Virus record (IMG/VR): IMGVR_UViG_2816332589_000001
Coordinates: 64,001 to 128,000 of that record
Origin: a virus
Lineage: Duplodnaviria; Caudoviricetes
Strand: one strand, 5' to 3'
DNA length: 64,000 nt
Shown: one piece after another, positions 1-64,000 of the stretch
Numbering within the stretch: position 1 is the first letter of the stretch
Layout of the letters: each line of letters begins with the position of its first letter
Notes under the pieces: generated by a model
Database searches by the model: none
What the model saw: the letters and a program-made list of their open reading frames with translations, nothing else
What the model was told of the DNA's origin: nothing
Program-made: the position numbers and the translations under genes

Positions 1-226
1 CGTTCTCGCCCCGCGTGAAGTGCTTCTGGTCGATGACCTGGGGCAGCATCCGCAGCCCGTACTTGGCCATGCGGGGCCCGATCTCGGCCACGATGTCGTC
101 GTACGCCTGGAACTTGTACCCCATCTTCTTGTTGGTGCCGTTCTTGCCGACGGGATCGATCTCCCGCATGACGGCGATCATGGCCTCATCGACGGTGAGA
201 TGGGGCGTCGTCTCGGTTTCGGCCAT
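1..226 (-). CDS. ERF-family ssDNA-annealing protein (N-terminal part, runs off window)
   Basis: Manual translation MAETETTPHLTVDEAMIAVMREIDPVGKNGTNKKMGYKFQAYDDIVAEIGPRMAKYGL matches the ERF N-terminal pattern; GGAGG RBS upstream. Confidence 0.75.
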   Translation of the reverse strand, partial: MAETETTPHLTVDEAMIAVMREIDPVGKNGTNKKMGYKFQAYDDIVAEIGPRMAKYGLRMLPQVIDQKHFTRGEN

Positions 227-352
227 GGATGACCGTCCTCCTGGCTGGCTTGGAGCGTTGACCCGCCCGCGGCTTGCTCGTACCGGGGCATGGTGCGTCG
301 CGGCGAGGGGCAACATCCTCGCCCGGACACGGTTGTCAGTTTACCACTGTGG

Positions 353-790
353 TCACTCGTCCGGGCAGGTGAAGAGGCCCGTCACCGGTGCCTCCTTCTC
401 GGGGTCCAGCAGAGCATCGGCGTGCCTGCGATACCAGGCGTCCAAGGCGCGGGCGGCCTCCGGCGCCCCGGACTCGGCGTCCGGGTCGGCGGCCTGTCGC
501 TCCGCCCACTGCCTGGTACCGGCCTCGAACTCGGCCTGCACGGAATCCTCGTCGCGGCAAAGCGCAGCGGCCAGCTCCGACCACGGCGTCCCAGCCAGCG
601 CCTCCGCCCGTACGGTCCACTGGAGTACCTGAAGGGAGAGCAGCCGCAGCCGGCGGGCAGCCAGGATGCGGTCGGCGGCCGTGCCCTCTCCCGAGATCTC
701 TCCGACGATGCCGCGCGCGAAGTCGGCGACCTCCCGTGCGTGCTCGGCCGTGATGAGCCGCGCCTGGGCGGCCTGCTGGGGACAGTCCAT
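353..790 (-). CDS. hypothetical protein
   Basis: 145-aa ORF with RBS-like GAAGG, co-oriented with neighbours. Confidence 0.65.
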   Translation of the reverse strand: MDCPQQAAQARLITAEHAREVADFARGIVGEISGEGTAADRILAARRLRLLSLQVLQWTVRAEALAGTPWSELAAALCRDEDSVQAEFEAGTRQWAERQAADPDAESGAPEAARALDAWYRRHADALLDPEKEAPVTGLFTCPDE

Positions 791-874
791 GAAGCGGGTC
801 CTTCGGGTGCCGAAACGACAACGGCGGGCGCCCCGAGGATACGGGGCACCCGCCGTGGCGGTGGTGAGACGGGG

Positions 875-2125
875 TCAGCCCGCGCTGACCAGCTCACGTT
901 GGTCGGCCATCTTCGACGCCCGGTACTCCTCGTACCAGCGCTCGAACTTCGGCTTCACGTTGGCCCGACCGGACGCGTCGGACCGGCCGAGCCTGCGGCC
1001 CAGGTTGCTGCCGCAGAACGGCCCGCCGTCCTTCACCAGCGGGTCCTGCTCCCAGTCCTCGTACTCGCTCGCGTCCCGGGCCGCGCGATAGAGCTCGAAC
1101 AGGGCCTGCTCCGCCTCGCCCTTGGTCATCCCGGCGAACTCATCGCTCATCACCACGGACTCCACGACCCGCGCCGGCCGCTTGACCGTCTTCGCGCTCG
1201 CCGCCGCCCGGGGCTGCGCCGGGACGGCGGCCGCGGCCTCCTGGCGCTGTCGCTCAAGGCGCTGGGCCTCCTCGCGGTGCGCCCGCGCCTCCTGCTCCGC
1301 CTTCTCCCGGCGCTCCCGGTCGGCTCGCTCCTCCTGGCGGATGCGCTCAGCGAGTTCACGCTCGGCCCGCTCCCGCTCGATACGGGCGTTGTATTCGCGG
1401 CGTGCCTTCTCCTCATCCAGGCGAGCCTGCCGATCAGCCTCCTCGCGGGCGGTGCGCTCCTTCTCCAGGGCGAGAGCGTGCTCGCGCTCCTCCCGCAGAC
1501 GGGTCTCCTCACGCTCCGCACGCTCGCGCTCCAGCTTCGCGGCGTGCTCCCGCGCCTGCCGTTCGGCCTGCTCCTTCGCGGCCCGTGCCTGCTCGCGTTC
1601 TTCCCGCTGCCGCTGCTCTCGGGCTTCTTCCTCGGCCCGCCGGCGCTCATCCGCCGCGGCCTGATCGGCAGCGATCCGGGCCAGGGCAGCGCTGATCGCG
1701 CGCCGGTACGACAGGCCGGCCTCCGCGGTGACGATCAGCAGGAGTGGCGCGGCGGAGTGAACGGCCATGCCCACCCAGTCGTGACGCAGCGCGCTGTCAC
1801 CGACGTTGAGGGCGAGGGTCATCAGGCCAGTCATCCACCGCAGAAGCACGGGCCAGGCGCCGCCCTCGCCGCCGAGGCGGGAGATGACGGAGTCCAGCTT
1901 GACCACGATGATCACCGCGGCGTCCACGACGAGCGGCAGGATGGGCGCCGTCCACTCCCAGCCTGACGGGCTGACCGACCGGACGAGTGGGGTAACGGTG
2001 AGCACGCTGAAGAGCAGGGCCCCGGCCGTGATCGCCCAGGTCCCCGCCTTCAGAGTGCGTTCAGCCGAGCGGATCTCCGCCTCGGACATGGCGGCGTAGC
2101 GCGCCGTGGAAAGGGGTCGGGCCAC
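875..2125 (-). CDS. SpdB/DUF2637-like plasmid spread membrane protein with coiled coil
   Basis: Four N-terminal TM segments (PLVVDAAV, LNVGDS, HSAAPLLL) followed by a long E/R/A coiled coil, typical of Streptomyces Spd proteins. Confidence 0.7.
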   Translation of the reverse strand: MARPLSTARYAAMSEAEIRSAERTLKAGTWAITAGALLFSVLTVTPLVRSVSPSGWEWTAPILPLVVDAAVIIVVKLDSVISRLGGEGGAWPVLLRWMTGLMTLALNVGDSALRHDWVGMAVHSAAPLLLIVTAEAGLSYRRAISAALARIAADQAAADERRRAEEEAREQRQREEREQARAAKEQAERQAREHAAKLERERAEREETRLREEREHALALEKERTAREEADRQARLDEEKARREYNARIERERAERELAERIRQEERADRERREKAEQEARAHREEAQRLERQRQEAAAAVPAQPRAAASAKTVKRPARVVESVVMSDEFAGMTKGEAEQALFELYRAARDASEYEDWEQDPLVKDGGPFCGSNLGRRLGRSDASGRANVKPKFERWYEEYRASKMADQRELVSAG

Positions 2126-2139
2126 TGTGCTGTCCTCCT

Positions 2140-2192
2140 GGAGCGTCCCGAGGTGCGCTCTCGCTCGTGAGCGCTCGGTCGCGGACAGCCTA
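2140..2192 (-). promoter_or_regulatory. leader element copy A (TAGGCT -10, ACGAGCGA-loop hairpin, ACGCTCC box)
   Basis: Minus strand GCGCTC-ACGAGCGA-GAGCGC, then GGGACGCTCCAGGAGG before the spdB-like start. Confidence 0.65.
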
Positions 2193-2251
2193 GATCATCT
2201 CCGAGGCCGCAGACCTGCCCCTTCCCCGCTAACACGCCAAAGGCGCACCAT

Positions 2252-3115
2252 CTACCACATTTGGGGCTTTCGCCGGTCGTTGCCGACCATGCGCAAGACC
2301 ACGGCCCGCTGCCCGACGCGAGATGCCAAGCGGTCACCGAGGACCGCCGCGACCTGGTCGAAGCTCAGGTTCGTGGTGAACAGCGTGGCCCGCCCGCTGT
2401 TGAGCCGTGCGGTGATCAGGTTTGAGGTGTGGGTGCGGACGTGATTCGTGGCGTACTCGTCCATCTCGTTACACAGGTCGTCCAGGATGAGCAGGTCGCA
2501 CCGTTCGTACCGCTCGCGCACGGAGACCGGCGTCAGACCGGCGGGCGCGTTGTTCGGCTGGAGCCACGACAGGTACATCGAGTGCGACACGAACCGCGCC
2601 ATCAGGCCGCATTCGACAGCGAAGGCGCCCGCCGCGGCGGCGGCCACCGTCTTGCCCGATCCGACGCTGCCGTGGGCGATCAGGTGCTGGATGCTGGGCC
2701 GGGCTATGTTGCGCTGCGCCTCCGGCACCTTGAGCTGGTCGCGGTTGTGCTGCCGGGTCTTGGCGAGCTCTTCGACGTACCGGCGCAGATGGTCGGGGAA
2801 CTGCTCCCCATCCAGGGCGGGCAGCCGGTACCGGGCGTAGTCTCCGTGCCCCGACAAGGCCAGGGAGTTCACCCACGCCTGCCGGAACACGTCGCGCTGG
2901 TACTCGTCGGTGCTGTCTGACCGGTCTTCGGGGTGGTCGGCCCTGGCCGGGTCCAGGCCGCGGCGCCGCAGCATCTCCGCGACGGCCGCGACGGGGTCGC
3001 CGGCGCGTACGACCTTCCGGCCTTCCGGTATCGCCGGGGCAGGCATGGTGAGGGACATCTCGTCGTTCCTCCTCTCGTCGGCCGACTGCTCAGGCGGCGT
3101 CATCGGACTCGACAC
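2252..3115 (-). CDS. DnaC/IstB-like AAA+ ATPase (helicase loader)
   Basis: Walker A GSVGSGKT, Walker B LLILDDL, TLFTTNL, RLASR, GNDRR. Confidence 0.9.
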   Translation of the reverse strand: MSSPMTPPEQSADERRNDEMSLTMPAPAIPEGRKVVRAGDPVAAVAEMLRRRGLDPARADHPEDRSDSTDEYQRDVFRQAWVNSLALSGHGDYARYRLPALDGEQFPDHLRRYVEELAKTRQHNRDQLKVPEAQRNIARPSIQHLIAHGSVGSGKTVAAAAAGAFAVECGLMARFVSHSMYLSWLQPNNAPAGLTPVSVRERYERCDLLILDDLCNEMDEYATNHVRTHTSNLITARLNSGRATLFTTNLSFDQVAAVLGDRLASRVGQRAVVLRMVGNDRRKPQMW

Positions 3116-4337
3116 CGAACACGTCGAGGTCGGGCGCGGCCGGGGCCGGCGCGGCGGACTGGGTGCCGCCTGAATCGCCCTGCATCCACTGGTCGTTGGT
3201 GAAGATCGGGGCGCGCCCGCTAGAGCCGGAACGCGGGGCGCGGACGCCTGACAGGCGTCGCAGCTCCTTGTCCAGCGCCCACTTCGTCGGTGTCCAGTCG
3301 CCGATGTTGCCCAGGGCCTGCCAGATGAGCCTGGAGTCGTAGCCTGCTGCCAGGGCCGTACGGATGCGGGTGCGCAGGTTGAGGAAGTAGCCGGTCCGCT
3401 GCCGTTCGGTGTCCGCCATCAGGGGGCCCATCCGCTTGGCGGCCACCAGCTTCTCCGCTTCCTCCCACCACTTGGTGGCGCCCTTCTGCGCCTGCTTGTC
3501 GAGTGCGATGTCCTCGGGCGTCTTGTCCTTCAAACGCTTGAGCATCCGTTCGAACTTGGCCTTCGCCGGGCCCCACTCGCCGATCTCCCGGAGCACCAGC
3601 TTGATCAGTTCCACGTCGTGGCCGGCGGCCATGGCGTCGTGGATGCGTGTGACCAGGTTGGTTCGGGCGCGCTCCCTCTGCTGCTCGGTGACGAGCGGGT
3701 GCAGATGGCCCTGATCGGTCAGGTCCTGCGCCTGCGCCCACCACTCCTCGGCGACCGTACGGGCAGCAGCCTCGACAGCGGTCTCCTGCGGCGGAGCCGC
3801 GGGTGCAGGCTGCCCCGACTTGGTATCGGTATCGGGTTCTGCTGCTTCCTGGACCTTTACCTTGCGGGGACGGCCAGGACCGCGGGAGAGCTTCTGCGCC
3901 TCTTCCTCACGGCGGTGCTTGTAGTGCTCTCCGACGTTGGTCTCGCCCTCGAAGCCAGCGGGCGGCATCTGGTGGACGAGGTAGCGGATGCCCTTGGCGC
4001 CGTTGGGCCGGGTCATCGGCTCGCGGTCGATGGCGTCGGCGTCGTCAAGCTGGTCTAGGTACTGATCGACGGACTGCTCACGGGAGAAGCCGAGGATGCG
4101 CGCAATGGTCTTGCGGGAAGGCCAGCACGAACTGTCGCCACTGGCGACGTTCACGTGCATCGCCAGCACGTTGTAGACGGCCTTCGCCTGCGGAGCCAGG
4201 ATCTTCCCCCGGTACATCGGGTGGGACTTACTGCCCGGGTACAGCGTCACCCAGTCCGGGATCATGGAGAACGGCGCTTTGCGGCCGACCACAACCTCGA
4301 ACTGCTCGTCCAGCTCGTCCATCTCGTGGCTGGTCAC
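3090..4337 (-). CDS. phage-type replication initiator with HTH domain
   Basis: AKAVYNVL...CWPSRKTIARILG winged-HTH motif; directly upstream of the DnaC-like gene. Confidence 0.75.
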   Translation of the reverse strand: MTSHEMDELDEQFEVVVGRKAPFSMIPDWVTLYPGSKSHPMYRGKILAPQAKAVYNVLAMHVNVASGDSSCWPSRKTIARILGFSREQSVDQYLDQLDDADAIDREPMTRPNGAKGIRYLVHQMPPAGFEGETNVGEHYKHRREEEAQKLSRGPGRPRKVKVQEAAEPDTDTKSGQPAPAAPPQETAVEAAARTVAEEWWAQAQDLTDQGHLHPLVTEQQRERARTNLVTRIHDAMAAGHDVELIKLVLREIGEWGPAKAKFERMLKRLKDKTPEDIALDKQAQKGATKWWEEAEKLVAAKRMGPLMADTERQRTGYFLNLRTRIRTALAAGYDSRLIWQALGNIGDWTPTKWALDKELRRLSGVRAPRSGSSGRAPIFTNDQWMQGDSGGTQSAAPAPAAPDLDVFGVESDDAA

Positions 4338-4657
4338 TGGCCCGCTCCTTCCTGAGCATCGTGCGGAGCAAGGCGGTAGGAGATCAAACGGCGGTCTTGG
4401 CGGTCGATGCGGCGCGGTTGTGCGGTCCGTTCTACGAGACCGGTGCGGACGAGCAGCGTGAGCGCCGAGCGGGCCTGATGGTGGGTCATGCCGGCGGAGG
4501 CGGCGAAGTCGTCAGTGTGGTGCCAGTCGCACACGTCGAGGTCACGCCGACGCAGATGCCGTACGAACGCGGTGAGGACCGTCGGGCTGATCCGCCGGGC
4601 GCCGACGAGGTCGGTCGCCTGGTCGATCAGCGCCAAACGGGTGTCGCTGGGGATCAC
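4334..4657 (-). CDS. small winged-HTH protein
   Basis: DFAASAGMTHHQARSALTLLVRTGLVER; overlaps the next start codon. Confidence 0.6.
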   Translation of the reverse strand: MIPSDTRLALIDQATDLVGARRISPTVLTAFVRHLRRRDLDVCDWHHTDDFAASAGMTHHQARSALTLLVRTGLVERTAQPRRIDRQDRRLISYRLAPHDAQEGAGQ

Positions 4658-4720
4658 GAAGCTTCCTTGCGGGAGGTGCCCACCCCCGTCGAAGCAGGGG
4701 TGGGCAGGACGTGCGGACGA

Positions 4721-5044
4721 TCACGCGGCGGGGGCGAAACCCCGGACCTTTGCCTTGTGCTCGGCGGCCTTGCGTATGGGCCCGTAGTCGATGGCCCTGG
4801 CCTTGCCGAGCGACCTCTCTTTGACCAGCGCCTTGCGCTCGACCTCGGTAAGGCCGCCCATCACGCCGAACTCGACGCGGCTGGCCGGGGCGAGCGCGTA
4901 CTCCAGGCAGCGGTCCTGGACCGGGCACCGCGCGCACAGCCCCTTGGCGAACTCCGTCTTCTTGACCGCGCCCGAGTCCGGGAACATGGCCTCCGGGTCA
5001 GTGCGCGCGCACAGCGCGTCGAGCATGAAGTCGGGAACGCTCAT
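4721..5044 (-). CDS. WhiB-family Fe-S transcription factor
   Basis: ALCARTDPEAMFP..AKGLCARCPVQDRCLEYAL..FGVMGGLTEVER (4 Cys and G[V]xGG turn). Confidence 0.93.
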   Translation of the reverse strand: MSVPDFMLDALCARTDPEAMFPDSGAVKKTEFAKGLCARCPVQDRCLEYALAPASRVEFGVMGGLTEVERKALVKERSLGKARAIDYGPIRKAAEHKAKVRGFAPAA

Positions 5045-6279
5045 GCCGCACCCCCGTTGATGCCGTCCGGCTCGTCGCGCAGGAGGCGCCACCGCTGAGA
5101 GTCGCGGTCCCATTTGATGTACTCGACGCCGAAGGGGTCGTAGATCATGCCGTCCGCCCCCATCCAGAAGCCGACCTCCGCGTCAACGAGGGCGTTGAGG
5201 CCATCTACAGCGCGCTGCCACGGCGAAACCGCGCCGGTGGGCTCGCCGAGATTCTCCGGCCGGACCGCGCCCCGCCGGATCTTGGACGCCAGGATCTCGG
5301 CGCCGTCCGCTCGCAACTGGTTGTCACGACTGCCGGTTGCCCGGTACTCACGTGCCTTCTTGAGCAGCCACGCGGTGATCTGTGCGTCGCGCTCGGCGGT
5401 GATCGCCTCGCGGGTAGTGGCCTGCTTCTCCAGCTCGGCGACGCGCGCCCGCAGCCGCTCCACCTCAACGGCAGGGGTGACCCGGTCGCGGGCCCACGGC
5501 CACGGGCAGTTCCCTGCCGAGTGCTCGCCGATCACGTCTACGGGGACGACGGCGTAGGCCAGGGCGTCCGCGGCCTCCACGGCGGTATCCCGCTGCCCGA
5601 TCGTGGCCGTGTGGGCGCGTCGCTCACGCTCCAGCTCAGCCCGCAGCCGGGCGTTCTCGGCCTCCAGGTCGGCGCCCGGCCGGGTGGACTCGCCCTTGCG
5701 GGTGTCCTTCCCGGCCTCGTCGGCGCGCTCCTCCAGCACCAGAGCCGCGCGGTACAGGCCCTCGCTCTGCCGCGCGCGGCCGGGCTCGGGCATCTCGTCG
5801 GCCAGCCGACGCAGGCGACGCGCCTCCTCGCGCAGCATCTCGGCGCGGCCGGTAGCGGCCTGCTGTTCCAGCTCGGCGACACGGTCCCGCAGCTCGTCGC
5901 GCTCCATCTGCGTGGCGAGCGACGCGCCGAACATGTCCTGTACCGCCGTCTGCAACTCTCGGGCTCGGGCCGCGTACCGGTCGGCCGCACTGCCGGTGGA
6001 GAGCGCGCGAGTGCGGGCCCTGCGCCAGGCGATGCAGTAGCGCTCGGCCTCGGACTCGGCGTCAAGCAGCCGACGCAGGATCGGCCTCATGTGCTCGCCC
6101 ATGTACGAGACGAGGTTCAGGCAGTAGAGGTCTTCCCACTGCGGGTGGTCGTGCTCGCGGACGTTGGTGATGATCTCGCCGAACGAGACGACGAGGTCGG
6201 TGCGGGCCGGCTTTGCGTCACCGAGGTGGGCGCCCAGTGCGGCGCGCTGCTCAGCGGAAAGAGGGGAACGGGCGCTCAT
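5041..6279 (-). CDS. phage-like coiled-coil hypothetical protein
   Basis: Start MSARSPLS overlaps the upstream stop; repeated LRxRVAELE motifs. Confidence 0.7.
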   Translation of the reverse strand: MSARSPLSAEQRAALGAHLGDAKPARTDLVVSFGEIITNVREHDHPQWEDLYCLNLVSYMGEHMRPILRRLLDAESEAERYCIAWRRARTRALSTGSAADRYAARARELQTAVQDMFGASLATQMERDELRDRVAELEQQAATGRAEMLREEARRLRRLADEMPEPGRARQSEGLYRAALVLEERADEAGKDTRKGESTRPGADLEAENARLRAELERERRAHTATIGQRDTAVEAADALAYAVVPVDVIGEHSAGNCPWPWARDRVTPAVEVERLRARVAELEKQATTREAITAERDAQITAWLLKKAREYRATGSRDNQLRADGAEILASKIRRGAVRPENLGEPTGAVSPWQRAVDGLNALVDAEVGFWMGADGMIYDPFGVEYIKWDRDSQRWRLLRDEPDGINGGAA

Positions 6280-6845
6280 TCGCCTGCCTCCAGCTCCGGC
6301 AGGGCGAAGGACTCTGCCGTCAGTTCGGGCAGGTTCTCCAGGGCCCGGTCGAGGAAGCCGAGCATGTCGTCCAGTGCCTCTTTGCCCTGGGTGTTCCACT
6401 TGGGGCTGATGCTGGTGGGCTCACCGCCCGGCTCGTAGCCGATGCCGGGAACCACTTCGCCGGTGGTGGCGTCAACGACCGTGTTCGTCTTCGCGATGTA
6501 CCGCAGGTGGCTCATCAGCGCTTCGAGGTAGGCCGGGCGAATGACGTACTGCGTCTCGCCCTTCTCGTCCGCGTAGTCGAGGAGCGCCTTCTCGTCCTCA
6601 ACGACGAACTTCGGCTTTGACACGCCCTGGGTGAACGTGGTCAGCGGCATAGAGTCCCCGGAAGGCAGGGGCAGCTTCGCCGCTGTGCTGCGCACACCCT
6701 TGGTGGACTCGATGTACGCGGCGTTCTCCCTGATCACCGCATCGCAGATGTCGGCGACGCGGGCCTTCACGCGGTAGGCCACCGCAGCCCTGAGCGCCAA
6801 GTCGCCGACACTCACGGCGTTGGGTGCGTTGTCCGTCTCGGGCAT
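6276..6845 (-). CDS. hypothetical protein, possibly Gam/Gp157-like nuclease inhibitor
   Basis: VEDEKALLDYA...VVDATTGEVVPGI resembles Gam/Gp157 C-termini; GAGAGG RBS; product call tentative. Confidence 0.55.
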   Translation of the reverse strand: MPETDNAPNAVSVGDLALRAAVAYRVKARVADICDAVIRENAAYIESTKGVRSTAAKLPLPSGDSMPLTTFTQGVSKPKFVVEDEKALLDYADEKGETQYVIRPAYLEALMSHLRYIAKTNTVVDATTGEVVPGIGYEPGGEPTSISPKWNTQGKEALDDMLGFLDRALENLPELTAESFALPELEAGE

Positions 6846-6883
6846 CGCTGGATACCTCTCTGGTTCTGCCGGTTTCCCGGCTT

Positions 6884-7011
6884 GGAGCGTGAAGGTCTGC
6901 TGCTGGTGGCCTTCCGTCGCTATGGACGGAGTGAGGCCGAAATCCGTTACACCAGACCCGGTGTGGCTGCTCGCTCGTGCGGCCACAGATCGGAACTGTA
7001 CACCACGTCCG
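6884..7011 (-). promoter_or_regulatory. leader element copy B
   Basis: CGGACGTGGTGTACAGT promoter, TGTGGCCGC-ACGAGCGA-GCAGCCACA hairpin, displaced ACGCTCC at 6884-6890. Confidence 0.7.
6918..6951 (-). promoter_or_regulatory. ECF-type promoter TGTAAC-N17-CGTC
   Basis: 27/34 identical to 53450-53483; resembles the BldN-type GTAAC/CGT consensus. Confidence 0.6.
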
Positions 7012-7296
7012 TTCGGGTTGGGTGGACCCCGCGACGGAACTGCCCGCGGCGTGTCTTCATGCACTCGGCCCGTACGGCGAACGGCGGAACGCGCACCCGC
7101 TGAACCGACCCGCCGGGCCCCGGCACCGCCCCGTCCGGACACGTGGGGCGACGCCGGCCGAGGAGCGGCCGATCCGGTCCGGCCATGACGGCACGTCCCG
7201 GTAGCGAGCCGGGACGCCGCGGTTGAAGTCCGCGGGCTCGCTGACCGCCGGCCGCTCCTCACCCCGCCCGTCGAGCTGCGCGACCAGGAGCAGCCC

Positions 7297-7932
7297 GTGA
7301 CCGGCCTCGCCGCCCCCCGCCACATCACCTACATCCCGCTCGCCGACCTGCCCCCGGACCCCGTGAACCCCAAGCGTCACGAGGTCGAGCGGATCATCGC
7401 CTCGATCAAGGACCACGGGTTCATCGAGACACCCGTCGTGGACGAGCGCACCGGCCTCGTCATATCCGGGCACGGCCGCCGTAAGGCCCTGATGGAGATG
7501 CAGGTGCGCGGCGAGCCGACCCCGGCGGGGCTTCTGGTGGACGACGACGGCGGATGGCTCGTGCCGGTCACCCGCGGCTGGTCGTCCACCAGCGACCGCC
7601 AGGCGCACGCCGTACTGATCCTGCTCAACCGGCTCCCGGCCGCCGGCGGATGGGAGCCCAGCGCGCTCGCCGAGATCCTGGAAGACCTCGCCACCTCCGA
7701 CACGGCCCTGTTCGACTCGCTGTGCATCTCCGACGACGAGATGGAGGAGCTGCTGCGCCAGGTCGATCCCGAGGGCCTGCCGCAGGGCCCCGACGGCACC
7801 GAGGCGCCGGAGAAGGAGCGCGGCCTGGAGGACGACTTCGCGGGTGACGGGTACGCCGACAGCGGCGACAACGAGCGCTCCGGCTCGGTGTGCTGCCCGG
7901 CCTGCGGCCACCTGTTCAGCCCGGGACGGTAG
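7297..7932 (+). CDS. ParB-like nuclease-domain protein with C-terminal Zn ribbon
   Basis: NPKRH..IIASIKDHGF..ISGHGRRKAL; CPACGH at the C-terminus. Confidence 0.85.
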   Translation: MTGLAAPRHITYIPLADLPPDPVNPKRHEVERIIASIKDHGFIETPVVDERTGLVISGHGRRKALMEMQVRGEPTPAGLLVDDDGGWLVPVTRGWSSTSDRQAHAVLILLNRLPAAGGWEPSALAEILEDLATSDTALFDSLCISDDEMEELLRQVDPEGLPQGPDGTEAPEKERGLEDDFAGDGYADSGDNERSGSVCCPACGHLFSPGR

Positions 7933-7959
7933 CCCCAGAGACGATCTACGGTCCCCGCC

Positions 7960-8571
7960 ATGCCCCGCCGTAAAAACCGCCGCTCCGACACCCCGGCGCG
8001 CGCCCGGCTGCTCACGCCGGATGTGGAGGCGCGCCTGATCGAGGCCAGTCGCGCCGGTCTCGCCGTGGACCTGGCGGCCGTCAATGCGGGCATCAGCCGG
8101 GCGACGTTCCTGCGGTGGATGGCCTACGGCCGTACCGAGGCCGTGGACCGCGCGGCCGGCAACGACCCGAACCCGGAGATGGACCGGTTCGTGGAGTTCT
8201 TCGAGAAGGTCGAGCGGGCCCGCGCCGCCGCCGCGCTCTCGGCCGCACTCGACATCCGGCGGGCCAGCCGTGGCGGCATCGTCACCACGCACCGCAAATT
8301 CGATCCGCACTCCGGCAAGGTGCTGGAGGAGACCGTCACCACGCCTCCCGACTGGCGCGCGGCGGCGTGGTACCTGGAACGCCAGCACCGCCGCCAGTAC
8401 GGCAAGGAAGACCACCTGGAGGTGGAGCTGACCGGCGCCGCGGGCGGCCCCGTCGCCGTGGAGAACACCGGCCCCTCGGCCGATCTCGCGACCCGCCTCG
8501 CCGAGACGTTGCACGCCCTCCAGTACCCCGACGACGAGCCCGACGACGCTCACGGCCCGGGCGACGACTGA
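7960..8571 (+). CDS. putative terminase small subunit
   Basis: N-terminal HTH (AGISRATFLRW), DWRAAAWYLER and VELTGAAGGPV motifs; follows a ParB-like gene. Confidence 0.7.
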   Translation: MPRRKNRRSDTPARARLLTPDVEARLIEASRAGLAVDLAAVNAGISRATFLRWMAYGRTEAVDRAAGNDPNPEMDRFVEFFEKVERARAAAALSAALDIRRASRGGIVTTHRKFDPHSGKVLEETVTTPPDWRAAAWYLERQHRRQYGKEDHLEVELTGAAGGPVAVENTGPSADLATRLAETLHALQYPDDEPDDAHGPGDD

Positions 8572-8638
8572 GCCCGGGACGCAAACCCTCCCGGCCCCGC
8601 ACGGTGCTCCCTCCCTGCTCACCAGCACCGGAGGAACC

Positions 8639-9544
8639 GTGACCATCAACTACTACCCAGGGGCATCCCGGGCGTACGACTACTCGTCCCGCTACGAGGG
8701 CGACGTGATCAAGCCGAACTGCGGCGTCATCCACACCACCGAGGGCATGACCGTGCCGTCGTACGGCAACGGCGCCGAGGCCCCGAACGTCACCGCGAAG
8801 CCGAACTTCGCGGCCAAGCGCCTGGACTTCTACCAGCACTACTCCTTCGCCCGCTCCGCCCGTGCCCTCGTAAACGCCCGCGGGGGCGTCGAGACCAACA
8901 CGCTCAACTGCATACAGGTCGAGCTGGTGGGCACGTGCGACCCCGCGCACGCGAAGACCTGGAACGGCGCACGGGCGGGCGTGGACTACATCTACTGGCC
9001 GGCCGCGCCGGACTGGGCGCTGGACGCCCTGGCCACGTTCATGGCCTGGCAGTACAAGAACAACGGCATCCCGCTCACCGGGCCCTCGACGTGGCTGCCC
9101 TACCCGTCGTCGTACGGCAACACCCGGGCCCGGATGTCGTTCTCCGCCTGGAACGCCTTCAAGGGCTGGTGCGGGCACTCCCACGTCCCGGAGAACTTCC
9201 ACGGTGACCCCGGCAACATCGACTTCGCCAAGCTGCTCACCCTGGCGAAGGCGAAGGCGAACGTCACCGGCGGGACGCCCGGCGGCGGCCCCGCGCCGAA
9301 GCCGATGCCGCCGTTCCCCGGGGCCTCGTACTTCGGGCCGGGCAAGAACAACGGTCACATCACCATCCTCGGCAAGCAGCTGGTGAAGAAGGGCTTCGGC
9401 AAGCACTACACCAGCGGGCCGGGTCCGCGCTGGTCGGAGGCCGACCGCCGCAACGTCCGCGATTTCCAGCTCTCCCGCACCGAGCTCCGCGGCGATCCCG
9501 ACGGTATCCCCGGCCCGCTGACCTGGCGGCTCCTCTTCTCCTGA
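8639..9544 (+). CDS. N-acetylmuramoyl-L-alanine amidase (endolysin) with peptidoglycan-binding domain
   Basis: VIHTTEG, QVELVG, GHSHVPENFHGDPG; C-terminal DGIPGPLTW. Confidence 0.9.
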   Translation: MTINYYPGASRAYDYSSRYEGDVIKPNCGVIHTTEGMTVPSYGNGAEAPNVTAKPNFAAKRLDFYQHYSFARSARALVNARGGVETNTLNCIQVELVGTCDPAHAKTWNGARAGVDYIYWPAAPDWALDALATFMAWQYKNNGIPLTGPSTWLPYPSSYGNTRARMSFSAWNAFKGWCGHSHVPENFHGDPGNIDFAKLLTLAKAKANVTGGTPGGGPAPKPMPPFPGASYFGPGKNNGHITILGKQLVKKGFGKHYTSGPGPRWSEADRRNVRDFQLSRTELRGDPDGIPGPLTWRLLFS

Positions 9545-9607
9545 CCCACCCAACCGGTTGGCCCACTGCCCGGCGGGCCAACCGACGATCCTGAAAGGCC
9601 CGCTCCT

Positions 9608-10078
9608 GTGGCAGGCGAGACCGTCATCACCGTCATCGGCAACCTGGTCGATGACCCCGAACTGCGCTTCACTCCCTCCGGCTCCGCAGTCGCCAAGTTC
9701 CGCGTCGCATCCACGCCCCGCACCTTCGACCGGCAGGCCAACGAGTGGAAGGACGGCGACGCCCTGTTCCTGACCTGTCAGGTATGGCGCCAGGCGGCGG
9801 AGAACGTGGCGGAGTCCCTGACCCGTGGCACACGCGTCATCGCACAGGGACGGCTGAAGCAGCGCTCGTACGAAGACCGCGAGGGGGTGAAGCGCACGGT
9901 CTACGAGCTGGACGTGGAAGAGGTCGGCCCGGCTCTGTCCCGGGCGACCGCGAAGGTGACCAAGTCCTCGGCTCCGCGTTCGGGTTCAGGGCCGGCGGCC
10001 TCTGCGAGCCCGGCCGACAACGCCCCGTCGTGGGCCAGCGCCCCGAAGGCCGGCCGTCAGCCGGAGCCGCCGTTCTAA
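9608..10078 (+). CDS. ssb: single-stranded DNA-binding protein
   Basis: [25 protein letters not shown]..., C-terminal EPPF. Confidence 0.97.
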
Positions 10079-11637
10079 GCAGCCCACGCGGCAGGCAGGG
10101 CTTCCAGGGCCAGGCCATGATCCTCCGGCTCCTCCGTCATGGGAGGGGCCGGAGGCGTTTCCGGGGTGGGGGTGGCCTGCTCTTCGGCGTGCGCCTCAGG
10201 CTTATCGGCTACCGGCTCCGCGGGTTCGTCACCGACGGGCAGACCGGGCTGTTCCTCGACAGGAGCGGGCCCTGATGGGTCGGCAGACTCAGGTTGCTCG
10301 GGAGCCGGCGCCGGGTCAGAGGGCTCGGGCGGGGGCATGGTGGGCGTCTTCGGCTTGGCGTCCGTGTCCGTTCCGCGGTCCTCCGTAGGGGTGCCGGTGT
10401 CCGCCGGCGTGTAGGTGGAGGGCGCGGGACCGCCCGTCGGCTTCCGAGCCGGGGCGGGAGCGCTGACAACGGCAGTGGAATCGGCCTTGACCTGGGGCTC
10501 AACGCGACTGCTCTGCGGGCCGCTCGTCGCATCCACCACCACGGCGACCGCGTCGTTCGGCCCGGCGGGTGTGATGTCGAGCTGAGAGCTGGCGGCGCTG
10601 CCGAGTACCAGCTGTACCGCGCGCAGGAGCTGGACGGACTGCGCGTCATCACCCCGCACGGCGGCCTGAATCGCCTCCTCGGTGACGCCGAGCGTTCCGA
10701 AGGCGAGAGTGGCCAGCCGAGACGGCAGCGGCGCGCCGGCCCCCGTAGGCCCTGAGAACATCGCCGGGTCCGCATGGCCCCTGTGTTGGCTCTGGCTGTG
10801 CTGTTCGGCGACGACGCTGCGCTCCCACTCCGTCAGGCGCTTGTCATCGGTGCCCCACAGCACGATCCGATCGTGCTGCCGCACGTTGTGGTACAGGTCC
10901 TTGTTGCCCTCCTCGGCGGCCCAGGCCGAAGCGGACTCCTCGTCGGGAAAGACGCGGAAGCCGACTTTCTCGAAGTCGTAGGAGAACGTGAACGCGGTGG
11001 AGGTGCCGACGGACGCCTCCGAGGTCATGACCTTTCCATCGGAGTCCACGCACTTCGCCTCGTACGGCCCCATGGGGTCGCATTTCATCTGACCGCCCTT
11101 GGCGATCTTCTCGAAGTCCGGGTTCCGGTAAGTGCTCGCGGCGACCTGGTCGTCCGCGTTGACAGGCTTGTCGTTCTGGCTGACGGGCGGGGCGGCAGCC
11201 GTGGGGGGCACGGAGCTTCTGGGAGCCGGGTTCAGCCACTGGGCCAGGATCGCGCCGCCGACGAGAGCGGGCGCGGCCACCGCAGCGATCCTCGCCCAGC
11301 GCGGAGGGCGGGGCCGCCGGTGCGCACCGACTTCCTTCACCGGCGCGGGCGGGACGACGCCGGCGGCGGGCGCCGCCTCAAAGCGGGGGATGTTCTGGTG
11401 GGCGCCCAGCCGCTCGTTCATCTCGATGATGTTCCGGCAGTGCGTACGCACGAGTTCTTGAGCCTCGTAGCGCTCCAGCTCCGGGCAGACGCGCAGGATG
11501 CTCTTGACCGCGGAATCGAAGGACTGATTGGGCGAGACGAACAGGTAAGTGATGCCCTCATCGACCTTCTCGAAGGTCACGGCATCCGCACCGTGGTCTT
11601 CTTCCAGAATGCGCAGGTGGGCGGTGCTGCTGCTCAC
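10075..11637 (-). CDS. membrane-anchored protein with Pro-rich C-terminus
   Basis: One TM ([19 protein letters not shown]); third gene of the sigma operon. Confidence 0.7.
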
Positions 11638-12017
11638 TGATTGCGGTCCGGAGCGTTCTGTCGCAGCCGGGCTGCGATGCTCGCGGCGATGCCTTCGAGG
11701 CGCGCATCGTCAATGCCCTCGATGTCGGCGACGGCAAGGCGCATACCCGGGCCGGCCTTGGCCTCCCGGGTATGGATGCCGGGGTCAGCGAGGTCTTCGG
11801 CGTGGTCGGCGCTGCTTTGGGGGCGGGCGCGGCGGTCGGCCTCGCGCATCATCGCGTCGAATGCGCGTGAGCGTGCGCTTTCGCTGATGGCGGGAGTGGA
11901 CCGGAGAGCGTTCGCGGCCATCACCATGCTGGTGATCTCCGGGTTTTCAGGTTCGGCGTCGCCGGACAGGCAGCGGTCAAGCTGCACTGCTGCGGCGCTA
12001 TCCCTTCGACCCAGCAT
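11634..12017 (-). CDS. putative anti-sigma factor
   Basis: Overlaps the sigma gene; AANALRSTPAISESARSRAFDAMM recalls the RsbN N-terminus. Confidence 0.55.
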   Translation of the reverse strand: MLGRRDSAAAVQLDRCLSGDAEPENPEITSMVMAANALRSTPAISESARSRAFDAMMREADRRARPQSSADHAEDLADPGIHTREAKAGPGMRLAVADIEGIDDARLEGIAASIAARLRQNAPDRNQ

Positions 12018-12705
12018 CGTTCTTCTCCCTCAGCATCACTGGCGTGGCACGGCCATCGTCCCGCGGTCCGTCCGCGGCAGACAGCAGGTACGCCGCCAAG
12101 GTGCTGTCGCGCTCTGGCATGAGAGTGCGCAGCCGGGCGAGCGCACGGTACTGCAACACGCGAATCGTACCTACTGGCTTGCCCATAATTTCCGCCGTCT
12201 CAGCGGTTGTATGCCCAGACGTGATGCGAAGAGCCAGGACAAGCTGCTGGTCGTCCGACAGTTTGTCCAGCTTTCTCCGGATGGCTTCCCCCAGCTCGTT
12301 CCACTCGGCTCTCTCCTCGGGGCCCATCTCGGTGCTCGGGTAGTCGAGCTGCCAGAAGTCGCTGGTCGGCTTCTCGAAACCCCTGTTGCGCATCGGCCGG
12401 AAATAGTCGTTGTAGACGTTGCGGGCGATCGCGAAGACCCACGCCCGGATGCCGTGGCCGTCGTAGCTGTCGATCTTCTGCACGACCTTGACGAACGTCT
12501 CCTGGGCCAAGTCCTCGGCGGTGGAGGGGTCTTGGATGCGCGCGTTCATGAAGCGAACGATCGGCTCGTACATGACGCCGAAGACCTCAGCGAGTGCCGC
12601 CTTGTTGCTCGGGTCCTTGGCAGCGCGGGCCGCGGCGGCTTCCAGGGGGCTCCCGAACTCGCCGTCGCACGACGTGGTTTTGCTCGCGCTGGGCGTGCTG
12701 GGCAT
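11998..12705 (-). CDS. ECF sigma-70 factor, BldN/AdsA-like
   Basis: AEDLAQETF, WVFAIARN, ETAEIMGKPVGTIRVLQYRAL. Confidence 0.92.
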   Translation of the reverse strand: MPSTPSASKTTSCDGEFGSPLEAAAARAAKDPSNKAALAEVFGVMYEPIVRFMNARIQDPSTAEDLAQETFVKVVQKIDSYDGHGIRAWVFAIARNVYNDYFRPMRNRGFEKPTSDFWQLDYPSTEMGPEERAEWNELGEAIRRKLDKLSDDQQLVLALRITSGHTTAETAEIMGKPVGTIRVLQYRALARLRTLMPERDSTLAAYLLSAADGPRDDGRATPVMLREKNDAGSKG

Positions 12706-13040
12706 GTACCGCCTCACTCCGCTCTTGATCGGCCTCGGAACGACATCTTCCGACAGGGGCGAACGCGTGCGCTACTACCAAATCGCACGTGAGATCGAAA
12801 AAGTTGCGGTTGCCTCAAAAGCCCGGAATGCGACAAGTTGATCAGGTTGCTCCTGCTTACAGGTCGGGCAAACCGGGTCAGACCGTCCGTGCTGCACGCT
12901 CGTTGAACGCCGTACGGGCACAGTGCCCGTTGCCGAACCGTTACCGAGGCTCGGCCGTGTCGCACACCTTTCCCAAATCCGCCTGCTCATGCGCACCCGG
13001 TGCGCCTGGCTGACGCGGGACGTGGTGTGCACTAAGGTGT

Positions 13041-13331
13041 GTGGCCATCGCCCGGGGACGAGCAACCCGGCATCAACCAGTGAAGGGAGCGGCCGTGGAC
13101 CAGGCCCGCTTGGCAGACCGGATAAACCGGCTCCCGTACGAGCAATGGCTGCCCGCCGACGAGAGCGCCGGGATCATCGGTGTGTCCGCGCCCGAGGCGG
13201 CCAAGTTGCTGCGCGCCGGCCGCCGACACGGAATGCTGACCGTGCGCCGTGTGGACGACGGCCGCCTGCTGTTCATGCGCATCCGCCGGCGCCCTACCAC
13301 CAGGATCATCCGCACCGGTGTATCGGCATGA
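13041..13331 (+). CDS. small putative DNA-binding protein
   Basis: WLPADESAGIIGVSAPEAAKLLR HTH-like. Confidence 0.55.
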   Translation: MAIARGRATRHQPVKGAAVDQARLADRINRLPYEQWLPADESAGIIGVSAPEAAKLLRAGRRHGMLTVRRVDDGRLLFMRIRRRPTTRIIRTGVSA

Positions 13332-13711
13332 CGGCCCGCCCCAGTGACACCCTCGACATCGACGTGATCGCGCTGTACCTCTCGGGCTGGAGCTGCCACC
13401 CTCTGGACACGCTCTTCCACGAGGACGTCGAGGACCGCATCCTGAGCACCCGCGAGGCTTACGTCCGCCGTGGCCTGACGGTGGACCAGGCGCTGCGCGC
13501 CGACTTCGACCGGGCTGCGGGGCAGCAGGGCATCGACCGCGAGGAACTGGAGGCCGCCCGCGGCGCGGTCTCGCGCTTCCGCTTCGATCTCCTGCCCAGC
13601 GACCCTGACCACCCTGACGCCTTCTTCGGCTATGACCAATTCGGCCTGCCACTCTCCAACCGCGACCTCGCGGACATCTACTACGGTGAGGTGCCGGATG
13701 GTTCAGCTTGA
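13328..13711 (+). CDS. hypothetical protein
   Basis: ATGA overlap with the upstream gene; Streptomyces-like codon usage. Confidence 0.6.
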   Translation: MTARPSDTLDIDVIALYLSGWSCHPLDTLFHEDVEDRILSTREAYVRRGLTVDQALRADFDRAAGQQGIDREELEAARGAVSRFRFDLLPSDPDHPDAFFGYDQFGLPLSNRDLADIYYGEVPDGSA

Positions 13712-13716
13712 GTACG

Positions 13717-13834
13717 GTTTGATAACCGGCCCCAGGCCCGTTCTTCCCAGGTGCCCGCGCGTCAGCGCGGCCCCGGGTTCGCGCGATGAAAAGACGCAGC
13801 AGCGTGGCGGGGGGCCTGGGGCCGGTTATCAAAC
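13717..13834. repeat. perfect 23-bp inverted repeat with 72-bp spacer
   Basis: GTTTGATAACCGGCCCCAGGCCC (13717-13739) / GGGCCTGGGGCCGGTTATCAAAC (13812-13834). Confidence 0.9.
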
Positions 13835-13949
13835 TATCCTGACCAGCGGTACTACTCACGGGGGCGGAAGAACGCCGCAGGTACCGGCCTGCGGCGCAGC
13901 CTACGGGCAGGGCTCGCCCTGCCCGGTGATGCGACCCGGGAACGATTGG

Positions 13950-14495
13950 ATGGCGGAGGCAAGCATCTCGGCATGGCGCTCGCGCGCCCTCCTGAGACTG
14001 GACAGCGCGCGCAGAGCCCAACGTGCCGAAGACGTGGCGGAGATCCTTGCCGAGCTGCGCGACGTGCACGTGGCTCTCGGCGAGCGGCGTACGGGCTCGC
14101 CCGAGGAACAGCGGGAGTACCTCCTCGCCCGCAGCACCAACACCCCGCTGCCGGAGCTCCACGCCGCGGGGATCAACACCAACGACTGGCCGGCACCGCC
14201 GCACTCCTCCCCCGCCCGACCGGGCTTCGTCTCTACCTCGCGCGACACCGAGCAGAGGATCACCAGCCTCTTCGAGTCCGCCGGCCCGCTCGGCGACCTC
14301 CAGCCGCGCGGGCCGCGGTACGAGGTGCGCTACAGGCCGCAGGACCGCCAGCGCTACAAGCAGGTCCCCCTGGACTGGGCCATCTGGGACACCGAGACGG
14401 ACCTCCCGATCGCGTACCACCAGGACAAGGAGCTGGCCGAGTATCAGGCCGACAACGCGTCCGCGCGGTACGCCGAGCAACGGGAGGCCATCTGA
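13950..14495 (+). CDS. hypothetical protein
   Basis: ORF with typical codon usage; start uncertain. Confidence 0.6.
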   Translation: MAEASISAWRSRALLRLDSARRAQRAEDVAEILAELRDVHVALGERRTGSPEEQREYLLARSTNTPLPELHAAGINTNDWPAPPHSSPARPGFVSTSRDTEQRITSLFESAGPLGDLQPRGPRYEVRYRPQDRQRYKQVPLDWAIWDTETDLPIAYHQDKELAEYQADNASARYAEQREAI

Positions 14496-15165
14496 GAGCA
14501 CGTCACCGGCGCGGCGCGCCCGCCCAGGTGGCCCACCAGGGGGATGAGAAGGTCTAGTCTGTCCCCACGATTACCGTCGGCGATCATGTGCCCTCTTCTG
14601 AAGGCTCCGCCGCCGGCACACGACCACAAGACCACAACGGCAAAAGCCCCGCCGCTCGCTGCAAATAAGGCGTCCAAACCTTGCAGCAAGCACCTTGCGG
14701 GGCCGCGCCGGAGACCTAGCTAAGGATCGGTCTCGATGAGCACCAATGTACCCGCCCCCGGGTGGGATCACGCAATGAGAAGGCCCACCGGGCGGCGCGT
14801 CGTGCGCCGACTTCCGGTGGGCCTTGAGGCGTTCGTTGGTGGTTCTGGTCTTCGCTCCCCCTCGACGGAGGTCTGCCTTACGCATTCGGCGATCATGGCA
14901 TCCGCTCTGTCCGTCTCTCCCCCTTCGGAGGTCGTCGTGACCTAGTCCTACCTGGCTGTGCGCCCCGGGGCCGTTGGCAGCGGCATCCGAGCGTGCAGTC
15001 CCTCTTCGCGGCTGGCTCGTTGGCGACGAGTTGACCGCGGTGTTACTCGGCCCCTGGCGTGGGGCTGTTGGTCCCCCGCACACAAGTGCGGTTTCACCGG
15101 TTCTTCCCAGAACCCCCGTTTCCGGGGGCCTTCGTGCGCTCTCGGAACCCCAAGAGCACGGAGTC

Positions 15166-16551
15166 ATGATGCCCCATGTCGTTGCGCGCGGCCAGTCCAT
15201 CCCGCCGACGCGCCGAGAATCAGATCCGTCGAGCATCGTCGCGGCATCGTCGCGGCATCGTCGGAACATCCCCGCGAAGGTGATCGCGACCGTCACCCGC
15301 GGCCTGTCGCCCCAGATGGCCCGTCTGCTCCTGGAGGGCGACACGGAGTGCCGGTACATGGGCCGCAACGACAGCGAGGAGGGGTATCGGCTGACGATGG
15401 CGCTGGCCGTCGCCGCCTCCCAGCCCGGCCGGGCCTGGTCGCCGGCCGACTTCCACCGCGCACTGATCTACACCCCGACGGAGGCCGGTAGCTGGGCTCG
15501 CAGGCTGCGGGCGAACAAGGGGCCGGAGTACGCCGAGGGCAAGCTGACCGCGATGTTGCTCAAGGCACGCCAGCATGTCGCGGAGCGGCCTCCCATCACC
15601 TGCCGTCCCAGCGGCTGGGAGGCCGTGGCGCGGGCACGCGCGGTCGTGGACCGGATGGTGTGGCGCTGCAAAGGCGGAGGCGACACGGACCTGAAGAACC
15701 TCGCGGCGCGCCTGGAGCTGTGCGAGAAGACCGGCGGCTTCGACCATGAACTGTCCATTCGCCGACAGGCTGAGCTGATGGGGTGCGCGAAGCAGACAGC
15801 GGCCAACAGCAACAAGCGACTCAAGAAGCACGGCCTCCTGATTCGGGACGCTTCCGGCGCGGGGACTGACCACGGGTCGAGGTGGCGGCTCACGGTGGAT
15901 GAACTGTCTCTGCGCCGCTGGGCCAAGGAGAGAGAAGACGATGGTGCAGGACCAGGACACCGTCCAGCCGCAGGGACAGGGGGGGGCAGGACCAGTGTCC
16001 CAGGTGTGCACACCGACACCAGGAAGCTCGCCGGTCTCGTGTCCCACGACGCCTTCCACCGCTATGGCCACGGCACCACCGGCGCCCGGATTCTCGCCTC
16101 GCTCGACGTGACGGAGGGCAAGAGCGCCCGCGAGCTGCGCGAGGCCCTGGCGGTGCACCGCACGACCATCAGCCGACGCCTCGCCCTACTGGTGGAGGAC
16201 GGCCTGGTGGTGGAGCTGGAGGGCCTGTACTACCTGGCGAAGCCCCTTGCGGGGCCCGCCGGTGAGCTGGAGGCGGACGCGGCACTGCTCGACGCCTCCG
16301 CCGAGCGGAGGGGCACGGCCGGCGCGGGCGAACGGCGCCGCCAGAGGCACGCTCGCGACCGGGTCACCTACCAGCGGTGGCGGGCGGAGAAGAAGCAGCG
16401 GCGCGAGCGCGAGCGCGAGCCCCTGCGCCTGGTGCCTGAGGGAGTGGTGAACGAGGAGACCGGCGAGATCATCGACCCGGAATGGCGAGGATGGGACGTG
16501 TCGGACCCGTTCCGGCCCGTACCGCTGCCGCAATGGGCGGCGACGGCGTGA
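15166..16551 (+). CDS. putative plasmid-type replication initiator with two HTH motifs
   Basis: LSIRRQAELMGCAKQTA and KSARELREALAVHRTTISRRL HTHs; long non-coding region upstream; start and function uncertain. Confidence 0.55.
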   Translation: MMPHVVARGQSIPPTRRESDPSSIVAASSRHRRNIPAKVIATVTRGLSPQMARLLLEGDTECRYMGRNDSEEGYRLTMALAVAASQPGRAWSPADFHRALIYTPTEAGSWARRLRANKGPEYAEGKLTAMLLKARQHVAERPPITCRPSGWEAVARARAVVDRMVWRCKGGGDTDLKNLAARLELCEKTGGFDHELSIRRQAELMGCAKQTAANSNKRLKKHGLLIRDASGAGTDHGSRWRLTVDELSLRRWAKEREDDGAGPGHRPAAGTGGGRTSVPGVHTDTRKLAGLVSHDAFHRYGHGTTGARILASLDVTEGKSARELREALAVHRTTISRRLALLVEDGLVVELEGLYYLAKPLAGPAGELEADAALLDASAERRGTAGAGERRRQRHARDRVTYQRWRAEKKQRREREREPLRLVPEGVVNEETGEIIDPEWRGWDVSDPFRPVPLPQWAATA

Positions 16552-16579
16552 TGAAGGTGTTCACCGTGGGAACACCCGC

Positions 16580-17080
16580 TTAGCGGCGTACGGCGGCCCA
16601 CGTCTGGTGCACGCCGTTCTCGAAGTGCGTGCCATAGTCCGCAGCGATCGCCTTCACCAGGTGCAGCCCGATCGTGATGTCGGCCGCAACTTGGGGAAGT
16701 TGGTGCTCATGCTCAACGCTGAGGAAGACGTGCTCCGCGTCCACCCACACCGCGCACACCAGCGAATCGCCCTCAGTGAGGGGGTAGGTGATCGTCGTGA
16801 TCTCCGAGAGGCAGGTCTCCACCCGCCGGACGACAGCTTCCGACGCGCTGTCAGCGGTCAGCATGAGCCGGAGCATGGTGCGAGCCACCTCGCGCACCTT
16901 GTACACAGCGGTGCCGGTGGCCGGGACGGTGAAGCGAGAGCGTCGGGTGATGGCGAGGCCGTTTGGCAGAGAGGGCTTCTTGGGGAAAGCGTGGCGGCTG
17001 AAGCGCAGTGAGAGCGTCAGCGCGCTGTGGGCGTCGCTCGAAGCTGCATGGGTCGGAGCCCAGGGCTCCGGAGTGCTCAT
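16580..17080 (-). CDS. degenerate HATPase_c / RsbW-like protein
   Basis: VREVART..CLSEITT..GLHLVKAIAADYG..TWA; divergent from an XRE regulator as is common in Streptomyces. Confidence 0.6.
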   Translation of the reverse strand: MSTPEPWAPTHAASSDAHSALTLSLRFSRHAFPKKPSLPNGLAITRRSRFTVPATGTAVYKVREVARTMLRLMLTADSASEAVVRRVETCLSEITTITYPLTEGDSLVCAVWVDAEHVFLSVEHEHQLPQVAADITIGLHLVKAIAADYGTHFENGVHQTWAAVRR

Positions 17081-17339
17081 CACTCTAAGTTCCGCTCCAT
17101 TCGCAACCAGGGGCTTACAACCGCGCCGCACAGGAGAAGTCCCTGGCTGGCTTCCCCGAACACGCCGAGGAAGCGATGGAACGTTGCTGCCGGAGACCGG
17201 CGAGCCGATCACAGGCGTGCCTCCTTCGATGTGCGACGCAGCGTGTTCGACCGATCGCCCTCTTTCGGCCATGAACCTAAGCATCCGGTCCGGCGAGCGT
17301 CAACTATTGTTTAGGCAGACCGAGAGGAAGCAGCGCGCC

Positions 17340-17828
17340 GTGGCTCATAGAGACGAGATACCGGACACCGGGGTGTCGGCCCAGTCCCCCGTGCCCGTAC
17401 CGGGCCCCGGAGCGTCGTTCGCCGACCGCCTGAATTACCTGTTCGACCGGGTGCGCTCGCCGGGGGCCGACGAGTTCAGCAACGCGCACGTCGCCCGCAC
17501 GATCGCCGCCTACGGCGAGGAGAACCGCTGTACTGGCGCCTACCTGAGCAAGTTGCGCAAGGGCGAGTCCCAGCCGACCGTCGGGATCGTGAAGGTGATC
17601 GCCCGCTTCTTCGGCGTGAAGGCCAGCTACTTCCTCGACGACGAGGAGCGGGAGAAGGTCACCGCGCAGTTCGAGCTGCTGCGGAAGCTGAGCGATGCGG
17701 GCGTGACCGGTGTCGCCCTGCGCGCCATCGGCCTGTCGCCGAAGAGCCTGGGCGAAGTGGTGAAGAAGATCGACGCCGTACGCAAGCAGGAGGGCCTGCC
17801 GCCCGCGCCCGAGGAGCCCCTGCCGTGA
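17340..17828 (+). CDS. XRE/EspR-like HTH regulator
   Basis: SFADRLNYLF..YLSKLRKG..IARFFGVKASYF. Confidence 0.88.
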   Translation: MAHRDEIPDTGVSAQSPVPVPGPGASFADRLNYLFDRVRSPGADEFSNAHVARTIAAYGEENRCTGAYLSKLRKGESQPTVGIVKVIARFFGVKASYFLDDEEREKVTAQFELLRKLSDAGVTGVALRAIGLSPKSLGEVVKKIDAVRKQEGLPPAPEEPLP

Positions 17829-18388
17829 CCCGCACGCCGCGCCGCCGCAAGTGGCGCCGGGCCGCCGGCCAGACCGACGAGGTCGAACAGCGCGGCCGCG
17901 CCTTCATCGAGGAGCTGGACCTGCCGCCCGTCGACAGCGTCCTGGACCTGCTGCCGTTCATGGAGGCCCGGCTCAACCGGTCGATCCGCCTCATGCCGTT
18001 CACACCCGACCCCGCCGACCCGGACGCCCTCGACGCCTCCGCGCCCTGCGGCCTGTGGCTGGCCACCGAGACGACCGACTACGTCTTCTACGACACCGGA
18101 ATCAGCCGCGCGCACGCCGAAATCATCGTCGCCCACGAGTTCGCCCACATGCTCAAGCAGCACCGCGGCAACCAGCCGCTGCTGACCGGCGACCTCGGGG
18201 GACTGATCACCGACATCGACCCGGCCACCGTCCAGCTCATCCTCGGCCGCACCCGATACACCGAACCCGACGAGTACGAGGCAGAGATGCTCGGCTCGCT
18301 GCTGGACGAACACGTCAGCAAGGCCCGCGCCGCCGCCTCCCGCACCGCCCCGGAATCCGACCCGATAGCCCGCACGCTGCTGCGATGA
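17825..18388 (+). CDS. ImmA/IrrE-like HExxH protein
   Basis: PCGLW, IVAHEFAHM, EYEAE. Confidence 0.8.
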   Translation: MTRTPRRRKWRRAAGQTDEVEQRGRAFIEELDLPPVDSVLDLLPFMEARLNRSIRLMPFTPDPADPDALDASAPCGLWLATETTDYVFYDTGISRAHAEIIVAHEFAHMLKQHRGNQPLLTGDLGGLITDIDPATVQLILGRTRYTEPDEYEAEMLGSLLDEHVSKARAAASRTAPESDPIARTLLR

Positions 18389-18402
18389 ACGAATAAGGCT
18401 CC

Positions 18403-19620
18403 GTGAAAGACATACTCCACCCCATGTGCCTGGTGATCGCGGGCACGGGGTTCCTCTTCCTGCTCCGCGACCTCGGCAAGTCCCGTCGCGAACCTGCCCT
18501 GACCGCCCTCGCCTGCGTCTTCGGCCTGTCCGCGTTCAGCTACGCCGTCACCATCTCCTGGTCGTGGGTGCACATCGGCGGGTTCTTCGGCATCCCCAAC
18601 CTGTCCGCCCCGCTCGCCCAGGGCAGCGTGCTGCTGATGTTCGCGTGCCAGGCCACCGTCCTGGCGTACTGGACGAGGCCGCCGGCCGAAGCCCGCCGCA
18701 TCAGCCGCCGCCTGTTCACCATCGATGCCGTCGCCATCGCCAGCCTGATCACGCTGTTCACACTGCTCACCCCGGCCACGACCAGGCCCGTCGACTTCAC
18801 GCTGTACTACGCCCACGACCCGGTCTTCCAGGCGTACACCCTGCTGTACTTCGGCACCTTCACCGTCGCCCAGATCTACCTGGCGTGGGTCTGCTGGAAG
18901 TACGCCCGCCGCGCCACCACCCCGTCCATCACGGTCGGGCTGCGCATCATCGCGGTAGGCGCCGTCATCACCCTCGGCCAGAGCGGCCACCGCATCCTCG
19001 CGATGATCGGAGCCTCCGCCGGCTTCAGCGTCAAGGGCTTCGAACCGTACGCCTGGCTCTGCGGCGACCTCGGCGCCACCCTCACCCAGCTCGGCTACTT
19101 CCTGCCCATCCTCGTACGCCGCACCTCCACCGTCCGCGACTGGACGACCGCGCATCTGCGCTACCGGCGCCTGCGCCACCTGTGGGCCGCCCTCGACCAG
19201 GCCGAGCCCGGCATCACCCTGCGCCGCCCGACCCGCCACCGCGACGACCTTCTGCACGGCCGCAGCGCCGCCTTCCCCCTCCTGCGACGCCGCACCGAGA
19301 TCCGCCAGGGGCAGAAGCTGCTGCGTCGCTTTCTCGACCCCGCCGTACGGACCGCCTCCGAAGCCCGGCACACCACCGCGGGCCTGACCGGCGCCGACCT
19401 CGCGGCGGCCGTCACCGCCGACCAGATCCACGCCGCGCTCCTGCGCCACCACGCGAACGACCCCGTCGAGGCCCCGGCCGAGTACGCCGACGCACAGCTC
19501 GATCTCGCTACCACCGAAGACGAGCTGCTTCACCTGATCGCCGTCGCCGCGCACTTCACCCCGCCCCGGCTGAGCGACGCCTCCGACACTCCCAGCACCA
19601 CATCAGGAGCCCGTACGTGA
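18403..19620 (+). CDS. MAB_1171c-family (DUF6545) multi-TM protein
   Basis: About 7 TM segments plus LRHLWAAL and RRRTEIRQG motifs; canonical third gene after XRE and HExxH. Confidence 0.8.
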   Translation: MKDILHPMCLVIAGTGFLFLLRDLGKSRREPALTALACVFGLSAFSYAVTISWSWVHIGGFFGIPNLSAPLAQGSVLLMFACQATVLAYWTRPPAEARRISRRLFTIDAVAIASLITLFTLLTPATTRPVDFTLYYAHDPVFQAYTLLYFGTFTVAQIYLAWVCWKYARRATTPSITVGLRIIAVGAVITLGQSGHRILAMIGASAGFSVKGFEPYAWLCGDLGATLTQLGYFLPILVRRTSTVRDWTTAHLRYRRLRHLWAALDQAEPGITLRRPTRHRDDLLHGRSAAFPLLRRRTEIRQGQKLLRRFLDPAVRTASEARHTTAGLTGADLAAAVTADQIHAALLRHHANDPVEAPAEYADAQLDLATTEDELLHLIAVAAHFTPPRLSDASDTPSTTSGART

Positions 19621-21188
19621 TCGCCCGTCGCACCCTGCTCACCGCCACCACAGGAATCGCCGCCATCGCCATGACCCCTCCCGCTTCCGCCACCACCCGC
19701 ACCAGCAGCACCCGCGCCGCTCGCGCCACGCTCCACCTGGCGCCCGCGCGCACCCAACTCGCCGCCCTGCGCAACCGCGACGCCAGCAGCCGCGACCTCC
19801 TGGAGCAGTACCTCCAGCACATCGCCAAGGCCAACCCCGCCGTCAACGCCGTCGTCACCCTCGACGCTGACGCCGCCCGCGCCGCCGCCGACCAAGCCGA
19901 CCGGCACCTGCGCACTACCGGCAAGCCCCTCGGCCCCCTGCACGGCCTCCCGATGACCGTCAAGGACGCGCTGGAGACGAAGGGGATGCGCACCACCAGC
20001 GGCTCCCCCGACCTCTCCGACCACGTCCCCGACCAGGACGCCGACGCCGTCGCGCTCCTGCGGGCCGCCGGCGCCGTCATCATCGGCAAGACGAACGTGC
20101 CCGTGATGTGCCAGGACATCCAGACGTCCAACCCGATCTTCGGCACGACCAAGAACCCCTTCGACGCGTCGAAGACCACGGGCGGCTCCTCCGGCGGCCC
20201 GGCCGCCGCCGTCGCCTCCGGCTTCACCAGCCTCGAAGTCGGCTCCGACCTCGCCGGCTCCCTGCGCCTCCCGGCCGCCTACTGCGGCGTCTACGCCCTG
20301 CGCACCTCCCGCGGCGCCAGCCCGATCGTGCCCACCCGCGGCCACATACCCCGCCTGCCCGGCTGGGCCACCAGCAGCGACATGGTCACCCTCGGCCCGA
20401 TGGCCCGTACCGCCGACGACCTCGACCTCCTCCTGGACGTGCTCGCCGCCCCCGCCCCCGCCGACCGTGCCGGATGGAAGATCGACCTCCCGGCCCCCAC
20501 CAAAACCAGCCTCGACCAGTACCACGTCGGCATCTGGGCCGACGATGCGTACTGCCGCGTCGACGCCGACACCCGCGACCTGCTCGACCATGTCACCTGG
20601 GCGCTGCGCAACGCCGGCGCGAGCATCGACGCCACCACCCGGCCCATCGACTTCGACGAGTCCAACACCCTCTTCCAGCGCCTGCTGTACGCCACGTCGT
20701 CCGCCACCGCCGCTGACAAGGACTTCGCCGCCGACATCGCGGCCGCGGACAAGATCCCCGCCGACGACCCCAACGGCATCTACCTTCACTCGCGCACGAT
20801 GCGTCACCGGGACTGGTGCGTCGCCGACGAGAAGCGCCAGAAGCTCCGCGGGAAGTGGGCCGACTACTTCGCCGAGCACGACGTGCTGATCACCCCGGCC
20901 GCCCCAACCGCGGCCATCCCTGACCAGACCAGCACTCCGCTCCCGCAGCGCTCCATCACGGTCGATGGCACCAAGCGCCCCTACTACGACCAGACCAGCT
21001 GGATCAACCTGGCCAGCGTGGCGGGCCTGCCCTCGGTGGTCGTCCCGGCCGGCAAGACCGCCGACGGACTGCCGCTGGCCTTCCAGATCATCGGCCCCTA
21101 CCTCGCCGACCGCACGGTCATCGACGTGGCCAAGCATCTCGCGCGACGCCTGCCCAAGCCAGTCCAGCCGCCCGCCTTTACGGCGTAA
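19617..21188 (+). CDS. amidase-signature enzyme with Tat-like signal peptide
   Basis: ARRTLL signal; VKD, GGSSGG, GSDLAGSLRLPA. Confidence 0.92.
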   Translation: MIARRTLLTATTGIAAIAMTPPASATTRTSSTRAARATLHLAPARTQLAALRNRDASSRDLLEQYLQHIAKANPAVNAVVTLDADAARAAADQADRHLRTTGKPLGPLHGLPMTVKDALETKGMRTTSGSPDLSDHVPDQDADAVALLRAAGAVIIGKTNVPVMCQDIQTSNPIFGTTKNPFDASKTTGGSSGGPAAAVASGFTSLEVGSDLAGSLRLPAAYCGVYALRTSRGASPIVPTRGHIPRLPGWATSSDMVTLGPMARTADDLDLLLDVLAAPAPADRAGWKIDLPAPTKTSLDQYHVGIWADDAYCRVDADTRDLLDHVTWALRNAGASIDATTRPIDFDESNTLFQRLLYATSSATAADKDFAADIAAADKIPADDPNGIYLHSRTMRHRDWCVADEKRQKLRGKWADYFAEHDVLITPAAPTAAIPDQTSTPLPQRSITVDGTKRPYYDQTSWINLASVAGLPSVVVPAGKTADGLPLAFQIIGPYLADRTVIDVAKHLARRLPKPVQPPAFTA

Positions 21189-21357
21189 CCCGACTCGGTC
21201 GCGCCCGGCCCCCGCGGGGGTGGGGCCAGGCGCGCCCGTACAACACGAAGACGGGTCCGCGTTGTCGTCGGTGCTTGCTATGGTGGATCGTCTCAACCAT
21301 GGGATGCACATGCAGGGCTGATCCGCGGACGCTGAGGAAGCTCCTAGGAAGCGTCGA

Positions 21358-21506
21358 ATGGTCCCCGTGCACGCGGGGGTGTTTCGCTGAATGATCGCGG
21401 AGAGCAACGGAGCGACGAGTCCTGTCCCCGCAGGCGTGGGGGTGGCCCCTGGGGCTCGTGCTACGCCAAGCGGATAACGCAGTGGTCCCTGCACCACGAT
21501 GGCCCC
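21358..21506 (+). CRISPR. degenerate type I-E-like mini-array (3 repeats, 2 spacers), no cas genes in window
   Basis: ATGGTCCCCGTGCACGCGGGGGTGTTTCG (21358-21386), CCTGTCCCCGCAGGCGTGGGGGTGGCCCC (21421-21449), truncated GTGGTCCCTGCACCACGATGGCCCC (from 21482); spacers 34 and 32 nt. Confidence 0.65.
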
Positions 21507-21545
21507 GGGCGAAGTCCGGGGCCATCAAGCCGTCTACAGCAAGCG

Positions 21546-21992
21546 TCAGGTGCCGAGAGCGTCGAGCGCTACCCGTTTGCTTGGCCACGGTCCACGCTCG
21601 CCGTCCGTGGCCGGATCGGTCGGCAGGGCCCACCACTGGCGCGGGGCGCGGCGTACGACCCGAAAGCGCCGGCCGGACCACCAGCGGTCACGGGGCAGGC
21701 CCATCCAGGCGTCCCGGGCCCTGACCCATTCCTCGGTGCCGACCGCCTGTGCGATCTGCTCCAGCAGGTCCCGCCGCCGGAGGTGCGCGAAGATCAGCCC
21801 GCCGCCGGTCCCGTCCTTCAAGTGCTGCGCCCAGGTCGCGAAGGCGTTGCCGTGCAGGTGGTCCATGTACGGCTCCGCCGACCACAGTCCGCTCCGCGAC
21901 CGGTGAGCGTGACGCACGACGAGCACCACGCCGTCGATGTCGGCGTACCGCGTCTCCCGGTGCCGCGTGCTGCGCGGGGCCTGCCCGGTCAT
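21546..21992 (-). CDS. hypothetical protein
   Basis: Trp-rich ORF from MTGQAPR. Confidence 0.5.
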   Translation of the reverse strand: MTGQAPRSTRHRETRYADIDGVVLVVRHAHRSRSGLWSAEPYMDHLHGNAFATWAQHLKDGTGGGLIFAHLRRRDLLEQIAQAVGTEEWVRARDAWMGLPRDRWWSGRRFRVVRRAPRQWWALPTDPATDGERGPWPSKRVALDALGT

Positions 21993-22006
21993 CGGGTCGG
22001 TGTAGC

Positions 22007-22429
22007 TCAGGCAGATGTCTGCGGGCCGCACGGCGCATCCTCTCCGTCGCGCTGGGGTTCTTCCGCACCTTCGGTGGTCTCGGGAGCGGAATCGTTCCTG
22101 CTGTCGGCGAGGAGCTGCTTCACGAGCCGGATCGGCACGCCAGTGGCCAGGGCGATATCGCCCAGCGTTGCCCGCCGCAGGGCCAGGGCCCTTACCGCCT
22201 CGGCCAGGGCCGCTGTACGGGCGTCCTCCGCGGCCCGCAGCTGCTCCAGCTCCGGCGTCGTCGGGACGATCGTGACTTCGGCGGTCACGTCGAGGAGTGC
22301 AAGCCCCTCCTCGACGTTCTTGCGCAGCGCCTTCAGCGTCCGCCCGTGCCCGTAGACCCCGTACTCGGGGACGCGCGTCGTCCAGCCCCGGCCGCGCCGG
22401 TCGGCCCGGCACTCGATGGTCTCGCTCAC
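22007..22429 (-). CDS. HicB-like antitoxin with C-terminal HTH
   Basis: GRGWTTRVPEYGVYGHGRTLKALRKNVEEGLAL; ATLGDIALATGV. Confidence 0.72.
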   Translation of the reverse strand: MSETIECRADRRGRGWTTRVPEYGVYGHGRTLKALRKNVEEGLALLDVTAEVTIVPTTPELEQLRAAEDARTAALAEAVRALALRRATLGDIALATGVPIRLVKQLLADSRNDSAPETTEGAEEPQRDGEDAPCGPQTSA

Positions 22430-23640
22430 GCTCCGCTCTCCATGTCCTCGATGACCTGCTGCACGACCAGGTCCGGGATGGGGGTGGGCAGGACGATCTG
22501 CCGGCCACCGATCCGGTACAGCGTGTGCCCCCCGCTGCTGCGCACGGACGTGACGGTGAGTCCGTGCCGGCGGGCCGCGGCGCGGATACGCAGCAGCGGC
22601 CCGCCTTCCTCCGCCCCCGCGCGCAGGCTCGCGGTGACCTCTTGGGCCGCCTTCCACTCCTCCACGGTGACCACCGCCTCGTGCACGGGCCGCGGCGACC
22701 ACACCCATTGCGAGACCGGGTTGTACTTGGAGAAACCGGGGCGGCCGGTGCGGGTCGCCCGACGGTTGTACACCTGGTAGCCGGTGAGTTTCGGGTTGGC
22801 GATCAGGCTTTCCACGCGGTTCCATGTCCACCGGTCCTCGATCGGGTACCGGTCGGGCTCCGCCTCCAGGATCGCGGCGATGTCTGAGCCCGTCAGGTGC
22901 TCCTCGCGCCGCAGCCGACACAGGGTCCGGGCCGCGTCGAACCGGCGCTCGTCGGGATGCCGGGCCAGCTTCTTCTTCGGCCGGACCACGCCGAACCGGC
23001 CGTCCCGTACGGGGGCGTTCTCATCGACCACCGCGATGTACGGGTAGGGCGGGTAGCCGTGGTTCCAGCCGTTGATGGCGTGCTGGATCTGGCCGCCCAT
23101 CGACATCTCCATCAGCGTGGCCCGGTAGACCTCGGCATCGACCTGGCCGTACCGGCGAACGCGCAGCCGGCCGGACTCGGTGCCGCCCGTCGGCTCGTTG
23201 GCGTAGACGACCTCCACGCCGATCTTGCTCAGCTCGTGTTCCACGGTGAGGCTGGTCAGCATGTGGCGTGCCACCCGGTCGGAGCGCTCGGCCAGGACGT
23301 GGGTGACACCGAGCTGCTCGACCCGGTCCGCGAGGTCCTGGAAGCCGCCGTCGCGCGGGGTCGGCACGGCGAGCGCGTCGTACATCTCCTGCGGCGCGAG
23401 GCCCCGCAGCTCCGGGGGCAGCATCCCGGACTCGACATCCCAGAAGTACGCGACGAACTCCTCGCCGGGCTCCAGACGCGCGGAAGCGAGGGAGACCTGC
23501 CTCGGGATGGAGGTGGCCGGGTTCTGGTTGTCCTTGGTGCTGACCCTGCCGAGGAACGCCGAGCGGCGGGGGCGGGAGTCGGCCGGCTCGAAGGCGGGCA
23601 TGTCGGTGAGGTCGATGGGCGGCCCGAATGGATTGGTCAC
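22426..23640 (-). CDS. serine recombinase (resolvase + recombinase domains) with C-terminal HicA-like domain
   Basis: GRVSTKDNQ (catalytic Ser), ESG, DRVAR, PPYPY, IANPKLTG, HEAVVTVEEW; C-terminal AARRHGLTVTSVRSSGGHTLYRIGG. Confidence 0.85.
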   Translation of the reverse strand: MTNPFGPPIDLTDMPAFEPADSRPRRSAFLGRVSTKDNQNPATSIPRQVSLASARLEPGEEFVAYFWDVESGMLPPELRGLAPQEMYDALAVPTPRDGGFQDLADRVEQLGVTHVLAERSDRVARHMLTSLTVEHELSKIGVEVVYANEPTGGTESGRLRVRRYGQVDAEVYRATLMEMSMGGQIQHAINGWNHGYPPYPYIAVVDENAPVRDGRFGVVRPKKKLARHPDERRFDAARTLCRLRREEHLTGSDIAAILEAEPDRYPIEDRWTWNRVESLIANPKLTGYQVYNRRATRTGRPGFSKYNPVSQWVWSPRPVHEAVVTVEEWKAAQEVTASLRAGAEEGGPLLRIRAAARRHGLTVTSVRSSGGHTLYRIGGRQIVLPTPIPDLVVQQVIEDMESGA

Positions 23641-23734
23641 GGCATTCCTATGGAATGAAGGCCCGGTTGGGCGGTGAACGGTAGGAAGGTGGTGTGGCCT
23701 CGGAGCCCGGGGCCTGGTCGCCCCGGGGCCGGTG

Positions 23735-24682
23735 TCAGCGCTGGAGGGCGGCGGCCTGCTTCCACCACATCTCGCGCAGCGCGGCGTAATCGCGGGCCTG
23801 CGCGCACAGCCCGCGGTGCTCGCCCATGCCTCCCGACAGAGGCGTGTGCAGGTGCGGGATGACCGGGCGCAGCAGCTCGGCGTAGTCCTGGCCACCGAGA
23901 AAGATCACGTCGGCGTCGTACGTACCGAGGTCGAAGACCTGCTCAGCGAGCCGCTCGGGCGTGATGGCCTGCGGGTCGCCGATCGTCACGTCGTACGGGA
24001 GCAGCGGGCGCTCCAGGTCCACCAGGCCGTGCCGCGCGGACAGAATCCGGATGAGCGAGGCGTCGGTCAGGGCGTCGGCAGCCAGCCGCAGGGACCGGTG
24101 ATACTGCCCGGTGTACAGCTCCCCCGCCGGGTAGCCCGGGTTGGCGTTCCCGTACTCGTTGTACCCGGGGTGCGGTGCCTTTTCCTGGCCGCACGCGATG
24201 ATCACGATGCGGCGGCGGTGCACGTCGATGCCGCCGCGCTGCCGGGCGTACGTCCGGCCGGCCGGGGTGAGATACAGGGAATAGCCGTGCTGGCCGAAAG
24301 ACGTGGCGTAACCAGCGGCCTGGACGGCGCGGAGGGTGGGGGCGCGGAACCACCTTGCTCCTTCCCAGTACGCGCGGTCGTCCCGGCCGGGTACGAGCTG
24401 ATCGGGACGACCGGCGGCCGTCACGATCGCCTCGTGCTGCACCGCGGGCAGCTTGGGCAGGAACGACTCGACCGCCGGTGCTGGAGCGGGGCCGTGCTGC
24501 TGCCGCCAGTGGTCCAGGGCCGCCCGTCCGGCCTCGGTCATGCGGTGGGTGCCGCCGTCGCCGGCGTGCCGGACGACCAGGCCGTCGGCCTCCAGCCGGG
24601 CGATGGCCGCGGCGTGGCCGGACACCACACCGTCGTCGTGGGCGTCGAGGATCTTTGCGCCCGTGGGGCTGAGCAGGCTCAT
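23735..24682 (-). CDS. DUF6884-domain protein
   Basis: IACGQEK..PAGELYTG..ILSARHGLV..PYDVTI..FLGGQDY. Confidence 0.75.
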   Translation of the reverse strand: MSLLSPTGAKILDAHDDGVVSGHAAAIARLEADGLVVRHAGDGGTHRMTEAGRAALDHWRQQHGPAPAPAVESFLPKLPAVQHEAIVTAAGRPDQLVPGRDDRAYWEGARWFRAPTLRAVQAAGYATSFGQHGYSLYLTPAGRTYARQRGGIDVHRRRIVIIACGQEKAPHPGYNEYGNANPGYPAGELYTGQYHRSLRLAADALTDASLIRILSARHGLVDLERPLLPYDVTIGDPQAITPERLAEQVFDLGTYDADVIFLGGQDYAELLRPVIPHLHTPLSGGMGEHRGLCAQARDYAALREMWWKQAAALQR

Positions 24683-24737
24683 GGAAGGTTCCTTTCGGCC
24701 CGGCCGGACGGTTCCGGCCGGGCGGTGAGCGGGTTGG

Positions 24738-25178
24738 TCAAGCGGTGCGGGAGTCGGGGTGCCGGTCCTCCCACGTCCAGGTGCGGCGGGCGGGGCCGCG
24801 GCCGGTGGCGTACCGGGCGGTCATGACGGCGTCCGTCTCGCACACCGAGGGCAGGCCGATGAGTTCGCGGGCGATGTGCTCGGCGAAGTCGTGGCGGACG
24901 CCGGCGCGCGGGTCGAGGCCGCGGACGGCCGCCCATGCGGCGCGGTCCACCTCCAGGCGCCAGCCGAGCGCCATGCGCACCCGCCCGTCACGCACGGAGA
25001 GCCGGGTCGGGCCGTAGCCGTACGCCCACCCCTCGGCCTCGGCCAGGGCCTTGATATCGGTGATGGAGGCGGTGACGTAGCCGATCAGCTCCCGGGGGAC
25101 CTCGGCCGCGTCGTACCCGTTGTCGTCGGCGAAGGAGTGCACGCCGACGTTCCACCACGTCTCAAGGCGGGTGATCAC
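24738..25178 (-). CDS. hypothetical protein
   Basis: GTGA overlap with the upstream gene. Confidence 0.6.
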   Translation of the reverse strand: MITRLETWWNVGVHSFADDNGYDAAEVPRELIGYVTASITDIKALAEAEGWAYGYGPTRLSVRDGRVRMALGWRLEVDRAAWAAVRGLDPRAGVRHDFAEHIARELIGLPSVCETDAVMTARYATGRGPARRTWTWEDRHPDSRTA

Positions 25179-25387
25179 GGTTCGCCGCCGAAGCACTCGC
25201 CGCAGGTCGCGCGCGGCTCCTCGGCGTGATCCGGGCAGACCTCCGCGACCGTGTAGGGGGTGTTCCCGTCGTCGGCGTCGGTCAGGGCGTCGGCTACGGT
25301 CTGCGCTTCGCGGTGGCCAGCGTCGCCGTAGAACGGGCCATCGACCATCGCCGTGCCGTGTTCGAACACGCCGTACTCGGCGCTCAT
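25175..25387 (-). CDS. small Cys/His protein
   Basis: CPDH..CGEC; coupled by overlaps on both sides. Confidence 0.6.
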   Translation of the reverse strand: MSAEYGVFEHGTAMVDGPFYGDAGHREAQTVADALTDADDGNTPYTVAEVCPDHAEEPRATCGECFGGEP

Positions 25388-26160
25388 GCCGGCCGCCGGT
25401 AGCGGTTGCACTCGCGGTCGTGCTGCTGGTTGTGACGCTCCTGGGCGTAGCAGTCGCAGTGACGGGAGACCGGGCTGGTCACCCAGTCGGCGGCGAGCGC
25501 CGCGCACGCGGCGGAGTCCTCGGCGCAGTCCACCAGGTCGTCGCCGCCGTCGCCGCCGTACACCGGGTCGCCGATCGGCTCCCCGTGCTCATCGTGGAGG
25601 AGCATCGACCAGCCGGTGTGACGGCCCCGGAGGTGCCGTACGGACCCGTTCTGGTCGGCGATCGACAGGTGACCGTACACGCCGCGGCCGAGGTGTACGG
25701 GGATCTCGTAGGTGTCGCTGTGGGGGCCGTAGATGATGGACAGTCCGGCGCCGGGGACGATGCCGTACTCGGCGAGTGCGGCCAGCATGTCGGACCCGGC
25801 GGTGCATCCGTCCAGCCACTCGGCGACCGCCTTCGCGCACAGCGTGGCTTCTTCGGCCGCGGTCTCCCGCCGGTCGTGCGCGGTGTCGTGGAGCCGCTTG
25901 ACCTCCTGGAGCCCGTACGGGCCGCCCGGGGCCCATGCGTGCGCCTCGAAACCGGCCCACTCGAAGGGCCATTGGGCGTCGAACGCCTGCGAGGCGATCA
26001 TGGCGTGCTGGGTGCTGGTGAGGCTGTCGGGGTCGGTGTCCGGCAGGTAGGCAAGTACGGCTTCGTCGCGCTGGTCGTAGTGGGCGGCCAGGCTGGTGTT
26101 GCGCAGTGCGGTCAGCATCGCCTCGGCGGCCGGCGGCGTGACCTTGTCGAGGGTGGTCAT
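25384..26160 (-). CDS. hypothetical protein
   Basis: 258-aa ORF with RBS; C-terminal HCDC..H..C. Confidence 0.7.
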   Translation of the reverse strand: MTTLDKVTPPAAEAMLTALRNTSLAAHYDQRDEAVLAYLPDTDPDSLTSTQHAMIASQAFDAQWPFEWAGFEAHAWAPGGPYGLQEVKRLHDTAHDRRETAAEEATLCAKAVAEWLDGCTAGSDMLAALAEYGIVPGAGLSIIYGPHSDTYEIPVHLGRGVYGHLSIADQNGSVRHLRGRHTGWSMLLHDEHGEPIGDPVYGGDGGDDLVDCAEDSAACAALAADWVTSPVSRHCDCYAQERHNQQHDRECNRYRRPA

Positions 26161-26259
26161 GGAGAGTCTTTCGGTAGTCAGGAAGGAGATGGGCGGGAAC
26201 CGGGGTTCCGCACACCCCCGCCCGTGCCGGAGCGCGGGCGGGCAGTGCGGCGCTCCGGG

Positions 26260-27258
26260 TCAGCCCTGTACGCGCGGGATCTCGAAGGCGTCGATGGCGC
26301 GGGCGACGTACGCGCAGTCCTCGGCGAGCGTGGAGCCGACGGGCGCGGGGTCGAGCACGTCGATGCACTCGCCGTCCCCGTCGTAGGCGGAAGCGCTCCA
26401 CCGCTCGACGTGCTGAGAGGCGGGCCGGTCAACCTGCTCGTCGGAGATGATGCGGAAGTGCGGAACCTCGTACATGTCGGCCTCGGGCGTGCTGCGGTCG
26501 AGCGGTACGACGAGCCAGGTCTGTCCGCCTGCGCTGTCGCGGTAGGCAGGGAAGCCGTACGCGGCGAGAGCGGCGCGCAGAGCATCCCCGTCGGTGTGCG
26601 GGGGCGCGATGTCCGTGGGAGTCAGTTCCAGGCGCACGCCGGGCGCGGCGACGTACAGCCTGCCGTGGGGGTCGCGCAGCACGTAGCTCTGCTCCCGCTC
26701 GGACCACCGCATCAGCATCGCGCGGGCGCGGCTGCGGTTGACCGTGCCGTTGTGGAACTCCCGCCAGAAGAGGGCCGGGAAGCTGTGCGGGTCGGGGTGC
26801 AGCACGATCACCGTGTAGCCCGGGGCGGTCACTTCCTTGGGGCTGAAGTGCGGAAGTGGGGTCGCGAGCATCTGTATCGGCCCGTCCGTGCGCGGGTCCG
26901 GCCGGTCCAGCCACGCCCGTTCCAGCCGCGCGGACTCGTAGACGACCTCGGCGGCGGCGCTGAGCGCTGAGGCGTCCCGGTGCTCGCGAGCGAGCTGCAC
27001 GCACTCCGCGGCGAGCTGGGCGCGCCTGGCGTCCGCTTCCGGGGACGGCGGGAACAGCCATCTGCTCGCGATGAGCTTTCCCGCCTCGGTACGGGCGCGG
27101 TCGATGGCCTCGTTCAGGCGCTGCACGGTGTTCTTGGCGGTGCGGCGCTCCTTGCAGGCGGCGGCGATGGCGTCGTTGAGGCGGGTGCGTTCCAGCGCGC
27201 GCAGGGCCTGAGAGCGGGCGTGAGTGGGCAGGTGGGCGAGGTACTGAGGTGTGGTCAC
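26260..27258 (-). CDS. hypothetical protein
   Basis: 332-aa ORF with GGAG RBS. Confidence 0.7.
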   Translation of the reverse strand: MTTPQYLAHLPTHARSQALRALERTRLNDAIAAACKERRTAKNTVQRLNEAIDRARTEAGKLIASRWLFPPSPEADARRAQLAAECVQLAREHRDASALSAAAEVVYESARLERAWLDRPDPRTDGPIQMLATPLPHFSPKEVTAPGYTVIVLHPDPHSFPALFWREFHNGTVNRSRARAMLMRWSEREQSYVLRDPHGRLYVAAPGVRLELTPTDIAPPHTDGDALRAALAAYGFPAYRDSAGGQTWLVVPLDRSTPEADMYEVPHFRIISDEQVDRPASQHVERWSASAYDGDGECIDVLDPAPVGSTLAEDCAYVARAIDAFEIPRVQG

Positions 27259-27387
27259 GGCAGGCTCCGGGAGGTGGAGGGGAAGCGGGCCGGCTGGCGC
27301 GGCCGGTCGTGGTGAAGGGAAGGTGCAGGAGTGGCGCGGGGCCGCGGGGTGGGGAGGCGGCGGGCGCCTCCCCGGGGCGGGCGCGTG

Positions 27388-27849
27388 CTACCGGCCGCAC
27401 GCCTCGCACAGCACGGGACGCGGGGTGGCGGCGTACGCGGCCTGGACGTCCTCGGTCTCAGCGGCGGCCCACGCGCCGCGCTGCGCGGCCTCGTTGGCGG
27501 CGGCGTGCGCAGCGTCCATCACGGACGCGTGCGTGGTGACCTCGACCGCGTCGCTGTGCATCGTGCGGTGACGCCACAGGATGCCGTCCGCGTCAATGGG
27601 GGCGAGCCCGGCGATCACGCAGCAGTGCGGGTTGGCCAGGAAGGCGCTGATGAGGAATTCGGTGCCGTCGGCGCGGTAGCCGAGGTGGGCCCAGACGGTG
27701 TACGGGCCGAGGTGGCGCAGCTCGGAGGTGGTGCGCTCTGCGCTCTCCGTCAGAGCCTTGGTGGCGGCCCACACCTGCTCTTCGATCACAAGCCAGGGCT
27801 TCTTGGTCTCGGTGCGGGCGGGACGCTTGCGGGTGCGGGTGCTGGGCAT
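27388..27849 (-). CDS. hypothetical protein
   Basis: MPSTRTRK start after GGAGG, downstream of leader copy C. Confidence 0.7.
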   Translation of the reverse strand: MPSTRTRKRPARTETKKPWLVIEEQVWAATKALTESAERTTSELRHLGPYTVWAHLGYRADGTEFLISAFLANPHCCVIAGLAPIDADGILWRHRTMHSDAVEVTTHASVMDAAHAAANEAAQRGAWAAAETEDVQAAYAATPRPVLCEACGR

Positions 27850-27873
27850 GGCTGTGCCTCCGATGGTTGGTTG

Positions 27874-27935
27874 GGAGCGTTCGTTGGTCCCGCTCGCTCG
27901 TGCGGACCAACAAGGAAAACTGTACACCGTGTCCG
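27874..27935 (-). promoter_or_regulatory. leader element copy C
   Basis: CGGACACGGTGTACAGTTTTCCTTGTTGGTCCGC-ACGAGCGA-GCGGGACCAACGAACGCTCC. Confidence 0.8.
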
Positions 27936-28031
27936 GCGCGTGGGGGTAGGTCAGGCTCGGGATTTCCCGCTCCCGTGCTACCCCGCACCGGAGGGGGCCG
28001 GGCCGCCGCAGAAGGACGGCCCGGCGGGTGC

Positions 28032-28844
28032 TTACAGAGCGGCGGCGGCGCGGAGCTGGTTGTCCATCGAGCCCCACACCGTCAGGTTGACCGGCGCTTC
28101 CGTGTAGAGCAGGTGCAGGTCCACGTCCACCACGTTGTCCACGAACAGGCTCACGGTGGTCAGGCCGTACCCGTGCCGATCGTAGGTGTCCCCAGGGCGC
28201 AAGCCAGGAGCGGCGGCCCGCATCTGCTTGGCGAGCGGGCCGTAAACGGGGTGCTTGCGGCGCGGGTCGCGGTTGTCGGTGCGGATGGCGCGCAGCACCG
28301 TACGGGCCTGTTCGACCGTCAGACGCCGGAAGACGATGTGGGATGCGGCGTACTCGGGGGTGTCGTCCAGGTAGTCGCCGCGCGTGATCTTCGTGCTGTG
28401 CTCGACCTCGGCGTAGCTGCCGGGGACCTCCCAGGTGGTGAGCGCTTCGCCGTGGTACCAGCGAGTGCGTGCGTGGTCGGGGGCGACGCAGGCGAACTTG
28501 GCGGCTATCAGCCGGGTGCGGCTGACCTTGGCGTGCGCTTCTTCCAGGTCACCGGTGACGAGTTCGGCGAGCGTGCGCCCGATGGCGTCGGCGGTCAAGG
28601 TGTCTGCGGTGGCGGACACCTTCCGGCGGGTTCCGTCGTCCAGGAGTGCCACGGCGTACACCTCGTGGCCGCGGATACCGGCGAAGTGGATGTTGTGCCC
28701 GCGGTGGGAGCGCAGGGAGCCGCTCATGCCGTAGTACGCGGCGTGAATCATCCAGTCGCGGCCCAGGATGCTGCGCGCGGCGCCGAGGACAGTGGAAGCG
28801 GTGAAGGGCAGTTCGCGGGTGTCGGTGAGAATGGTTCGAGACAC
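28032..28844 (-). CDS. hypothetical protein
   Basis: GTG start after GAAAGG, downstream of leader copy D. Confidence 0.7.
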   Translation of the reverse strand: MSRTILTDTRELPFTASTVLGAARSILGRDWMIHAAYYGMSGSLRSHRGHNIHFAGIRGHEVYAVALLDDGTRRKVSATADTLTADAIGRTLAELVTGDLEEAHAKVSRTRLIAAKFACVAPDHARTRWYHGEALTTWEVPGSYAEVEHSTKITRGDYLDDTPEYAASHIVFRRLTVEQARTVLRAIRTDNRDPRRKHPVYGPLAKQMRAAAPGLRPGDTYDRHGYGLTTVSLFVDNVVDVDLHLLYTEAPVNLTVWGSMDNQLRAAAAL

Positions 28845-28866
28845 GGGTGTGCCTTTCTGGTTGATG

Positions 28867-28928
28867 GGAGCGTTCGTTGGTCCCGCTCGCTCGTGCGGAC
28901 CAACAAGGGAAACTGTACACCACGTCCG
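28867..28928 (-). promoter_or_regulatory. leader element copy D
   Basis: CGGACGTGGTGTACAGTTTCCCTTGTTGGTCCGC-ACGAGCGA-GCGGGACCAACGAACGCTCC. Confidence 0.8.
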
Positions 28929-29009
28929 GCCATGGTGGGGGTGGGGCCCGACGGAAGTCCCGGGCCCCGCGCGGGGTGTTCCCACGGTGAACAGCGGGCC
29001 GGGCTACGG

Positions 29010-30086
29010 CTACTTCGCCGGCGGGTACGCCAGCAAGTGACCAGGCCACGCCGTGTCAGGCTCAACGCGCCAACCAGCTGCCCGCAGAACCCCTCCTGCG
29101 CGCTCCCGCTCCTCAGCATCATCCGTGCCGATCTCGCTCAGACAGACACCGGGCGCCTTCTCGCCCGAGGGTGCCACCGCGCTCACCATGAGCCCGGTCT
29201 CCTCACACAGGTAGCTCCCCTTACCGATCGACTCTCCGTACCTGACCAGGCGAAGCCCAGCGTCGGCGAGCAGGGCGATCGCGGCGTCCACGTCCGCGTG
29301 CCGCCGCCACTCGGGGAAGCGCCCGACCGCCGGCGTGGTGCTCTTCGGCACCCACTGCACGTGGTACAGGTCCTCCTCCGGCAGAGAGTAGGCCACCATG
29401 CGCCCCGTACTCTCCACCTCGTCGTACAGGAGCACGTTCGCAACGTCCACCAAGGCATCTATCCGCTCGTACTGAACCAGCGGGCCGTAACCGGTCACTT
29501 CGCGCACTTCCCTGCGCAGCCACGCCAGCCCGTCACCAAGGATCTCGTCCGCGCGCTCCAGGGCATCCCACAGCTTCGGCGCAGTGGCCATGCAGGCATC
29601 GGCGAGGATGTGCCGCCGCTCGGCATGCATCGCTTCGGCCGCGGCTTCTTCCTCGGTGTCCGCCGTCGCCACGTGCACCCGGGTCCACGAGTCCATGACC
29701 AGCCACGGCGCGGTGACGGGAATGTCGGAGGCGACCGGCGCGAACCGGGGGCTACTGGTGTCGTGCGGCCGGTCGTCCACGAACACGTCCGTACGGCCGG
29801 GCACGCTCGTCACCGCGAACCCAGCGGCGGTGAGCCGTTCAACGATCTGCGCCTTGTACTTCTCGCGGCCGAGAGCGGGCCCGTGCGTCCAGACCGGCCG
29901 GGTGGGCGTACCGCCGTGCCACCGGACGAACATGCGGCGCGGCTCGACGGTATCGAGGGATTCGACGCGGAACCCCTCGTGCACCACGCCGGGTACGTAC
30001 TCCGGCAGGGAGCGGGCGAGCAGCGTCGTGACCCGGGCAGCCAGGTCTACGGAGTGAAGCGGAGCGACGCGCGGTTCAGTGGTCAT
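29010..30086 (-). CDS. hypothetical protein
   Basis: MTTEPRV start after AGGAG. Confidence 0.7.
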   Translation of the reverse strand: MTTEPRVAPLHSVDLAARVTTLLARSLPEYVPGVVHEGFRVESLDTVEPRRMFVRWHGGTPTRPVWTHGPALGREKYKAQIVERLTAAGFAVTSVPGRTDVFVDDRPHDTSSPRFAPVASDIPVTAPWLVMDSWTRVHVATADTEEEAAAEAMHAERRHILADACMATAPKLWDALERADEILGDGLAWLRREVREVTGYGPLVQYERIDALVDVANVLLYDEVESTGRMVAYSLPEEDLYHVQWVPKSTTPAVGRFPEWRRHADVDAAIALLADAGLRLVRYGESIGKGSYLCEETGLMVSAVAPSGEKAPGVCLSEIGTDDAEERERAGGVLRAAGWRVEPDTAWPGHLLAYPPAK

Positions 30087-30453
30087 CGGGAGACTCCTGA
30101 TCAGTACGGAAAGGGAAGGCAAGACGGGGCCGCAGCAGGCGCAGGCGGGACCGCCACGGCGTTCGGGACACGACGCGCACCACGGCGGCCACCGTGGACG
30201 CGTCGAGCCCTTCCGCGGGCACCTCGACGGCCACAGGCGGCCGGTGCGGGGCGCGCGGGCGGATGACGATGAGCAGTTGGCCGGAGCGGGTGGTGGGCGC
30301 CGACACGGCGATGCGAGTGCGGCGGGTTTCGACGGTGCCGCTCGGCTCGACGCGCCCACCGAGGAGCCGGGCAAGCTCGTACCGCAGGGCGTCCGCGCGC
30401 AGCACAGCCTGCACGCGGTCCGCCCCCGGCCACAGAGCCGGCCGGTCACCCAT
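30076..30453 (-). CDS. hypothetical protein
   Basis: Overlaps both neighbours in operon fashion. Confidence 0.55.
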   Translation of the reverse strand: MGDRPALWPGADRVQAVLRADALRYELARLLGGRVEPSGTVETRRTRIAVSAPTTRSGQLLIVIRPRAPHRPPVAVEVPAEGLDASTVAAVVRVVSRTPWRSRLRLLRPRLAFPFRTDQESPDDH

Positions 30454-30739
30454 CGGTCAGGCTGGGCGTGCCGCCGGGGAACGCCGCCAGATAGGCCAGA
30501 TGCTCACGGTGAAACTGAGTGATCTCCGCGTCGGTGAAGCGGCGCCCGACCGCGGCCGCGCACTCCCGGGCGAGGAGAAACCGGCCGTGCAGCCAGCGAA
30601 GCCGGGACTCCGGCGGCCACGCGGCCGTGGGCCACACGACGGCCCAGTCACGCCCGGCCTCGACGAGCGCGGTTGCGTACTCGCCGAACTCCCGCATCAT
30701 GATGTCGCCGAGCTGGCCGCGCTCCTTCTCGTTCGACAC
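30446..30739 (-). CDS. hypothetical protein
   Basis: GTG start after GGAGG. Confidence 0.6.
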   Translation of the reverse strand: MSNEKERGQLGDIMMREFGEYATALVEAGRDWAVVWPTAAWPPESRLRWLHGRFLLARECAAAVGRRFTDAEITQFHREHLAYLAAFPGGTPSLTDG

Positions 30740-30741
30740 GG

Positions 30742-31380
30742 CTACGCCTCCGACGGGGCTGCGGCGAGTACGAACACGTGAAGGCACGTCACGAGCGACG
30801 GCAGACCTGCATTCCGCCATCCCTCAGCGTCGTACCGGCTGTACCGCACGTAGACCCGTCCCGCGGCCTCGTCGTACCGCACCCGGACGCGGTCATGCTC
30901 GGCGACAATCCCCGACAGCACCTGCGCGGCCTCCGCCGCGGTGATGACGCCGGGAATGTCGTATGCCGCGTCCTCGTCGTGCGCCGCGACCAGTTCCCGC
31001 ACCGGCACGAGCAACCCCGAACTCTGATGCTCGGTGACGTACTGCGCGCAGTCGTGCAGGGGCGGGAACGCGAGCAGCGTCCGGCCCGGCAGGGTGGGGC
31101 CCGGGTCGGCGGGCACGAACCGCTGCCGCGCGTCCCACTTCTCGACGGCCCGGCCCAGGGCCGCGCGCACCTCGGCGTCGGACCACCAGCCGGTGCCGTC
31201 GTCCTGGTCGTCGTTCAGCCCGTCGTACCGGGACGGCACCCATGACCCGTTGGTGCGGGTCCACACGTCCCCGGTGTGCGTCCACACGTAGCGGTCGCCA
31301 TCGGTGAAGAACAGTGGGGCGGACGGCGGGGGAAACAAGGCCGACTGCACGACCGGGGCGTTCAAGGACATGGTGGACAC
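30742..31380 (-). CDS. hypothetical protein
   Basis: GTG start after GGAG. Confidence 0.65.
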   Translation of the reverse strand: MSTMSLNAPVVQSALFPPPSAPLFFTDGDRYVWTHTGDVWTRTNGSWVPSRYDGLNDDQDDGTGWWSDAEVRAALGRAVEKWDARQRFVPADPGPTLPGRTLLAFPPLHDCAQYVTEHQSSGLLVPVRELVAAHDEDAAYDIPGVITAAEAAQVLSGIVAEHDRVRVRYDEAAGRVYVRYSRYDAEGWRNAGLPSLVTCLHVFVLAAAPSEA

Positions 31381-31510
31381 GGGGGGATCTCCAAGCGGTG
31401 AGTACGGGTACGGCGGGGCGCGGTGCGCCCTGCTCACGGCCGTGACGGGCACGGCCGAGGGGAGGGAGCAGCGGGCCGGCCGGGGCGGGGACGGGCCGCC
31501 CCGGGCGGGG

Positions 31511-31957
31511 TCAGCGAAGGACGAACGAGAGCCACGCGGGCACGTGCAGCGGGCGAACGGACCGCTGGTTGGCGGAGAGCCGCAGTTCCTCGGCCAGCTC
31601 CCCCAGCTCGGCGCCCGACGCCTCGAAGTCGTCATGGCCACCGACAAGGCTCAGGGCTTCGGCTCGGGACGGCTCGGTGCGGAACGCGGACACGGTGAAC
31701 ACGCGGAAGCGGATGGCGGCGGAAGACCAGCCACCAGGCTCGACGCGGCTGTTCATGCTCGTGCTGCCGAACACGATCCGGTCGCCCCACTGGAGATCCG
31801 CGCCGGTCGGCGGAGCCCAGGCAACCCCGTACGGGGGCGGAGCCTCGATCAGGCGGCGGTGAGCGTCGCTGGCGCTGCGGGGGACGTAGAAGGCGGACAC
31901 GCGGGGGATGCTGGTCACGGGATGCTCCAGGAGAGGGACGCCGGGGCGCGCGCTCAC
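31511..31957 (-). CDS. hypothetical protein
   Basis: 148-aa ORF co-oriented in the array. Confidence 0.55.
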   Translation of the reverse strand: MSARPGVPLLEHPVTSIPRVSAFYVPRSASDAHRRLIEAPPPYGVAWAPPTGADLQWGDRIVFGSTSMNSRVEPGGWSSAAIRFRVFTVSAFRTEPSRAEALSLVGGHDDFEASGAELGELAEELRLSANQRSVRPLHVPAWLSFVLR

Positions 31958-31979
31958 ACGCCCCGGCCGGATGGCGGAC

Positions 31980-33065
31980 TCAGATGCGGAACAGCGCCTC
32001 GGCCACGGCGCGGCGACGCTCCCCGTCGGAGCCCAGCGGGAAGTACCGCACCGGGCCGGCCGTCCCGTCCTCGGCGACGCGCAGGACCTCCACGGCCCCG
32101 TACGGGCCTTCCACGAGCGGCGGCGTCACAGCGAACAGGTACGTCGCGGAACCAATGCGGCGGGCCCACTCCCACCCGCTCTCGGGCATCGGCTGACGCA
32201 TCCCGACGACGAACAGCCCGTACGCCCGTGCGGCCTCCACCAGGGCGCGCCGGACCTCGTACAGAGCCTGATACGGGATGGCGCGCCGCACGGCCGTCGT
32301 GAACTCCGTCATGGCCTTGTCCAGGGCCCGCCCGTCGCCCGTGCCGTTGATGGCTGCGCCGAGCGTTCGCAGGGCTTCCAGACCGCTGAGGAACGCGCGG
32401 TCCCAGGCGCGGCGCTCCGCAGACGCGATCCATGTGCGCTGCTCGGCAGGGTCCTCGAACCGCTTACCGACCCTGCTGCCGCACTCCGAGGTGAGGAGCA
32501 CGACGGCCCGCACGGCGGGGTGGTCCATCGTGGCGCCGTCCGGCTCATGCAGGAACCGGGACACGGCGTGCTCCACATCGGCCAGCAGCGCCCATTCAGC
32601 ACGGTTCTTCGCGTGCCGCACTGCGGCCTCAGCGTTCGCTAGTGCCGCATCGAACGGGCCGCGCCGGTCGGCGGAGCCCTGCTCGGGGTGCAGGGACGTC
32701 AGAACGCGTTCCAGAGCGACCAGGGTCTCCTCACACGCGCGGTCCTCCGCAGCGCGTACGGCGGACTGCCCGGCGGTGATCAGCGAACGCATCGGCTCCA
32801 CCCGGGCCCGGGAGTAGTTCGGCCCGGCGATGTACTCCCACGGGCCCACGGCGCGCCAGCCGTTGGCCTGCAACAGGTCGTCGGGACCGATGCGGCGGCT
32901 GTTCGGGACGTACGGAGCGGTGAACCGGGCTATGGGTTCCGGGCTCTGCTGGGGAACGATGATCGTCACCCAGTTCTCGCGGCGGGCGCCCTCCTTACGG
33001 CTGGTGACCTGTACGGCGTGCTGGAACTCGGCGAAGTAGCGGACGGCGGGTACGGCGGTGCTCAT
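31980..33065 (-). CDS. hypothetical protein
   Basis: MSTAVPAV start after GGAG. Confidence 0.7.
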   Translation of the reverse strand: MSTAVPAVRYFAEFQHAVQVTSRKEGARRENWVTIIVPQQSPEPIARFTAPYVPNSRRIGPDDLLQANGWRAVGPWEYIAGPNYSRARVEPMRSLITAGQSAVRAAEDRACEETLVALERVLTSLHPEQGSADRRGPFDAALANAEAAVRHAKNRAEWALLADVEHAVSRFLHEPDGATMDHPAVRAVVLLTSECGSRVGKRFEDPAEQRTWIASAERRAWDRAFLSGLEALRTLGAAINGTGDGRALDKAMTEFTTAVRRAIPYQALYEVRRALVEAARAYGLFVVGMRQPMPESGWEWARRIGSATYLFAVTPPLVEGPYGAVEVLRVAEDGTAGPVRYFPLGSDGERRRAVAEALFRI

Positions 33066-33163
33066 GGCGGAGTTCTCCAAGGGGCTTACGGAATGTGGAT
33101 GGGGGCGGGTGGAGCACTGGGCCGGCGGGGCGCGCCGGACGGGCGCGCCCCGGGCCGGGCAGA

Positions 33164-33757
33164 TCAGTTGGGGGTAACGCTGGAAGCGATCGCGAGCACG
33201 ACGGCCGTCAGCAGCGGCTCGATCGCGGCGTAGTCGGGGGCGTCGGCGGGGATGTACGCGTACGTGCCGGTGCCCGCGGGGAGGCGGACCCAGATCACGC
33301 CGGTCTCCGTCTGGCTCATCTCCCAGTCCCGGGGGAACCTCTTGATCGACGGGGCATCCACGGTGCGCTGCCCCGGCCCCCACGGTCCGGGCGCCGTGTC
33401 GTCCATCTCCGGCAGGGGCACGACCGCGTTGGACGATGGGCCCTTGGTACCGGCCAGCAGGTACGCGCGGCCCTGCTCGAACGGCATCTCGCCGTCGCGC
33501 ACCGGGCGCCCGGGAAGCGGGTCATCGGCGCCAACGGACGCCGGGGTGAACAGCGGCACTCCAGCCTCTGCGAGAAACGGCGGGTGGGTGAACATCTTCC
33601 GTATCTCCTCGTCGGTGAAGGCGGCCGGGCAATCGGCGCAGCACGTCCAACGCCCTTCCTCGGACCGGGTGTGCGCCGTACCGAGCACGGTGACGCGGTC
33701 ACCGGCCGCGAACGCGGCGGGCACGTGGGGCATGACGGACGGGAGCAGCAACGACAC
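33164..33757 (-). CDS. hypothetical protein
   Basis: GTG start after GGAG; CxxC. Confidence 0.65.
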   Translation of the reverse strand: MSLLLPSVMPHVPAAFAAGDRVTVLGTAHTRSEEGRWTCCADCPAAFTDEEIRKMFTHPPFLAEAGVPLFTPASVGADDPLPGRPVRDGEMPFEQGRAYLLAGTKGPSSNAVVPLPEMDDTAPGPWGPGQRTVDAPSIKRFPRDWEMSQTETGVIWVRLPAGTGTYAYIPADAPDYAAIEPLLTAVVLAIASSVTPN

Positions 33758-33950
33758 GGGAACTCCAGAGCAGTGAGAAGAACGAGGCGGGCGGATGATG
33801 GCCCGCAGGGCTCGCTTACGGCGCGCCCCGCACACGGCCGCGACGGCGGGCGGCACGGCCGAGAGCAGGAAGCGGCGGGATGAGGGCTCCGTCGGCCCCC
33901 GCACCGCCCCGCGACACGGCGCCGCGGGACGATGCGGAAGCGACGGCCGA

Positions 33951-34721
33951 CTAGCGGAAGAACCTGACGACTTCCGACGCGGTCAGTGGTCCCGCTCCCC
34001 TGCGCTCGCCGTCCACCTCGCTTTGGACGAAGAACCGCAGCCGGGTGTGTGCGGGGCAAAGCGGGTTCTCCAACCGCCGCCGGACGATCCACGAGATGCG
34101 ATGGGTGTCCGTGTCCACGCGAAGCGCTCCCCGCGCGTCCGGGTAGGGCAGGGTCCGCATACCTGCCTTGCTCAGCAGGCCCGCCAGGTGCGCCATGTCC
34201 TTAGCCACGGCATCCGGCGCGTACTCCGGGCTCTGCGGCTCACCCATGTACGAGCGGCACGCCACGGTGTAGCGGCGCCCGTGGTGCGATGCCGGCTGGC
34301 TGCACATCTCGCACCGAGGATTCGCCGGAGTGTCCGGGCGCGGCTCGACATCGAACTTGTCGCACGCCGTGGCGTTCGGGTTGTGGTGCTCGCTTTCCCA
34401 CTGGCCGCACGTTCCGCACGTCGGCGTCCGGGGCGTAGGAAGCGGCCGGGCCTCTTGCACCATCCCGTGGAACGTGCCGGACGCGTAGGTGAACCCGACG
34501 GTCCTGCTCACGTCGTCCATGGAGAGCGCACCGCCGCACTCAATGGCGTTGATCAGCATGGCCCGCAGCAGCGCACCGGACATGCGGCGCGGGTTGGGCG
34601 TACCGGGCACGAGGGCGGACGCGGGTGACGCAGTGACGGAGTACGCCGCGAACGTCACCTCGGCCACGTCGGTGAGCGGCCGGAACATCGCGGACCGCTC
34701 ATCATCACGAACAGCAGACAC
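33951..34721 (-). CDS. Cys/His-rich hypothetical protein
   Basis: Two CxxC-x5-H..C units. Confidence 0.65.
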   Translation of the reverse strand: MSAVRDDERSAMFRPLTDVAEVTFAAYSVTASPASALVPGTPNPRRMSGALLRAMLINAIECGGALSMDDVSRTVGFTYASGTFHGMVQEARPLPTPRTPTCGTCGQWESEHHNPNATACDKFDVEPRPDTPANPRCEMCSQPASHHGRRYTVACRSYMGEPQSPEYAPDAVAKDMAHLAGLLSKAGMRTLPYPDARGALRVDTDTHRISWIVRRRLENPLCPAHTRLRFFVQSEVDGERRGAGPLTASEVVRFFR

Positions 34722-35011
34722 AGGAACTCCCAGAAGACGGAGGGACTGAAGAGACCGGAGAAACCGGGGCAGACACCAGCCGGACGGGCGCGCACGAGGG
34801 GTTGCCGTGAGACCAGAGAGCAACGCTCTGACCAGCGAAAAGGAACATTCGTGGAACCGGTGAGACCGTTCTACGCGTGCGCGCGGGGGCTGGGGTCGCA
34901 TCGGTGGTCCGGGCGCCGTACTGCGACCGCCGGGGGGCAGCTGCCGCAGTACGGGGCGCGGAGCACCGTGCCGGCCGGGGGCACGCCGGGGTGGGCGCGC
35001 CCCCGGGCGGG

Positions 35012-35779
35012 TCAGCCGCGCTTGATACGGACGGTGATCCGGTTGCGGTAGCGGTTGAAGCGGTGGCGGGTGCGGAACTTGAAGTTCTGCCAGTTCGGCG
35101 TACGGCGCCACTGGAGGTAGGCGACGCGGGCGCGGGTCAGGGGGCGCAGTACGGCGGGTGTCGCGGCGTCGTAGCCGTTGTAGCCGTTGTAGACCTCGCG
35201 GAGGATCGCGGCGGCCGCAACGCGTGGTGAGGCGGCGGAGGGGGCAATGACGCCGGGCATGGAGGTCCAGCCGTCGTTGGCGTACAAATCCCTGGTGGCC
35301 ATGAACCAGTCGCCGTCAAAGCCCTGGTAGGCGTAGTACTCCTCGCGGCCGTTGGTGATGGTGAGCCCGTAGCTCTCGCTCCCGACCGTGCTGGTGTACA
35401 CATCAAGGTGTCCGGCCCGGATGATTTCTGCCTCCGTCCGGCGGAGGGCGGCGCGGTCCAGGCTGTGGCGGGTGTGGAAGGCGGCTACCCGCCGCTCCCC
35501 TGCGGCCCACCGGTCGCGGTCTTCGTACTGGTAGCCAGCAGCTACGGCCAGATCGAGGATCTTGCCCGCGTGGGTGATGCCGTCTTCGTCTTTGGGGGCG
35601 AGTGGGGTCCACACGGTGGCGCGGATGTTGGTGTACCAGGTGTCGTCTTGGTCCGGTTCGGTGTCGGTCATGGTGACCGTGTCGATTCGGCCGTCGGGGT
35701 GCTGCGTGATCGTCAGGTACAGGGGGTCGGCGTTCTCGACGGCGGGGGTGTCGGTGGGCTTGTCCAGGCTGACGGGCAT
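35012..35779 (-). CDS. hypothetical protein, first gene of the leftward array
   Basis: 255-aa ORF after leader copy E. Confidence 0.75.
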   Translation of the reverse strand: MPVSLDKPTDTPAVENADPLYLTITQHPDGRIDTVTMTDTEPDQDDTWYTNIRATVWTPLAPKDEDGITHAGKILDLAVAAGYQYEDRDRWAAGERRVAAFHTRHSLDRAALRRTEAEIIRAGHLDVYTSTVGSESYGLTITNGREEYYAYQGFDGDWFMATRDLYANDGWTSMPGVIAPSAASPRVAAAAILREVYNGYNGYDAATPAVLRPLTRARVAYLQWRRTPNWQNFKFRTRHRFNRYRNRITVRIKRG

Positions 35780-35803
35780 GAGTGTCCCTTTGGTGGTTGG
35801 TGT

Positions 35804-35866
35804 GGAGCGTTGGTGTTGGCCGGATCGCTCGTTCCGACCAACAAGCAGAACTGTACACCACGTCCC
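35804..35866 (-). promoter_or_regulatory. leader element copy E
   Basis: GGGACGTGGTGTACAGT..GTTGGTCGGA-ACGAGCGA-TCCGGCCAACACCAACGCTCC. Confidence 0.8.
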
Positions 35867-35957
35867 GCGATGCGCAACACCGGGTCCATTTCTCCCGGCC
35901 CTATAGGGGGTATGACTACCGCCCTTCGGACGTGGTTGTCAGTTTGTGCCGTGGTCA

Positions 35958-36022
35958 TGTAGTGTGGTGCTCGCACCGAACGGCGCAGACGGAACGAGCA
36001 CCCGTACCGCGCCGAACGCTCC
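35958..36022 (+). promoter_or_regulatory. leader element copy F (divergent variant)
   Basis: TGTAGTGT -10; CGGCGC.ACGG-AACGAGCAC-CCGT.GCGCCG then AACGCTCC. Confidence 0.6.
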
Positions 36023-36044
36023 CAACCAGCCTTAGGGGACCTCT

Positions 36045-36374
36045 GTGTCTGCTGCCGCCGAACGCCGCGCCCGCCGCCGCAACGCCGCCGCCGTACTCCG
36101 CAACCGCCGCCGGGTGAACCGGACGCACACCGTGAAGCCCTTCCTGCGCTTCCTCGGATACGAGCCGGAGTTCGTTGACCGCTACGCCTCTCCGTTCGGC
36201 AAGCACGTGGTGAAGGCGTACCGCGCCCAGCACGACGGTGCCGACCCGGCCACCCGCCTCAAGCGCATCAACGGCCGCCTGCGCCCCGTGTACGTGTACG
36301 CCCCCGGCGACCCGGCCCTGACCGTCGCGCTCAACACCTACAGGCGCACCGCTGAGTACGCCCCCGCCGCGTAG
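36045..36374 (+). CDS. basic hypothetical protein, first gene of the rightward array
   Basis: 109-aa Arg-rich ORF after AGGGG RBS. Confidence 0.7.
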   Translation: MSAAAERRARRRNAAAVLRNRRRVNRTHTVKPFLRFLGYEPEFVDRYASPFGKHVVKAYRAQHDGADPATRLKRINGRLRPVYVYAPGDPALTVALNTYRRTAEYAPAA

Positions 36375-36441
36375 CCCTTCCCCCACCCCCCGGGGCGCGG
36401 CACCCGCCGCGCCCCACCCTCCCCCGATCGGAGAACCCCTG

Positions 36442-36846
36442 ATGAAGCTGCCCTTCACCTGCCGTGCCCGCGCCGCTGTGGCTGCCGCCGTGGCGACCGG
36501 ACTGCTTGCCGTGGCCGCGTCGCTCACCACCTTCTACGACGGCGTGAACGCCGGGGCGACCGTCGGCACGCCCGGGTGTTCCGTCGGTGTCGAGTGGCGC
36601 GGTGACCCGGGCGTGTTCGGCTCGTGCACCGGCACGGACCCGGACGCCGGGGCCGACCAGGGCGACGAGATCGTGACGGCGTACAACGACGGTTTCCTGG
36701 ACGGACAGGCGGACGTGCACGAGGGCGGCGGCCGTGACGCGCACGAGGCCGGCATGGGGGCGGGCGCCAAGTCGGGTGATGCGGCCGTGACCGCGTACAA
36801 CGACGGATTCCTGGACGGACAGGCTGACGCGCGAGTGCGCCGCTGA
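36442..36846 (+). CDS. secreted/membrane protein with duplicated VTAYNDGFLDGQAD motif
   Basis: N-terminal hydrophobic segment; 14-aa internal repeat. Confidence 0.7.
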   Translation: MKLPFTCRARAAVAAAVATGLLAVAASLTTFYDGVNAGATVGTPGCSVGVEWRGDPGVFGSCTGTDPDAGADQGDEIVTAYNDGFLDGQADVHEGGGRDAHEAGMGAGAKSGDAAVTAYNDGFLDGQADARVRR

Positions 36847-36887
36847 CCCGCTGGTGGGGGAGGGGCGCTCCGGGGCCCCTTCCCCAC

Positions 36888-36950
36888 CGGACACGGTTCA
36901 CAGTTTTCCCTGTTGGCCCGCACGAGCGGGCGGCGCCAACACCACGCTCC
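36888..36950 (+). promoter_or_regulatory. leader element copy G
   Basis: CGGACACGGTTCACAGT..GTTGGCCCGC-ACGAGCGG-GCGGCGCCAACACCACGCTCC. Confidence 0.75.
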
Positions 36951-36972
36951 AACCCAACCGAAAGGCATACCC

Positions 36973-37740
36973 GTGCCCGTCATCGACGCCGCGTTCTACC
37001 CGCTGATCATCACCAACCGGCCCACTGAGTACCCGTACGCGGCTCCGCCCGTCGGTACCGACATGAGTGCGCTGCGTCTGCTGCCCGCGTCCGAGGTGCG
37101 CGCCGGTGACCTGGTACTTGGCGCCTACGACGGCCCGGTGTCCCCCGGCAAGCTGCGCACCGCCAACCAGTCCGCCGCCGCGTTCACCGCGCTGCCCCTG
37201 CCCATGCACGGCGTCATCTGCCTCGATGGCGAGACACCGCTTTGGGAGCGCGACGAGCCGACTTTGGTCATCCCCCGCGAGTACCGCCCGTCCGCCCCGT
37301 ACGCCGTTGGCGACCTCGTGGAGCGCCCCGTTCTGTACACCCCGACGGACTACAGCGGCCGGTACCGGCCCGGAGAGACCGTTGCCGTCCTCCAGCGCGG
37401 CACCGTGACCGCCGTGGAAGACGGCTCCGTGAGCATCCAGTGGCTTGGCGACTGGCTCACCTGCGAAGACCCGGCGACCGGGTTCCGCCGCGTCGATCCC
37501 GTGCGCATCGAACGGGAGCGCGCCGTGTCCGGCTTCGCGGTAGGCGACCGCGTGACGCTGCCCGGCGGCACGTCCACGGGCGTGGTGATGGAACTGTGGC
37601 CGCGCTGGCTCGACGGCCGCACCACGGCGCGCGTGTGGTGGCCGCCCACCTCGGCTTCGGACAACAGCCGTGGCCGCCACCGGATGTACGAGCCGTACCA
37701 CATCGAGCACGCCGTTCCCGCCGCGTCCGCCACCCGCTGA
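36973..37740 (+). CDS. hypothetical protein
   Basis: GTG after GAAAGG; VRAGDLV, YAVGDLV and FAVGDRV beta-barrel-like motifs. Confidence 0.7.
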   Translation: MPVIDAAFYPLIITNRPTEYPYAAPPVGTDMSALRLLPASEVRAGDLVLGAYDGPVSPGKLRTANQSAAAFTALPLPMHGVICLDGETPLWERDEPTLVIPREYRPSAPYAVGDLVERPVLYTPTDYSGRYRPGETVAVLQRGTVTAVEDGSVSIQWLGDWLTCEDPATGFRRVDPVRIERERAVSGFAVGDRVTLPGGTSTGVVMELWPRWLDGRTTARVWWPPTSASDNSRGRHRMYEPYHIEHAVPAASATR

Positions 37741-37758
37741 CCCCATGCCGGCCCGGGG
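37741..37758 (+). repeat. intergenic repeat CCCCATGCCGGCCCGGGG copy 1
   Basis: Directly follows the TGA; identical at 38195 and 39236, variant at 42860. Confidence 0.8.
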
Positions 37759-37810
37759 CGCCCCGGGCCCCCTTCCCCGCTCAACTCCCACCAGAAAGGC
37801 GCCATCAGCC

Positions 37811-38194
37811 ATGCCCGGATACGCCCCCGCCACCGTCGAAACCGTCTCCATCCCCCTGCCGAACGTCACCGTCCGCCGCCCGCTCAAGCGCGGCGACGAC
37901 TACCGCTTGGAACTGGGCGCGGTCATCGCCCGCGGCTCCACCCTGGCCGCCGCCCGCGCCGATCTGGCACGCCAACTCGGCCTCACCTCCGAGACCGTGC
38001 ACACCGACCCCGGGTTCGCGCGGGCCGACGACAACGGTGACTTCCTGGTCGTGCTCGATCGCCCGTGGGGACTCGACTCGTACCTGATCACCGACGCGGG
38101 CCACAGGCTCATCGGCACCAGCAACCGCGACCGCACCCCCGCCGAGGACGCCGCCGCGAACCGGGGTTTCACCGTCATCCCGCCGCGCCGCTGA
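37811..38194 (+). CDS. hypothetical protein
   Basis: ATG after GAAAGG. Confidence 0.7.
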   Translation: MPGYAPATVETVSIPLPNVTVRRPLKRGDDYRLELGAVIARGSTLAAARADLARQLGLTSETVHTDPGFARADDNGDFLVVLDRPWGLDSYLITDAGHRLIGTSNRDRTPAEDAAANRGFTVIPPRR

Positions 38195-38212
38195 CCCCAT
38201 GCCGGCCCGGGG
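38195..38212 (+). repeat. intergenic repeat CCCCATGCCGGCCCGGGG copy 2
   Basis: Directly follows the TGA. Confidence 0.8.
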
Positions 38213-38285
38213 CGCGGAGGCCGCGCCCCGGGCCACAAACCCCGCCGCTCTGGCACCCTCCCCGAACTCCCGAAAGGAACAGCTC

Positions 38286-39215
38286 ATGACCACGGCCCCG
38301 GCCCCACTGCACCCCACCGGCACCGACGGGACGCCCCCGGGCATCCAGCTCTTCACCGTCGAAGGAACCGCGTACGGCCCGTACGTCGGGCTCCCCACGT
38401 CGGACACGTGGGGGCCGTACTCCGCGCACCTGTTCACCCGCGCGACCGCCGAACTGATCGTGAACGATCTGCACCGCGATGAGAGCAGCCTCCGGGCCGC
38501 GTTCGATCCCGAGACCGGCACGCTCACGTTCACCGACGAAGACGACGAGATGGAGCCCGAGACCGTCATCCCGGACGCGTACGGCCGGTACCTGATCGGC
38601 GGCCTGTGGCCGTGGAATGACTGGGACGACAAGGACATCCCGCACACCGCCGGGCAGGCCGCGTTCGCGCGGGGCGCGGTCGAGTACCGGGAGGCTGACG
38701 CCTCCGCGTCGCTTCCCGAACCGCTGGATGCCCTCTACCAGCGGGGCCGCCAGGAGGCGCAGCTGCTCACCCGCGAACGCGCGGAGCACCGGGGCGTGCT
38801 CTTCGACATCGACCCGTCCCGTACGCCGCTGATCGTCCGTTCCCGCCCGACGAACCACCACTTCGCGGCTCTGCCGCCCGGGGCGTACGAGTCGGCCGCC
38901 CGGCCCATGCTCGCCCGCGACGTGCGCGCCGGTGACCTGGTGGTTGCGTCGTTCGCGTCGTTCCCCACCCCCGGCCGCACGACTCAGGGGACGACGTGGG
39001 TGAAGTCCCCGTACGTCGCCGACCCACGCCCGGAAAACCCCGACTGCCGGTGCACACCGTGCCGCATAGGCCGGGAGGTGTGCGGGCCCGGTCCGCGCGT
39101 CGCGCTCTCCGCGCCCGAGAACACCCACTGGGGCGCGGAGTGCGATGTGTGGGAGGCGGACGAACCGGTGTTCGTCATCCCTGCCGCGCTGCTGCTGCTC
39201 CCCGTCTCCGAGTGA
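38286..39215 (+). CDS. hypothetical protein
   Basis: ATG after GAAAGGA; C-terminal domain paralogous to the N-terminus of 36973-37740. Confidence 0.7.
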   Translation: MTTAPAPLHPTGTDGTPPGIQLFTVEGTAYGPYVGLPTSDTWGPYSAHLFTRATAELIVNDLHRDESSLRAAFDPETGTLTFTDEDDEMEPETVIPDAYGRYLIGGLWPWNDWDDKDIPHTAGQAAFARGAVEYREADASASLPEPLDALYQRGRQEAQLLTRERAEHRGVLFDIDPSRTPLIVRSRPTNHHFAALPPGAYESAARPMLARDVRAGDLVVASFASFPTPGRTTQGTTWVKSPYVADPRPENPDCRCTPCRIGREVCGPGPRVALSAPENTHWGAECDVWEADEPVFVIPAALLLLPVSE

Positions 39216-39235
39216 CCGCCCGCCGTGTCCCCGGG

Positions 39236-39253
39236 CCCCATGCCGGCCCGGGG
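39236..39253 (+). repeat. intergenic repeat CCCCATGCCGGCCCGGGG copy 3
   Basis: Inside a larger CCGTGTCCCCGGGCC/GGCCCGGGGACACGG hairpin. Confidence 0.8.
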
Positions 39254-39280
39254 ACACGGGCCCCGCAGAAGGAACCCGCC

Positions 39281-39544
39281 ATGCCCCGCCTGACCCGCAA
39301 GCAGCAGTCTCAGCTCGATGACATCGAGCACTTCCTGAACCTGGCGCTCACCTATCTGGCCAACGACCGGAACGTTGTGGCCATGAAGTCCGCCGGGGCC
39401 GCCACCACCGAATTCCATAACGCGCGCTCCGGTGAGTGGATCGTGCCCGTCCAGCCGACCTCCCTACGCGCCTACCTCAACCACGCGCAGCGCGCCGTTG
39501 AAGCGATGCGCAGCGATGCCACCTCGAACGGGGGCAAGCAGTGA
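39281..39544 (+). CDS. hypothetical protein
   Basis: MPRLTRKQQ after GAAGGA. Confidence 0.65.
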   Translation: MPRLTRKQQSQLDDIEHFLNLALTYLANDRNVVAMKSAGAATTEFHNARSGEWIVPVQPTSLRAYLNHAQRAVEAMRSDATSNGGKQ

Positions 39545-40164
39545 GCGCCGCCCCGTACGCGATCGGCCGCCCGCTCGACGCCGACCGGGCCGCGTACGCA
39601 CTGTCCAACGCGGACCGCGACCGCGCCGCGGTGCCCGTGTCCGGCGCCGTGGTCCGTTCGCTGCTCGCCTCCGTACTGCACTGCGGCGGGGCCGCCGCCC
39701 TGGAGCCCGGCACCGGCGCGGTGACCCTGTCGTGGCCGCAGATCGGCGGCATGGTCCCCGGCGTTCTCGGGCCGGTCTACGTGGCCGTTCCGTGCGAGCG
39801 GCCCGCGCGTACGCCGTGCTGCGCCCGGTGCGGGCACTGGCGCGCTGAGCATGACCACCCGAGCGTGCCCACCGCCTGTACGCGGTACCGGCTGAGCATC
39901 GGCCCGGCCCGCTACGCCGTGCCGGAGCACGACGGCGTGACGTACGCGTGGGTCCGCCGGATGGGCCGCACTCGCATTCGCTTCGAGATCACCGAGCCGA
40001 CGGCCGCGCACCCGGACGGCGTGCTCTCTGTGCACCGTCTTCCCGCCCCGGGGGACGGCCCGTACGACTACTGCGCCCACTACGCGCCGATCCCGCCCGG
40101 CCGCCGCACCGATGTGCTGGAGCGCGCCCGCGCCCGCGTCCACCCCCAGCCCTGCGAGTCCTGA
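39541..40164 (+). CDS. hypothetical protein
   Basis: GTGA overlap; CARCGH..EH..C. Confidence 0.65.
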   Translation: MSAAPYAIGRPLDADRAAYALSNADRDRAAVPVSGAVVRSLLASVLHCGGAAALEPGTGAVTLSWPQIGGMVPGVLGPVYVAVPCERPARTPCCARCGHWRAEHDHPSVPTACTRYRLSIGPARYAVPEHDGVTYAWVRRMGRTRIRFEITEPTAAHPDGVLSVHRLPAPGDGPYDYCAHYAPIPPGRRTDVLERARARVHPQPCES

Positions 40165-40215
40165 CCGAGGACCGTGATCAGCCACTTCTACGACGCCTGA
40201 CCCCTTGGAGTCTCC

Positions 40216-40953
40216 ATGCCCCCGATCTTCCTCGCCGACCGCGAGACCATCGTTCACCACTTTCCGCACGGCCCCGTGCGGTTGCGCAAGTACGCGGCCC
40301 GGGGCGGGGGGCGAGAGTTCGTGCGCGCGTCCGTCCCGGCCCGCGTGCCGACCCGCGACGGGGGTCGGGCGGCCCTGGTGACGCTGCGCCCGGCCGCGTA
40401 CCCGTACGCCGGAAGGTGGCTGGCTGCCATCGTCCAGTACGCGCCGGAGCGCGCCGACCACCGCAATCCGGCTTTTGCGCCCGGGTCGGTGCGAGTGCTG
40501 GCCCGGATGACGCGGACGCACGCCAACGGGGTGCCCCGGCAGTCGGATGGGTCGGTGGGCTGGAGTGTGCCCGGTGCGTCCGCCCGGGTATGGCCGGACG
40601 GGCGGGTGGAGGTGCGCGATGCCGGCCTGGTGGTTCTGTCCGTGCGGCTGGAGGGTTCGGCGTGGGATTCGGCGCGGGTGGCCGCCGTGGCGGACGCCGG
40701 GTTGCGGTTGCTGTGCGCGCCGGAGGCCCGGCATCTGATCCGTACGTCGGAGCCGCGCGGATGGTCGAAGCCTGCGGACCGGTGGGGTAAGGGGGGCCCG
40801 GACACAGTGGGGGTCAACGGCGGGTGGACGTACGACGGGTCGTCGGTGGGCGCCTGCTCGTGCGGGTGGCGGGTGAGCGTGCCGTCCCGGGATGGGGCGC
40901 GCGGCGCTGCGGCTGAGCATCTGCGGGAAGTGGGAGTTGGCGTTCCCGCCTGA
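40216..40953 (+). CDS. hypothetical protein
   Basis: ATG after GGAG; C-terminal CSCGW..AAEH. Confidence 0.7.
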   Translation: MPPIFLADRETIVHHFPHGPVRLRKYAARGGGREFVRASVPARVPTRDGGRAALVTLRPAAYPYAGRWLAAIVQYAPERADHRNPAFAPGSVRVLARMTRTHANGVPRQSDGSVGWSVPGASARVWPDGRVEVRDAGLVVLSVRLEGSAWDSARVAAVADAGLRLLCAPEARHLIRTSEPRGWSKPADRWGKGGPDTVGVNGGWTYDGSSVGACSCGWRVSVPSRDGARGAAAEHLREVGVGVPA

Positions 40954-40960
40954 CCACGCT

Positions 40961-41025
40961 CGGACGTGGTGTACAGTTTTCCTTGTTGGTCCGGCACGAG
41001 CGAGCCGGACCAACACCAACGCTCC
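40961..41025 (+). promoter_or_regulatory. leader element copy H
   Basis: CGGACGTGGTGTACAGTTTTCCTTGTTGGTCCGGC-ACGAGCGA-GCCGGACCAACACCAACGCTCC (perfect 11-bp stem). Confidence 0.85.
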
Positions 41026-41046
41026 AACCCAACCGAAGGGACACCT

Positions 41047-42138
41047 GTGTCCGCGTACATCCGCGAGATCATCTCCGGCCTCAACAAGAACGCCCGCAAC
41101 GCGATCATCGCCACTGCCAACGCAGAGGACGGCCGCGTGCCGTACAGCGTGCACGACCGCACGAAGGACGCCCTCCACCGCAGGCGCCTGATCCGTGAGG
41201 TCACCAACCGCAGGGGCGGCTTCAACTGGTGCGTGCTCACCTGGACCGGCAAGCGGGTGGCCGCAGCCCTGGCCGAACGCGCCACCGCCCCGACGGCCAC
41301 GCCGAAGACGGCACCCGCCTTCAAGCTGTCCCCGGCGGAAGCGGAACTCCAGTACGCCAACGCCGCCCGGCTCTTCGCCGCGCTGCACCCGGCCGCCGCC
41401 GAGATCGTCAACGGCTACCAGGAGAACGCGATCCAGACCGTGGTAGAGGGCGGCCCGCACTTCACCTGCGGGGAGGTGTGGGGGCAGATCGGCGCCGAAC
41501 CCGGTCAGCGGCTCGCCTGGAACGCCGACGATGACCCAGAGGAGTGGGCGACCGCCGACGGCTTCAACACAGTGTGGGCGCACATCAACCGGCTCGCCAC
41601 CGCCGGGAAGCTGGACCTGGCCCGTTGGGATGCCCTGGTGACCGAAGCGCGTGACGTGCTCGCCACGGCGTCCGTACGGCCCGCGCCGGTCGTACTCGAC
41701 AAGCGCCCGTCATCCTGGCAGGTGCTCTGGCACACCGAGTCTCCGCTGACTGGGGAGCAGTGGGCGGACCTGCCCGTCCACTCCGTGGTGCGCACCTCGC
41801 AACTGCGCGCCGGACAGGACTGGGCCACCACCGACCAGCAACTCACCGCACGCGGCCTGTCCCGCTACGACTTCCCCGCCGCCGTGAGCGCCGGTCACGC
41901 CCTGGCACTGGCACAGGAACGCTGGCGTGAAGACGGCCCGCACTCCGCCTGGTTCGCCTTCCTGGACGGGGCCTCGGAAGAGATCGAGTCGCTGCGCGCC
42001 AAGTACAACCCGACCCCTGAGCAGGAGCGGCAGGCGTTCGCGTGGGCCATGGCCACGCTCGCCAACCCGGCCCCGGAACTCACCTTCGCCGAGGTGCAGG
42101 CCATCGCGTCCGGCCAGACCTCGATCGACCAGGGCTGA
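41047..42138 (+). CDS. hypothetical protein
   Basis: GTG after GAAGGGA. Confidence 0.7.
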   Translation: MSAYIREIISGLNKNARNAIIATANAEDGRVPYSVHDRTKDALHRRRLIREVTNRRGGFNWCVLTWTGKRVAAALAERATAPTATPKTAPAFKLSPAEAELQYANAARLFAALHPAAAEIVNGYQENAIQTVVEGGPHFTCGEVWGQIGAEPGQRLAWNADDDPEEWATADGFNTVWAHINRLATAGKLDLARWDALVTEARDVLATASVRPAPVVLDKRPSSWQVLWHTESPLTGEQWADLPVHSVVRTSQLRAGQDWATTDQQLTARGLSRYDFPAAVSAGHALALAQERWREDGPHSAWFAFLDGASEEIESLRAKYNPTPEQERQAFAWAMATLANPAPELTFAEVQAIASGQTSIDQG

Positions 42139-42228
42139 CGACCCGCACCGGGCGGGAGCGCGCGCCACAAGCCGCTCCCGCCCCCACCCTCACCAACCCG
42201 ACCAGACGACACCGCACGGAGCAGCACC

Positions 42229-42816
42229 ATGAGCGCGATCCCCACCCACCTTGAGTACGTCGCCGCCGAACTCGAAGCGCGCGCCGCCTACCGCGACATC
42301 TGGAACCACGGCTACATCGGCGACTCCAAGCCGTGGCGCTACGCCACCGCCGCCGATGCCCTCACCAAGGAACTGTCCGACAACCCCGGCACCCGCACCC
42401 TGACCGCGATCCGCGCGAACCTCGCGCACCCCCACGGGGCCCGCACCCCCGTGCCGTCGGCCAAGGCCGGACGCGCCGCGCTGCGCGCCCTGGGCACCCT
42501 CACCCGCGACCAGCGCAGCAAGCACACGAACGCCGCTGAACTGATTCACGAGGCGACCAGCGATGCCGTCGCCGATGCCTTCCACCTGGCCGACGAATAC
42601 CACCTCGGCCCCGACGACATCCACGACCTGCACGACATGCGCGTCAGCCCTTCCGGCTTCACCGATCACGTCGAACAGCCCGTGCGTGACCTCGTGCTCC
42701 TGGTCGGCAACCTGCTCGCGCTCGCAAGCGCCTACGGATGGGCCGAGGAAAGCGTCATATGGCGTGCGTACGACCGGTTCGAAGAGGAGTACATGGCGGC
42801 TGCCGACGCCACCTGA
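42229..42816 (+). CDS. hypothetical protein
   Basis: ATG after GGAG. Confidence 0.7.
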   Translation: MSAIPTHLEYVAAELEARAAYRDIWNHGYIGDSKPWRYATAADALTKELSDNPGTRTLTAIRANLAHPHGARTPVPSAKAGRAALRALGTLTRDQRSKHTNAAELIHEATSDAVADAFHLADEYHLGPDDIHDLHDMRVSPSGFTDHVEQPVRDLVLLVGNLLALASAYGWAEESVIWRAYDRFEEEYMAAADAT

Positions 42817-42930
42817 CCCGCCCCGGGGCGCGCCGGTGGGCGCGCCCCGCCACCTCAGTCCCCATGCCGGCCGGGGGCCAGCATCTGCGCCCCGGACGCA
42901 AGGCCCCGGCCCCCGGTACCCACCACCGCC

Positions 42931-43485
42931 ATGAACGCAAACGACACCATCGACCTCATCGGCGAGATACACCCCTGGCTCGCCCGCTACGACGCCTTGG
43001 CCGCCCGGCACGCCGCGAACCTGGCTCCCTACCTCAACGAGGATGGCGACGTGCTCGACAGTGAGTACCCCCGGTACGACGAGAAGCGGTTCGACAACCT
43101 CACCGAGGCGGACGAATTCCTCGACTCCCTCGCGGCATGCCTGCGGGAACTCGTCGGCCCGCCGGTCCCCGGCAACGCCTTCACCCTGACGTTCGCCGGG
43201 CCGGAGCGGCACGACGGCGAGAAACCGTACGCCTTCGTCGTCAACGGCTCTGATCTGCCCGACGCGGGCCGCACGCTGCTGCACCTGCCGTCCTTCCGCG
43301 AGTGGTTCGCCGAACAGGCCGGATGGGACGACACCCCGCCGGACGTGCTGTACCTCGCGGAAGAGTCCCACCCCGGAATCCCTGAGTACGGCTACTTCAA
43401 CGACCTCCGCCGCGAGCAGGCCGCATCCCCCGAGTGCGGCAGCGCCCCGGAGCTGCCACCCGTGCCGCAGCTGCTCCTTACCTGA
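42931..43485 (+). CDS. acidic hypothetical protein
   Basis: 184-aa ORF in the array. Confidence 0.7.
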   Translation: MNANDTIDLIGEIHPWLARYDALAARHAANLAPYLNEDGDVLDSEYPRYDEKRFDNLTEADEFLDSLAACLRELVGPPVPGNAFTLTFAGPERHDGEKPYAFVVNGSDLPDAGRTLLHLPSFREWFAEQAGWDDTPPDVLYLAEESHPGIPEYGYFNDLRREQAASPECGSAPELPPVPQLLLT

Positions 43486-43539
43486 TCACCGATCCCGCCC
43501 GGCCGTACGCCGGGCGGCTACCGGAAGGACTTCCCCAGC

Positions 43540-44040
43540 ATGACCACCACGCCCGCCGACGTTGCCGTTGTTCTCCAACGCCTGATGATCGCCACCTCCG
43601 CTTCCGAGGAGAACGCGGTCATCGAGAGTGCGGTCAACGCCGGTCTGATGTGGCGCTGCCCCTGCGGGGGCACCAACCCATACGACGCCAACGCATGCGA
43701 TCTGTGCGCCGCTGACCGGCTGTGGGCCGCCGACGCAACGCCGCCCCGGTGCGAGTACGGGAAGCTGCTGATCGATCTCCGCGAGGGCCTGAAGTTCTGG
43801 TTCGATGATCTGGCCCCCGCCCGCCGCCCGGCCGCCGTCGGCTTCCGCATCACCGAGTACGACAACGGCCCGGCCTGGGCCACGTGGGGCGCCACCGTCT
43901 ACTTCACCGACTCCCCGGACGGCGTGGAGTACCCGCTCGACTTCGAGGGCTCGTGGGTCGCTGACGCTCTGGTCGAGATCAGTGCGTTCGACCCGCCGCA
44001 GACCGGCGACACCCTGCGCGTCGTCGTCCCCGCCATCTGA
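43540..44040 (+). CDS. hypothetical protein with RanBP2-like Zn ribbon
   Basis: WRCPCGGTNPYDANACDLC. Confidence 0.7.
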   Translation: MTTTPADVAVVLQRLMIATSASEENAVIESAVNAGLMWRCPCGGTNPYDANACDLCAADRLWAADATPPRCEYGKLLIDLREGLKFWFDDLAPARRPAAVGFRITEYDNGPAWATWGATVYFTDSPDGVEYPLDFEGSWVADALVEISAFDPPQTGDTLRVVVPAI

Positions 44041-44094
44041 CCACCCGCCGGGGCGTGGCCGCGCTGCGCCCCGGCCCCTGAAGGGAACCCCCTC

Positions 44095-44694
44095 ATGAAC
44101 CTGCGCGACTCCATCGAAATCGGCGTCACCCGCACCCCGGCCGCCGCCGTTCCTGCGCCCCGTACCGCCCTGGCCGCCGTCACCGAGCCCGCTTCGGGCA
44201 CCGTGGTCACGCTCGCCGACGGCGGTATCACCTCGGCGCGGCTGGCCCCCACGTCGTTCGCCGTCCCCGACGACATACGGCAGGCGACCGCGCACTGGTC
44301 GCTGGAGCAGGTGACCGCCGCCGCCTCCGCCTTCCGGGCGGAGGCCATCCGCCGCCGCGAGAGCCAGTTCGTGGACGTGCTGCGCGCCCTCTTCTTCGTC
44401 CCCCCGGCCGAAGCGCCCCCTGTCGCTCGCGTGGAGTTCGTGACGGACGGGCCTTTCGCGAACGGCGTGTTCTGGGACGAGTCGCGTGTCTACCTGCACC
44501 ACGAGGACGGCTCGGTCGCTCCGTTCGAGGACTCCCCCGACGCCGACGAGGACGACGAGTACGCCGCCCTGGACGAGGTGTTCCGGGAGATGCTGACGGA
44601 CATCGCTGCCGACAACCCGCCTCAGCACGGTGACCGCCTGGTCGTGGATCTCGCCACCGGCGAGTTCGAGCGTTCCGGGAAGTGGGCGCAGTAA
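44095..44694 (+). CDS. hypothetical protein
   Basis: C-terminal domain resembles that of 43540-44040. Confidence 0.7.
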   Translation: MNLRDSIEIGVTRTPAAAVPAPRTALAAVTEPASGTVVTLADGGITSARLAPTSFAVPDDIRQATAHWSLEQVTAAASAFRAEAIRRRESQFVDVLRALFFVPPAEAPPVARVEFVTDGPFANGVFWDESRVYLHHEDGSVAPFEDSPDADEDDEYAALDEVFREMLTDIAADNPPQHGDRLVVDLATGEFERSGKWAQ

Positions 44695-44800
44695 CCATCT
44701 GCCCCCGTGCGCCCCGGCCGCGCGCTGCGGCCGGGGCGTAACGGATCACCACCCCCGCACCGTCTACCTCCCAGCAGCGACCCGACAGGAGAATTCCCCG

Positions 44801-45142
44801 ATGCCGCCGACCACCCGCGTCTTCCACTACGACGCCGCCCCGGTGCGCGTACGGGTGCGCGGCGGCGAGCCGGTGTGGTTCACGCGGGACCTGGCCGCCG
44901 CGCTCGGCGTGCGGTTCCCGCCCGGCCCGCTGCTGCCCGCCTCGGAGAACAGCCTGCCGGGCATGGCGACGGCCGCGCAGGTGTGGACGGTAGTGGAGCG
45001 GGCCGGCTGTGGTGCGCCCGACGCGTTCCGGGCCTGGATGACGGAGGTGTCCACGCGGATACTCGCGCGGCCCGTCCCCACGCCGGCGTCGGTCGCGCGT
45101 CCCGCCCATCCCGCCTCGCTGCGAAGGACTCACACCGCATGA
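44801..45142 (+). CDS. Bro-N-like protein
   Basis: VFHYDAAPVRVRVRGGEPVWFTRDLAAALG..AFRAWMTEV. Confidence 0.65.
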   Translation: MPPTTRVFHYDAAPVRVRVRGGEPVWFTRDLAAALGVRFPPGPLLPASENSLPGMATAAQVWTVVERAGCGAPDAFRAWMTEVSTRILARPVPTPASVARPAHPASLRRTHTA

Positions 45143-45594
45143 CCCTCTACGACGACAACACGAACTTCGCGCTCGCCGATCCGACCAGCCCAACCCGGTT
45201 CCCGCACCGCGTGCCCGTGAAGTGGGTGTTCGATCCCGACGGGGTCGAGCCGCCGTTCGCATACAGCGTCGGCTTGGCCGCCCGGCCCGGCCGTGCCTAC
45301 GAGCTTGCGACGACCGGGCTCCCCGACCGGGTTGCCTATGCCGTCATCACGGGCGCCGCCGACCAGCTCGTCGCCGATGGGCTGGACCCCGCCGACGGCA
45401 TGGAACTGGACGAGGTGCTGGAAGGTGGCTACGTCGTCCGCCTGTGGCGCGTCACCGATACCTCCCGGTGCACGGCCGCCCGCGCCGAGTCCGGCCCTGA
45501 CGTGGCCGTGTGGCAGGTCCTCGTCCCCGACAAGTGGGGCCACTTCCCCGGCGATCCGCACTACGCGGAAGCCGACGCCCAGCCGCTCATGTAG
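45139..45594 (+). CDS. DUF4262-like protein
   Basis: PFAYSVGL..ELATTGL..WQVLVPDKWGHFP. Confidence 0.7.
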   Translation: MTLYDDNTNFALADPTSPTRFPHRVPVKWVFDPDGVEPPFAYSVGLAARPGRAYELATTGLPDRVAYAVITGAADQLVADGLDPADGMELDEVLEGGYVVRLWRVTDTSRCTAARAESGPDVAVWQVLVPDKWGHFPGDPHYAEADAQPLM

Positions 45595-45629
45595 CGGCAC
45601 GCCCGACCGTTCCTCTCGAAAGGCCGCCC

Positions 45630-46022
45630 GTGAAGTCCGCACTGCCCCGCCACCCCCGCCTGCTCCCGGCCGCCGCCGCGTCCGTGATCGCGTTCATCGG
45701 GCTGACCCTGCTCGCATCGTGCGGCACTCGCGACGACGGAATGCCGTCCTGTCGCGTGTCCCGCAACGGGGCCGTGGAAATCGTGCTGGACGGCGTGCGC
45801 CCGTGCGTGCTGTACGGCTCCGGTGACGGTAGGGCGGTCGGAGCCGACACCAACCCCGGGCCCGCCTCCGGGTCGGTGAAGGCCGAGAAGAAGCCGGGCG
45901 GCACGGTGAAGAGCCCGAAGGCCCCGGCCGCGAAGAACCCGAAGGCGCCCGCCGCGCCCGCGCCGAAGGTTCCGGCCGCGCCCGCCCCCCGTCCGGCCGC
46001 CCCGGCGCCCCGAATCCGCTGA
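45630..46022 (+). CDS. putative lipoprotein with Pro/Ala/Lys tail
   Basis: LLASC lipobox. Confidence 0.6.
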   Translation: MKSALPRHPRLLPAAAASVIAFIGLTLLASCGTRDDGMPSCRVSRNGAVEIVLDGVRPCVLYGSGDGRAVGADTNPGPASGSVKAEKKPGGTVKSPKAPAAKNPKAPAAPAPKVPAAPAPRPAAPAPRIR

Positions 46023-46103
46023 CCGGCCGCCGGGGCGCCCGAGCCACAAGGCGCCCCGGCCGTGCACCCTTCCGCGGATTCGTTCTCCGACAGGAAGGTG
46101 CCC

Positions 46104-46451
46104 ATGTCCGACTCCCCGCCCTCCGGGCGCACCATCGCCCTGGTCGCCGGTGCCGTCTTCGTCATCATCGGCGTCATGATCGCCGCGCTCGCCGTCTTCG
46201 GTGGCAGTGGCAGCGCGCCCGCCCCGAAGCCGACGCCCCAGCCTCCCCGGCCCACCATCGAACCGAGCCGCCCGCCGACGCTGCGGCCCAGTGCCGAGCC
46301 GACCACACCCGACGGCTGCCTGCTGTACGACATGGAGTGCCAGCACCAGAGCGGCGGTATCTCGGGCGGCATGACCGCTGTGCCGTCCCGGCCGCCGGAG
46401 GGCGACACCGTCGGCACCACGACCGGTGGGGCGGTCGGCGGCACCGGCTGA
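46104..46451 (+). CDS. small membrane protein
   Basis: One TM followed by a Pro-rich segment. Confidence 0.6.
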   Translation: MSDSPPSGRTIALVAGAVFVIIGVMIAALAVFGGSGSAPAPKPTPQPPRPTIEPSRPPTLRPSAEPTTPDGCLLYDMECQHQSGGISGGMTAVPSRPPEGDTVGTTTGGAVGGTG

Positions 46452-46539
46452 CCCGCAGGGAGCAGTGCCGCGCCCCGGACGGTGTACCCACCGCCCGGGG
46501 CGCGCGCCGTTGTCAGTGGTCGCTGCGAGGCTGGAGCAC

Positions 46540-46923
46540 ATGACGGTGAGCACGCCCACGCTCCTCGACGGCCCCGAGCTGGACGCCTTGGCCCGGCGAT
46601 TGCTGGTGCCCGTATGGAATGCCCTGAGCAGCCGCGCGGACGCGCTGCGCCGCAGCCTGCCGCCGCGCCCGGATGCCGCGTCCGGCCGCTACGAATGGTG
46701 GCGTGCTCTGGACGCCGAGCAGGCCCGCCGGGCGGCCCTCCTGGACCGGCTGAACGCGTTGTGCGGACATCTCGCCGGGCGCCCCGCGCTCGGGTACGAC
46801 CCCAGTGACCCGATGCCGGACGAAGCGCTGGAGGAAGCCGATGGCTTCGTGAGCGAACCGGTGGCGGCGCTCGTGGCCGTGTACCGAGGCCGGCGGGCGG
46901 ACCGGTCGGCGCCAGCCCGGTAA
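46540..46923 (+). CDS. hypothetical protein
   Basis: ATG after GGAG. Confidence 0.6.
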   Translation: MTVSTPTLLDGPELDALARRLLVPVWNALSSRADALRRSLPPRPDAASGRYEWWRALDAEQARRAALLDRLNALCGHLAGRPALGYDPSDPMPDEALEEADGFVSEPVAALVAVYRGRRADRSAPAR

Positions 46924-47000
46924 CGACCCGCCAGTAGGCGGCTACGTTGGGGGACGACGCCTTCGGCGGCCAGCCACCCCCTCTTCGGCAGGAGCGCGCC

Positions 47001-47141
47001 ATGCCGGGTACCAACGGGGACCGGGACAACCCCCAGAGCGACGACACCGAGATCAAGGACACCGGGCAGCCGGACACCGGTGACGGGGAGGGGCAGGGCT
47101 CGGACGAGGACAAGATGGGTGGCGGCGCGCCCGGCCAGTGA
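47001..47141 (+). CDS. 46-aa Asp/Gly-rich peptide (candidate methyltransferase substrate)
   Basis: AGGAG RBS; MPGTNGDRDNPQSDDTEIKDTGQPDTGDGEGQGSDEDKMGGGAPGQ. Confidence 0.55.
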   Translation: MPGTNGDRDNPQSDDTEIKDTGQPDTGDGEGQGSDEDKMGGGAPGQ

Positions 47142-47154
47142 TGACGGGGAACCG

Positions 47155-48024
47155 ATGGACGCGACCGAGTTGCGCGAGCGCTGCGCCCGGCAGATCGACG
47201 GGTTCAGCGGCGGGTACTTCACGGACCGGCCGTGGCTGCGGGAGGCGTTCCTGGCGGTGCCGCGGGAGCACTTCGTGCCGGACCGGGTATGGCGGCCGCG
47301 TCCCAAGGGCGAGGCGGGCCCGCACCCGCTGCTGGACCGCACGGCTGACCCGGAGGGGTGGTTGGGGGCCGTGTACGAGCCGACGACGCCTCTGATCACG
47401 CAGATCGAGGACGGCGCCGTACGGCCCGATGGCCCCGCGGAGTCGAGCGAGTTCACCAGCTCGATCTCCTGCTCGTCGGTCGTGGTCAAGATGTTGCACC
47501 ACCTCGACCCGCAGGAAGGCGACACGGTGCTGGAGATCGGCACCGGCACCGGGTACAACGCCGTGCTGCTCGCCGCACGCGTCGGCGCGACGAACGTGGT
47601 GAGCATGGAGATCCAGCCGGACATCGCGGAGCGCGCTGCACGGACGCTGCGTCAGTACAGGGGCGACCGCGACGTGCCGCTTGTCGTGGCCGGGGACGGC
47701 GAGTCCGGCTACCCGGAGCGGGCGCCGTACGACCGGATCATCTCCACCGCGTGCGTACGGGAGGTCCCACCGGCGTGGCTGGAGCAGGCCGCGCCCGGCG
47801 CGGTCATCGTCACCCCGATGGTGACGCCGTTCGCCGTTGACGCCCTGCTGCGCCTGGTCGCTGACGGCGAGGGCGGCGCCGCTGGCAGCTTCGTCACCGT
47901 CGTGTCCTTCATGCGTGCCCGCGGCCAGCGCCCATACCGGCCGTGGAGCGAAGTGGGGTGGTTCACCCTCCGCGACCTGGACGTGCGCGTGGATGCCGGA
48001 GGGCAGCGTATTCGTCTGCACTGA
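47155..48024 (+). CDS. protein-L-isoaspartate O-methyltransferase-like enzyme
   Basis: AFLAVPREHF, SSISC, VLEIGTGTGYNA, GDGESG, APYDRII. Confidence 0.9.
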   Translation: MDATELRERCARQIDGFSGGYFTDRPWLREAFLAVPREHFVPDRVWRPRPKGEAGPHPLLDRTADPEGWLGAVYEPTTPLITQIEDGAVRPDGPAESSEFTSSISCSSVVVKMLHHLDPQEGDTVLEIGTGTGYNAVLLAARVGATNVVSMEIQPDIAERAARTLRQYRGDRDVPLVVAGDGESGYPERAPYDRIISTACVREVPPAWLEQAAPGAVIVTPMVTPFAVDALLRLVADGEGGAAGSFVTVVSFMRARGQRPYRPWSEVGWFTLRDLDVRVDAGGQRIRLH

Positions 48025-48047
48025 CGCGGACTGAGCCGACCGCCGAC

Positions 48048-48440
48048 TCACGCGGCGGCTACCAGCGCGCCGAGCAACAGCGCCGTGATGTGCGCGGTTT
48101 GGTCTACGAATGGCGCCCCGCCCTTCTTGAAGAAGTCGGTGCTGCCGGTGTTCTCCATCCACCACTGGATCGGCCATCGCCGATCGATAAATCCGTGCGA
48201 GAGGCCCACCCAGGCGAGCAGCGCGCCCGCCCCGGGCAGCGTCAGCGGCAGGCCGAGCAGGGCAGCCCCGGCGCCGAGCGCGAGCGCCGAGGCGACGACG
48301 TGCGTCCCTGCGTGGGAGAGCAGGGCCCGCCAGCCGGCCGCGTTCCGCTGCGCCTTCCGCTCGGCCTGTACATCAGTCTGGAGTGCGTAGTCGGACAGTA
48401 AATGCGCGCCGTACAGCAGGATGAAGAGGGTTGCGAACAA
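48048..48440 (-). CDS. DUF3307-family membrane protein
   Basis: HLLSDYALQT..H..H..HGFID..DQTAH. Confidence 0.8.
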   Translation of the reverse strand: MFATLFILLYGAHLLSDYALQTDVQAERKAQRNAAGWRALLSHAGTHVVASALALGAGAALLGLPLTLPGAGALLAWVGLSHGFIDRRWPIQWWMENTGSTDFFKKGGAPFVDQTAHITALLLGALVAAA

Positions 48441-48646
48441 CGGTTGACCTCCTGGTCGGGTTGGACATGCGAGGGCCCGCGCGCCGGTCTCTTGGCCCTG
48501 GGCGCGCGGGCCCGTACTGGTGGGTGGTCGCAAAGACTGCGCTCGATGGCGTTGCTTCGCGAAGTTGAGGCTGGTGGGGCTGGTGGGGCGTTCCAGAGGT
48601 GCCCTGGTGGCTGGATAGTCTGGGGTGCTTACTCGAAAGGACCGTG

Positions 48647-48859
48647 ATGTCGAAGTCCACTACCGTCACCTGCACCCGATGCGCCGCTTCCGCCCCGGTG
48701 CCGGAGGATGGGGACTACCGGCCGCTGTGGGATGCCGGGTGGCGCTGGATCGGGCCGAATCTCATGTCGTGCCCCCCTTGCCCGCCTGTGCTGGTGGTGG
48801 ACGAGCAGGGACGGCACCGCCGAGGGCCCGGCGCACCGCCCTTGCGCGCTGTCGCGTAG
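48647..48859 (+). CDS. small Zn-finger-like protein
   Basis: CTRC..CPPC; GAAAGGA RBS. Confidence 0.55.
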   Translation: MSKSTTVTCTRCAASAPVPEDGDYRPLWDAGWRWIGPNLMSCPPCPPVLVVDEQGRHRRGPGAPPLRAVA

Positions 48860-48888
48860 ACCTGAGCTGAGTGCCGTACGGGGTTGTT

Positions 48889-49377
48889 TCACCGCGCGGC
48901 TTCCCACAGGGTTCGGGCGACCTGATCGACGCCCCGGGATGGTCGGGGGCGGCTGGGGCAGTCCCAGCCCCGCCGCGGCGGTCGCTGTGCGAGGACCCGC
49001 CACCCGGCTCCGCGCAGGCTCGCGCCGCTTTCCCCGGCCTGCGTGTACGTGATCAGCCGCGTGTAGCCCAACGCCTTCGCCGCCCGCCACGCTGCGCCGT
49101 ACAGCAAGCTGTTCGCGTTGGCCGTGCCGTCGCTCGCGGTCCTGGTGACCTCCAGCGTCAGGCCGTCGTCGTACAGCCGGGCCACCGGTCGGCCCACCAT
49201 CGCGACTGCGTGTAGCACTCCGTCGTCGTCGGCCGCGCCCACGCTGAACACGGCTCCGGCAGGTGGCCGGTGATGTCGGTGCCAGGCAGCGACGAACGTT
49301 TTCGCGTCCTTCTGCCGGACCGGCACGAGGTGCAGTCTCGGGCGTTCCGGCGCGGCGTCCGGGTGCGGTCGGGGCAC
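48889..49377 (-). CDS. XF1762-family, Mom-like GNAT protein
   Basis: FVAAWHRHH, GRPVAR, LEVTR, LITYTQAGESGASLRGAGW. Confidence 0.75.
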   Translation of the reverse strand: MPRPHPDAAPERPRLHLVPVRQKDAKTFVAAWHRHHRPPAGAVFSVGAADDDGVLHAVAMVGRPVARLYDDGLTLEVTRTASDGTANANSLLYGAAWRAAKALGYTRLITYTQAGESGASLRGAGWRVLAQRPPRRGWDCPSRPRPSRGVDQVARTLWEAAR

Positions 49378-49519
49378 GGAAAGGTCCTCCGCGGTGCGGG
49401 GGCGCCCGCTGCGCCCCGGAGGCCGCGCACCATGCGGCCCGCCGTGCCGTACCGTCCCGGGCACCGGGCCGCCGGGCAGCGGGCGACACTAAGCGGCCGG
49501 GCGCTCTACGTTCCGCGCC

Positions 49520-50260
49520 ATGACGAACAGCAGCTCGCGCGGCCGTGGCCGTCCGACCCTCCTGACCCCGCAGCTCATCGCCCGCCTCGCGAAGGCGGTC
49601 CAGAGCGGCAAGACCCGGGCGGAGGCCGCCGACGAGGTCGGCGTTTCCCTCTCCGCGCTTCAGAAGTGGATCACGGTTGGCCGCCGGGCCCGCTCCGCCG
49701 GCGTCATGCCGGTCACCAAGCGGAACGGCGAACAGCTCGCGCTGCGCCTGGTCCACGCTCTGGAGGTGGCCGAGCGTAAGAACCGGGCGATCACCGCGAT
49801 CCTGTCCCCCGCCGAGCTGCGCCCCACGCTGCCCAGCACCTACAAGCCGATCGGCCGTCCGGCACTGCTCACCGAGACGGTGCTCGACGCGGTCGCGCCG
49901 CTCGTCGCGGCCGGGAAGATCGGGGAGGCGGGCCGGGCGGCCGGAGTGGACCGGCGCAGCGTGCAGCGGTGGCTCGTGCGCGGCGCGGAGGTCCATGCGA
50001 CGGGTTCCGCGCGCACCGAGTACGAGCGGCTGTGCGGCCTGTTGTACGCGCGAGCCCACGCGCCCGTCGAAGGGCAGGGTTCGGCGTCCGCTGAGGAGAC
50101 GCCCACCGCGCCGGCGCCCGAGGAGTCTGAAAGGCCAGCTGCGCCCGACGGCCCGGCTCGGGCCGTTCCCGACATCGTCGTCAGCACCAAACCGCGGCGC
50201 CGCCTCCTCGGCGGCTTGATCTCGTCCCGGTTCGGCCTCCGCCGGACGGACCGCGTGTGA
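49520..50260 (+). CDS. tandem HTH protein paralogous to the TerS N-terminus
   Basis: GRPTLLTP..GVSLSALQKW and GRPALLTE..GVDRRSVQRW. Confidence 0.75.
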   Translation: MTNSSSRGRGRPTLLTPQLIARLAKAVQSGKTRAEAADEVGVSLSALQKWITVGRRARSAGVMPVTKRNGEQLALRLVHALEVAERKNRAITAILSPAELRPTLPSTYKPIGRPALLTETVLDAVAPLVAAGKIGEAGRAAGVDRRSVQRWLVRGAEVHATGSARTEYERLCGLLYARAHAPVEGQGSASAEETPTAPAPEESERPAAPDGPARAVPDIVVSTKPRRRLLGGLISSRFGLRRTDRV

Positions 50261-50279
50261 CCTGCGAAAACAATCCAGG

Positions 50280-50399
50280 TGCGCTGGAGCGCATCAGGGT
50301 TTCCTAGTGCGGTGGAGCGCACCTGGTGAAAACCTCGTGCGCTCCACCGCATCAGGTCACGTGCGCTCCACCGCATCTGGCCTGATGCGCTGGAGCGCA
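50280..50399. repeat. array of five 14-bp palindromic boxes TGCG(C/G)TGGAGCGCA in mixed orientation
   Basis: Copies at 50280, 50308, 50338, 50362, 50386. Confidence 0.9.
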
Positions 50400-50629
50400 C
50401 GTAAACAAGAAGAACCCAACACAACCGAAGGAAGAAGACGAACAAGGCCCGTGGCCAGGCAAGTGCACTGCCGCGGGCCGCGTCGTGGACACCGGAAAGT
50501 TCTCGGCCGACAAGCGGCCTCATCCCGGGACGCAAACTCTGCTCGCCGGCACCTTCCAGCTCGACCCCGCTCCAGGCCGGACCGCCGAACCCCTCGGCGC
50601 GCCCGGCACGAACGAACGGAACAGAGCAC

Positions 50630-51145
50630 ATGAAGCCCACCGTGATGAAGGCCCTCGAAGAGTGGAAGGAAGCCTCCGACCACCTCCAGGACCGCGCAGT
50701 CAACGCGCTGCGCCTGGCCCTGCCGGGCCTCGACTACAGCAAGACCCCGCCCTACTGCTGCCCGGCGACCCTCGACATCGCCCAGGCCGACGGTCTCGGT
50801 GACGGCCGGATCTGCATCGATGACGACCGCCGCGCCACGATCGAGCTGGACCACGTCCCCAACGCGGTCATCGCCGAAGCCGTCGATGAGGTCTTCGGGA
50901 TCGGCTGGTTCGACAACGCCGACGAAGCGCTGGAGGACTGCGGGCCCGGCTCGTACTTCTACGACGACGAGACCAGCGGCTCCGAGTACGAGGTCCGCCT
51001 CAGCGAGAACCCGGACGACGGCCACGTGGCCGTCTCCTACGTCCCGATCCCGTACGCCGTCGAACTCCTCGACGCGCTCACCGCCGCCTACGACCGCCAA
51101 CGCCAGGAGGCCACCGACGGCGCCCGGGACGGTAGCGCTGCCTGA
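50630..51145 (+). CDS. acidic hypothetical protein
   Basis: 171-aa ORF with strong codon bias. Confidence 0.7.
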   Translation: MKPTVMKALEEWKEASDHLQDRAVNALRLALPGLDYSKTPPYCCPATLDIAQADGLGDGRICIDDDRRATIELDHVPNAVIAEAVDEVFGIGWFDNADEALEDCGPGSYFYDDETSGSEYEVRLSENPDDGHVAVSYVPIPYAVELLDALTAAYDRQRQEATDGARDGSAA

Positions 51146-51230
51146 CGTGCATGTTCCCGTCCTCGCTCTCGCCGCTCTCCCCGCGGCCAACCCCGGCCCA
51201 GCGCGCGGGAGCAGGACGGAGAACACCGCC

Positions 51231-51593
51231 GTGGCCACTCGACGCCGTACGGGCCCGACGGACGTCGTCCGCCAGCTCGTGCATCTGCGCGACGGCGGGC
51301 GCTGCGTACGCTGCGACAGCCCCCGCTCCCTGACGATCCACCACCGCGTCAACCGCGGCATGGGCGGCGCCCGCGAGGAGTGGATCAACCAGCCGCAGAA
51401 CCTGCTCCTGGTGTGCACCATCTGCAACATGTGGTTCGAGGATCATCCGCGGGAGTCGTACAGCGAGGGCTGGAAGGTGCGCCGCCCGATGCTCCCCGGC
51501 GAGATGACCGTCCGCTACCCGAACGGCGCCCACTACGCCCTGCACCCCGACGGCACCCGCAGTCGCGTCACCCCCGCCGGAGGCTCCCGATGA
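51231..51593 (+). CDS. HNH endonuclease
   Basis: RDGGRCVRC..IHHRVNRGMGG..NLLLVCTICN. Confidence 0.88.
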   Translation: MATRRRTGPTDVVRQLVHLRDGGRCVRCDSPRSLTIHHRVNRGMGGAREEWINQPQNLLLVCTICNMWFEDHPRESYSEGWKVRRPMLPGEMTVRYPNGAHYALHPDGTRSRVTPAGGSR

Positions 51594-52015
51594 AGGCCCG
51601 CGCCACCCCGCTCACCTACCGCTGGCACCTCCTGATGTGGCGCGGCGGCTCCCGCCTCGCCGTCGGCCCGGTACGGAGCTATGAGACAGGCCAGCCCCGC
51701 ACCATCGGCGCCACCCTCAGCGTCGCCCGCCTCACCATCGGCATCATGAGCGCCGTCGGTCACACACTGACGTGCACCGGGCATTGGTACCGCGACTTCG
51801 GCCGGCGGTTGGGCTGCTTTTCCGTCGGCGGGTGGCGCGTCACTGGCCGGGCCGTGCCCGTCAGCGCCGGGTGGATGGTCCGCGGCGCGGCGGGTGAGGA
51901 GAAGCGCAACGGCTTCAGCGTGACCCTCGCCTCCCGCACGCTGTACGTGCTGCGGCTGTGCACGCGCGCCGAGCAGCGCGCGCGTTACTCCTGCCAGCCG
52001 ATCCGGAAGCGTTAG
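51590..52015 (+). CDS. hypothetical protein
   Basis: ATGA overlap with HNH gene; GGAGG RBS. Confidence 0.55.
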   Translation: MKARATPLTYRWHLLMWRGGSRLAVGPVRSYETGQPRTIGATLSVARLTIGIMSAVGHTLTCTGHWYRDFGRRLGCFSVGGWRVTGRAVPVSAGWMVRGAAGEEKRNGFSVTLASRTLYVLRLCTRAEQRARYSCQPIRKR

Positions 52016-52064
52016 GTGCGTGTCGGCCAGGTCGCCATGATCGCTTGGTGTGATCGTGGTGGGC

Positions 52065-52238
52065 ATGAGCGATGGTCACATCTGCGATGACCGGTGCCGC
52101 CCGGCCACCTGCCAAGAGCTGGCTGCCCTCCTCGGCGGCCGACACCCGGGCGACTGGATGTGCTCCGACGGCACAGCCGACGCGACCTACGAGTACTGGC
52201 TCGATGACGAACTCGGCGGGGACGACGCCCCCGCCTGA
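52065..52238 (+). CDS. small hypothetical protein
   Basis: 57-aa Cys-containing ORF. Confidence 0.45.
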   Translation: MSDGHICDDRCRPATCQELAALLGGRHPGDWMCSDGTADATYEYWLDDELGGDDAPA

Positions 52239-52298
52239 AGCCGACCCTCTCAGGCGGCGACCGGAACGCGCGCGCTCGGTCGCCCAGCCTCTCCGAAG

Positions 52299-52315
52299 CG
52301 GACGTGGTGTACATT
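52299..52315 (+). promoter_or_regulatory. shared promoter motif without the hairpin
   Basis: CGGACGTGGTGTACATT, as in leader copies B, D, E and H. Confidence 0.65.
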
Positions 52316-52393
52316 TTCAGGAGAAGGACGAACGGCTAGGGGCGGCCCCTGCCACCAGCGCCCCGCGGCGCGCACCCGGAAACGGGAAACACC

Positions 52394-53431
52394 ATGACCA
52401 CCGACTACGAGCAGCTTCGCCAGAAGGCCCAGGACGAGGTCAACGAAGAACTCGCCAGCGTGAAGGACCCCTTCGAGCGGCGCGCCGCCGCCGAGGAGAT
52501 CCGCGACCAGGCGCACATGGAACTGTCCGCGCTGAAGGAAGAGCGCAAGGAACTCATCGCCTCCGCGGCCCTGTACGAGTACACCCCGCAGCTCCACGAG
52601 CGGTTCGGCATCAAGCGCCTCCAGATGAAGCGCCTGGCCATGGACGTACTCCGAGGTCTCAAAGGCCGCGAGAACTGGATCAGCCCTCCGTCGTGGCCCG
52701 CGGACCGGGCCAAGGCCGCTCGCCGCGCCGGTATCCCCCACCCCGACAATGTCGTGGAGCAGGCCGAGAAGATCGCAGCCCGGTACGAGTACGCCGAAGC
52801 GCGCCGCGATGCTGCGGTCACGCACCTGGAAGCTGCGCACGAAGCTGTGCGGCTCGCCGGCGGCCGGGTCAAAGTCCCCGCTCTGGAGCGCCGCAACTTC
52901 GATGCTGTCCGCAAGAGAGCCCGCAACAAGGTGATGCGGCAGTTCGCCAAGCTCATCGTCGGGCCGGAGGAACTGTTGCGGGCCGCGGCCGAGGCCGTTG
53001 ACCGGGCGGAAGAGGATGCCGCCGACCTGCTGGTCGAGCGCGACGCTGCGATGAACAGCCTCAGCTTCTACACCACCGCACGGGGCGTGTACTACTCCGC
53101 GGGCATTTCTCGGCAGGGTCTGGTCCGCGCCCAGCAGCGGGCCTTGAAGCTGAAGCGCGATGAGAAGGTGCCGCCGCGAGCCGAGCAGCCGGCCGCGGCC
53201 CGCCGCGCCGGGGTGAAGTTCATCGAGGACGCGGACAAGAAGCTGCCGAAGCTTGCCAGCGCGTATGAGGCGGCCGTGGCCCGGCACGCGGCCGCCATCG
53301 AGATCCGCGACGAGGCGGTACGGGCGCTGCACGCCGCCCCCCACGCCTGGTCCCGTTCTCAGCTCGCCGAGGCCATCGGCCGCGATCACAAGATCGTGGC
53401 CCGCATCGTGAACCCCGACAGAACCTCATGA
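52394..53431 (+). CDS. helical protein with internal duplication and C-terminal HTH
   Basis: Two similar halves (AARRAGIPH / AARRAGVKF); WSRSQLAEAIG. Confidence 0.75.
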   Translation: MTTDYEQLRQKAQDEVNEELASVKDPFERRAAAEEIRDQAHMELSALKEERKELIASAALYEYTPQLHERFGIKRLQMKRLAMDVLRGLKGRENWISPPSWPADRAKAARRAGIPHPDNVVEQAEKIAARYEYAEARRDAAVTHLEAAHEAVRLAGGRVKVPALERRNFDAVRKRARNKVMRQFAKLIVGPEELLRAAAEAVDRAEEDAADLLVERDAAMNSLSFYTTARGVYYSAGISRQGLVRAQQRALKLKRDEKVPPRAEQPAAARRAGVKFIEDADKKLPKLASAYEAAVARHAAAIEIRDEAVRALHAAPHAWSRSQLAEAIGRDHKIVARIVNPDRTS

Positions 53432-53449
53432 AGATTTTTCCGGAGAGCC

Positions 53450-53483
53450 TGTAACGCCTGGCGGACTCACTCCGTCTATGGCG
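53450..53483 (+). promoter_or_regulatory. ECF-type promoter TGTAAC-N17-CGTC upstream of terminase
   Basis: Near copy of 6918-6951. Confidence 0.6.
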
Positions 53484-53524
53484 GTGAAGTCAATCTCCAA
53501 GTTGATCGGTTGGTCACCCCACAC

Positions 53525-53557
53525 GGGGCGGCTCCCACTCCCCTCGGGAGCCGCCCC
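53525..53557. terminator. 12-bp GC hairpin (terminator/attenuator-like)
   Basis: GGGGCGGCTCCC-9nt-GGGAGCCGCCCC. Confidence 0.5.
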
Positions 53558-53694
53558 ACCATCCACTTCGGCCCCCGCCCCTGATCACGCGCCGCTCCCA
53601 CCTCCCCCAGGGTGGCCGCAGCGGAGGCACGAGACCGGGCGGGGGCCGCTGACTGCCCGGGACGCAAGCAGGCGCCACGCCGCACGGTGCGCCC

Positions 53695-55461
53695 ATGGCC
53701 GCCCCGAAGACTCCCACCCCCGCCGTGGCCGCTGCACAGGCCGCCGTCGAGAACCGCTCCGGCATCCGCTCCCGCATCGCCTCCAGCGAAGCTGACCTCC
53801 TGCTGCGCGCCCCGGTCGCGGCCCGCCGTGCCGCGATCAAGACCCTCGACACCGCGGACCTCGCGCACGTCCTGGCCGAGGTCGAGCGGGAGACCGGCAC
53901 CCTCTACGGCCTGTGGGCCGACACCCCCAGCGGGTTCATCGAGGACTGCTTGGGTGAATCGATCTGGAGCAAGCAGCGGGACATCGTGGACGCCGTCCCG
54001 AAGTACAAGCGCACGATGGTCCCCGCCGGATTCGGTGTCGGAAAAACGTTCATCGCCGGGCGCTTGGTGGCGTGGGCCGGAGCGACGAACCCGGTCGGCA
54101 CGATGCTCGTCGTCACCACGGCGACGCGGTTCCGGCAGGTACGGAACCAGCTGTGGCCGCACATCCGCAAGGTCGTCTCCCGGGCGGGCCTGCCCGGCTT
54201 CTGCGACGAAGTGCAGTGGAAGATCCCCGACCAGTGGGGCAACGACGTGCGCGTTGCGTACGGCTTCACCGCCCAGGCGCACGACGAGGCGTCGATGCAG
54301 GGCATCCACGGCAACCCGAAGCTTTTGATCGTGGTGGACGAGGCCGGCGGTATCGCCCGCTCGATCGGCAACGGCACCAACAATCTCCTCACCGGCGAAG
54401 CGGCGCTCCTGGCCATCGGGAACCCGGCGATGGACGACCCCCGGTCGTGGTTCGAGGTGATGTGCGAGGAGGGCGACGACCCGGAGGAGCCCGGCACCGT
54501 CACCATCCCCATCGCGACGTACGACAGCCCCGCCATCACGGGCGAGAAGGTGCCGTACTGCCTGGACTGCCCGCGCTCCGTCGAACCGCACTCCCTCGCT
54601 GTCCACCTTCCTGACCAGGACTGGATCGACCGCACGATCCGCGAGTACGGCGAGGACCACCCGTACGTCATCGCCAAGGTCCACGCGAAGTTCCCCAAGG
54701 GCGGCGGCGGCAAGGTCATCCCGGTCACCTGGGTCGAGGACGCCAAGAGGAACGAGGACCCGACCGGGCCCGGCTGGGTGCGGCTGTGCGACCTCGGCCT
54801 GCCCGGCGAGACCGCCAAGCACACCGTCAAGCGCGGCTCCTGGGTACGCCTCGGCGTGGACGTGGCCGCGGACGGAGGCGATGAGTTCACGATCTACCGG
54901 ATCGTCGGAGACGCGATCGAGCACCGTCACCACTCGTCCGGCTCCGCCAACGACAACCAGGTGAAAGTCGCCAAGCGGATCTTGGAGGAGGTGCACGCCG
55001 CGGAACGGCTGGCGCAGGCCCTCGGCTCCACCGCGAAGGTGCACGTCAAGATCGACAAGAACGGGCTCGGGCACGGCGCCGTGGGCATGCTCGAAGTCTG
55101 GGGGGAGAACGGACAGCACGACTCGGAGATCATCGGCGTGATGGTCTCCGAGTCCCCCGACCGCGACGACCCCGGCGCCACCATGCGGCCCTACCGGAAA
55201 CGCGACGAGATGTGGCTCGCCACCAGGGCCCTGCTCCAGCCCGATCCGGCCACCGGTACCGGCCGGCTGCGGCTGCGCGTGGACCGCGAGGCCGCCATCC
55301 AGCTCACCACCCCAAACCTCGGCAACAACGCCGGCGGCTACGCCGTGGTCGAGTCGAAGAAGCAGATGAAGGCCCGCGGCATGAAGTCGCCGGACCGGGC
55401 CGAAGGCATCCTCCTGGCCGTCTACGAGCCGCACGTCCGCCGCCGCGGACTCATAGCCTGA
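53695..55461 (+). CDS. terminase large subunit
   Basis: Walker A GFGVGKT, Walker B IVVDEAG, IGNP, nuclease LGVDVA..GGD, KIDKNG, KSPDRAEG. Confidence 0.9.
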   Translation: MAAPKTPTPAVAAAQAAVENRSGIRSRIASSEADLLLRAPVAARRAAIKTLDTADLAHVLAEVERETGTLYGLWADTPSGFIEDCLGESIWSKQRDIVDAVPKYKRTMVPAGFGVGKTFIAGRLVAWAGATNPVGTMLVVTTATRFRQVRNQLWPHIRKVVSRAGLPGFCDEVQWKIPDQWGNDVRVAYGFTAQAHDEASMQGIHGNPKLLIVVDEAGGIARSIGNGTNNLLTGEAALLAIGNPAMDDPRSWFEVMCEEGDDPEEPGTVTIPIATYDSPAITGEKVPYCLDCPRSVEPHSLAVHLPDQDWIDRTIREYGEDHPYVIAKVHAKFPKGGGGKVIPVTWVEDAKRNEDPTGPGWVRLCDLGLPGETAKHTVKRGSWVRLGVDVAADGGDEFTIYRIVGDAIEHRHHSSGSANDNQVKVAKRILEEVHAAERLAQALGSTAKVHVKIDKNGLGHGAVGMLEVWGENGQHDSEIIGVMVSESPDRDDPGATMRPYRKRDEMWLATRALLQPDPATGTGRLRLRVDREAAIQLTTPNLGNNAGGYAVVESKKQMKARGMKSPDRAEGILLAVYEPHVRRRGLIA

Positions 55462-55498
55462 CCGGCCCGCTGGCAGCTCCCGACGTAGATTCGCAATC

Positions 55499-55702
55499 AT
55501 GAACGATGCGCCCAGACGCCTGCCCCCGGACATGGACCGGGCATCGGCGGCGATGATCTTGGGCTGCCAGCCGCGGCAGGTCGGTTTCTGTGTGCGCTGC
55601 CGCGGCCTCACAGTGCGCTACGGCGCCCACGCCAAGCTCATCTGCCCGTGGTGCCACTGGAAAGAAACCGCAACCCAGAAGAACGGCGCGAAACAGGACT
55701 AA
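55499..55702 (+). CDS. small Zn-ribbon protein
   Basis: CVRC..CPWC. Confidence 0.55.
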   Translation: MNDAPRRLPPDMDRASAAMILGCQPRQVGFCVRCRGLTVRYGAHAKLICPWCHWKETATQKNGAKQD

Positions 55703-55760
55703 ACCCCGCAAGGCGGGGAACAGTACAGCCCGCTGGCTCGGCACACGTCATCATGGGGGC

Positions 55761-56816
55761 ATGTCCACCGCCCCGCAGCAGCTCGCCGCGCCGTCCCTGA
55801 TGGCCCTCAGCCGCGCCGTGGATGCCCTGTGCCAGCTTCCCCCCGAGCAAATGGGCGCCTCCCGCAAGAAGCACCTACGAGCCCTCGAAGGCGCCTTCTA
55901 CCGGGCCATGGAGAAGCACGGCCTCACCCCGGACGCCTACGACGACCTGGCAACCCTGCTCGGGCCCGAATCGGTGAACGAATTCCTGCGCCTGGCCCGC
56001 AGCGGCAAAGTCCGTGGCGACCGCAAGACCGCCGAGGAATCCGACGCACAGCTCCGCGCCCGCATCCGGGCCATGGAAATAATCGCCCAGCACGCCGGCG
56101 TCCCGTTCAAACGCCCTGAGATGCCGCCCGCCCCAGAGCTGGCCCCGGTCGTCCCGCCCACCTCCCGCGCGCTGCTCCTGGAGCACTTCCAGGGACAGGT
56201 CAACCGGTCGATCAGCGAACCATTCCGGGTCAGGTTCCTCGCCATGTACGGCATAGTTCTCGACACCGGCGCCAGCTCAGGCACGCTCGCCAAACAGCAC
56301 GTCGCCCACCTCGCACGAGACCTGTCCACCGTCCGCATCCAGCGGCCCCGGCAAGGACGGATGGCCGAACCGCCACCCATGGAGGAATGGGAGCTGTCCT
56401 CCGCAACCCGTGACGCCCTCAACGCCTACCTTCCGCTGCGGGAACAGCTCACCAAGCGGCACCAGCAGGACCGGCAGCACGAGCAGAACGCCGTCAAGCA
56501 CCTGTGGGTGTCCCTGGAGCACAACACCCGGCGCCTCCCCGACGGCACGAGCGTCGTGGAGCCGCCCGGCATGCGGCTTCGGCCCCGCGGCGTCCAGCGC
56601 GTCTTCTTCCGCGCGGCCGAAGCCCTGAACGACGAGATGGAGCAGCTCCTGAAGGAGCGCAACGCGCCCCAGGCCGGTACCGAAGTACCGGAGTGGTCGC
56701 CGATGCCGACCCGCCTCGAACCCCTCCGTCGCGCCGTAGACGACGAACTGCGCCAGCGCGAGGACGAGCAAGGCGGCGTGCCGCAGGTCATCGTCGTGCG
56801 CGGCCGGAGCGCCTGA
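55761..56816 (+). CDS. tyrosine-recombinase-fold protein with degenerate active site
   Basis: RFLAMYGIVLDTGASSGTL (box I), LSSATRDALNAYL, HLWVS, PTRLEPLRR (box II). Confidence 0.6.
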   Translation: MSTAPQQLAAPSLMALSRAVDALCQLPPEQMGASRKKHLRALEGAFYRAMEKHGLTPDAYDDLATLLGPESVNEFLRLARSGKVRGDRKTAEESDAQLRARIRAMEIIAQHAGVPFKRPEMPPAPELAPVVPPTSRALLLEHFQGQVNRSISEPFRVRFLAMYGIVLDTGASSGTLAKQHVAHLARDLSTVRIQRPRQGRMAEPPPMEEWELSSATRDALNAYLPLREQLTKRHQQDRQHEQNAVKHLWVSLEHNTRRLPDGTSVVEPPGMRLRPRGVQRVFFRAAEALNDEMEQLLKERNAPQAGTEVPEWSPMPTRLEPLRRAVDDELRQREDEQGGVPQVIVVRGRSA

Positions 56817-56850
56817 TCCGGTCCGAGCTGCGGGTTGGCACACTGGACCC

Positions 56851-57204
56851 GTGCACGAGATCGAAGAGCCGGAGCAGGTACCGCCGTGGCGTGAGGAGGA
56901 CGGCCCGCGGCCGCGCGTCTGGCGCTGGCCCGCAGGCGACACCCCGGCCCTGTACGTCAGTGTCCGTATCCGCGGCCGCGAGAAAATCTTGTATGCCCCC
57001 GTCAGGGCCCGCCTGGACCACCCCGACGGCACTGTCGCCTACCACGTTGACATCAACCTCGGGGACGGCACGGTGCACCGCGCCTACCGGTGGCCGCAGC
57101 CGGGCCTGCACATCGCCCACCGCAGCCGCTCCGCGCCTGCCGACCGCGAGCCGACCCCGAAGGTCGGCCGGAGCTCCGGCCGCATCGACGCGGCCGACGC
57201 GTAG
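56851..57204 (+). CDS. hypothetical protein
   Basis: 117-aa ORF co-oriented with neighbours. Confidence 0.6.
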   Translation: MHEIEEPEQVPPWREEDGPRPRVWRWPAGDTPALYVSVRIRGREKILYAPVRARLDHPDGTVAYHVDINLGDGTVHRAYRWPQPGLHIAHRSRSAPADREPTPKVGRSSGRIDAADA

Positions 57205-57232
57205 TCCGCACCTGGGGGTGCCCCCGGTAGTT

Positions 57233-57901
57233 ATGCAGGACATGGAACCCAACACGGTTTTCGAAGCGATCACTGGTGTCCCGGCTCCCCGCGACGAGGC
57301 CGCGGTCGCCGAGCCAATGAACCTGGAGAATGCGGGAGCCGCCTGCGACTTCTGCCCTAACGGCCCGCTCGTCGGCCTTGAGTCGCCGCCGGTGGTGTGG
57401 GCTTTCCCGGCCGGCCAGGCCGAGGACTCCCGCGAACTCGTCCCCGGCTCCGGCATCAAGATCGGCCTGCCCATCGCCGCGATGCTCTGGAAGGCGTGCG
57501 AGCGCTGCCGCCGCCACATCAAGGCGAACCGGTGGGCCGACCTGGCCCGCGACTGCGGCCTCCCCGAGGGCGGTTTCGGTGCCTGGCAGGGCTTCCGGGT
57601 CGCCCGCCGGCCCGGCCCCGGCTACGCCTGGCCGCTGGTGCCGCACAAGCTGCCCACCGTGCACAAACACGTCCGCGACGCCTGGGAGAAGGGCAAGCGC
57701 GCCTTCGCCGACCACGTCCGCGAGCGCCTGGAGCGCGCCGTGCTGCTCGTGGAACTCGACGGCCACCTGTACGTGCGCTGCGGTCAGGACGGCGACGACG
57801 CATGGCTGGTCGAGAACGTCGGCGCGGAGATTGTGGCCCCGTTCAGCTTCCACCTGGAGGGCCGCAGCGTCCGTCTCACCCTGCTCCCTGCCCATCCGTA
57901 G
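57233..57901 (+). CDS. hypothetical protein with CxxC pairs
   Basis: CDFC..WKACERC. Confidence 0.65.
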   Translation: MQDMEPNTVFEAITGVPAPRDEAAVAEPMNLENAGAACDFCPNGPLVGLESPPVVWAFPAGQAEDSRELVPGSGIKIGLPIAAMLWKACERCRRHIKANRWADLARDCGLPEGGFGAWQGFRVARRPGPGYAWPLVPHKLPTVHKHVRDAWEKGKRAFADHVRERLERAVLLVELDGHLYVRCGQDGDDAWLVENVGAEIVAPFSFHLEGRSVRLTLLPAHP

Positions 57902-57917
57902 CCGCTCACCCGTCTGA

Positions 57918-57969
57918 GCGGCGGGCACCGAACGGCCCGGTACCGACGGGGGATGCGGTACCGGGCCTG
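57918..57969 (+). repeat. 52-bp direct repeat copy 1 containing a 12-bp inverted repeat
   Basis: GCGGCGGGCACCGAACGGCCCGGTACCGACGGGGGATGCGGTACCGGGCCTG. Confidence 0.9.
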
Positions 57970-58036
57970 CCCGACAGCCTAGCCGTGCCAGACTGGCGGC
58001 ACTCAACTTCCAGACGGCAAAGGGGCGGGGCGGGCA

Positions 58037-58552
58037 GTGAGCGACGGGCCTACGGTGTACGAGCTGATGGACGGCACGGACGAGGAGAAGAACCTCGCCG
58101 ATGACTTCGCCACGATGTTGGATGTGCTCTCCCGATTCCTGGGTGCCGTCGAGGACGGGAACTGGGCGTACGCCGACGACAAGGCATGGCAGGTCCGGAC
58201 CTGCCTTGAGGCGTTCCAGCGCCGCCTGACGAAACCCGTCCTGAACGCTGTGGGCGACGTGGAACGGGACGAAGACGGTCGGGCCGTACGGCGCTTCGCG
58301 CCGCCCAACGCCGATCCCGCGCGGCTCCACCAGCTCATCACCGCCTTTGCCCAAGACCACTCGGCCGGGCGCCTGCTGTTCCCGCTCGACCGGCTGGAGA
58401 ACGAGCAGGCGAAGGCGAAGATCGTGGAGAAGGCGGAGTGGCTCGCCGAGCTGCATAAGAAGCTCGACGCCGGCGACGAGGCCGCCGCCTCCGCGATGAC
58501 CGGCACGAAGGTGCAGATCGTCTACGGGATGACCCGCGATGGCGGTCGCTAA
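58037..58552 (+). CDS. hypothetical protein
   Basis: 171-aa ORF between the direct repeats. Confidence 0.65.
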   Translation: MSDGPTVYELMDGTDEEKNLADDFATMLDVLSRFLGAVEDGNWAYADDKAWQVRTCLEAFQRRLTKPVLNAVGDVERDEDGRAVRRFAPPNADPARLHQLITAFAQDHSAGRLLFPLDRLENEQAKAKIVEKAEWLAELHKKLDAGDEAAASAMTGTKVQIVYGMTRDGGR

Positions 58553-58724
58553 CCGCGCCAAGCGCCTGCACGCCTTGGCCCGCAAGCTCGATGACCGCTT
58601 CGACCTGCCGCGCGGCACGGTCCGGGCCGAACTGGACGAGTACCAGCGTCCGGCGCAGTGGTATCTGCGGTGGGCACCGAACGGCCCGGTACCGACGGGG
58701 GATGCGGTACCGGGCCTGTACTGA
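58539..58724 (+). CDS. small hypothetical protein (ends in repeat copy 2)
   Basis: 61-aa ORF overlapping the upstream stop. Confidence 0.45.
   Translation: MAVANRAKRLHALARKLDDRFDLPRGTVRAELDEYQRPAQWYLRWAPNGPVPTGDAVPGLY
58667..58718 (+). repeat. 52-bp direct repeat copy 2
   Basis: One mismatch versus 57918-57969. Confidence 0.9.
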
Positions 58725-58741
58725 CTGTACTCGGTGATCGA

Positions 58742-60124
58742 CTACATGAAGTCATCCCGTTCCAGAACGGGTTGGGCCGACTGCGACATCAGGTAGTAGT
58801 AGACGGCTTCGATCGTGTCCGCCGGGTGCCGCCCCACCTTCGTGGACGGCTGGAACGGCTTGTCCGCGACCTTGCTCCACCCGCCTTGCTCATCGGCGAC
58901 CTTCGAGAACTCGCAGGCCAGGGTCTCGGCGACCTCCACGTACCGCTTCGGGTTCTGCGTCCACGCGCGCAGCACCGAGATGACGGAGGTGACGCACTCC
59001 TCGCTGTACCGCTTCGGCTTGTCGTCCAGATCGCCGCCGATCGTCCACGCGAGCCGGTAGAGCGCCTCCGACTCCCAGGAGCCCTCACGGCCCGCGACCA
59101 GCGAACCGCCCTCGTAGCCGCGTGGCGACGAACTGCGCTTGTACTCGACGGCCAGGCGGAACAGGGCGACGAGCACCGAGCCGGCCGCCTTCACCCCGGC
59201 GTCGGCGAGTGCCCCGCGCAGCACCAGGTCGTCGCTCGGGTCGCTCGGCCCGACCGGGCGCAGCGGCCCGTGCTGCGCCTCCAGTTCCTCCAGCGTCAGC
59301 GGTTCCTCGGGGCGGCCCGGCCGCAGCCCGGCCCAGTCGATCGCGTACCGGACGGGCTCTTCCGCGGAGGCGATGTGCCAGCCGCGGTTGAGGCGGTCCA
59401 CGAACCGGTACGTGGGGCGCTCCTCGGGCTGCGGCTCCGTGTCCACCGCGCTGTTCTCCTCTGCGTTCTCGTCGGCGGGCACCAGGGAGGGGTGCACGTC
59501 CGTGGTGACGAAAGCGGCCTCCAGACCGCCGGCCTTCTCCTGGATGTCGTCCGCCTTGTCCGGGCCCATCGGCAGCGCCTCGGGCTCGGCGGCCACGCCG
59601 GGGAACTCGCGGGCCAGCTCGGCGGTGACGGCGGTGAGCGCGTCCTGCACCAGCTTGGAGAGTTCAGCACGGTCGAAGTCGCCGTCCGCGGTCCTCAACG
59701 GTCGCCCGGCGGCCACCGTCACGAGCAAGGTCAGCAGGTCGTGCTCCTGCCGGTGAGGGTCGGGCATCCGCGTGGGCAGGGGCCACACGTACGCCAGGGC
59801 CCGGTACCAGCCCTCCCCCTGCCTGACGAGGTAGGCGCACGCGTCGGCCACGGTCTGCGCCACGTGCTCTTCGTCGGTGTCGCGGGCCACTGTCGCGGTG
59901 AGCATCACGGGGATGGCGAAGGGCTCCCGGCCTTCACTGGCGTACGCGTACGGGGACTTGGGCACTCCGGCCGGCGGCGCTCCGGCGGAACCGTCGGCGG
60001 CGCGGATGCGGTCGTTCTCCCGCATCACCGCGGTGTACTGCGCGCCCGTCGTCCTGCTGCGCTCGCGCAGCTCCCGAGACCGCTTCCTCGGCTTCCTGGG
60101 CTTGCCCGGCTTGTTCCTCGCCAT
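58742..60124 (-). CDS. hypothetical protein with Arg/Lys-rich N-terminus
   Basis: 460-aa ORF, GGAG RBS. Confidence 0.75.
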   Translation of the reverse strand: MARNKPGKPRKPRKRSRELRERSRTTGAQYTAVMRENDRIRAADGSAGAPPAGVPKSPYAYASEGREPFAIPVMLTATVARDTDEEHVAQTVADACAYLVRQGEGWYRALAYVWPLPTRMPDPHRQEHDLLTLLVTVAAGRPLRTADGDFDRAELSKLVQDALTAVTAELAREFPGVAAEPEALPMGPDKADDIQEKAGGLEAAFVTTDVHPSLVPADENAEENSAVDTEPQPEERPTYRFVDRLNRGWHIASAEEPVRYAIDWAGLRPGRPEEPLTLEELEAQHGPLRPVGPSDPSDDLVLRGALADAGVKAAGSVLVALFRLAVEYKRSSSPRGYEGGSLVAGREGSWESEALYRLAWTIGGDLDDKPKRYSEECVTSVISVLRAWTQNPKRYVEVAETLACEFSKVADEQGGWSKVADKPFQPSTKVGRHPADTIEAVYYYLMSQSAQPVLERDDFM

Positions 60125-60298
60125 GTCTCACTCCATGCAGCAGCGCGCCCCGCGCGCACGCCGCCTTGAAGCGGACGTACGGAACACGGCACGATGCGTC
60201 GGAGGACGGCTTGGCCTCTGGCGAAGGCCCAGCGCGGGTGACCCTTCATCAGCGGTGGACGGTCGTGCCCGCCCACCCGCAGCCTACCGGGCGCGGCG

Positions 60299-60457
60299 TC
60301 AGTCTTCGACGGGTTCCCAGCGATACACCGCGACGCCGGTCTCACCCGCGTCGCGTACGTACCGGCCGTTGCCCAGCGGTGTCCGCATCGCGATCTCGTC
60401 AATGAAGGCGTCCGGGTTGGTGTCGCCGTTGAACGGGCCGCCGATGTACTTCGTCAT
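60299..60457 (-). CDS. 52-aa hypothetical protein
   Basis: Manual translation MTKYIGGPFNGDTNPDAFIDEIAMRTPLGNGRYVRDAGETGVAVYRWEPVED; below the ORF-track cutoff. Confidence 0.5.
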   Translation of the reverse strand: MTKYIGGPFNGDTNPDAFIDEIAMRTPLGNGRYVRDAGETGVAVYRWEPVED

Positions 60458-60915
60458 GGGGCGAGCGTACGGCCGTCGTGCAGCAACGTCCGCCCAGGAG
60501 ACACGGCAAGGGGCAGACCCCGCCTGGCAACAGACGGCGCCAGGGCGCGCCGGATCGCCACACGCGCCCCACGGGCCTCAGTTTCGCCGTTTTTTGTCGT
60601 CTCGTGCCGACCAGAGCCGACTATCACCGACTCGTTGCCATCTCGTGCCTTCAGGTGTACTTGGCGTGTTCCCCGGTACAGGGGCATCTGCTCCGGTAAC
60701 GTTGCGGAGCAACGGGCCGTGCACCGGCCCAAGCCAGCCTCAGCCCATGACTGGGAGCGATCTGAGGCGAAGGTACGCGGGACCAACCAACTGGTCTGGG
60801 CGCATCAGTGCGAGCAACAGCCACATCCGCCTTCGGCGATCTCCGAACACCGCAGCCGTCTCGCGCGCGTGTATCGGGTCATGGGTAACCGCTGCACGCC
60901 AGTGAGGACACTGCC

Positions 60916-61980
60916 ATGGTCAAGAACCAGCGTAAGAAGGGCCGGGACAAGAGGCGCGCCGAGCGCACCGGCGCCTCCCGCGCGTCCGCCGCGACCGGCA
61001 ACGTGCACTCGCACACCCCCCTGCCGGACATGACGCTCCTCGCGGACCTGCCGTACGGCGCCGGCCGGGAGCTGGACACCGATCTCGCCGCCCGGCTGGT
61101 CGCCGCCTGCCGCACCGCGTGCAAGCCGTGCCAGGCCAGCCTCGCGCTCAAGCTGCGCACCGAGCAGCGGCCCACCGTGGCGGCGCTGGCGGGCGCTGTC
61201 TACGGGGAACTTGCCGGCCGGGTCGGCATGACGTTCGCTTCGTCCGCTACCCGTACCTGGGCGCCACTGGCCCAGGCCGCGACATCCAGCGGTGACGGGA
61301 GTCAGGCCCTGGCCGCTGTCGAGGCGATGGACGACGCGACTGTCTCCGCCCTCCTGGAGGACGCCCTCGACCACTGGGCCATGGGTACCCCGCTGCCGTC
61401 CGACCTATTCGACCGGCAGCCGGGCCCGGCGCAGCCGACCGAGGCACCGCCGCGGCAGCGGCCGGCCGACCCCCTGGACGCCTTCCGCAAGGCCGGGGTC
61501 CAGGTCTTCACCCTGGACGACCTGGACCTGGGCGAGGACATCGACCACTACCACCTGTCCCCGAACTACGGGGTGTTCCTCGGGCAGACGGCCACGCCCG
61601 ACGGGCAGCAGATGCCGATGCTGACGCTGTACCCGGAGACCGAGGACGCCGGGATCGAGGACCTGGAGCGGCGTACCGACTGGGAGCACTGGGGCCTGTA
61701 TGGGATGCCGGAGATGGACCCGAGCTGGCGGCTGCGCGCGAACATCGCCGACCGCAGCCTCACCGGCCTGGTGCACGTCGGCCCGGACGGCGAGGACGAC
61801 ATCGAGCTGTGGCGCGCCGCCGAGAAGGTGACGCTGCCGGCCGAGTGGTGGGCGCTGCTCGACCGCGTCCAGCACGTCCTGGTCGTCGGGCCGGTGAAGA
61901 CGGCCGAGCACCAAGCCATCGTGGCCGCGGGCGACGCGGGCGAACTGCTGGCCGTGGTCGCCCGGGTGGCGTTCCAGTGA
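60916..61980 (+). CDS. hypothetical protein with Arg/Lys-rich N-terminus
   Basis: 354-aa ORF, GAGGA RBS; CRTACKPC. Confidence 0.75.
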   Translation: MVKNQRKKGRDKRRAERTGASRASAATGNVHSHTPLPDMTLLADLPYGAGRELDTDLAARLVAACRTACKPCQASLALKLRTEQRPTVAALAGAVYGELAGRVGMTFASSATRTWAPLAQAATSSGDGSQALAAVEAMDDATVSALLEDALDHWAMGTPLPSDLFDRQPGPAQPTEAPPRQRPADPLDAFRKAGVQVFTLDDLDLGEDIDHYHLSPNYGVFLGQTATPDGQQMPMLTLYPETEDAGIEDLERRTDWEHWGLYGMPEMDPSWRLRANIADRSLTGLVHVGPDGEDDIELWRAAEKVTLPAEWWALLDRVQHVLVVGPVKTAEHQAIVAAGDAGELLAVVARVAFQ

Positions 61981-62165
61981 CGGGCCGGGCCCGCCGCTAC
62001 CTGCCGGGGATCGCGGACATCCGGATCTGCGCCGACGAGGAGACCACCGAACGCGTCCTGGAGGCGCTGGAGTCCGTCTTCCGGTGCACCGATCCGCGCC
62101 CGTACGACGGCGGCCGGACCTACCTCCAGGTGGACACCGGCTGCACCGACCCCGACACGGACTGA
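61977..62165 (+). CDS. small hypothetical protein
   Basis: GTGA overlap with the upstream gene. Confidence 0.5.
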   Translation: MTGRARRYLPGIADIRICADEETTERVLEALESVFRCTDPRPYDGGRTYLQVDTGCTDPDTD

Positions 62166-62376
62166 CCGCCTCATTCCCGGAGGTGCTGCGCACGCTCACC
62201 GAGCGGGAGCAGCGCCAGGCCAAGGCCCTGGCCCGCACCCGGGCCGCTAAGCGCACGGCCGAACAGAACCTCGCCCGGGCCCGCGCCCGGCTCGCCGCCG
62301 AGGTCAACGCCGTCGCCTGGCTCGGCACCCAGAAGAACCACCGCGCGACCACGTTCACCGAGAAGGAGACCTGCCC

Positions 62377-63072
62377 GTGAAGGACACGCACGAGAGCGCC
62401 GCCGAGGAGAACACCACCGACCTGATGGCGGGCAAGCGCATCACCCTGGACGAGATGGCCGTCGAACTGGCCGGGATCGAGCTGCGGCTGCGCCAGCTCG
62501 CGCGGGCCGCCGAGGTGCCAGCCACCCCGGTGGAGCTGGCGGATGACATCGAGAATCTGCGCCGCACCGCGACGACCGTACGGGAGATGAGCAAGCGGAT
62601 GGGCTTCCTCGCCCGGATCGTGGAGGGCGACGTGCCGCTCGCGGCCGTTTTCTCCGGCACGAACGCCCCGTGGGGCGCAGCCGCGCGCGGCACCGACCGT
62701 ACGGACTACGGCGGCCCGGCGATCGTGCCCACCGAGTGGCAGCTGATCCGCCTGGCCCAGGACGGCAAGCGCGCGACGGCCGCCGGTCGGGAGACGACCA
62801 CCTACCCCGCGGCGATGGACGGGGTCGGCATCGGCTGGGAGTCGAAGACGGCGCAGGCCCGCAGGCGCCGCGAACGGGATGCGGCGGTCGCCGTCGAAGT
62901 GCTGCGCAGCACCTGCGAGCGGTGCAGCGCCGGGGAGGGCGAGCACTGCCGCACCAAGAACGGCAGGGTCTCCGAACAGCCGCACACCGGCCGCCTGCGA
63001 GAGGCCGAGGCCACCGTCGATGCCCGACTCGGCTACCTCGGGGACAACCCCGTCGCCGTACCGGACGTGTGA
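62377..63072 (+). CDS. protein with C-terminal CxxC-x7-C..H zinc finger
   Basis: CERCSAGEGEHCRTKNGRVSEQPH; AAGGAG RBS. Confidence 0.7.
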   Translation: MKDTHESAAEENTTDLMAGKRITLDEMAVELAGIELRLRQLARAAEVPATPVELADDIENLRRTATTVREMSKRMGFLARIVEGDVPLAAVFSGTNAPWGAAARGTDRTDYGGPAIVPTEWQLIRLAQDGKRATAAGRETTTYPAAMDGVGIGWESKTAQARRRRERDAAVAVEVLRSTCERCSAGEGEHCRTKNGRVSEQPHTGRLREAEATVDARLGYLGDNPVAVPDV

Positions 63073-63135
63073 CCGCTGCGGCGGGCGGAGAGTGACGGTC
63101 TCCGCCCGCCCGGCTCCGCCGGGCCCAACGAGCCC

Positions 63136-63609
63136 CTACTGCAAAGGATGCGCCTCAATCCACTTCGTGAGGGCCTGGCCCTCCATCCAGATCAGCGGCC
63201 GGGCGTCCAACCACCCCTGAGTGTCGTCCTTCCCCAGCGCGGTGCCGGCGTACTTCTCCAACCGGTCGATGATCACGTACGCGTCCGTGTAGAACCCCTT
63301 CGGCGCCGCGGCATCGGTGTTCATCGCCTTGCGGATCTTCCGTACGTCCCCCACGTAGTCCTGCACGCGGATCGCGCAGCCCTCTTCGTCTGCCTCGACG
63401 CGGCTGCCGTTCAGGCACCCGATGTCGTGGCTCGCCCACCACTCCATCGTGTCGTCCCACTGGGTCTTCACCGGCTTCACGGCCTTCTGCGGCGCGGGCG
63501 CCTTATTCGGCTTCGCATCCGCGGCCCCGCCACACCCCGTCACCGACACGGCCACGAGCAACGCGCCCGCGACCCCCCTACCCCATCCCTTGATCATGGC
63601 GGAGATCAT
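63136..63609 (-). CDS. putative lipoprotein
   Basis: LLVAVSVTGC lipobox. Confidence 0.7.
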   Translation of the reverse strand: MISAMIKGWGRGVAGALLVAVSVTGCGGAADAKPNKAPAPQKAVKPVKTQWDDTMEWWASHDIGCLNGSRVEADEEGCAIRVQDYVGDVRKIRKAMNTDAAAPKGFYTDAYVIIDRLEKYAGTALGKDDTQGWLDARPLIWMEGQALTKWIEAHPLQ

Positions 63610-63636
63610 GCCACGCGGATCAACGCTCTGGCGGGC

Positions 63637-63978
63637 CTACAGGCCAGGTACGGCACCGAGAAACATCGCCGCGGCGGTGGCTGGCAACTCCTCAAGCTCA
63701 GCCATGGCCTCGGCCAGTTCCCTTTGGGCTCGGTTCAGGTGGCCGGGGATCTCCGCGACCGCGCGCTCATCCTCGGGAGAGAACACTGACGAACAGGCGA
63801 GTAGCGCAAGCAAGGCGCTCGCCGTACGGGCGGCGGCTGCGATCACCGGTCCGCAATCGTTCTTGTCCAACTCCTTGAGCAACTGCCAGACGTGCCCGGC
63901 CTGCCAGTGCAACGCACCCATGACCCCCAAGGCGTCAGCACCCAACGCTTTGAGCACCTGCTGGCGGGCCAGGGACAT
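63637..63978 (-). CDS. hypothetical protein
   Basis: AAGGAG RBS, 113 aa. Confidence 0.55.
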   Translation of the reverse strand: MSLARQQVLKALGADALGVMGALHWQAGHVWQLLKELDKNDCGPVIAAAARTASALLALLACSSVFSPEDERAVAEIPGHLNRAQRELAEAMAELEELPATAAAMFLGAVPGL

Positions 63979-64000
63979 CTCCTTGCCGCCCGCCCCCCGG

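Follow-up and report, generated by a model that had tools for sequence, protein, structure and literature searches.

A promoter-proximal hairpin with a fixed loop and a fixed downstream box looks like an undescribed leader of early operons in a putative phage-plasmid related to a Streptomyces plasmid

The window, a stretch of 64,000 nucleotides (positions 64,001 to 128,000 of the IMG/VR virus record IMGVR_UViG_2816332589_000001), belongs to an element of 136,928 bp whose relatives include a Streptomyces plasmid with capsid, portal and ParAB genes and which we regard as a circular phage-plasmid of approximately 137 kb. Nine copies of a module comprising a hairpin and a box downstream of it were identified in the window. 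Eight of them (A to H) had been listed in an initial annotation and were all recovered at their positions, sense to the next gene, while the ninth (I) had been missed. In the whole element there are eleven copies, each of them sense-oriented and located directly before a ribosome-binding site. The features are as follows (window coordinates unless another sequence is named):

224-303, minus strand: copy I; module 249-303, hairpin 261-294, loop ACGAGCAA 274-281, box ACGCTCC 252-258, ATG 224-226
2123-2192, minus strand: copy A; TAGGCT 2187-2192, no GGACGTGG promoter word, hairpin 2148-2178 with GCGCTC/GAGCGC core, loop ACGAGCGA 2161-2168, box 2140-2146 adjoining the SD sequence AGGAGG, GTG 2123-2125
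6843-7010, minus strand: copy B; promoter word 6994-7010, TACAGT 6995-7000, hairpin ~6962-6987 with stem TGTGGCCGC/GCAGCCACA, loop 6971-6978, insert of ~62 nt with a second hairpin, then box 6884-6890, ATG 6843-6845
27847-27934, minus strand: copy C; promoter word 27918-27934, hairpin 27881-27913, loop 27894-27901, box 27874-27880, ATG 27847-27849
28842-28927, minus strand: copy D; promoter word 28911-28927, hairpin 28874-28906, loop 28887-28894, box 28867-28873, GTG 28842-28844
35777-35865, minus strand: copy E; promoter word 35849-35865, hairpin 35814-35843 closed by an A-U pair, loop 35825-35832, box 35804-35810, ATG 35777-35779
35928-36047, plus strand: copy F; variant promoter word 35928-35944, second -10 TAGTGT 35960-35965, hairpin 35981-36014 (CGGCGC..ACGG/CCGT..GCGCCG), loop AACGAGCAC 35993-36001, box 36016-36022, GTG 36045-36047
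36045-36374, plus strand: P0001 (109 aa), first gene after copy F
36889-36975, plus strand: copy G; promoter word 36889-36905, CACAGT 36899-36904, hairpin 36911-36941, loop ACGAGCGG 36922-36929, box 36944-36950, GTG 36973-36975
40962-41049, plus strand: copy H; promoter word 40962-40978, hairpin 40984-41015 (12 pairs, -23.8 kcal/mol), loop 40996-41003, box 41019-41025, GTG 41047-41049
G000 130768-130818, minus strand: copy outside the window, box TCGCTCC
G000 133419-133471, minus strand: copy outside the window
L008 3629-3683, minus strand: counterpart of copy I in a relative
L009 7444-7496, plus strand: counterpart of copy I in a relative
L015 12981-13035, plus strand: counterpart of copy I in a relative

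That the leaders head operons of a mobile element, as annotated, was borne out. Copy C precedes an operon of about eight genes extending to ~21546 and copy H a rightward operon of at least seven genes. Copy D is followed by one gene (28032-28844), a hairpin and then the copy C promoter; copy F serves two genes, and copy E forms the leftward arm of a divergent control region. The first gene after copy B gave a weak Mu Gam-like match, and the long form of this copy is orthologous in L008, L009 and L015. Copy I lies between a gene at 353-790 (minus strand) and a gene running off the window; its equivalent in the related plasmid sits before an ERF gene. P0001 possesses an Arg-rich N-terminal helix and a conserved C-terminal domain. 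The structural neighbours of P0001 are antirepressor-type domains (Bro-N, KilA-N, Rha), and the protein is no more than a candidate regulator. The strong GC-rich hairpins reported downstream of the genes are real, and almost every gap between genes of these operons contains one; comparably strong ones are also frequent throughout the rest of the element.

Taken singly, the two conserved words were at chance level and not significant. The loop word ACGAGCGA gave 7 matches versus 4.2 expected (16 of 100 shuffles reached 7), and the box ACGCTCC gave 19 versus 18.8. Their combination, ACGAGC-N13-18-ACGCTCC, occurred 8 times versus 0.04 expected, a number reached by none of 100 shuffles; the matches correspond to seven of the claimed copies and the ninth copy. 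As had been noticed at the outset, ACGAGCGA is invariant in six copies (A, B, C, D, E and H), F and G being variants, and ACGCTCC lies downstream of all eight. Loop start and box start are 21-23 nt apart in the claimed window copies and 88 nt apart in copy B, whose box had rightly been described as displaced. Including the relatives, the distance is 19-24 nt, or 88-90 nt in the long form, and this variability fits poorly with a rigid double-stranded DNA site. The start codon follows the box at 14-38 nt.

In seven of the nine window copies the first paired base lies 5-8 nt past the end of a -10-like hexamer (TACAGT, CACAGT or TAGGCT). The claim that such a hexamer precedes each copy held for all eight listed, but in copy F it ends 15 nt away. 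In some copies of the relatives the distance is 15-17 nt, and within 32 nt of copy I no -10-like hexamer was found. The promoter word GGACRYGGTKYACAGTT yielded 10 matches with up to three mismatches, compared to 1.2 expected. Since three of these sites (325, 13018 and 52300, plus strand) lack the hairpin module, since copies A and I have the module but not this word, and since the related plasmid has several copies behind other promoters, module and promoter word are separable.

The stem pairs in every copy (10-15 pairs, -15.7 to -23.8 kcal/mol with the loop held open). In an alignment of the copies both sides had changed in nine of ten stem pairs, which confirmed that the stems differ in sequence yet stay paired. 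The covariation score was 0.189 versus 0.068 +/- 0.012 after shuffling (reached by 0 of 500) and 0.053-0.132 in slid controls, a result in which pairing is favored because the copies had been aligned by fitting them to the model structure. The same loop and box are found with at least five unrelated stem sequences, and only these two contain invariant columns. A comparison of the two strands did not favor RNA: internal G.U pairs and A.C mismatches amounted to just 14 and 4, respectively, counted in non-independent copies, and sense and antisense hairpins were equally stable (20 versus 20 of 40, p = 0.32).

The module is kept in ten related elements (G000, NZ_CP107821.1, three IMG/VR contigs, four genome contigs and G024). 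A search of Rfam, proposed earlier as a check for a known family, gave no match to any family. The combination of promoter, fixed-loop hairpin and fixed short box looks like an undescribed regulatory leader at most early operons. Within one element the canonical copies are nearly identical over ~90 nt. The loop variant ACGAGCAA is element-wide in NZ_CP107821.1 and L008, and the box variant AACGCCC occurs in three of four copies of L033; instead of co-evolving with a reader, such variants could have arisen by gene conversion between copies. In a sister lineage (L026, L027, L030) there is a homologous module of the same architecture with another loop, NCACAGCGAA, and another box, CCACACAC, which we read as the signature of a recognition site drifting with its reader.

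We give about even chances to a model in which a 5′-leader RNA hairpin and a single-stranded box are read by a putative trans-acting factor of an early regulon. Each copy would be the 5′ leader of an early transcription unit (replication, recombination, control). Host RNA polymerase probably starts a few bases past the TACAGT- or TAGGCT-type -10 region, and in most copies the RNA would begin ~0-8 nt before a hairpin of 8-13 bp. The stem, its sequence free to drift, may act as a structural scaffold and as a 5′-terminal cap against 5′-end-dependent decay, although a strictly 5′-terminal cap fails for some copies because the -10 region is 15-17 nt away (copy F, relatives) or unrecognisable (ninth copy). 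The fixed apical loop (ACGAGC-R-N) and the fixed box (A)CGCUCC, predicted to be single-stranded 0-4 nt past the stem and followed by a C/A-rich stretch and the ribosome-binding site, would be two sequence-specific contact points for one factor. Most likely the element itself encodes this factor as a protein, which would subject all early transcripts, as a single regulon, to control of stability, translation or elongation after initiation. The analysis identified no RNA-binding factor.

The initial annotation had proposed an H-type pseudoknot, in which loop GAGCG and box CGCUC pair and function depends on the resulting fold. The complementarity of 4-5 nt in every copy of most elements and the tightly kept spacing agree with this proposal, and a connecting loop could tolerate the 62-nt insert between stem and box of the long form. 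However, none of the five loop-box pairs showed a compensating change. Four never vary, which is uninformative either way, and the fifth is G-C in 14 cells and unpaired A.C in 13 of the 27 cells with letters (gapped in 3). In three of four L033 copies the box AACGCCC(C) faces an unchanged loop, by which the central A-U pair is broken. Stem and box are separated by 0-4 nt, leaving 1-5 nt to span 8-13 bp; by the A-form helix geometry attributed to Pleij, these connectors would be too short unless the lower stem opens. Homologues showed no loop-box covariation, an outcome named beforehand as one that would refute the knot, and the loop and box of the sister lineage are not complementary to each other. 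Loop and box are not supported as pseudoknot partners, and we consider the knot improbable. It is very improbable that the module is a passive promoter-leader cassette, spread over the element by copying and kept uniform by recombination, whose loop and box do nothing beyond providing an open, well-translated 5′ end. The near-identical canonical copies and element-wide variants would suit such a repeat, but copies with unrelated promoters and stems keep the exact loop and box, the only invariant columns across ten elements.

Processive antitermination, with the hairpin as boxB and the box as boxA, is possible but rather unlikely. A phage factor and host Nus proteins would load the polymerase and carry it through the GC-rich intergenic hairpins. 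In lambda N/nut and rrn leaders (boxB-boxA order) a promoter-proximal hairpin with a conserved loop and a stem that only pairs adjoins a single-stranded box. The module resembles them at the head of phage early operons of up to ~8 genes, and its box has the pentamer CGCUC in common with lambda boxA. One copy appears internal to an operon, as is nutR, and P0001 with its Arg-rich helix directly follows copy F. Moreover, a conserved block in the rrn leaders of Streptomyces has the same sequence as CACAGCGA, the loop word of the sister lineage, a match that could be chance (estimated p ~0.01-0.05 after four motifs examined). On the other hand, a search of the element revealed no homologue of N, Q or NusG, the P0001 domain looks antirepressor-like, and the box is dissimilar to TTGAGAACT..., a block that recurs in the rrn leader and spacer of Streptomyces and is taken to be the host boxA. 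The loop has 8-9 nt and is not a GNRA-like pentaloop; eleven copies have their own promoters, whereas lambda has one nut site per early operon. Short units with their own hairpin-preceded promoters (copies D and F) argue for insulation rather than read-through, and strong hairpins are not confined to these operons. A DNA-level role is unlikely. In this reading the repressor of the element would bind an asymmetric, operator- or stoperator-like site, formed by loop and box or by the entire palindrome, immediately past the early promoters and would keep these silent in the plasmid state. P1 C1 operators and L5 stoperators are short asymmetric words, oriented with transcription and common to many dispersed early promoters, and the module likewise puts one oriented word at many early units. 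The module overlaps the +1 to +50 region of the presumed promoters, GAGC and GCTC are inverted repeats spaced by about two helical turns, the two strands fold equally well, and P0001 resembles DNA-binding antirepressor domains. Yet those operators are double-stranded sites without a covarying hairpin, while the arms of the module vary but stay complementary, which a double-stranded site does not need. The spacing of 19-24 bp, or 88-90 bp, also speaks against it, and the conserved word upstream of the -10 region, distributed independently of the module, is a better operator candidate.

The proposed factor-read RNA leader has further partial counterparts. Stabiliser hairpins at 5′ ends, e.g., in the ompA leader, need no fixed loop or fixed 3′ box; the module has both, in addition to a stable stem predicted a few nt from the 5′ end. 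The put element of HK022 is larger, has two stems and acts without a protein, whereas the module matches no Rfam family. Put RNA shares the leader position, being described in an excerpt of PMC9378689 as a cis-acting nascent leader at the start of phage early operons. Excerpts of PMC3203893, which also mention stoperators, present the SAS of Cluster K mycobacteriophages as an actinophage-specific repeat, multi-copy and in one orientation immediately before some of the non-structural genes; it is a short asymmetric conserved word, joined in the extended SAS by an upstream inverted repeat, and its function is given there as unknown, with binding of host or phage RNA or protein proposed. As far as these excerpts go, SAS and module are alike in copy number, orientation and the pairing of a conserved word with an inverted repeat before non-structural genes; their sequences are unrelated. 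The 13-bp SAS word lies at the translation start and overlaps the SD sequence, whereas the module box lies 14-38 nt upstream of the start codon, and the extended SAS of these excerpts has 17-bp arms with a consensus and a variable spacer, while the module has variable arms and a fixed loop.

All eight copies of the leader module proposed in the initial annotation were recovered at their positions when the sequence was re-read. As described there, each lies in sense orientation between a -10-like hexamer and an RBS and consists of a hairpin with a conserved loop followed by the box ACGCTCC. A search for loop and box at the observed spacing disclosed a ninth copy. The copies of the window are:

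249-303 (-): ninth copy
2140 (-): copy A
6884 (-): copy B, containing an insert of 62 nt
27874 (-): copy C
28867 (-): copy D
35804 (-): copy E
35958 (+): copy F, followed by the gene (36045-36374, +) of the 109-aa product P0001
36888 (+): copy G
40961 (+): copy H

Taken alone, the loop word and the box word each occurred at chance-level frequency in the window, while their combination at the observed spacing gave eight matches versus 0.04 expected. With 29 copies as input, a covariance model detected two further copies outside the window, bringing the total of the element to 11. Within the insert of copy B, there is a second conserved hairpin (ctccgtc...gacggaag; 6891-6961, -), which is kept in the related loci L008, L009 and L015.

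The window comprises bases 64001-128000 of a single record of 136,928 bp, whose ends overlap and whose genome label denotes an IMG/VR virus with direct terminal repeats and 100% completeness. Its G+C content is approximately 70%. The nearest annotated relative is NZ_CP107821.1, a circular 132.6-kb plasmid of Streptomyces sp. NBC_00536, which harbors genes for a major capsid protein, a portal protein, ParA/ParB, a sigma factor, WhiB, ERF and FtsK and additionally encodes a helicase-family protein of 5,248 aa. Because of the gene content of this plasmid, we concluded that the element is a phage-plasmid; the window represents the non-structural part. For most genes located behind the repeats no Pfam family was obtained, the exceptions being a serine recombinase, an IstB-like ATPase, a DUF6884 protein and a product with a weak Mu Gam-like match. 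Only one sigma factor gene exists on the element (11998-12717, -; the sole sigma-70 region-2 match), and it does not possess the leader module.

The promoter word GGACRYGGTKYACAGTT upstream of the module was encountered ten times versus 1.2 expected. Leader and promoter word also occur independently of one another: no hairpin module follows three of the promoters. Copy A, like the ninth copy and several copies of the relative plasmid, has the module behind TAGGCT-type or unrecognised promoters. In seven of the nine window copies the stem begins 5-8 nt after the end of the -10-like hexamer, from which a stem within a few unpaired nucleotides of the 5' end, as in a 5' stabiliser hairpin, is predicted. 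The promoters of the element may bear some likeness to the early promoters of phiC31. Some copies of the promoter word deserve mention:

325-341 (+): promoter word GGACACGGTTGTCAGTT, directed at the 3'-terminal portion of gene 353-790 (-)
13018-13034 (+): promoter word without hairpin module
52300-52316 (+): promoter word without hairpin module; its leader contains a different conserved hairpin (aggacgaacggctagggg...cccctgcc) that also occurs at locus L005

The first of these would yield a transcript antisense to gene 353-790; equivalents exist in L008 (3707, +) and L009 (7422, -).

Every copy could be folded into a hairpin of 8-13 bp with the loop held open or, with flanking pairs included, of 14-16 bp in the long form. 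The proposal that the stems covary was borne out by 30 copies from five elements, in which nine of ten stem pairs were changed on both sides and 76.5% of the stem cells were paired. The alignment behind these values had been adjusted to the structure of the model, a procedure biased towards pairing. The covariation score, covering the whole counted structure of stem and proposed loop-box helix, amounted to 0.189 versus 0.068 +/- 0.012 for shuffled alignments, none of 500 reaching this value, and slid controls gave 0.053-0.132. Regardless of the alignment, the same loop is enclosed by at least five unrelated stem sequences (GTTGG..CCAAC, TGTGGC..GCCACA, GCGCTC/GAGCGC, ACGG(GG)/(CC)CCGT and GGCGC/GCGCC), and in a plain MAFFT alignment invariant columns were confined to loop and box. 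That the module is just a passive repeat is hardly credible.

The module also belongs to no known Rfam family, as the initial annotation had supposed: using family gathering scores, Rfam 15 gave no match in the whole window. In E-value mode, 35700-37050 yielded a single match; it concerned CRISPR-DR28, lay on the opposite strand and scored 17.4 bits versus 35 required (E = 6.3). Relatives were found by other means. The promoter word led to three IMG/VR contigs of 59-134 kb carrying the module, and a search for the P0001 family to eight genome loci, four of which contain it. Three others (L026, L027 and L030) harbor a clearly homologous yet distinct sister module, in which the promoter GTTCGTACTGTAYGGTTTTCC is followed by a hairpin of about 10 bp with the loop NCACAGCGAA, the box CCACACAC and an SD; all of its 14 copies are foldable. 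Among 151 Streptomyces genomes surveyed with the search model R1, several matches were obtained in a single one (G024). Its five copies, which follow a further variant of the promoter, retain the core CGCTCC as well as the loop ACGAGCGA. Six other genomes gave one weak match each, and upon inspection the module was absent there. The bare loop-box string is present in at least 120 stretches of IMG/VR, almost all by chance; R1 gave one weak match (E = 1.7e-4) among the 80 loci listed. No match was obtained by megablast against the phage collection. Judging by this survey of relatives and Streptomyces genomes, this short, portable module is confined to one phage-plasmid lineage. It is conserved in ten elements and tags about eleven transcription units.

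A literature search revealed no description of the motif. The closest described actinophage analogue is the SAS/ESAS of Cluster K mycobacteriophages (PMC3203893). There, the 13-bp word GGGATAGGAGCCC sits at the translation start and may be accompanied by 17-bp inverted repeats that follow a consensus; the module differs from SAS/ESAS in both word and geometry. The leader module is real, conserved and hitherto undescribed.

Its sense orientation, its position between -10 region and RBS, the complementary but unconserved arms and the variable loop-box spacing point to a role at the transcript level. We give about even chances to the reading that it forms a 5' RNA hairpin scaffold presenting the loop and the adjacent box to a putative factor. 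A repressor binding at the DNA level is compatible with the strand comparison, in which sense and antisense hairpins were equally stable and G.U exceeded A.C only slightly (a first count of 41 G.U versus 5 A.C, considered as proof of RNA, failed a stricter test). For an operator, conserved half-sites at fixed spacing would be expected; the arms are not conserved, and loop and box are spaced by 19-24 or 88-90 bp. We regard this alternative as rather improbable. A translational operator tied to the RBS is unlikely, since the distance from the box end to the start codon varies from 14 to 38 nt. The box was also rejected as an anti-SD partner of the RBS, given that the SD sequence is not uniform (GAAAGG, GGAGG, AAGGGGA) and that box and SD are directly adjacent in copy A. 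The H-type pseudoknot put forward in the initial annotation was not supported. Loop GAGCG is indeed complementary to CGCTC of the box, but beyond this the second helix found no support. Four of its pairs are invariant and the fifth is G-C in 14 copies, unpaired in 13 and gapped in three. NZ_CP107821.1 and L008 have the loop ACGAGCAA throughout with an unchanged box. In L033 the loop is unaltered and three of the four copies possess the box AACGCCC(C), so that the central A-U pair is broken there. In all non-long copies only 0-4 nt separate the end of the stem from the box, and 1-5 nt would have to cross its 8-13 bp; by helix geometry, this is too short. Loop and box of the sister module are not complementary. 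The missing covariation of the second helix, the short connector, the break in L033 and the sister module led us to discard the pseudoknot, whose probability we consider low; complementarity alone is insufficient ground for an entry in RNA-motif catalogues.

Antitermination of the nut type, somewhat more plausible than a DNA operator yet still unlikely, would agree with a promoter-near hairpin that has a conserved loop and a covarying stem. Against it stands the box. Streptomyces rrn leaders and 16S-23S spacers have a block in common, TTGAGAACT-N2-ACAG, which we take to be the host boxA and which the box of the module does not resemble; ACGCTCC was not found in any of six rrn leaders examined. 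RfaH/ops- or Q-type antitermination is disfavored, as neither a NusG paralogue (PF02357) nor a Q protein (PF06530) was detected in the whole element, although positive controls were. A hairpin conserved among the Streptomyces rrn leaders (L034, 150-215; L166-L169) has the sequence ACACAGCGAGGACGCTGTGAAC, and GTTCCGCTCTCGTG comes after it. In four of the six leaders this hairpin includes the loop word of the sister module, CACAGCGA, and one further leader has ACACTAGCGA. The arms of this hairpin resemble loop and box of the module family, a likeness that is a lead and may be due to chance. It is a long shot that module and sister module (NCACAGCGAA/CCACACAC) are an actinobacterial nut-site counterpart imitating the host rrn-leader hairpin (ACACAGCGAGGACGCUGUGAAC). 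They would then attract elongation or rRNA-leader factors of the host, perhaps together with an Arg-rich protein of the P0001 family, and place early operons of the phage-plasmids under a termination-resistant polymerase. If true, high-GC Gram-positive phages would thereby have their first described leader system of the N/nut-like or rrn-mimicking type.

Loop and box give direct experimental access to the early regulon and should lead to its controlling factor, and the sister module is a natural specificity-swap partner. Should the factor act on RNA, actinomycetes would gain a new class of cis-regulatory RNA, and Streptomyces engineering a candidate expression-control part.

The strong intergenic hairpins, which had been noted before, are present. 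At 36847-36890, 42817-42850, 44041-44075 and in other intergenic gaps, stop codons are immediately followed by GC-rich hairpins, which measure 10-20 bp and lack U-tracts. Frequently the next promoter begins shortly after the hairpin, giving terminator-promoter cassettes. A restriction to module-led operons found no support, as 234 strong-hairpin clusters are scattered over the whole element, and canonical terminators were not enriched within 21001-41000 (five versus 4.5 expected).

P0001 combines an Arg-rich helix at its N terminus with a domain that was modelled confidently (pLDDT 89). It matched neither a Pfam nor a PHROG family and no solved fold (best Foldseek E = 0.59); the best VIA-align result was Z = 4.4 with an rmsd of 3.3 over 69 residues. 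Its structural neighbours in the ESM Atlas are Bro-N, P22_AR_N, pRha (Rha) and KilA-N, i.e., antirepressor-type proteins. These neighbours and the lack of family or fold matches speak against an N-like protein, which the Arg-rich helix would suit; P0001 is a candidate regulator. The 38 representatives of its family mostly end with Ala-Ala. In Streptomyces parvus (L031, 5790-5880), a P0001-family gene without leader module is preceded by three palindromes TGTGGCCACA, which look like DNA operators.

Follow-up and report, generated by a model that had tools for sequence, protein, structure and literature searches.

What stands in for the zinc ribbon and the coiled coil in a serine recombinase that ends shortly after its Recombinase domain, and what does the small gene coupled to it contribute? 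To our knowledge, all large serine recombinases characterised so far rely on a zinc ribbon and a coiled coil to recognise their sites and to set directionality. The question is raised by a gene pair on the minus strand of the window, the whole stretch of 64,000 nucleotides of Caudoviricetes DNA that was analysed here.

The gene pair and the recombinase core

The serine recombinase gene (P0001; 22426-23640, minus strand) begins with GTG and encodes a protein of 404 residues, comprising Resolvase and Recombinase domains and a HicA-like tail. It is followed by the gene of a HicB-like partner (P0002; 22007-22429, minus strand), which also begins with GTG and encodes 140 residues. The partner GTG overlaps the TGA stop codon of the recombinase in a GTGA stop/start overlap (22426-22429, minus strand), by which the translation of the two genes is coupled. 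The coordinates of both genes and the overlap of the second with the stop at GTGA had been given in a preliminary description of this DNA, and both were confirmed on the minus strand; the peptide quoted there corresponds to residues 351-401 of the recombinase. The GTG start of the recombinase is supported by homologues whose N-termini coincide with it and by nucleotide similarity that ends about 15 nt upstream of it. A longer open reading frame extending to 23895 shows no conservation. Around the gene pair, the nucleotide similarity extends no further than about 22097 and 23654. In public records, the two genes carry no annotation beyond 'recombinase family protein' and 'hypothetical protein'.

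Comparison with Pfam revealed a Resolvase match (PF00239) over residues 97-184, with 26.9 bits against a cut-off of 23.3, and a Recombinase domain (PF07508) over residues 249-335 (22636-22896, minus strand), with 30.9 bits against a cut-off of 21.1. The best Foldseek matches of the whole recombinase model are the serine recombinases 9dxd, 9tep, 4bqq and 9iu2, with E-values of 3e-8 to 7e-7, and the PHROG match is an integrase with an E-value of 1.4e-18. For the recombinase and partner proteins, NCBIfam yielded only weak XisF and CcrB recombinase matches, far below the cut-off. The predicted nucleophile Ser34 (codon 23539-23541, minus strand) lies in the motif G-R-V-S-T-K-D-x-Q. All 124 of 124 full-length family members have Ser34, Arg32, Gln39, Arg122 and Arg125, and Asp121 is kept in 122 of the 124; from the resolvase motifs, we take all of these to be active-site positions. 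Judged from these residues, the recombinase active site is intact in the family. By its domains, the product of 22426-23640 is a large-serine-type recombinase, for which site-specific recombination itself is predicted.

The large serine integrases of PhiC31, Bxb1, SPbeta and A118/LI share with this protein a resolvase-type catalytic domain followed by a Recombinase domain, whereas the present protein has no zinc ribbon or coiled coil and comes with an obligate small partner gene. No Pfam match to Zn_ribbon_recom (PF13408) was found in the 404-residue recombinase, even at E-values up to 10, and its C-terminus lies 60 residues beyond the Recombinase domain. The Pfam result, Resolvase and Recombinase without Zn_ribbon_recom, agrees with the earlier observation that a short tail replaces the usual zinc ribbon and coiled coil. 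Long relatives with an identity of 36-40% are alignable only up to about residue 340-350 of the 404-residue protein. The nearest relatives lacking the tail are recombinases of 600+ residues, and in five out of eight of them Zn_ribbon_recom is located just past the Recombinase domain.

The HicA-like tail and the HicB-like partner

The HicA-like C-terminal domain (residues 345-404; 22429-22608, minus strand) is found where a zinc ribbon and coiled coil would otherwise be expected. In the AlphaFold2 model, with pLDDT values of about 81-86 in this part, a helix (347-358), three strands (363-368, 372-377 and 380-385) and a second helix (390-403) give the last 60 or so residues a predicted α-β-β-β-α topology, as in the HicA fold. 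Alignment of the tail family against 21 actinobacterial HicA toxins by hhalign yielded a probability of 92.1%, with a score of 33.8 and an E-value of 6.2e-7, and a second profile-profile run against the same 21 toxins yielded 89.7% (E 1.8e-6). Among 100 column-shuffled controls the maximum was 15.0%, with a score of 18.7, and the reversed alignment gave 0.3%; therefore, the resemblance to HicA exceeds chance. The 21 HicA sequences were taken from 25 loci, omitting L067, L071, L073 and L079, three of which have truncated matches and one an internal stop. This control alignment is genuine, as it matches the solved toxins 9svk_A, 1whz, 6g26_E, 4c26, 4p78_C, 6hpb_A and 5yrz_B.

In the profile alignments, His372 of the tail (codon 22525-22527, minus strand) falls on the HicA catalytic His (G-S-H), which is invariant in the 21 toxins and lies in the β1-β2 turn. 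The 'G-x-H' of the preliminary description corresponds to G370-G371-H372, and its reading of the tail as HicA-like holds up in the profile comparison (90-92%), with His372 in the matching position. The two proteins of the window stay below threshold with every curated HicA and HicB model; the tail is not recognised by any Pfam model, and the Pfam HicA model (PF07927) has no match on the recombinase of the window. Sub-threshold Pfam HicA_toxin matches are located at the tail position in two of eight other family members or fragments, scoring 16.6 and 14.0 bits where the cut-off is 27. An hmmsearch of the tail profile against PDB sequences returned chance matches only and no HicA chain. Likewise, Foldseek of the whole recombinase model found no HicA chain, only weak unrelated folds besides the serine recombinases, and an ESM Atlas search with residues 343-404 gave nothing usable. 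On the profile evidence, the assignment of the tail as a remote HicA homologue is supported.

The 140-residue partner was modelled by AlphaFold2 with a mean pLDDT of 88.5, and with values above 90 over residues 1-110. The HicB-like N-terminal domain, indicated by this model, Foldseek and hhalign, spans residues 1-57 (22259-22429, minus strand) in a β-β-β-α-β arrangement. A long helix (59-84) precedes a predicted helix-turn-helix in residues 85-113 (22091-22177, minus strand; helices 89-96 and 100-113), and beyond about residue 113 the chain is disordered and shows no conservation. Foldseek against the PDB found 2yzt with a probability of 0.95, in addition to the HicB chains 6g1n_C, 6g1c_B and 4p78_A and the entries 3kwr and 3k6q, at E-values of 0.2-0.9, as for all PDB matches listed. 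Both 2yzt and 3kwr belong to the HicB family by sequence, and the HicB control alignment matches 2yzt as well as solved HicB chains. In BFVD, the partner matched the 'HicB-like antitoxin' of the phages Nibb (E 3.8e-3, TM 0.75) and Skog, at E-values of 3.8e-3 to 5.3e-3. Alignment of the partner family with the partners of genuine HicA by hhalign yielded 73.7% (E 2.9e-5); five of the 16 candidate neighbours of genuine HicA were spurious open reading frames and had been excluded beforehand. A PHROG 'HicB-like antitoxin' match covers partner residues 62-109 (E 0.0033). Among 24 partner relatives, weak Pfam helix-turn-helix matches were found to HTH_Tnp_ISL3 (11/24) and Sigma70_r4 (4/24), and a UPF0150 match in three, with a best E-value of 0.06. 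The 140-residue partner reaches none of the thresholds of HicB, HicB_lk_antitox, UPF0150, DUF1902 and DUF7387, and hmmsearch of its profile against PDB sequences gave chance matches only, with no HicB chain. A match of the partner to HicB is supported by predicted fold and, more weakly, by profile, in line with the earlier statement that the next gene is HicB-like.

The sequence evidence on catalysis by the HicA-like tail is mixed. Among 132 distinct tail sequences, position 372 is His in 125, Tyr in five, Phe in one and Lys in one. The clade with Tyr in place of His (P0041, P0056, P0062 and P0077, with a mutual identity of 81-89%) has kept the recombinase motifs, and its partner gene is kept in at least the locus L030. 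The canonical Gly two residues before the catalytic His is retained in only 52 of the 132 tails, the Gly-Ser preceding His372 is variable across the family, and in the main clade of tails the HicA motif 'VPxH' has lost its second His. According to a structural account, the catalytic His is the single essential His of HicA, and in solved HicA-HicB complexes it also contacts HicB (PMC6159526); therefore, the conservation of His372 fits a toxin or an adaptor. PADLOC gave no match for the recombinase or the partner. A word-based search, which distant relatives could escape, found only four short proteins as free-standing relatives of the tail, all with at least 70% identity and likely fragments.

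Conservation and genomic setting

The homologues are 401-411 residues long in 114 of the 120 matches listed (198 homologues), from several genera. Of 57 loci, 56 have the partner gene after the recombinase gene, and a 4-nt (A/G)TGA overlap between the two is found in 52 of 56 related loci. Flanking genes are common to at most eight of the 57 loci, and conservation is limited to the two genes. As the homologue lengths, the tail and the partner gene are conserved, the recombinase-HicA-like fusion is real and not the result of a lost stop. A frameshift or lost stop joining two genes through a sequencing or assembly error is scarcely credible and was discarded, since the same length and tail recur in these 114 of 120 matches listed and in 56 further loci. 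The preliminary description had suggested looking for the same fusion in homologues; it is present as a family trait, and the notion of a fusion unique to this sequence fails. In Actinocatenispora (P0111/L038), recombinase and partner form one full in-frame fusion, and read-through of the recombinase into the partner is also found in P0183 and P0309. In a quick, unrooted tree of the catalytic core, 11 tail-bearing proteins lie on one side of a branch with an SH-aLRT value of 99. As far as sequences tell, the tail-bearing proteins are an actinomycete clade apart from the zinc-ribbon recombinases, and the distribution of the tail carriers is consistent with a single origin.

The gene pair occurs as cargo on plasmids, on plasmid-like islands and in a phage-like element with its own tyrosine integrase. 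The tyrosine integrase of this element is encoded at the end of the record; therefore, excision of the element is not an obvious role for the serine recombinase. A multi-copy transposon was rejected, as five of five genomes, like the record of the window itself, have a single close copy. A phage integrase was also rejected, as tblastn against 50,697 phage records gave no match and the record has the tyrosine integrase at its end. Searches at the gene pair found no recombination site or operator and no promoter-like sites. The pair is flanked by short, imperfect repeats such as DNA of 71% GC would be expected to contain, and a palindrome at 23643-23657 is not conserved. Among the matching sequencing runs listed there was no RNA run, and one DNA run contained 0.05 of the words. 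In the upstream regions of the other loci, the ribosome-binding site is the only shared feature.

Proposed role of the pair and competing explanations

Classical hicAB operons whose HicB binds DNA (Classes 3 and 4; PMC10865869) have the same order of HicA and then HicB with an overlapping stop and start. The α-β3-α topology predicted for the tail, with the His in the β1-β2 turn, agrees with that of HicA. In contrast to the classical systems, the HicA-like part here is the last 60 residues of a 404-residue recombinase instead of a free protein of 50-100 residues, and the family is too diverged for Pfam, with a variable Gly-Ser and the His lost in one clade. The simplest origin would be a deletion by which a classical hicA-hicB operon of the helix-turn-helix type, located downstream, became fused to a recombinase gene. 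A descendant of a HicA toxin would have taken the place of the zinc-ribbon/coiled-coil module, and the partner would descend from the cognate HicB antitoxin, with a partial RNase-H-like domain and a helix-turn-helix.

For the observed architecture, remote homology, conserved pairing and coupling, we propose that a domesticated HicA-HicB pair serves as the docking and DNA-binding module of the recombinase, a proposal whose chances we judge to be about even. The HicB-like N-terminal domain would dock on the HicA-like tail, by analogy with the solved HicAB complexes, and the partner would dimerise and bind DNA through its helix-turn-helix; if so, the active enzyme would therefore be the complex of the recombinase and the HicB-like protein. 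The partner would supply the second DNA-binding or regulatory function that normally comes from the zinc ribbon and coiled coil, and it might also repress the operon. The toxin-antitoxin pair would have been domesticated as an adaptor, with its ribonuclease activity beside the point and its toxicity presumably lost. More tentatively, the HicB-like protein might be an obligate trans subunit of a two-component serine recombinase, which docks, dimerises, binds DNA and bridges the recombinase subunits, and which assumes the recognition of sites as well as control over synapsis and directionality, tasks otherwise carried out by the zinc ribbon and coiled coil together with directionality factors. 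A docked complex would by analogy rebuild the 'catalytic domain plus helix-turn-helix' of the small serine recombinases, resolvases and invertases whose C-terminus carries a helix-turn-helix, but here the helix-turn-helix would come in trans via an interface of the toxin-antitoxin type, and a Recombinase domain is also present.

The main rival is a live toxin-antitoxin system, in which the tail would still cleave mRNA as a HicA RNase, restrained by the HicB-like antitoxin, and loss of the element, infection or decay of the antitoxin would free the RNase and arrest growth, as addiction or abortive infection coupled to a recombinase. We consider it unlikely, although a serious contender, as His372, kept in 125 of the 132 tails, is aligned with the essential HicA His, and the gene order, the 4-nt overlap and the HicB with a helix-turn-helix mirror classical hicAB operons. 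It would also suit a pair riding on plasmids, plasmid-like islands and a phage-like element with a tyrosine integrase, and fusions of HicA to larger proteins are known, such as SMC-HicA (PMC10865869). However, Tyr replaces the catalytic His in a diverged but otherwise intact clade, the Gly-Ser preceding this position is degenerate, and the recombinase active site is strictly conserved, which would be needless for a pure toxin carrier. In addition, PADLOC finds no match, and Pfam HicA stays below threshold in every member scanned. The Tyr clade, the variable Gly, the lost VPxH His, the in-frame fusions and the lack of a free-standing close relative count for an adaptor over a toxin. The in-frame fusions are a weak argument among these, because natural HicA-HicB fusions (Class 11) occur among presumed functional toxin systems (PMC10865869).

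The partner might instead be mainly a switch, similar to a directionality factor or a repressor, which binds the tail and sets recombination on or off or sets its direction, while contributing nothing to site recognition. In large serine integrases, directionality factors act at the zinc-ribbon/coiled-coil module; the tail sits where this module would be, and the coupling is strict. Nevertheless, strict 1:1 coupled synthesis and natural fusions are more in keeping with a constitutive subunit than with a conditional switch, and we regard a main role as a switch as improbable; the computational results fit the switch and the proposed docking module equally. It is highly improbable that the tail is an unrelated small α/β domain and the downstream gene an ordinary helix-turn-helix regulator, matching HicA and HicB by coincidence. 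Such a coincidence would agree with the curated models below threshold, with E-values of only 0.2-0.9 for the partner in the Foldseek search of the PDB, and with a tail profile that finds no HicA there. However, two independent weak signals point to the two members of a single established pair, arranged in its usual order: hhalign gave 90-92% with clean controls and sub-threshold HicA_toxin matches appeared in two of eight other members for the tail, while BFVD E-values of 3.8e-3 to 5.3e-3 and 73.7% by hhalign were obtained for the partner.

A survey of HicA contexts distinguished 14 classes (Gerdes 2024, PMC10865869), and in its available text none of the 14 contexts is named as linked to a recombinase; in that main text 'recombinase' occurs once, in a generic list, and 'resolvase' and 'integrase' never. 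A full-text search found no paper with both parts of the fusion in its title or abstract, just as the preliminary description knew of no report of such a fusion, and the pairing of a recombinase with HicA-like and HicB-like parts seems to be undescribed. If the proposed docking module is correct, a widespread natural clade that gave up the zinc-ribbon/coiled-coil module for a docking domain and a separate small helix-turn-helix protein would represent another way to build and regulate large serine recombinases, and a clear candidate for the exaptation of a toxin-antitoxin interface. It would also add a genetic context of HicA to the 14 described in 2024 (PMC10865869). The pairing could amount to a novel mode of control over DNA rearrangement, and a compact, partner-dependent recombinase could possibly be of use in engineering. 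Among the classes of PMC10865869, SMC-HicA (Class 14) is likewise a larger DNA-handling protein that ends in a HicA domain, and Classes 11-13 are fused HicA-HicB. Class 13 proteins (340-440 residues, N-terminus mostly helical, C-terminal HicA, monocistronic) are similar in size, and some overlap with the present family is conceivable. Class 11, with HicA covalently joined to HicB and its helix-turn-helix, resembles the read-through form from Actinocatenispora.

The recombinase gene and its overlapping partner

The serine recombinase P0001 (404 aa) is encoded on the minus strand at 22426-23640 from a GTG start. The gene of its partner P0002 (140 aa) follows at 22007-22429 on the minus strand, with a GTG start that overlaps the TGA of the recombinase as GTGA, as the preliminary description had stated. 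An ORF extended to 23895 was rejected as the recombinase gene, as homologues begin at the GTG position. Nucleotide similarity to 56 related loci spans only about 22097-23654, reaching its limit ~15 nt upstream of this GTG. P0001 scores above the Pfam cut-off for two families, Resolvase (26.9 against 23.3 bits) and Recombinase (30.9 against 21.1 bits), and is an integrase by PHROGs (E 1.4e-18). P0002 matched no Pfam family and gave a weak PHROGs match to 'HicB-like antitoxin' over its HTH region (E 0.0033). None of the zinc-ribbon, HicA or HicB models matched either protein in the Pfam and NCBIfam scans.

A search of 5.8 billion proteins yielded 198 relatives of P0001, with 114 of the 120 listed being 401-411 aa long; the genera are Streptomyces, Nocardia, Kitasatospora, Amycolatopsis, Umezawaea, Nocardiopsis and Actinocatenispora. 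The C-terminal tail (residues 345-404) aligns and is conserved across the homologues. Among 57 loci, 52 in species-representative genomes and five in viral contigs, a P0002 homologue starts directly after the recombinase in 56, the exception being L058, whose recombinase is 37% identical. In 52 of the 56, the stop and start codons overlap by 4 nt as (A/G)TGA; three others show different overlaps and one, L038 of Actinocatenispora comari, is an in-frame fusion. Its product P0111 (524 aa) joins the recombinase and HicA-like tail to the HicB-like/HTH protein. The tail also reads through into HicB-like sequence in a 453-aa homologue, P0183, and in a fragment, P0309. Conservation is confined to the gene pair, with the flanking genes of the window recurring in no more than 8 of the 57 loci. 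A single close copy was found in each of five genomes checked, and also in the record containing the window. The uniform length, the retained tail and the near-constant partner argue against a frameshift or a lost stop codon; the tail-recombinase fusion is a conserved family trait, apparently of single origin.

Neither a recombination site nor an operator or promoter was detected for the pair. A 15-nt perfect palindrome (6-nt arms, 3-nt centre) at 23643-23657 overlaps the recombinase ribosome-binding site; L003 has it only in part, and the other loci lack it. An AT-rich palindromic motif recurs in several Nocardia loci (L018, L021, L026 and L031), ~50-70 nt before the start of the recombinase; it looks like an operator and is found neither in the Streptomyces loci nor in the window.

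The HicA-like tail and the HicB-like partner

The AlphaFold2 model of P0001, built on a 24-sequence alignment, was mediocre overall (pLDDT 65.7), and its last 60 residues were confident (block means 81-86). They form a helix (347-358), three strands (363-368, 372-377 and 380-385) and a second helix (390-403). This predicted order is the same as the α-β-β-β-α order described for HicA toxins (PMC10865869). Foldseek with the whole model retrieved serine recombinases and weak unrelated folds, with no HicA chain, and a plain profile search of PDB sequences with the tail found no HicA.

As reference we took 25 genuine HicA genes, identified by the Pfam model in actinobacterial genomes (present in 17 of 151 sampled). 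Three whose match was truncated and one interrupted by an internal stop were set aside, and the profile of the remaining 21, once aligned, recovers solved HicA toxins. Comparison of 132 distinct tails with this profile by hhalign gave a probability of 92.1% over 46 columns (E 6.2e-7, score 33.8), with His372 aligned to the invariant His of G-S-H. Close-family tails gave 86.9% (E 4.2e-6, score 30.2), and a second profile comparison with 33 DNA-derived tails gave 89.7% (E 1.8e-6, score 31.6). The maxima against 100 column-shuffled HicA alignments were 15.0% and a score of 18.7, and the reversed alignment gave 0.3%. Sub-threshold Pfam HicA_toxin matches lay at the right place in two of eight other members or fragments (P0186, E 0.0088; P0185, E 0.056).

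The P0002 model was confident (pLDDT 88.5). Its N-terminal part contains strands 4-12, 15-20 and 25-29, helix 32-45 and strand 51-57, followed by a long helix (59-84), helices 89-96 and 100-113, and a disordered end. Foldseek against the PDB placed 2yzt first (prob 0.95), with the HicB chains 6g1n_C, 6g1c_B and 4p78_A as well as 3kwr and 3k6q among the other matches, all of them weak (E 0.2-0.9). A HicB reference profile, made from small proteins encoded beside genuine actinobacterial HicA genes, matches 2yzt, 6u0i, 6g1n, 6g1c, 1wv8, 6hpb_B and 3kwr; by sequence comparison, 2yzt and 3kwr group with HicB. Matches were better among predicted viral structures. The best was unnamed (E 5.9e-5), the next was the 'HicB-like antitoxin' of Mycobacterium phage Nibb (E 3.8e-3, TM 0.75, rmsd 1.9 over 60 columns), and that of Gordonia phage Skog was also found. 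The partner family matched the genuine HicA partners by hhalign at 73.7% (E 2.9e-5), and one P0002 homologue is annotated at source as a HicB-family nuclease. The C-terminal helices of the partners gave weak HTH matches, to HTH_Tnp_ISL3 in 11 and Sigma70_r4 in 4 of 24 relatives. The preliminary proposal of a HicA-like C-terminus followed by a HicB-like gene is thus supported for both proteins, at the level of remote homology.

Origin and role of the fusion

Scoring against 1.84 billion representative proteins gave 645 relatives of P0001. The tail is carried by 13 of the best 150, five of them full-length (388-453 aa, identity down to 38%). The next relatives (36-40% identity) exceed 600 aa and are alignable only to about residue 340-350; in five of eight such long relatives a Zn_ribbon_recom match immediately follows the Recombinase domain. 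In a quick maximum-likelihood tree (first 345 residues of tail-bearing proteins, first 420 of the others, midpoint root only), a branch with SH-aLRT 99 separated the 11 tail-bearing proteins from the others. Classical hicAB operons encode HicA and then HicB-HTH in overlapping genes (PMC10865869), and the tail and partner show the same order and overlap. Since this arrangement is that of the classical operon, the simplest history would be fusion of a recombinase gene to a downstream hicAB operon, with replacement of the zinc ribbon.

HicA has a single conserved essential His in the β1-β2 turn, which HicB covers in the complex (PMC6159526). His372 is present in 125 of the 132 tails, the others having Tyr (5), Phe (1) or Lys (1). 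Four of the five Tyr forms make up a diverged group (81-89% mutual identity) of full-length proteins with every recombinase motif intact, and the partner is present at least at L030. All 21 HicA carry a Gly two residues ahead of the His, which only 52 of the 132 tails retain. A second, nearly invariant His of HicA (in 'VPxH') is replaced by Pro in the main clade but occurs in some distant members. The recombinase active-site residues Ser34, Arg32, Gln39, Arg122 and Arg125 occur in all 124 of 124 sequences. We read these patterns as those of a probably active recombinase whose tail would be constrained mainly as a binding surface; the tail may still be a live RNase in most members. We favour, with roughly even confidence, a domesticated docking and DNA-binding module made up of tail and partner over a live toxin-antitoxin pair, which seems to us about half as likely.

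A full-text literature search found no paper naming both a serine recombinase and HicA in its title or abstract, and likewise none for fused HicA, HicB and recombinase. A 2024 survey lists 14 classes of HicA genetic contexts; in its main text, 'recombinase' appears a single time, in a generic list, and neither 'resolvase' nor 'integrase' appears (PMC10865869). Its Class 13 comes close to the recombinase family in length (340-440 aa) and is described as monocistronic, with an N-terminus that is mainly helical and HicA at the C-terminus (PMC10865869); some overlap with this class may exist.

Genomic context

The window (about 71% GC) covers bases 64001-128000 of an IMG/VR virus record that is 136,928 bp long and has direct terminal repeats. 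The window contains a terminase-large-subunit-like gene at 53695-55461 (plus strand; PHROG E 9e-18) and a replication-initiator-like gene at 3090-4337 (minus strand). A tyrosine integrase gene lies outside the window at the very end of the record (136265-136804 of G000), and no second resolvase-type gene was found in the record. The recombinase/partner pair lies mid-element as cargo and is not the obvious integrase. Most other large proteins belong to no Pfam or PHROG family; the record resembles a large temperate actinophage or a phage-plasmid. Relatives of the pair occur on large plasmids of Streptomyces and Nocardia, where the annotation reads 'recombinase family protein | hypothetical protein', and on chromosomes beside plasmid-type genes such as those for PcfJ-like, PAPS reductase, actin-like and LigA proteins. 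A tblastn search of 50,697 phage records gave no match.

Directly upstream of the recombinase, 23735-24682 (minus strand) encodes a 315-aa DUF6884 protein (E 5.5e-12), with a further match to PADLOC candidate PDC-M57A (E 7.5e-12) and a weak one to DpdC. Large Streptomyces plasmids commonly carry this gene, and 8 of the 57 loci have it upstream of the recombinase. Comparison of L007 (about 4000-5970) with L005, L020 and L052 revealed that insertions and deletions of gene size, the DUF6884 gene among them, cluster directly upstream of the recombinase start in a subclade of Streptomyces loci. Their junctions fall 21-57 nt ahead of the start codon, with conserved blocks to either side, and no repeats were seen at them.

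On the other side, a 161-aa ORF of coding-like composition at 21546-22031 (minus strand) shares 25 nt with the 3' end of the P0002 gene; it matched no Pfam, PHROG or PADLOC family and has no counterpart in any of the 57 loci. An amidase gene at 19617-21188 (plus strand; Pfam E 2.7e-100) is convergent with the recombinase block, and a tRNA-Gly (GCC) lies farther upstream at 7153-7242 (plus strand).
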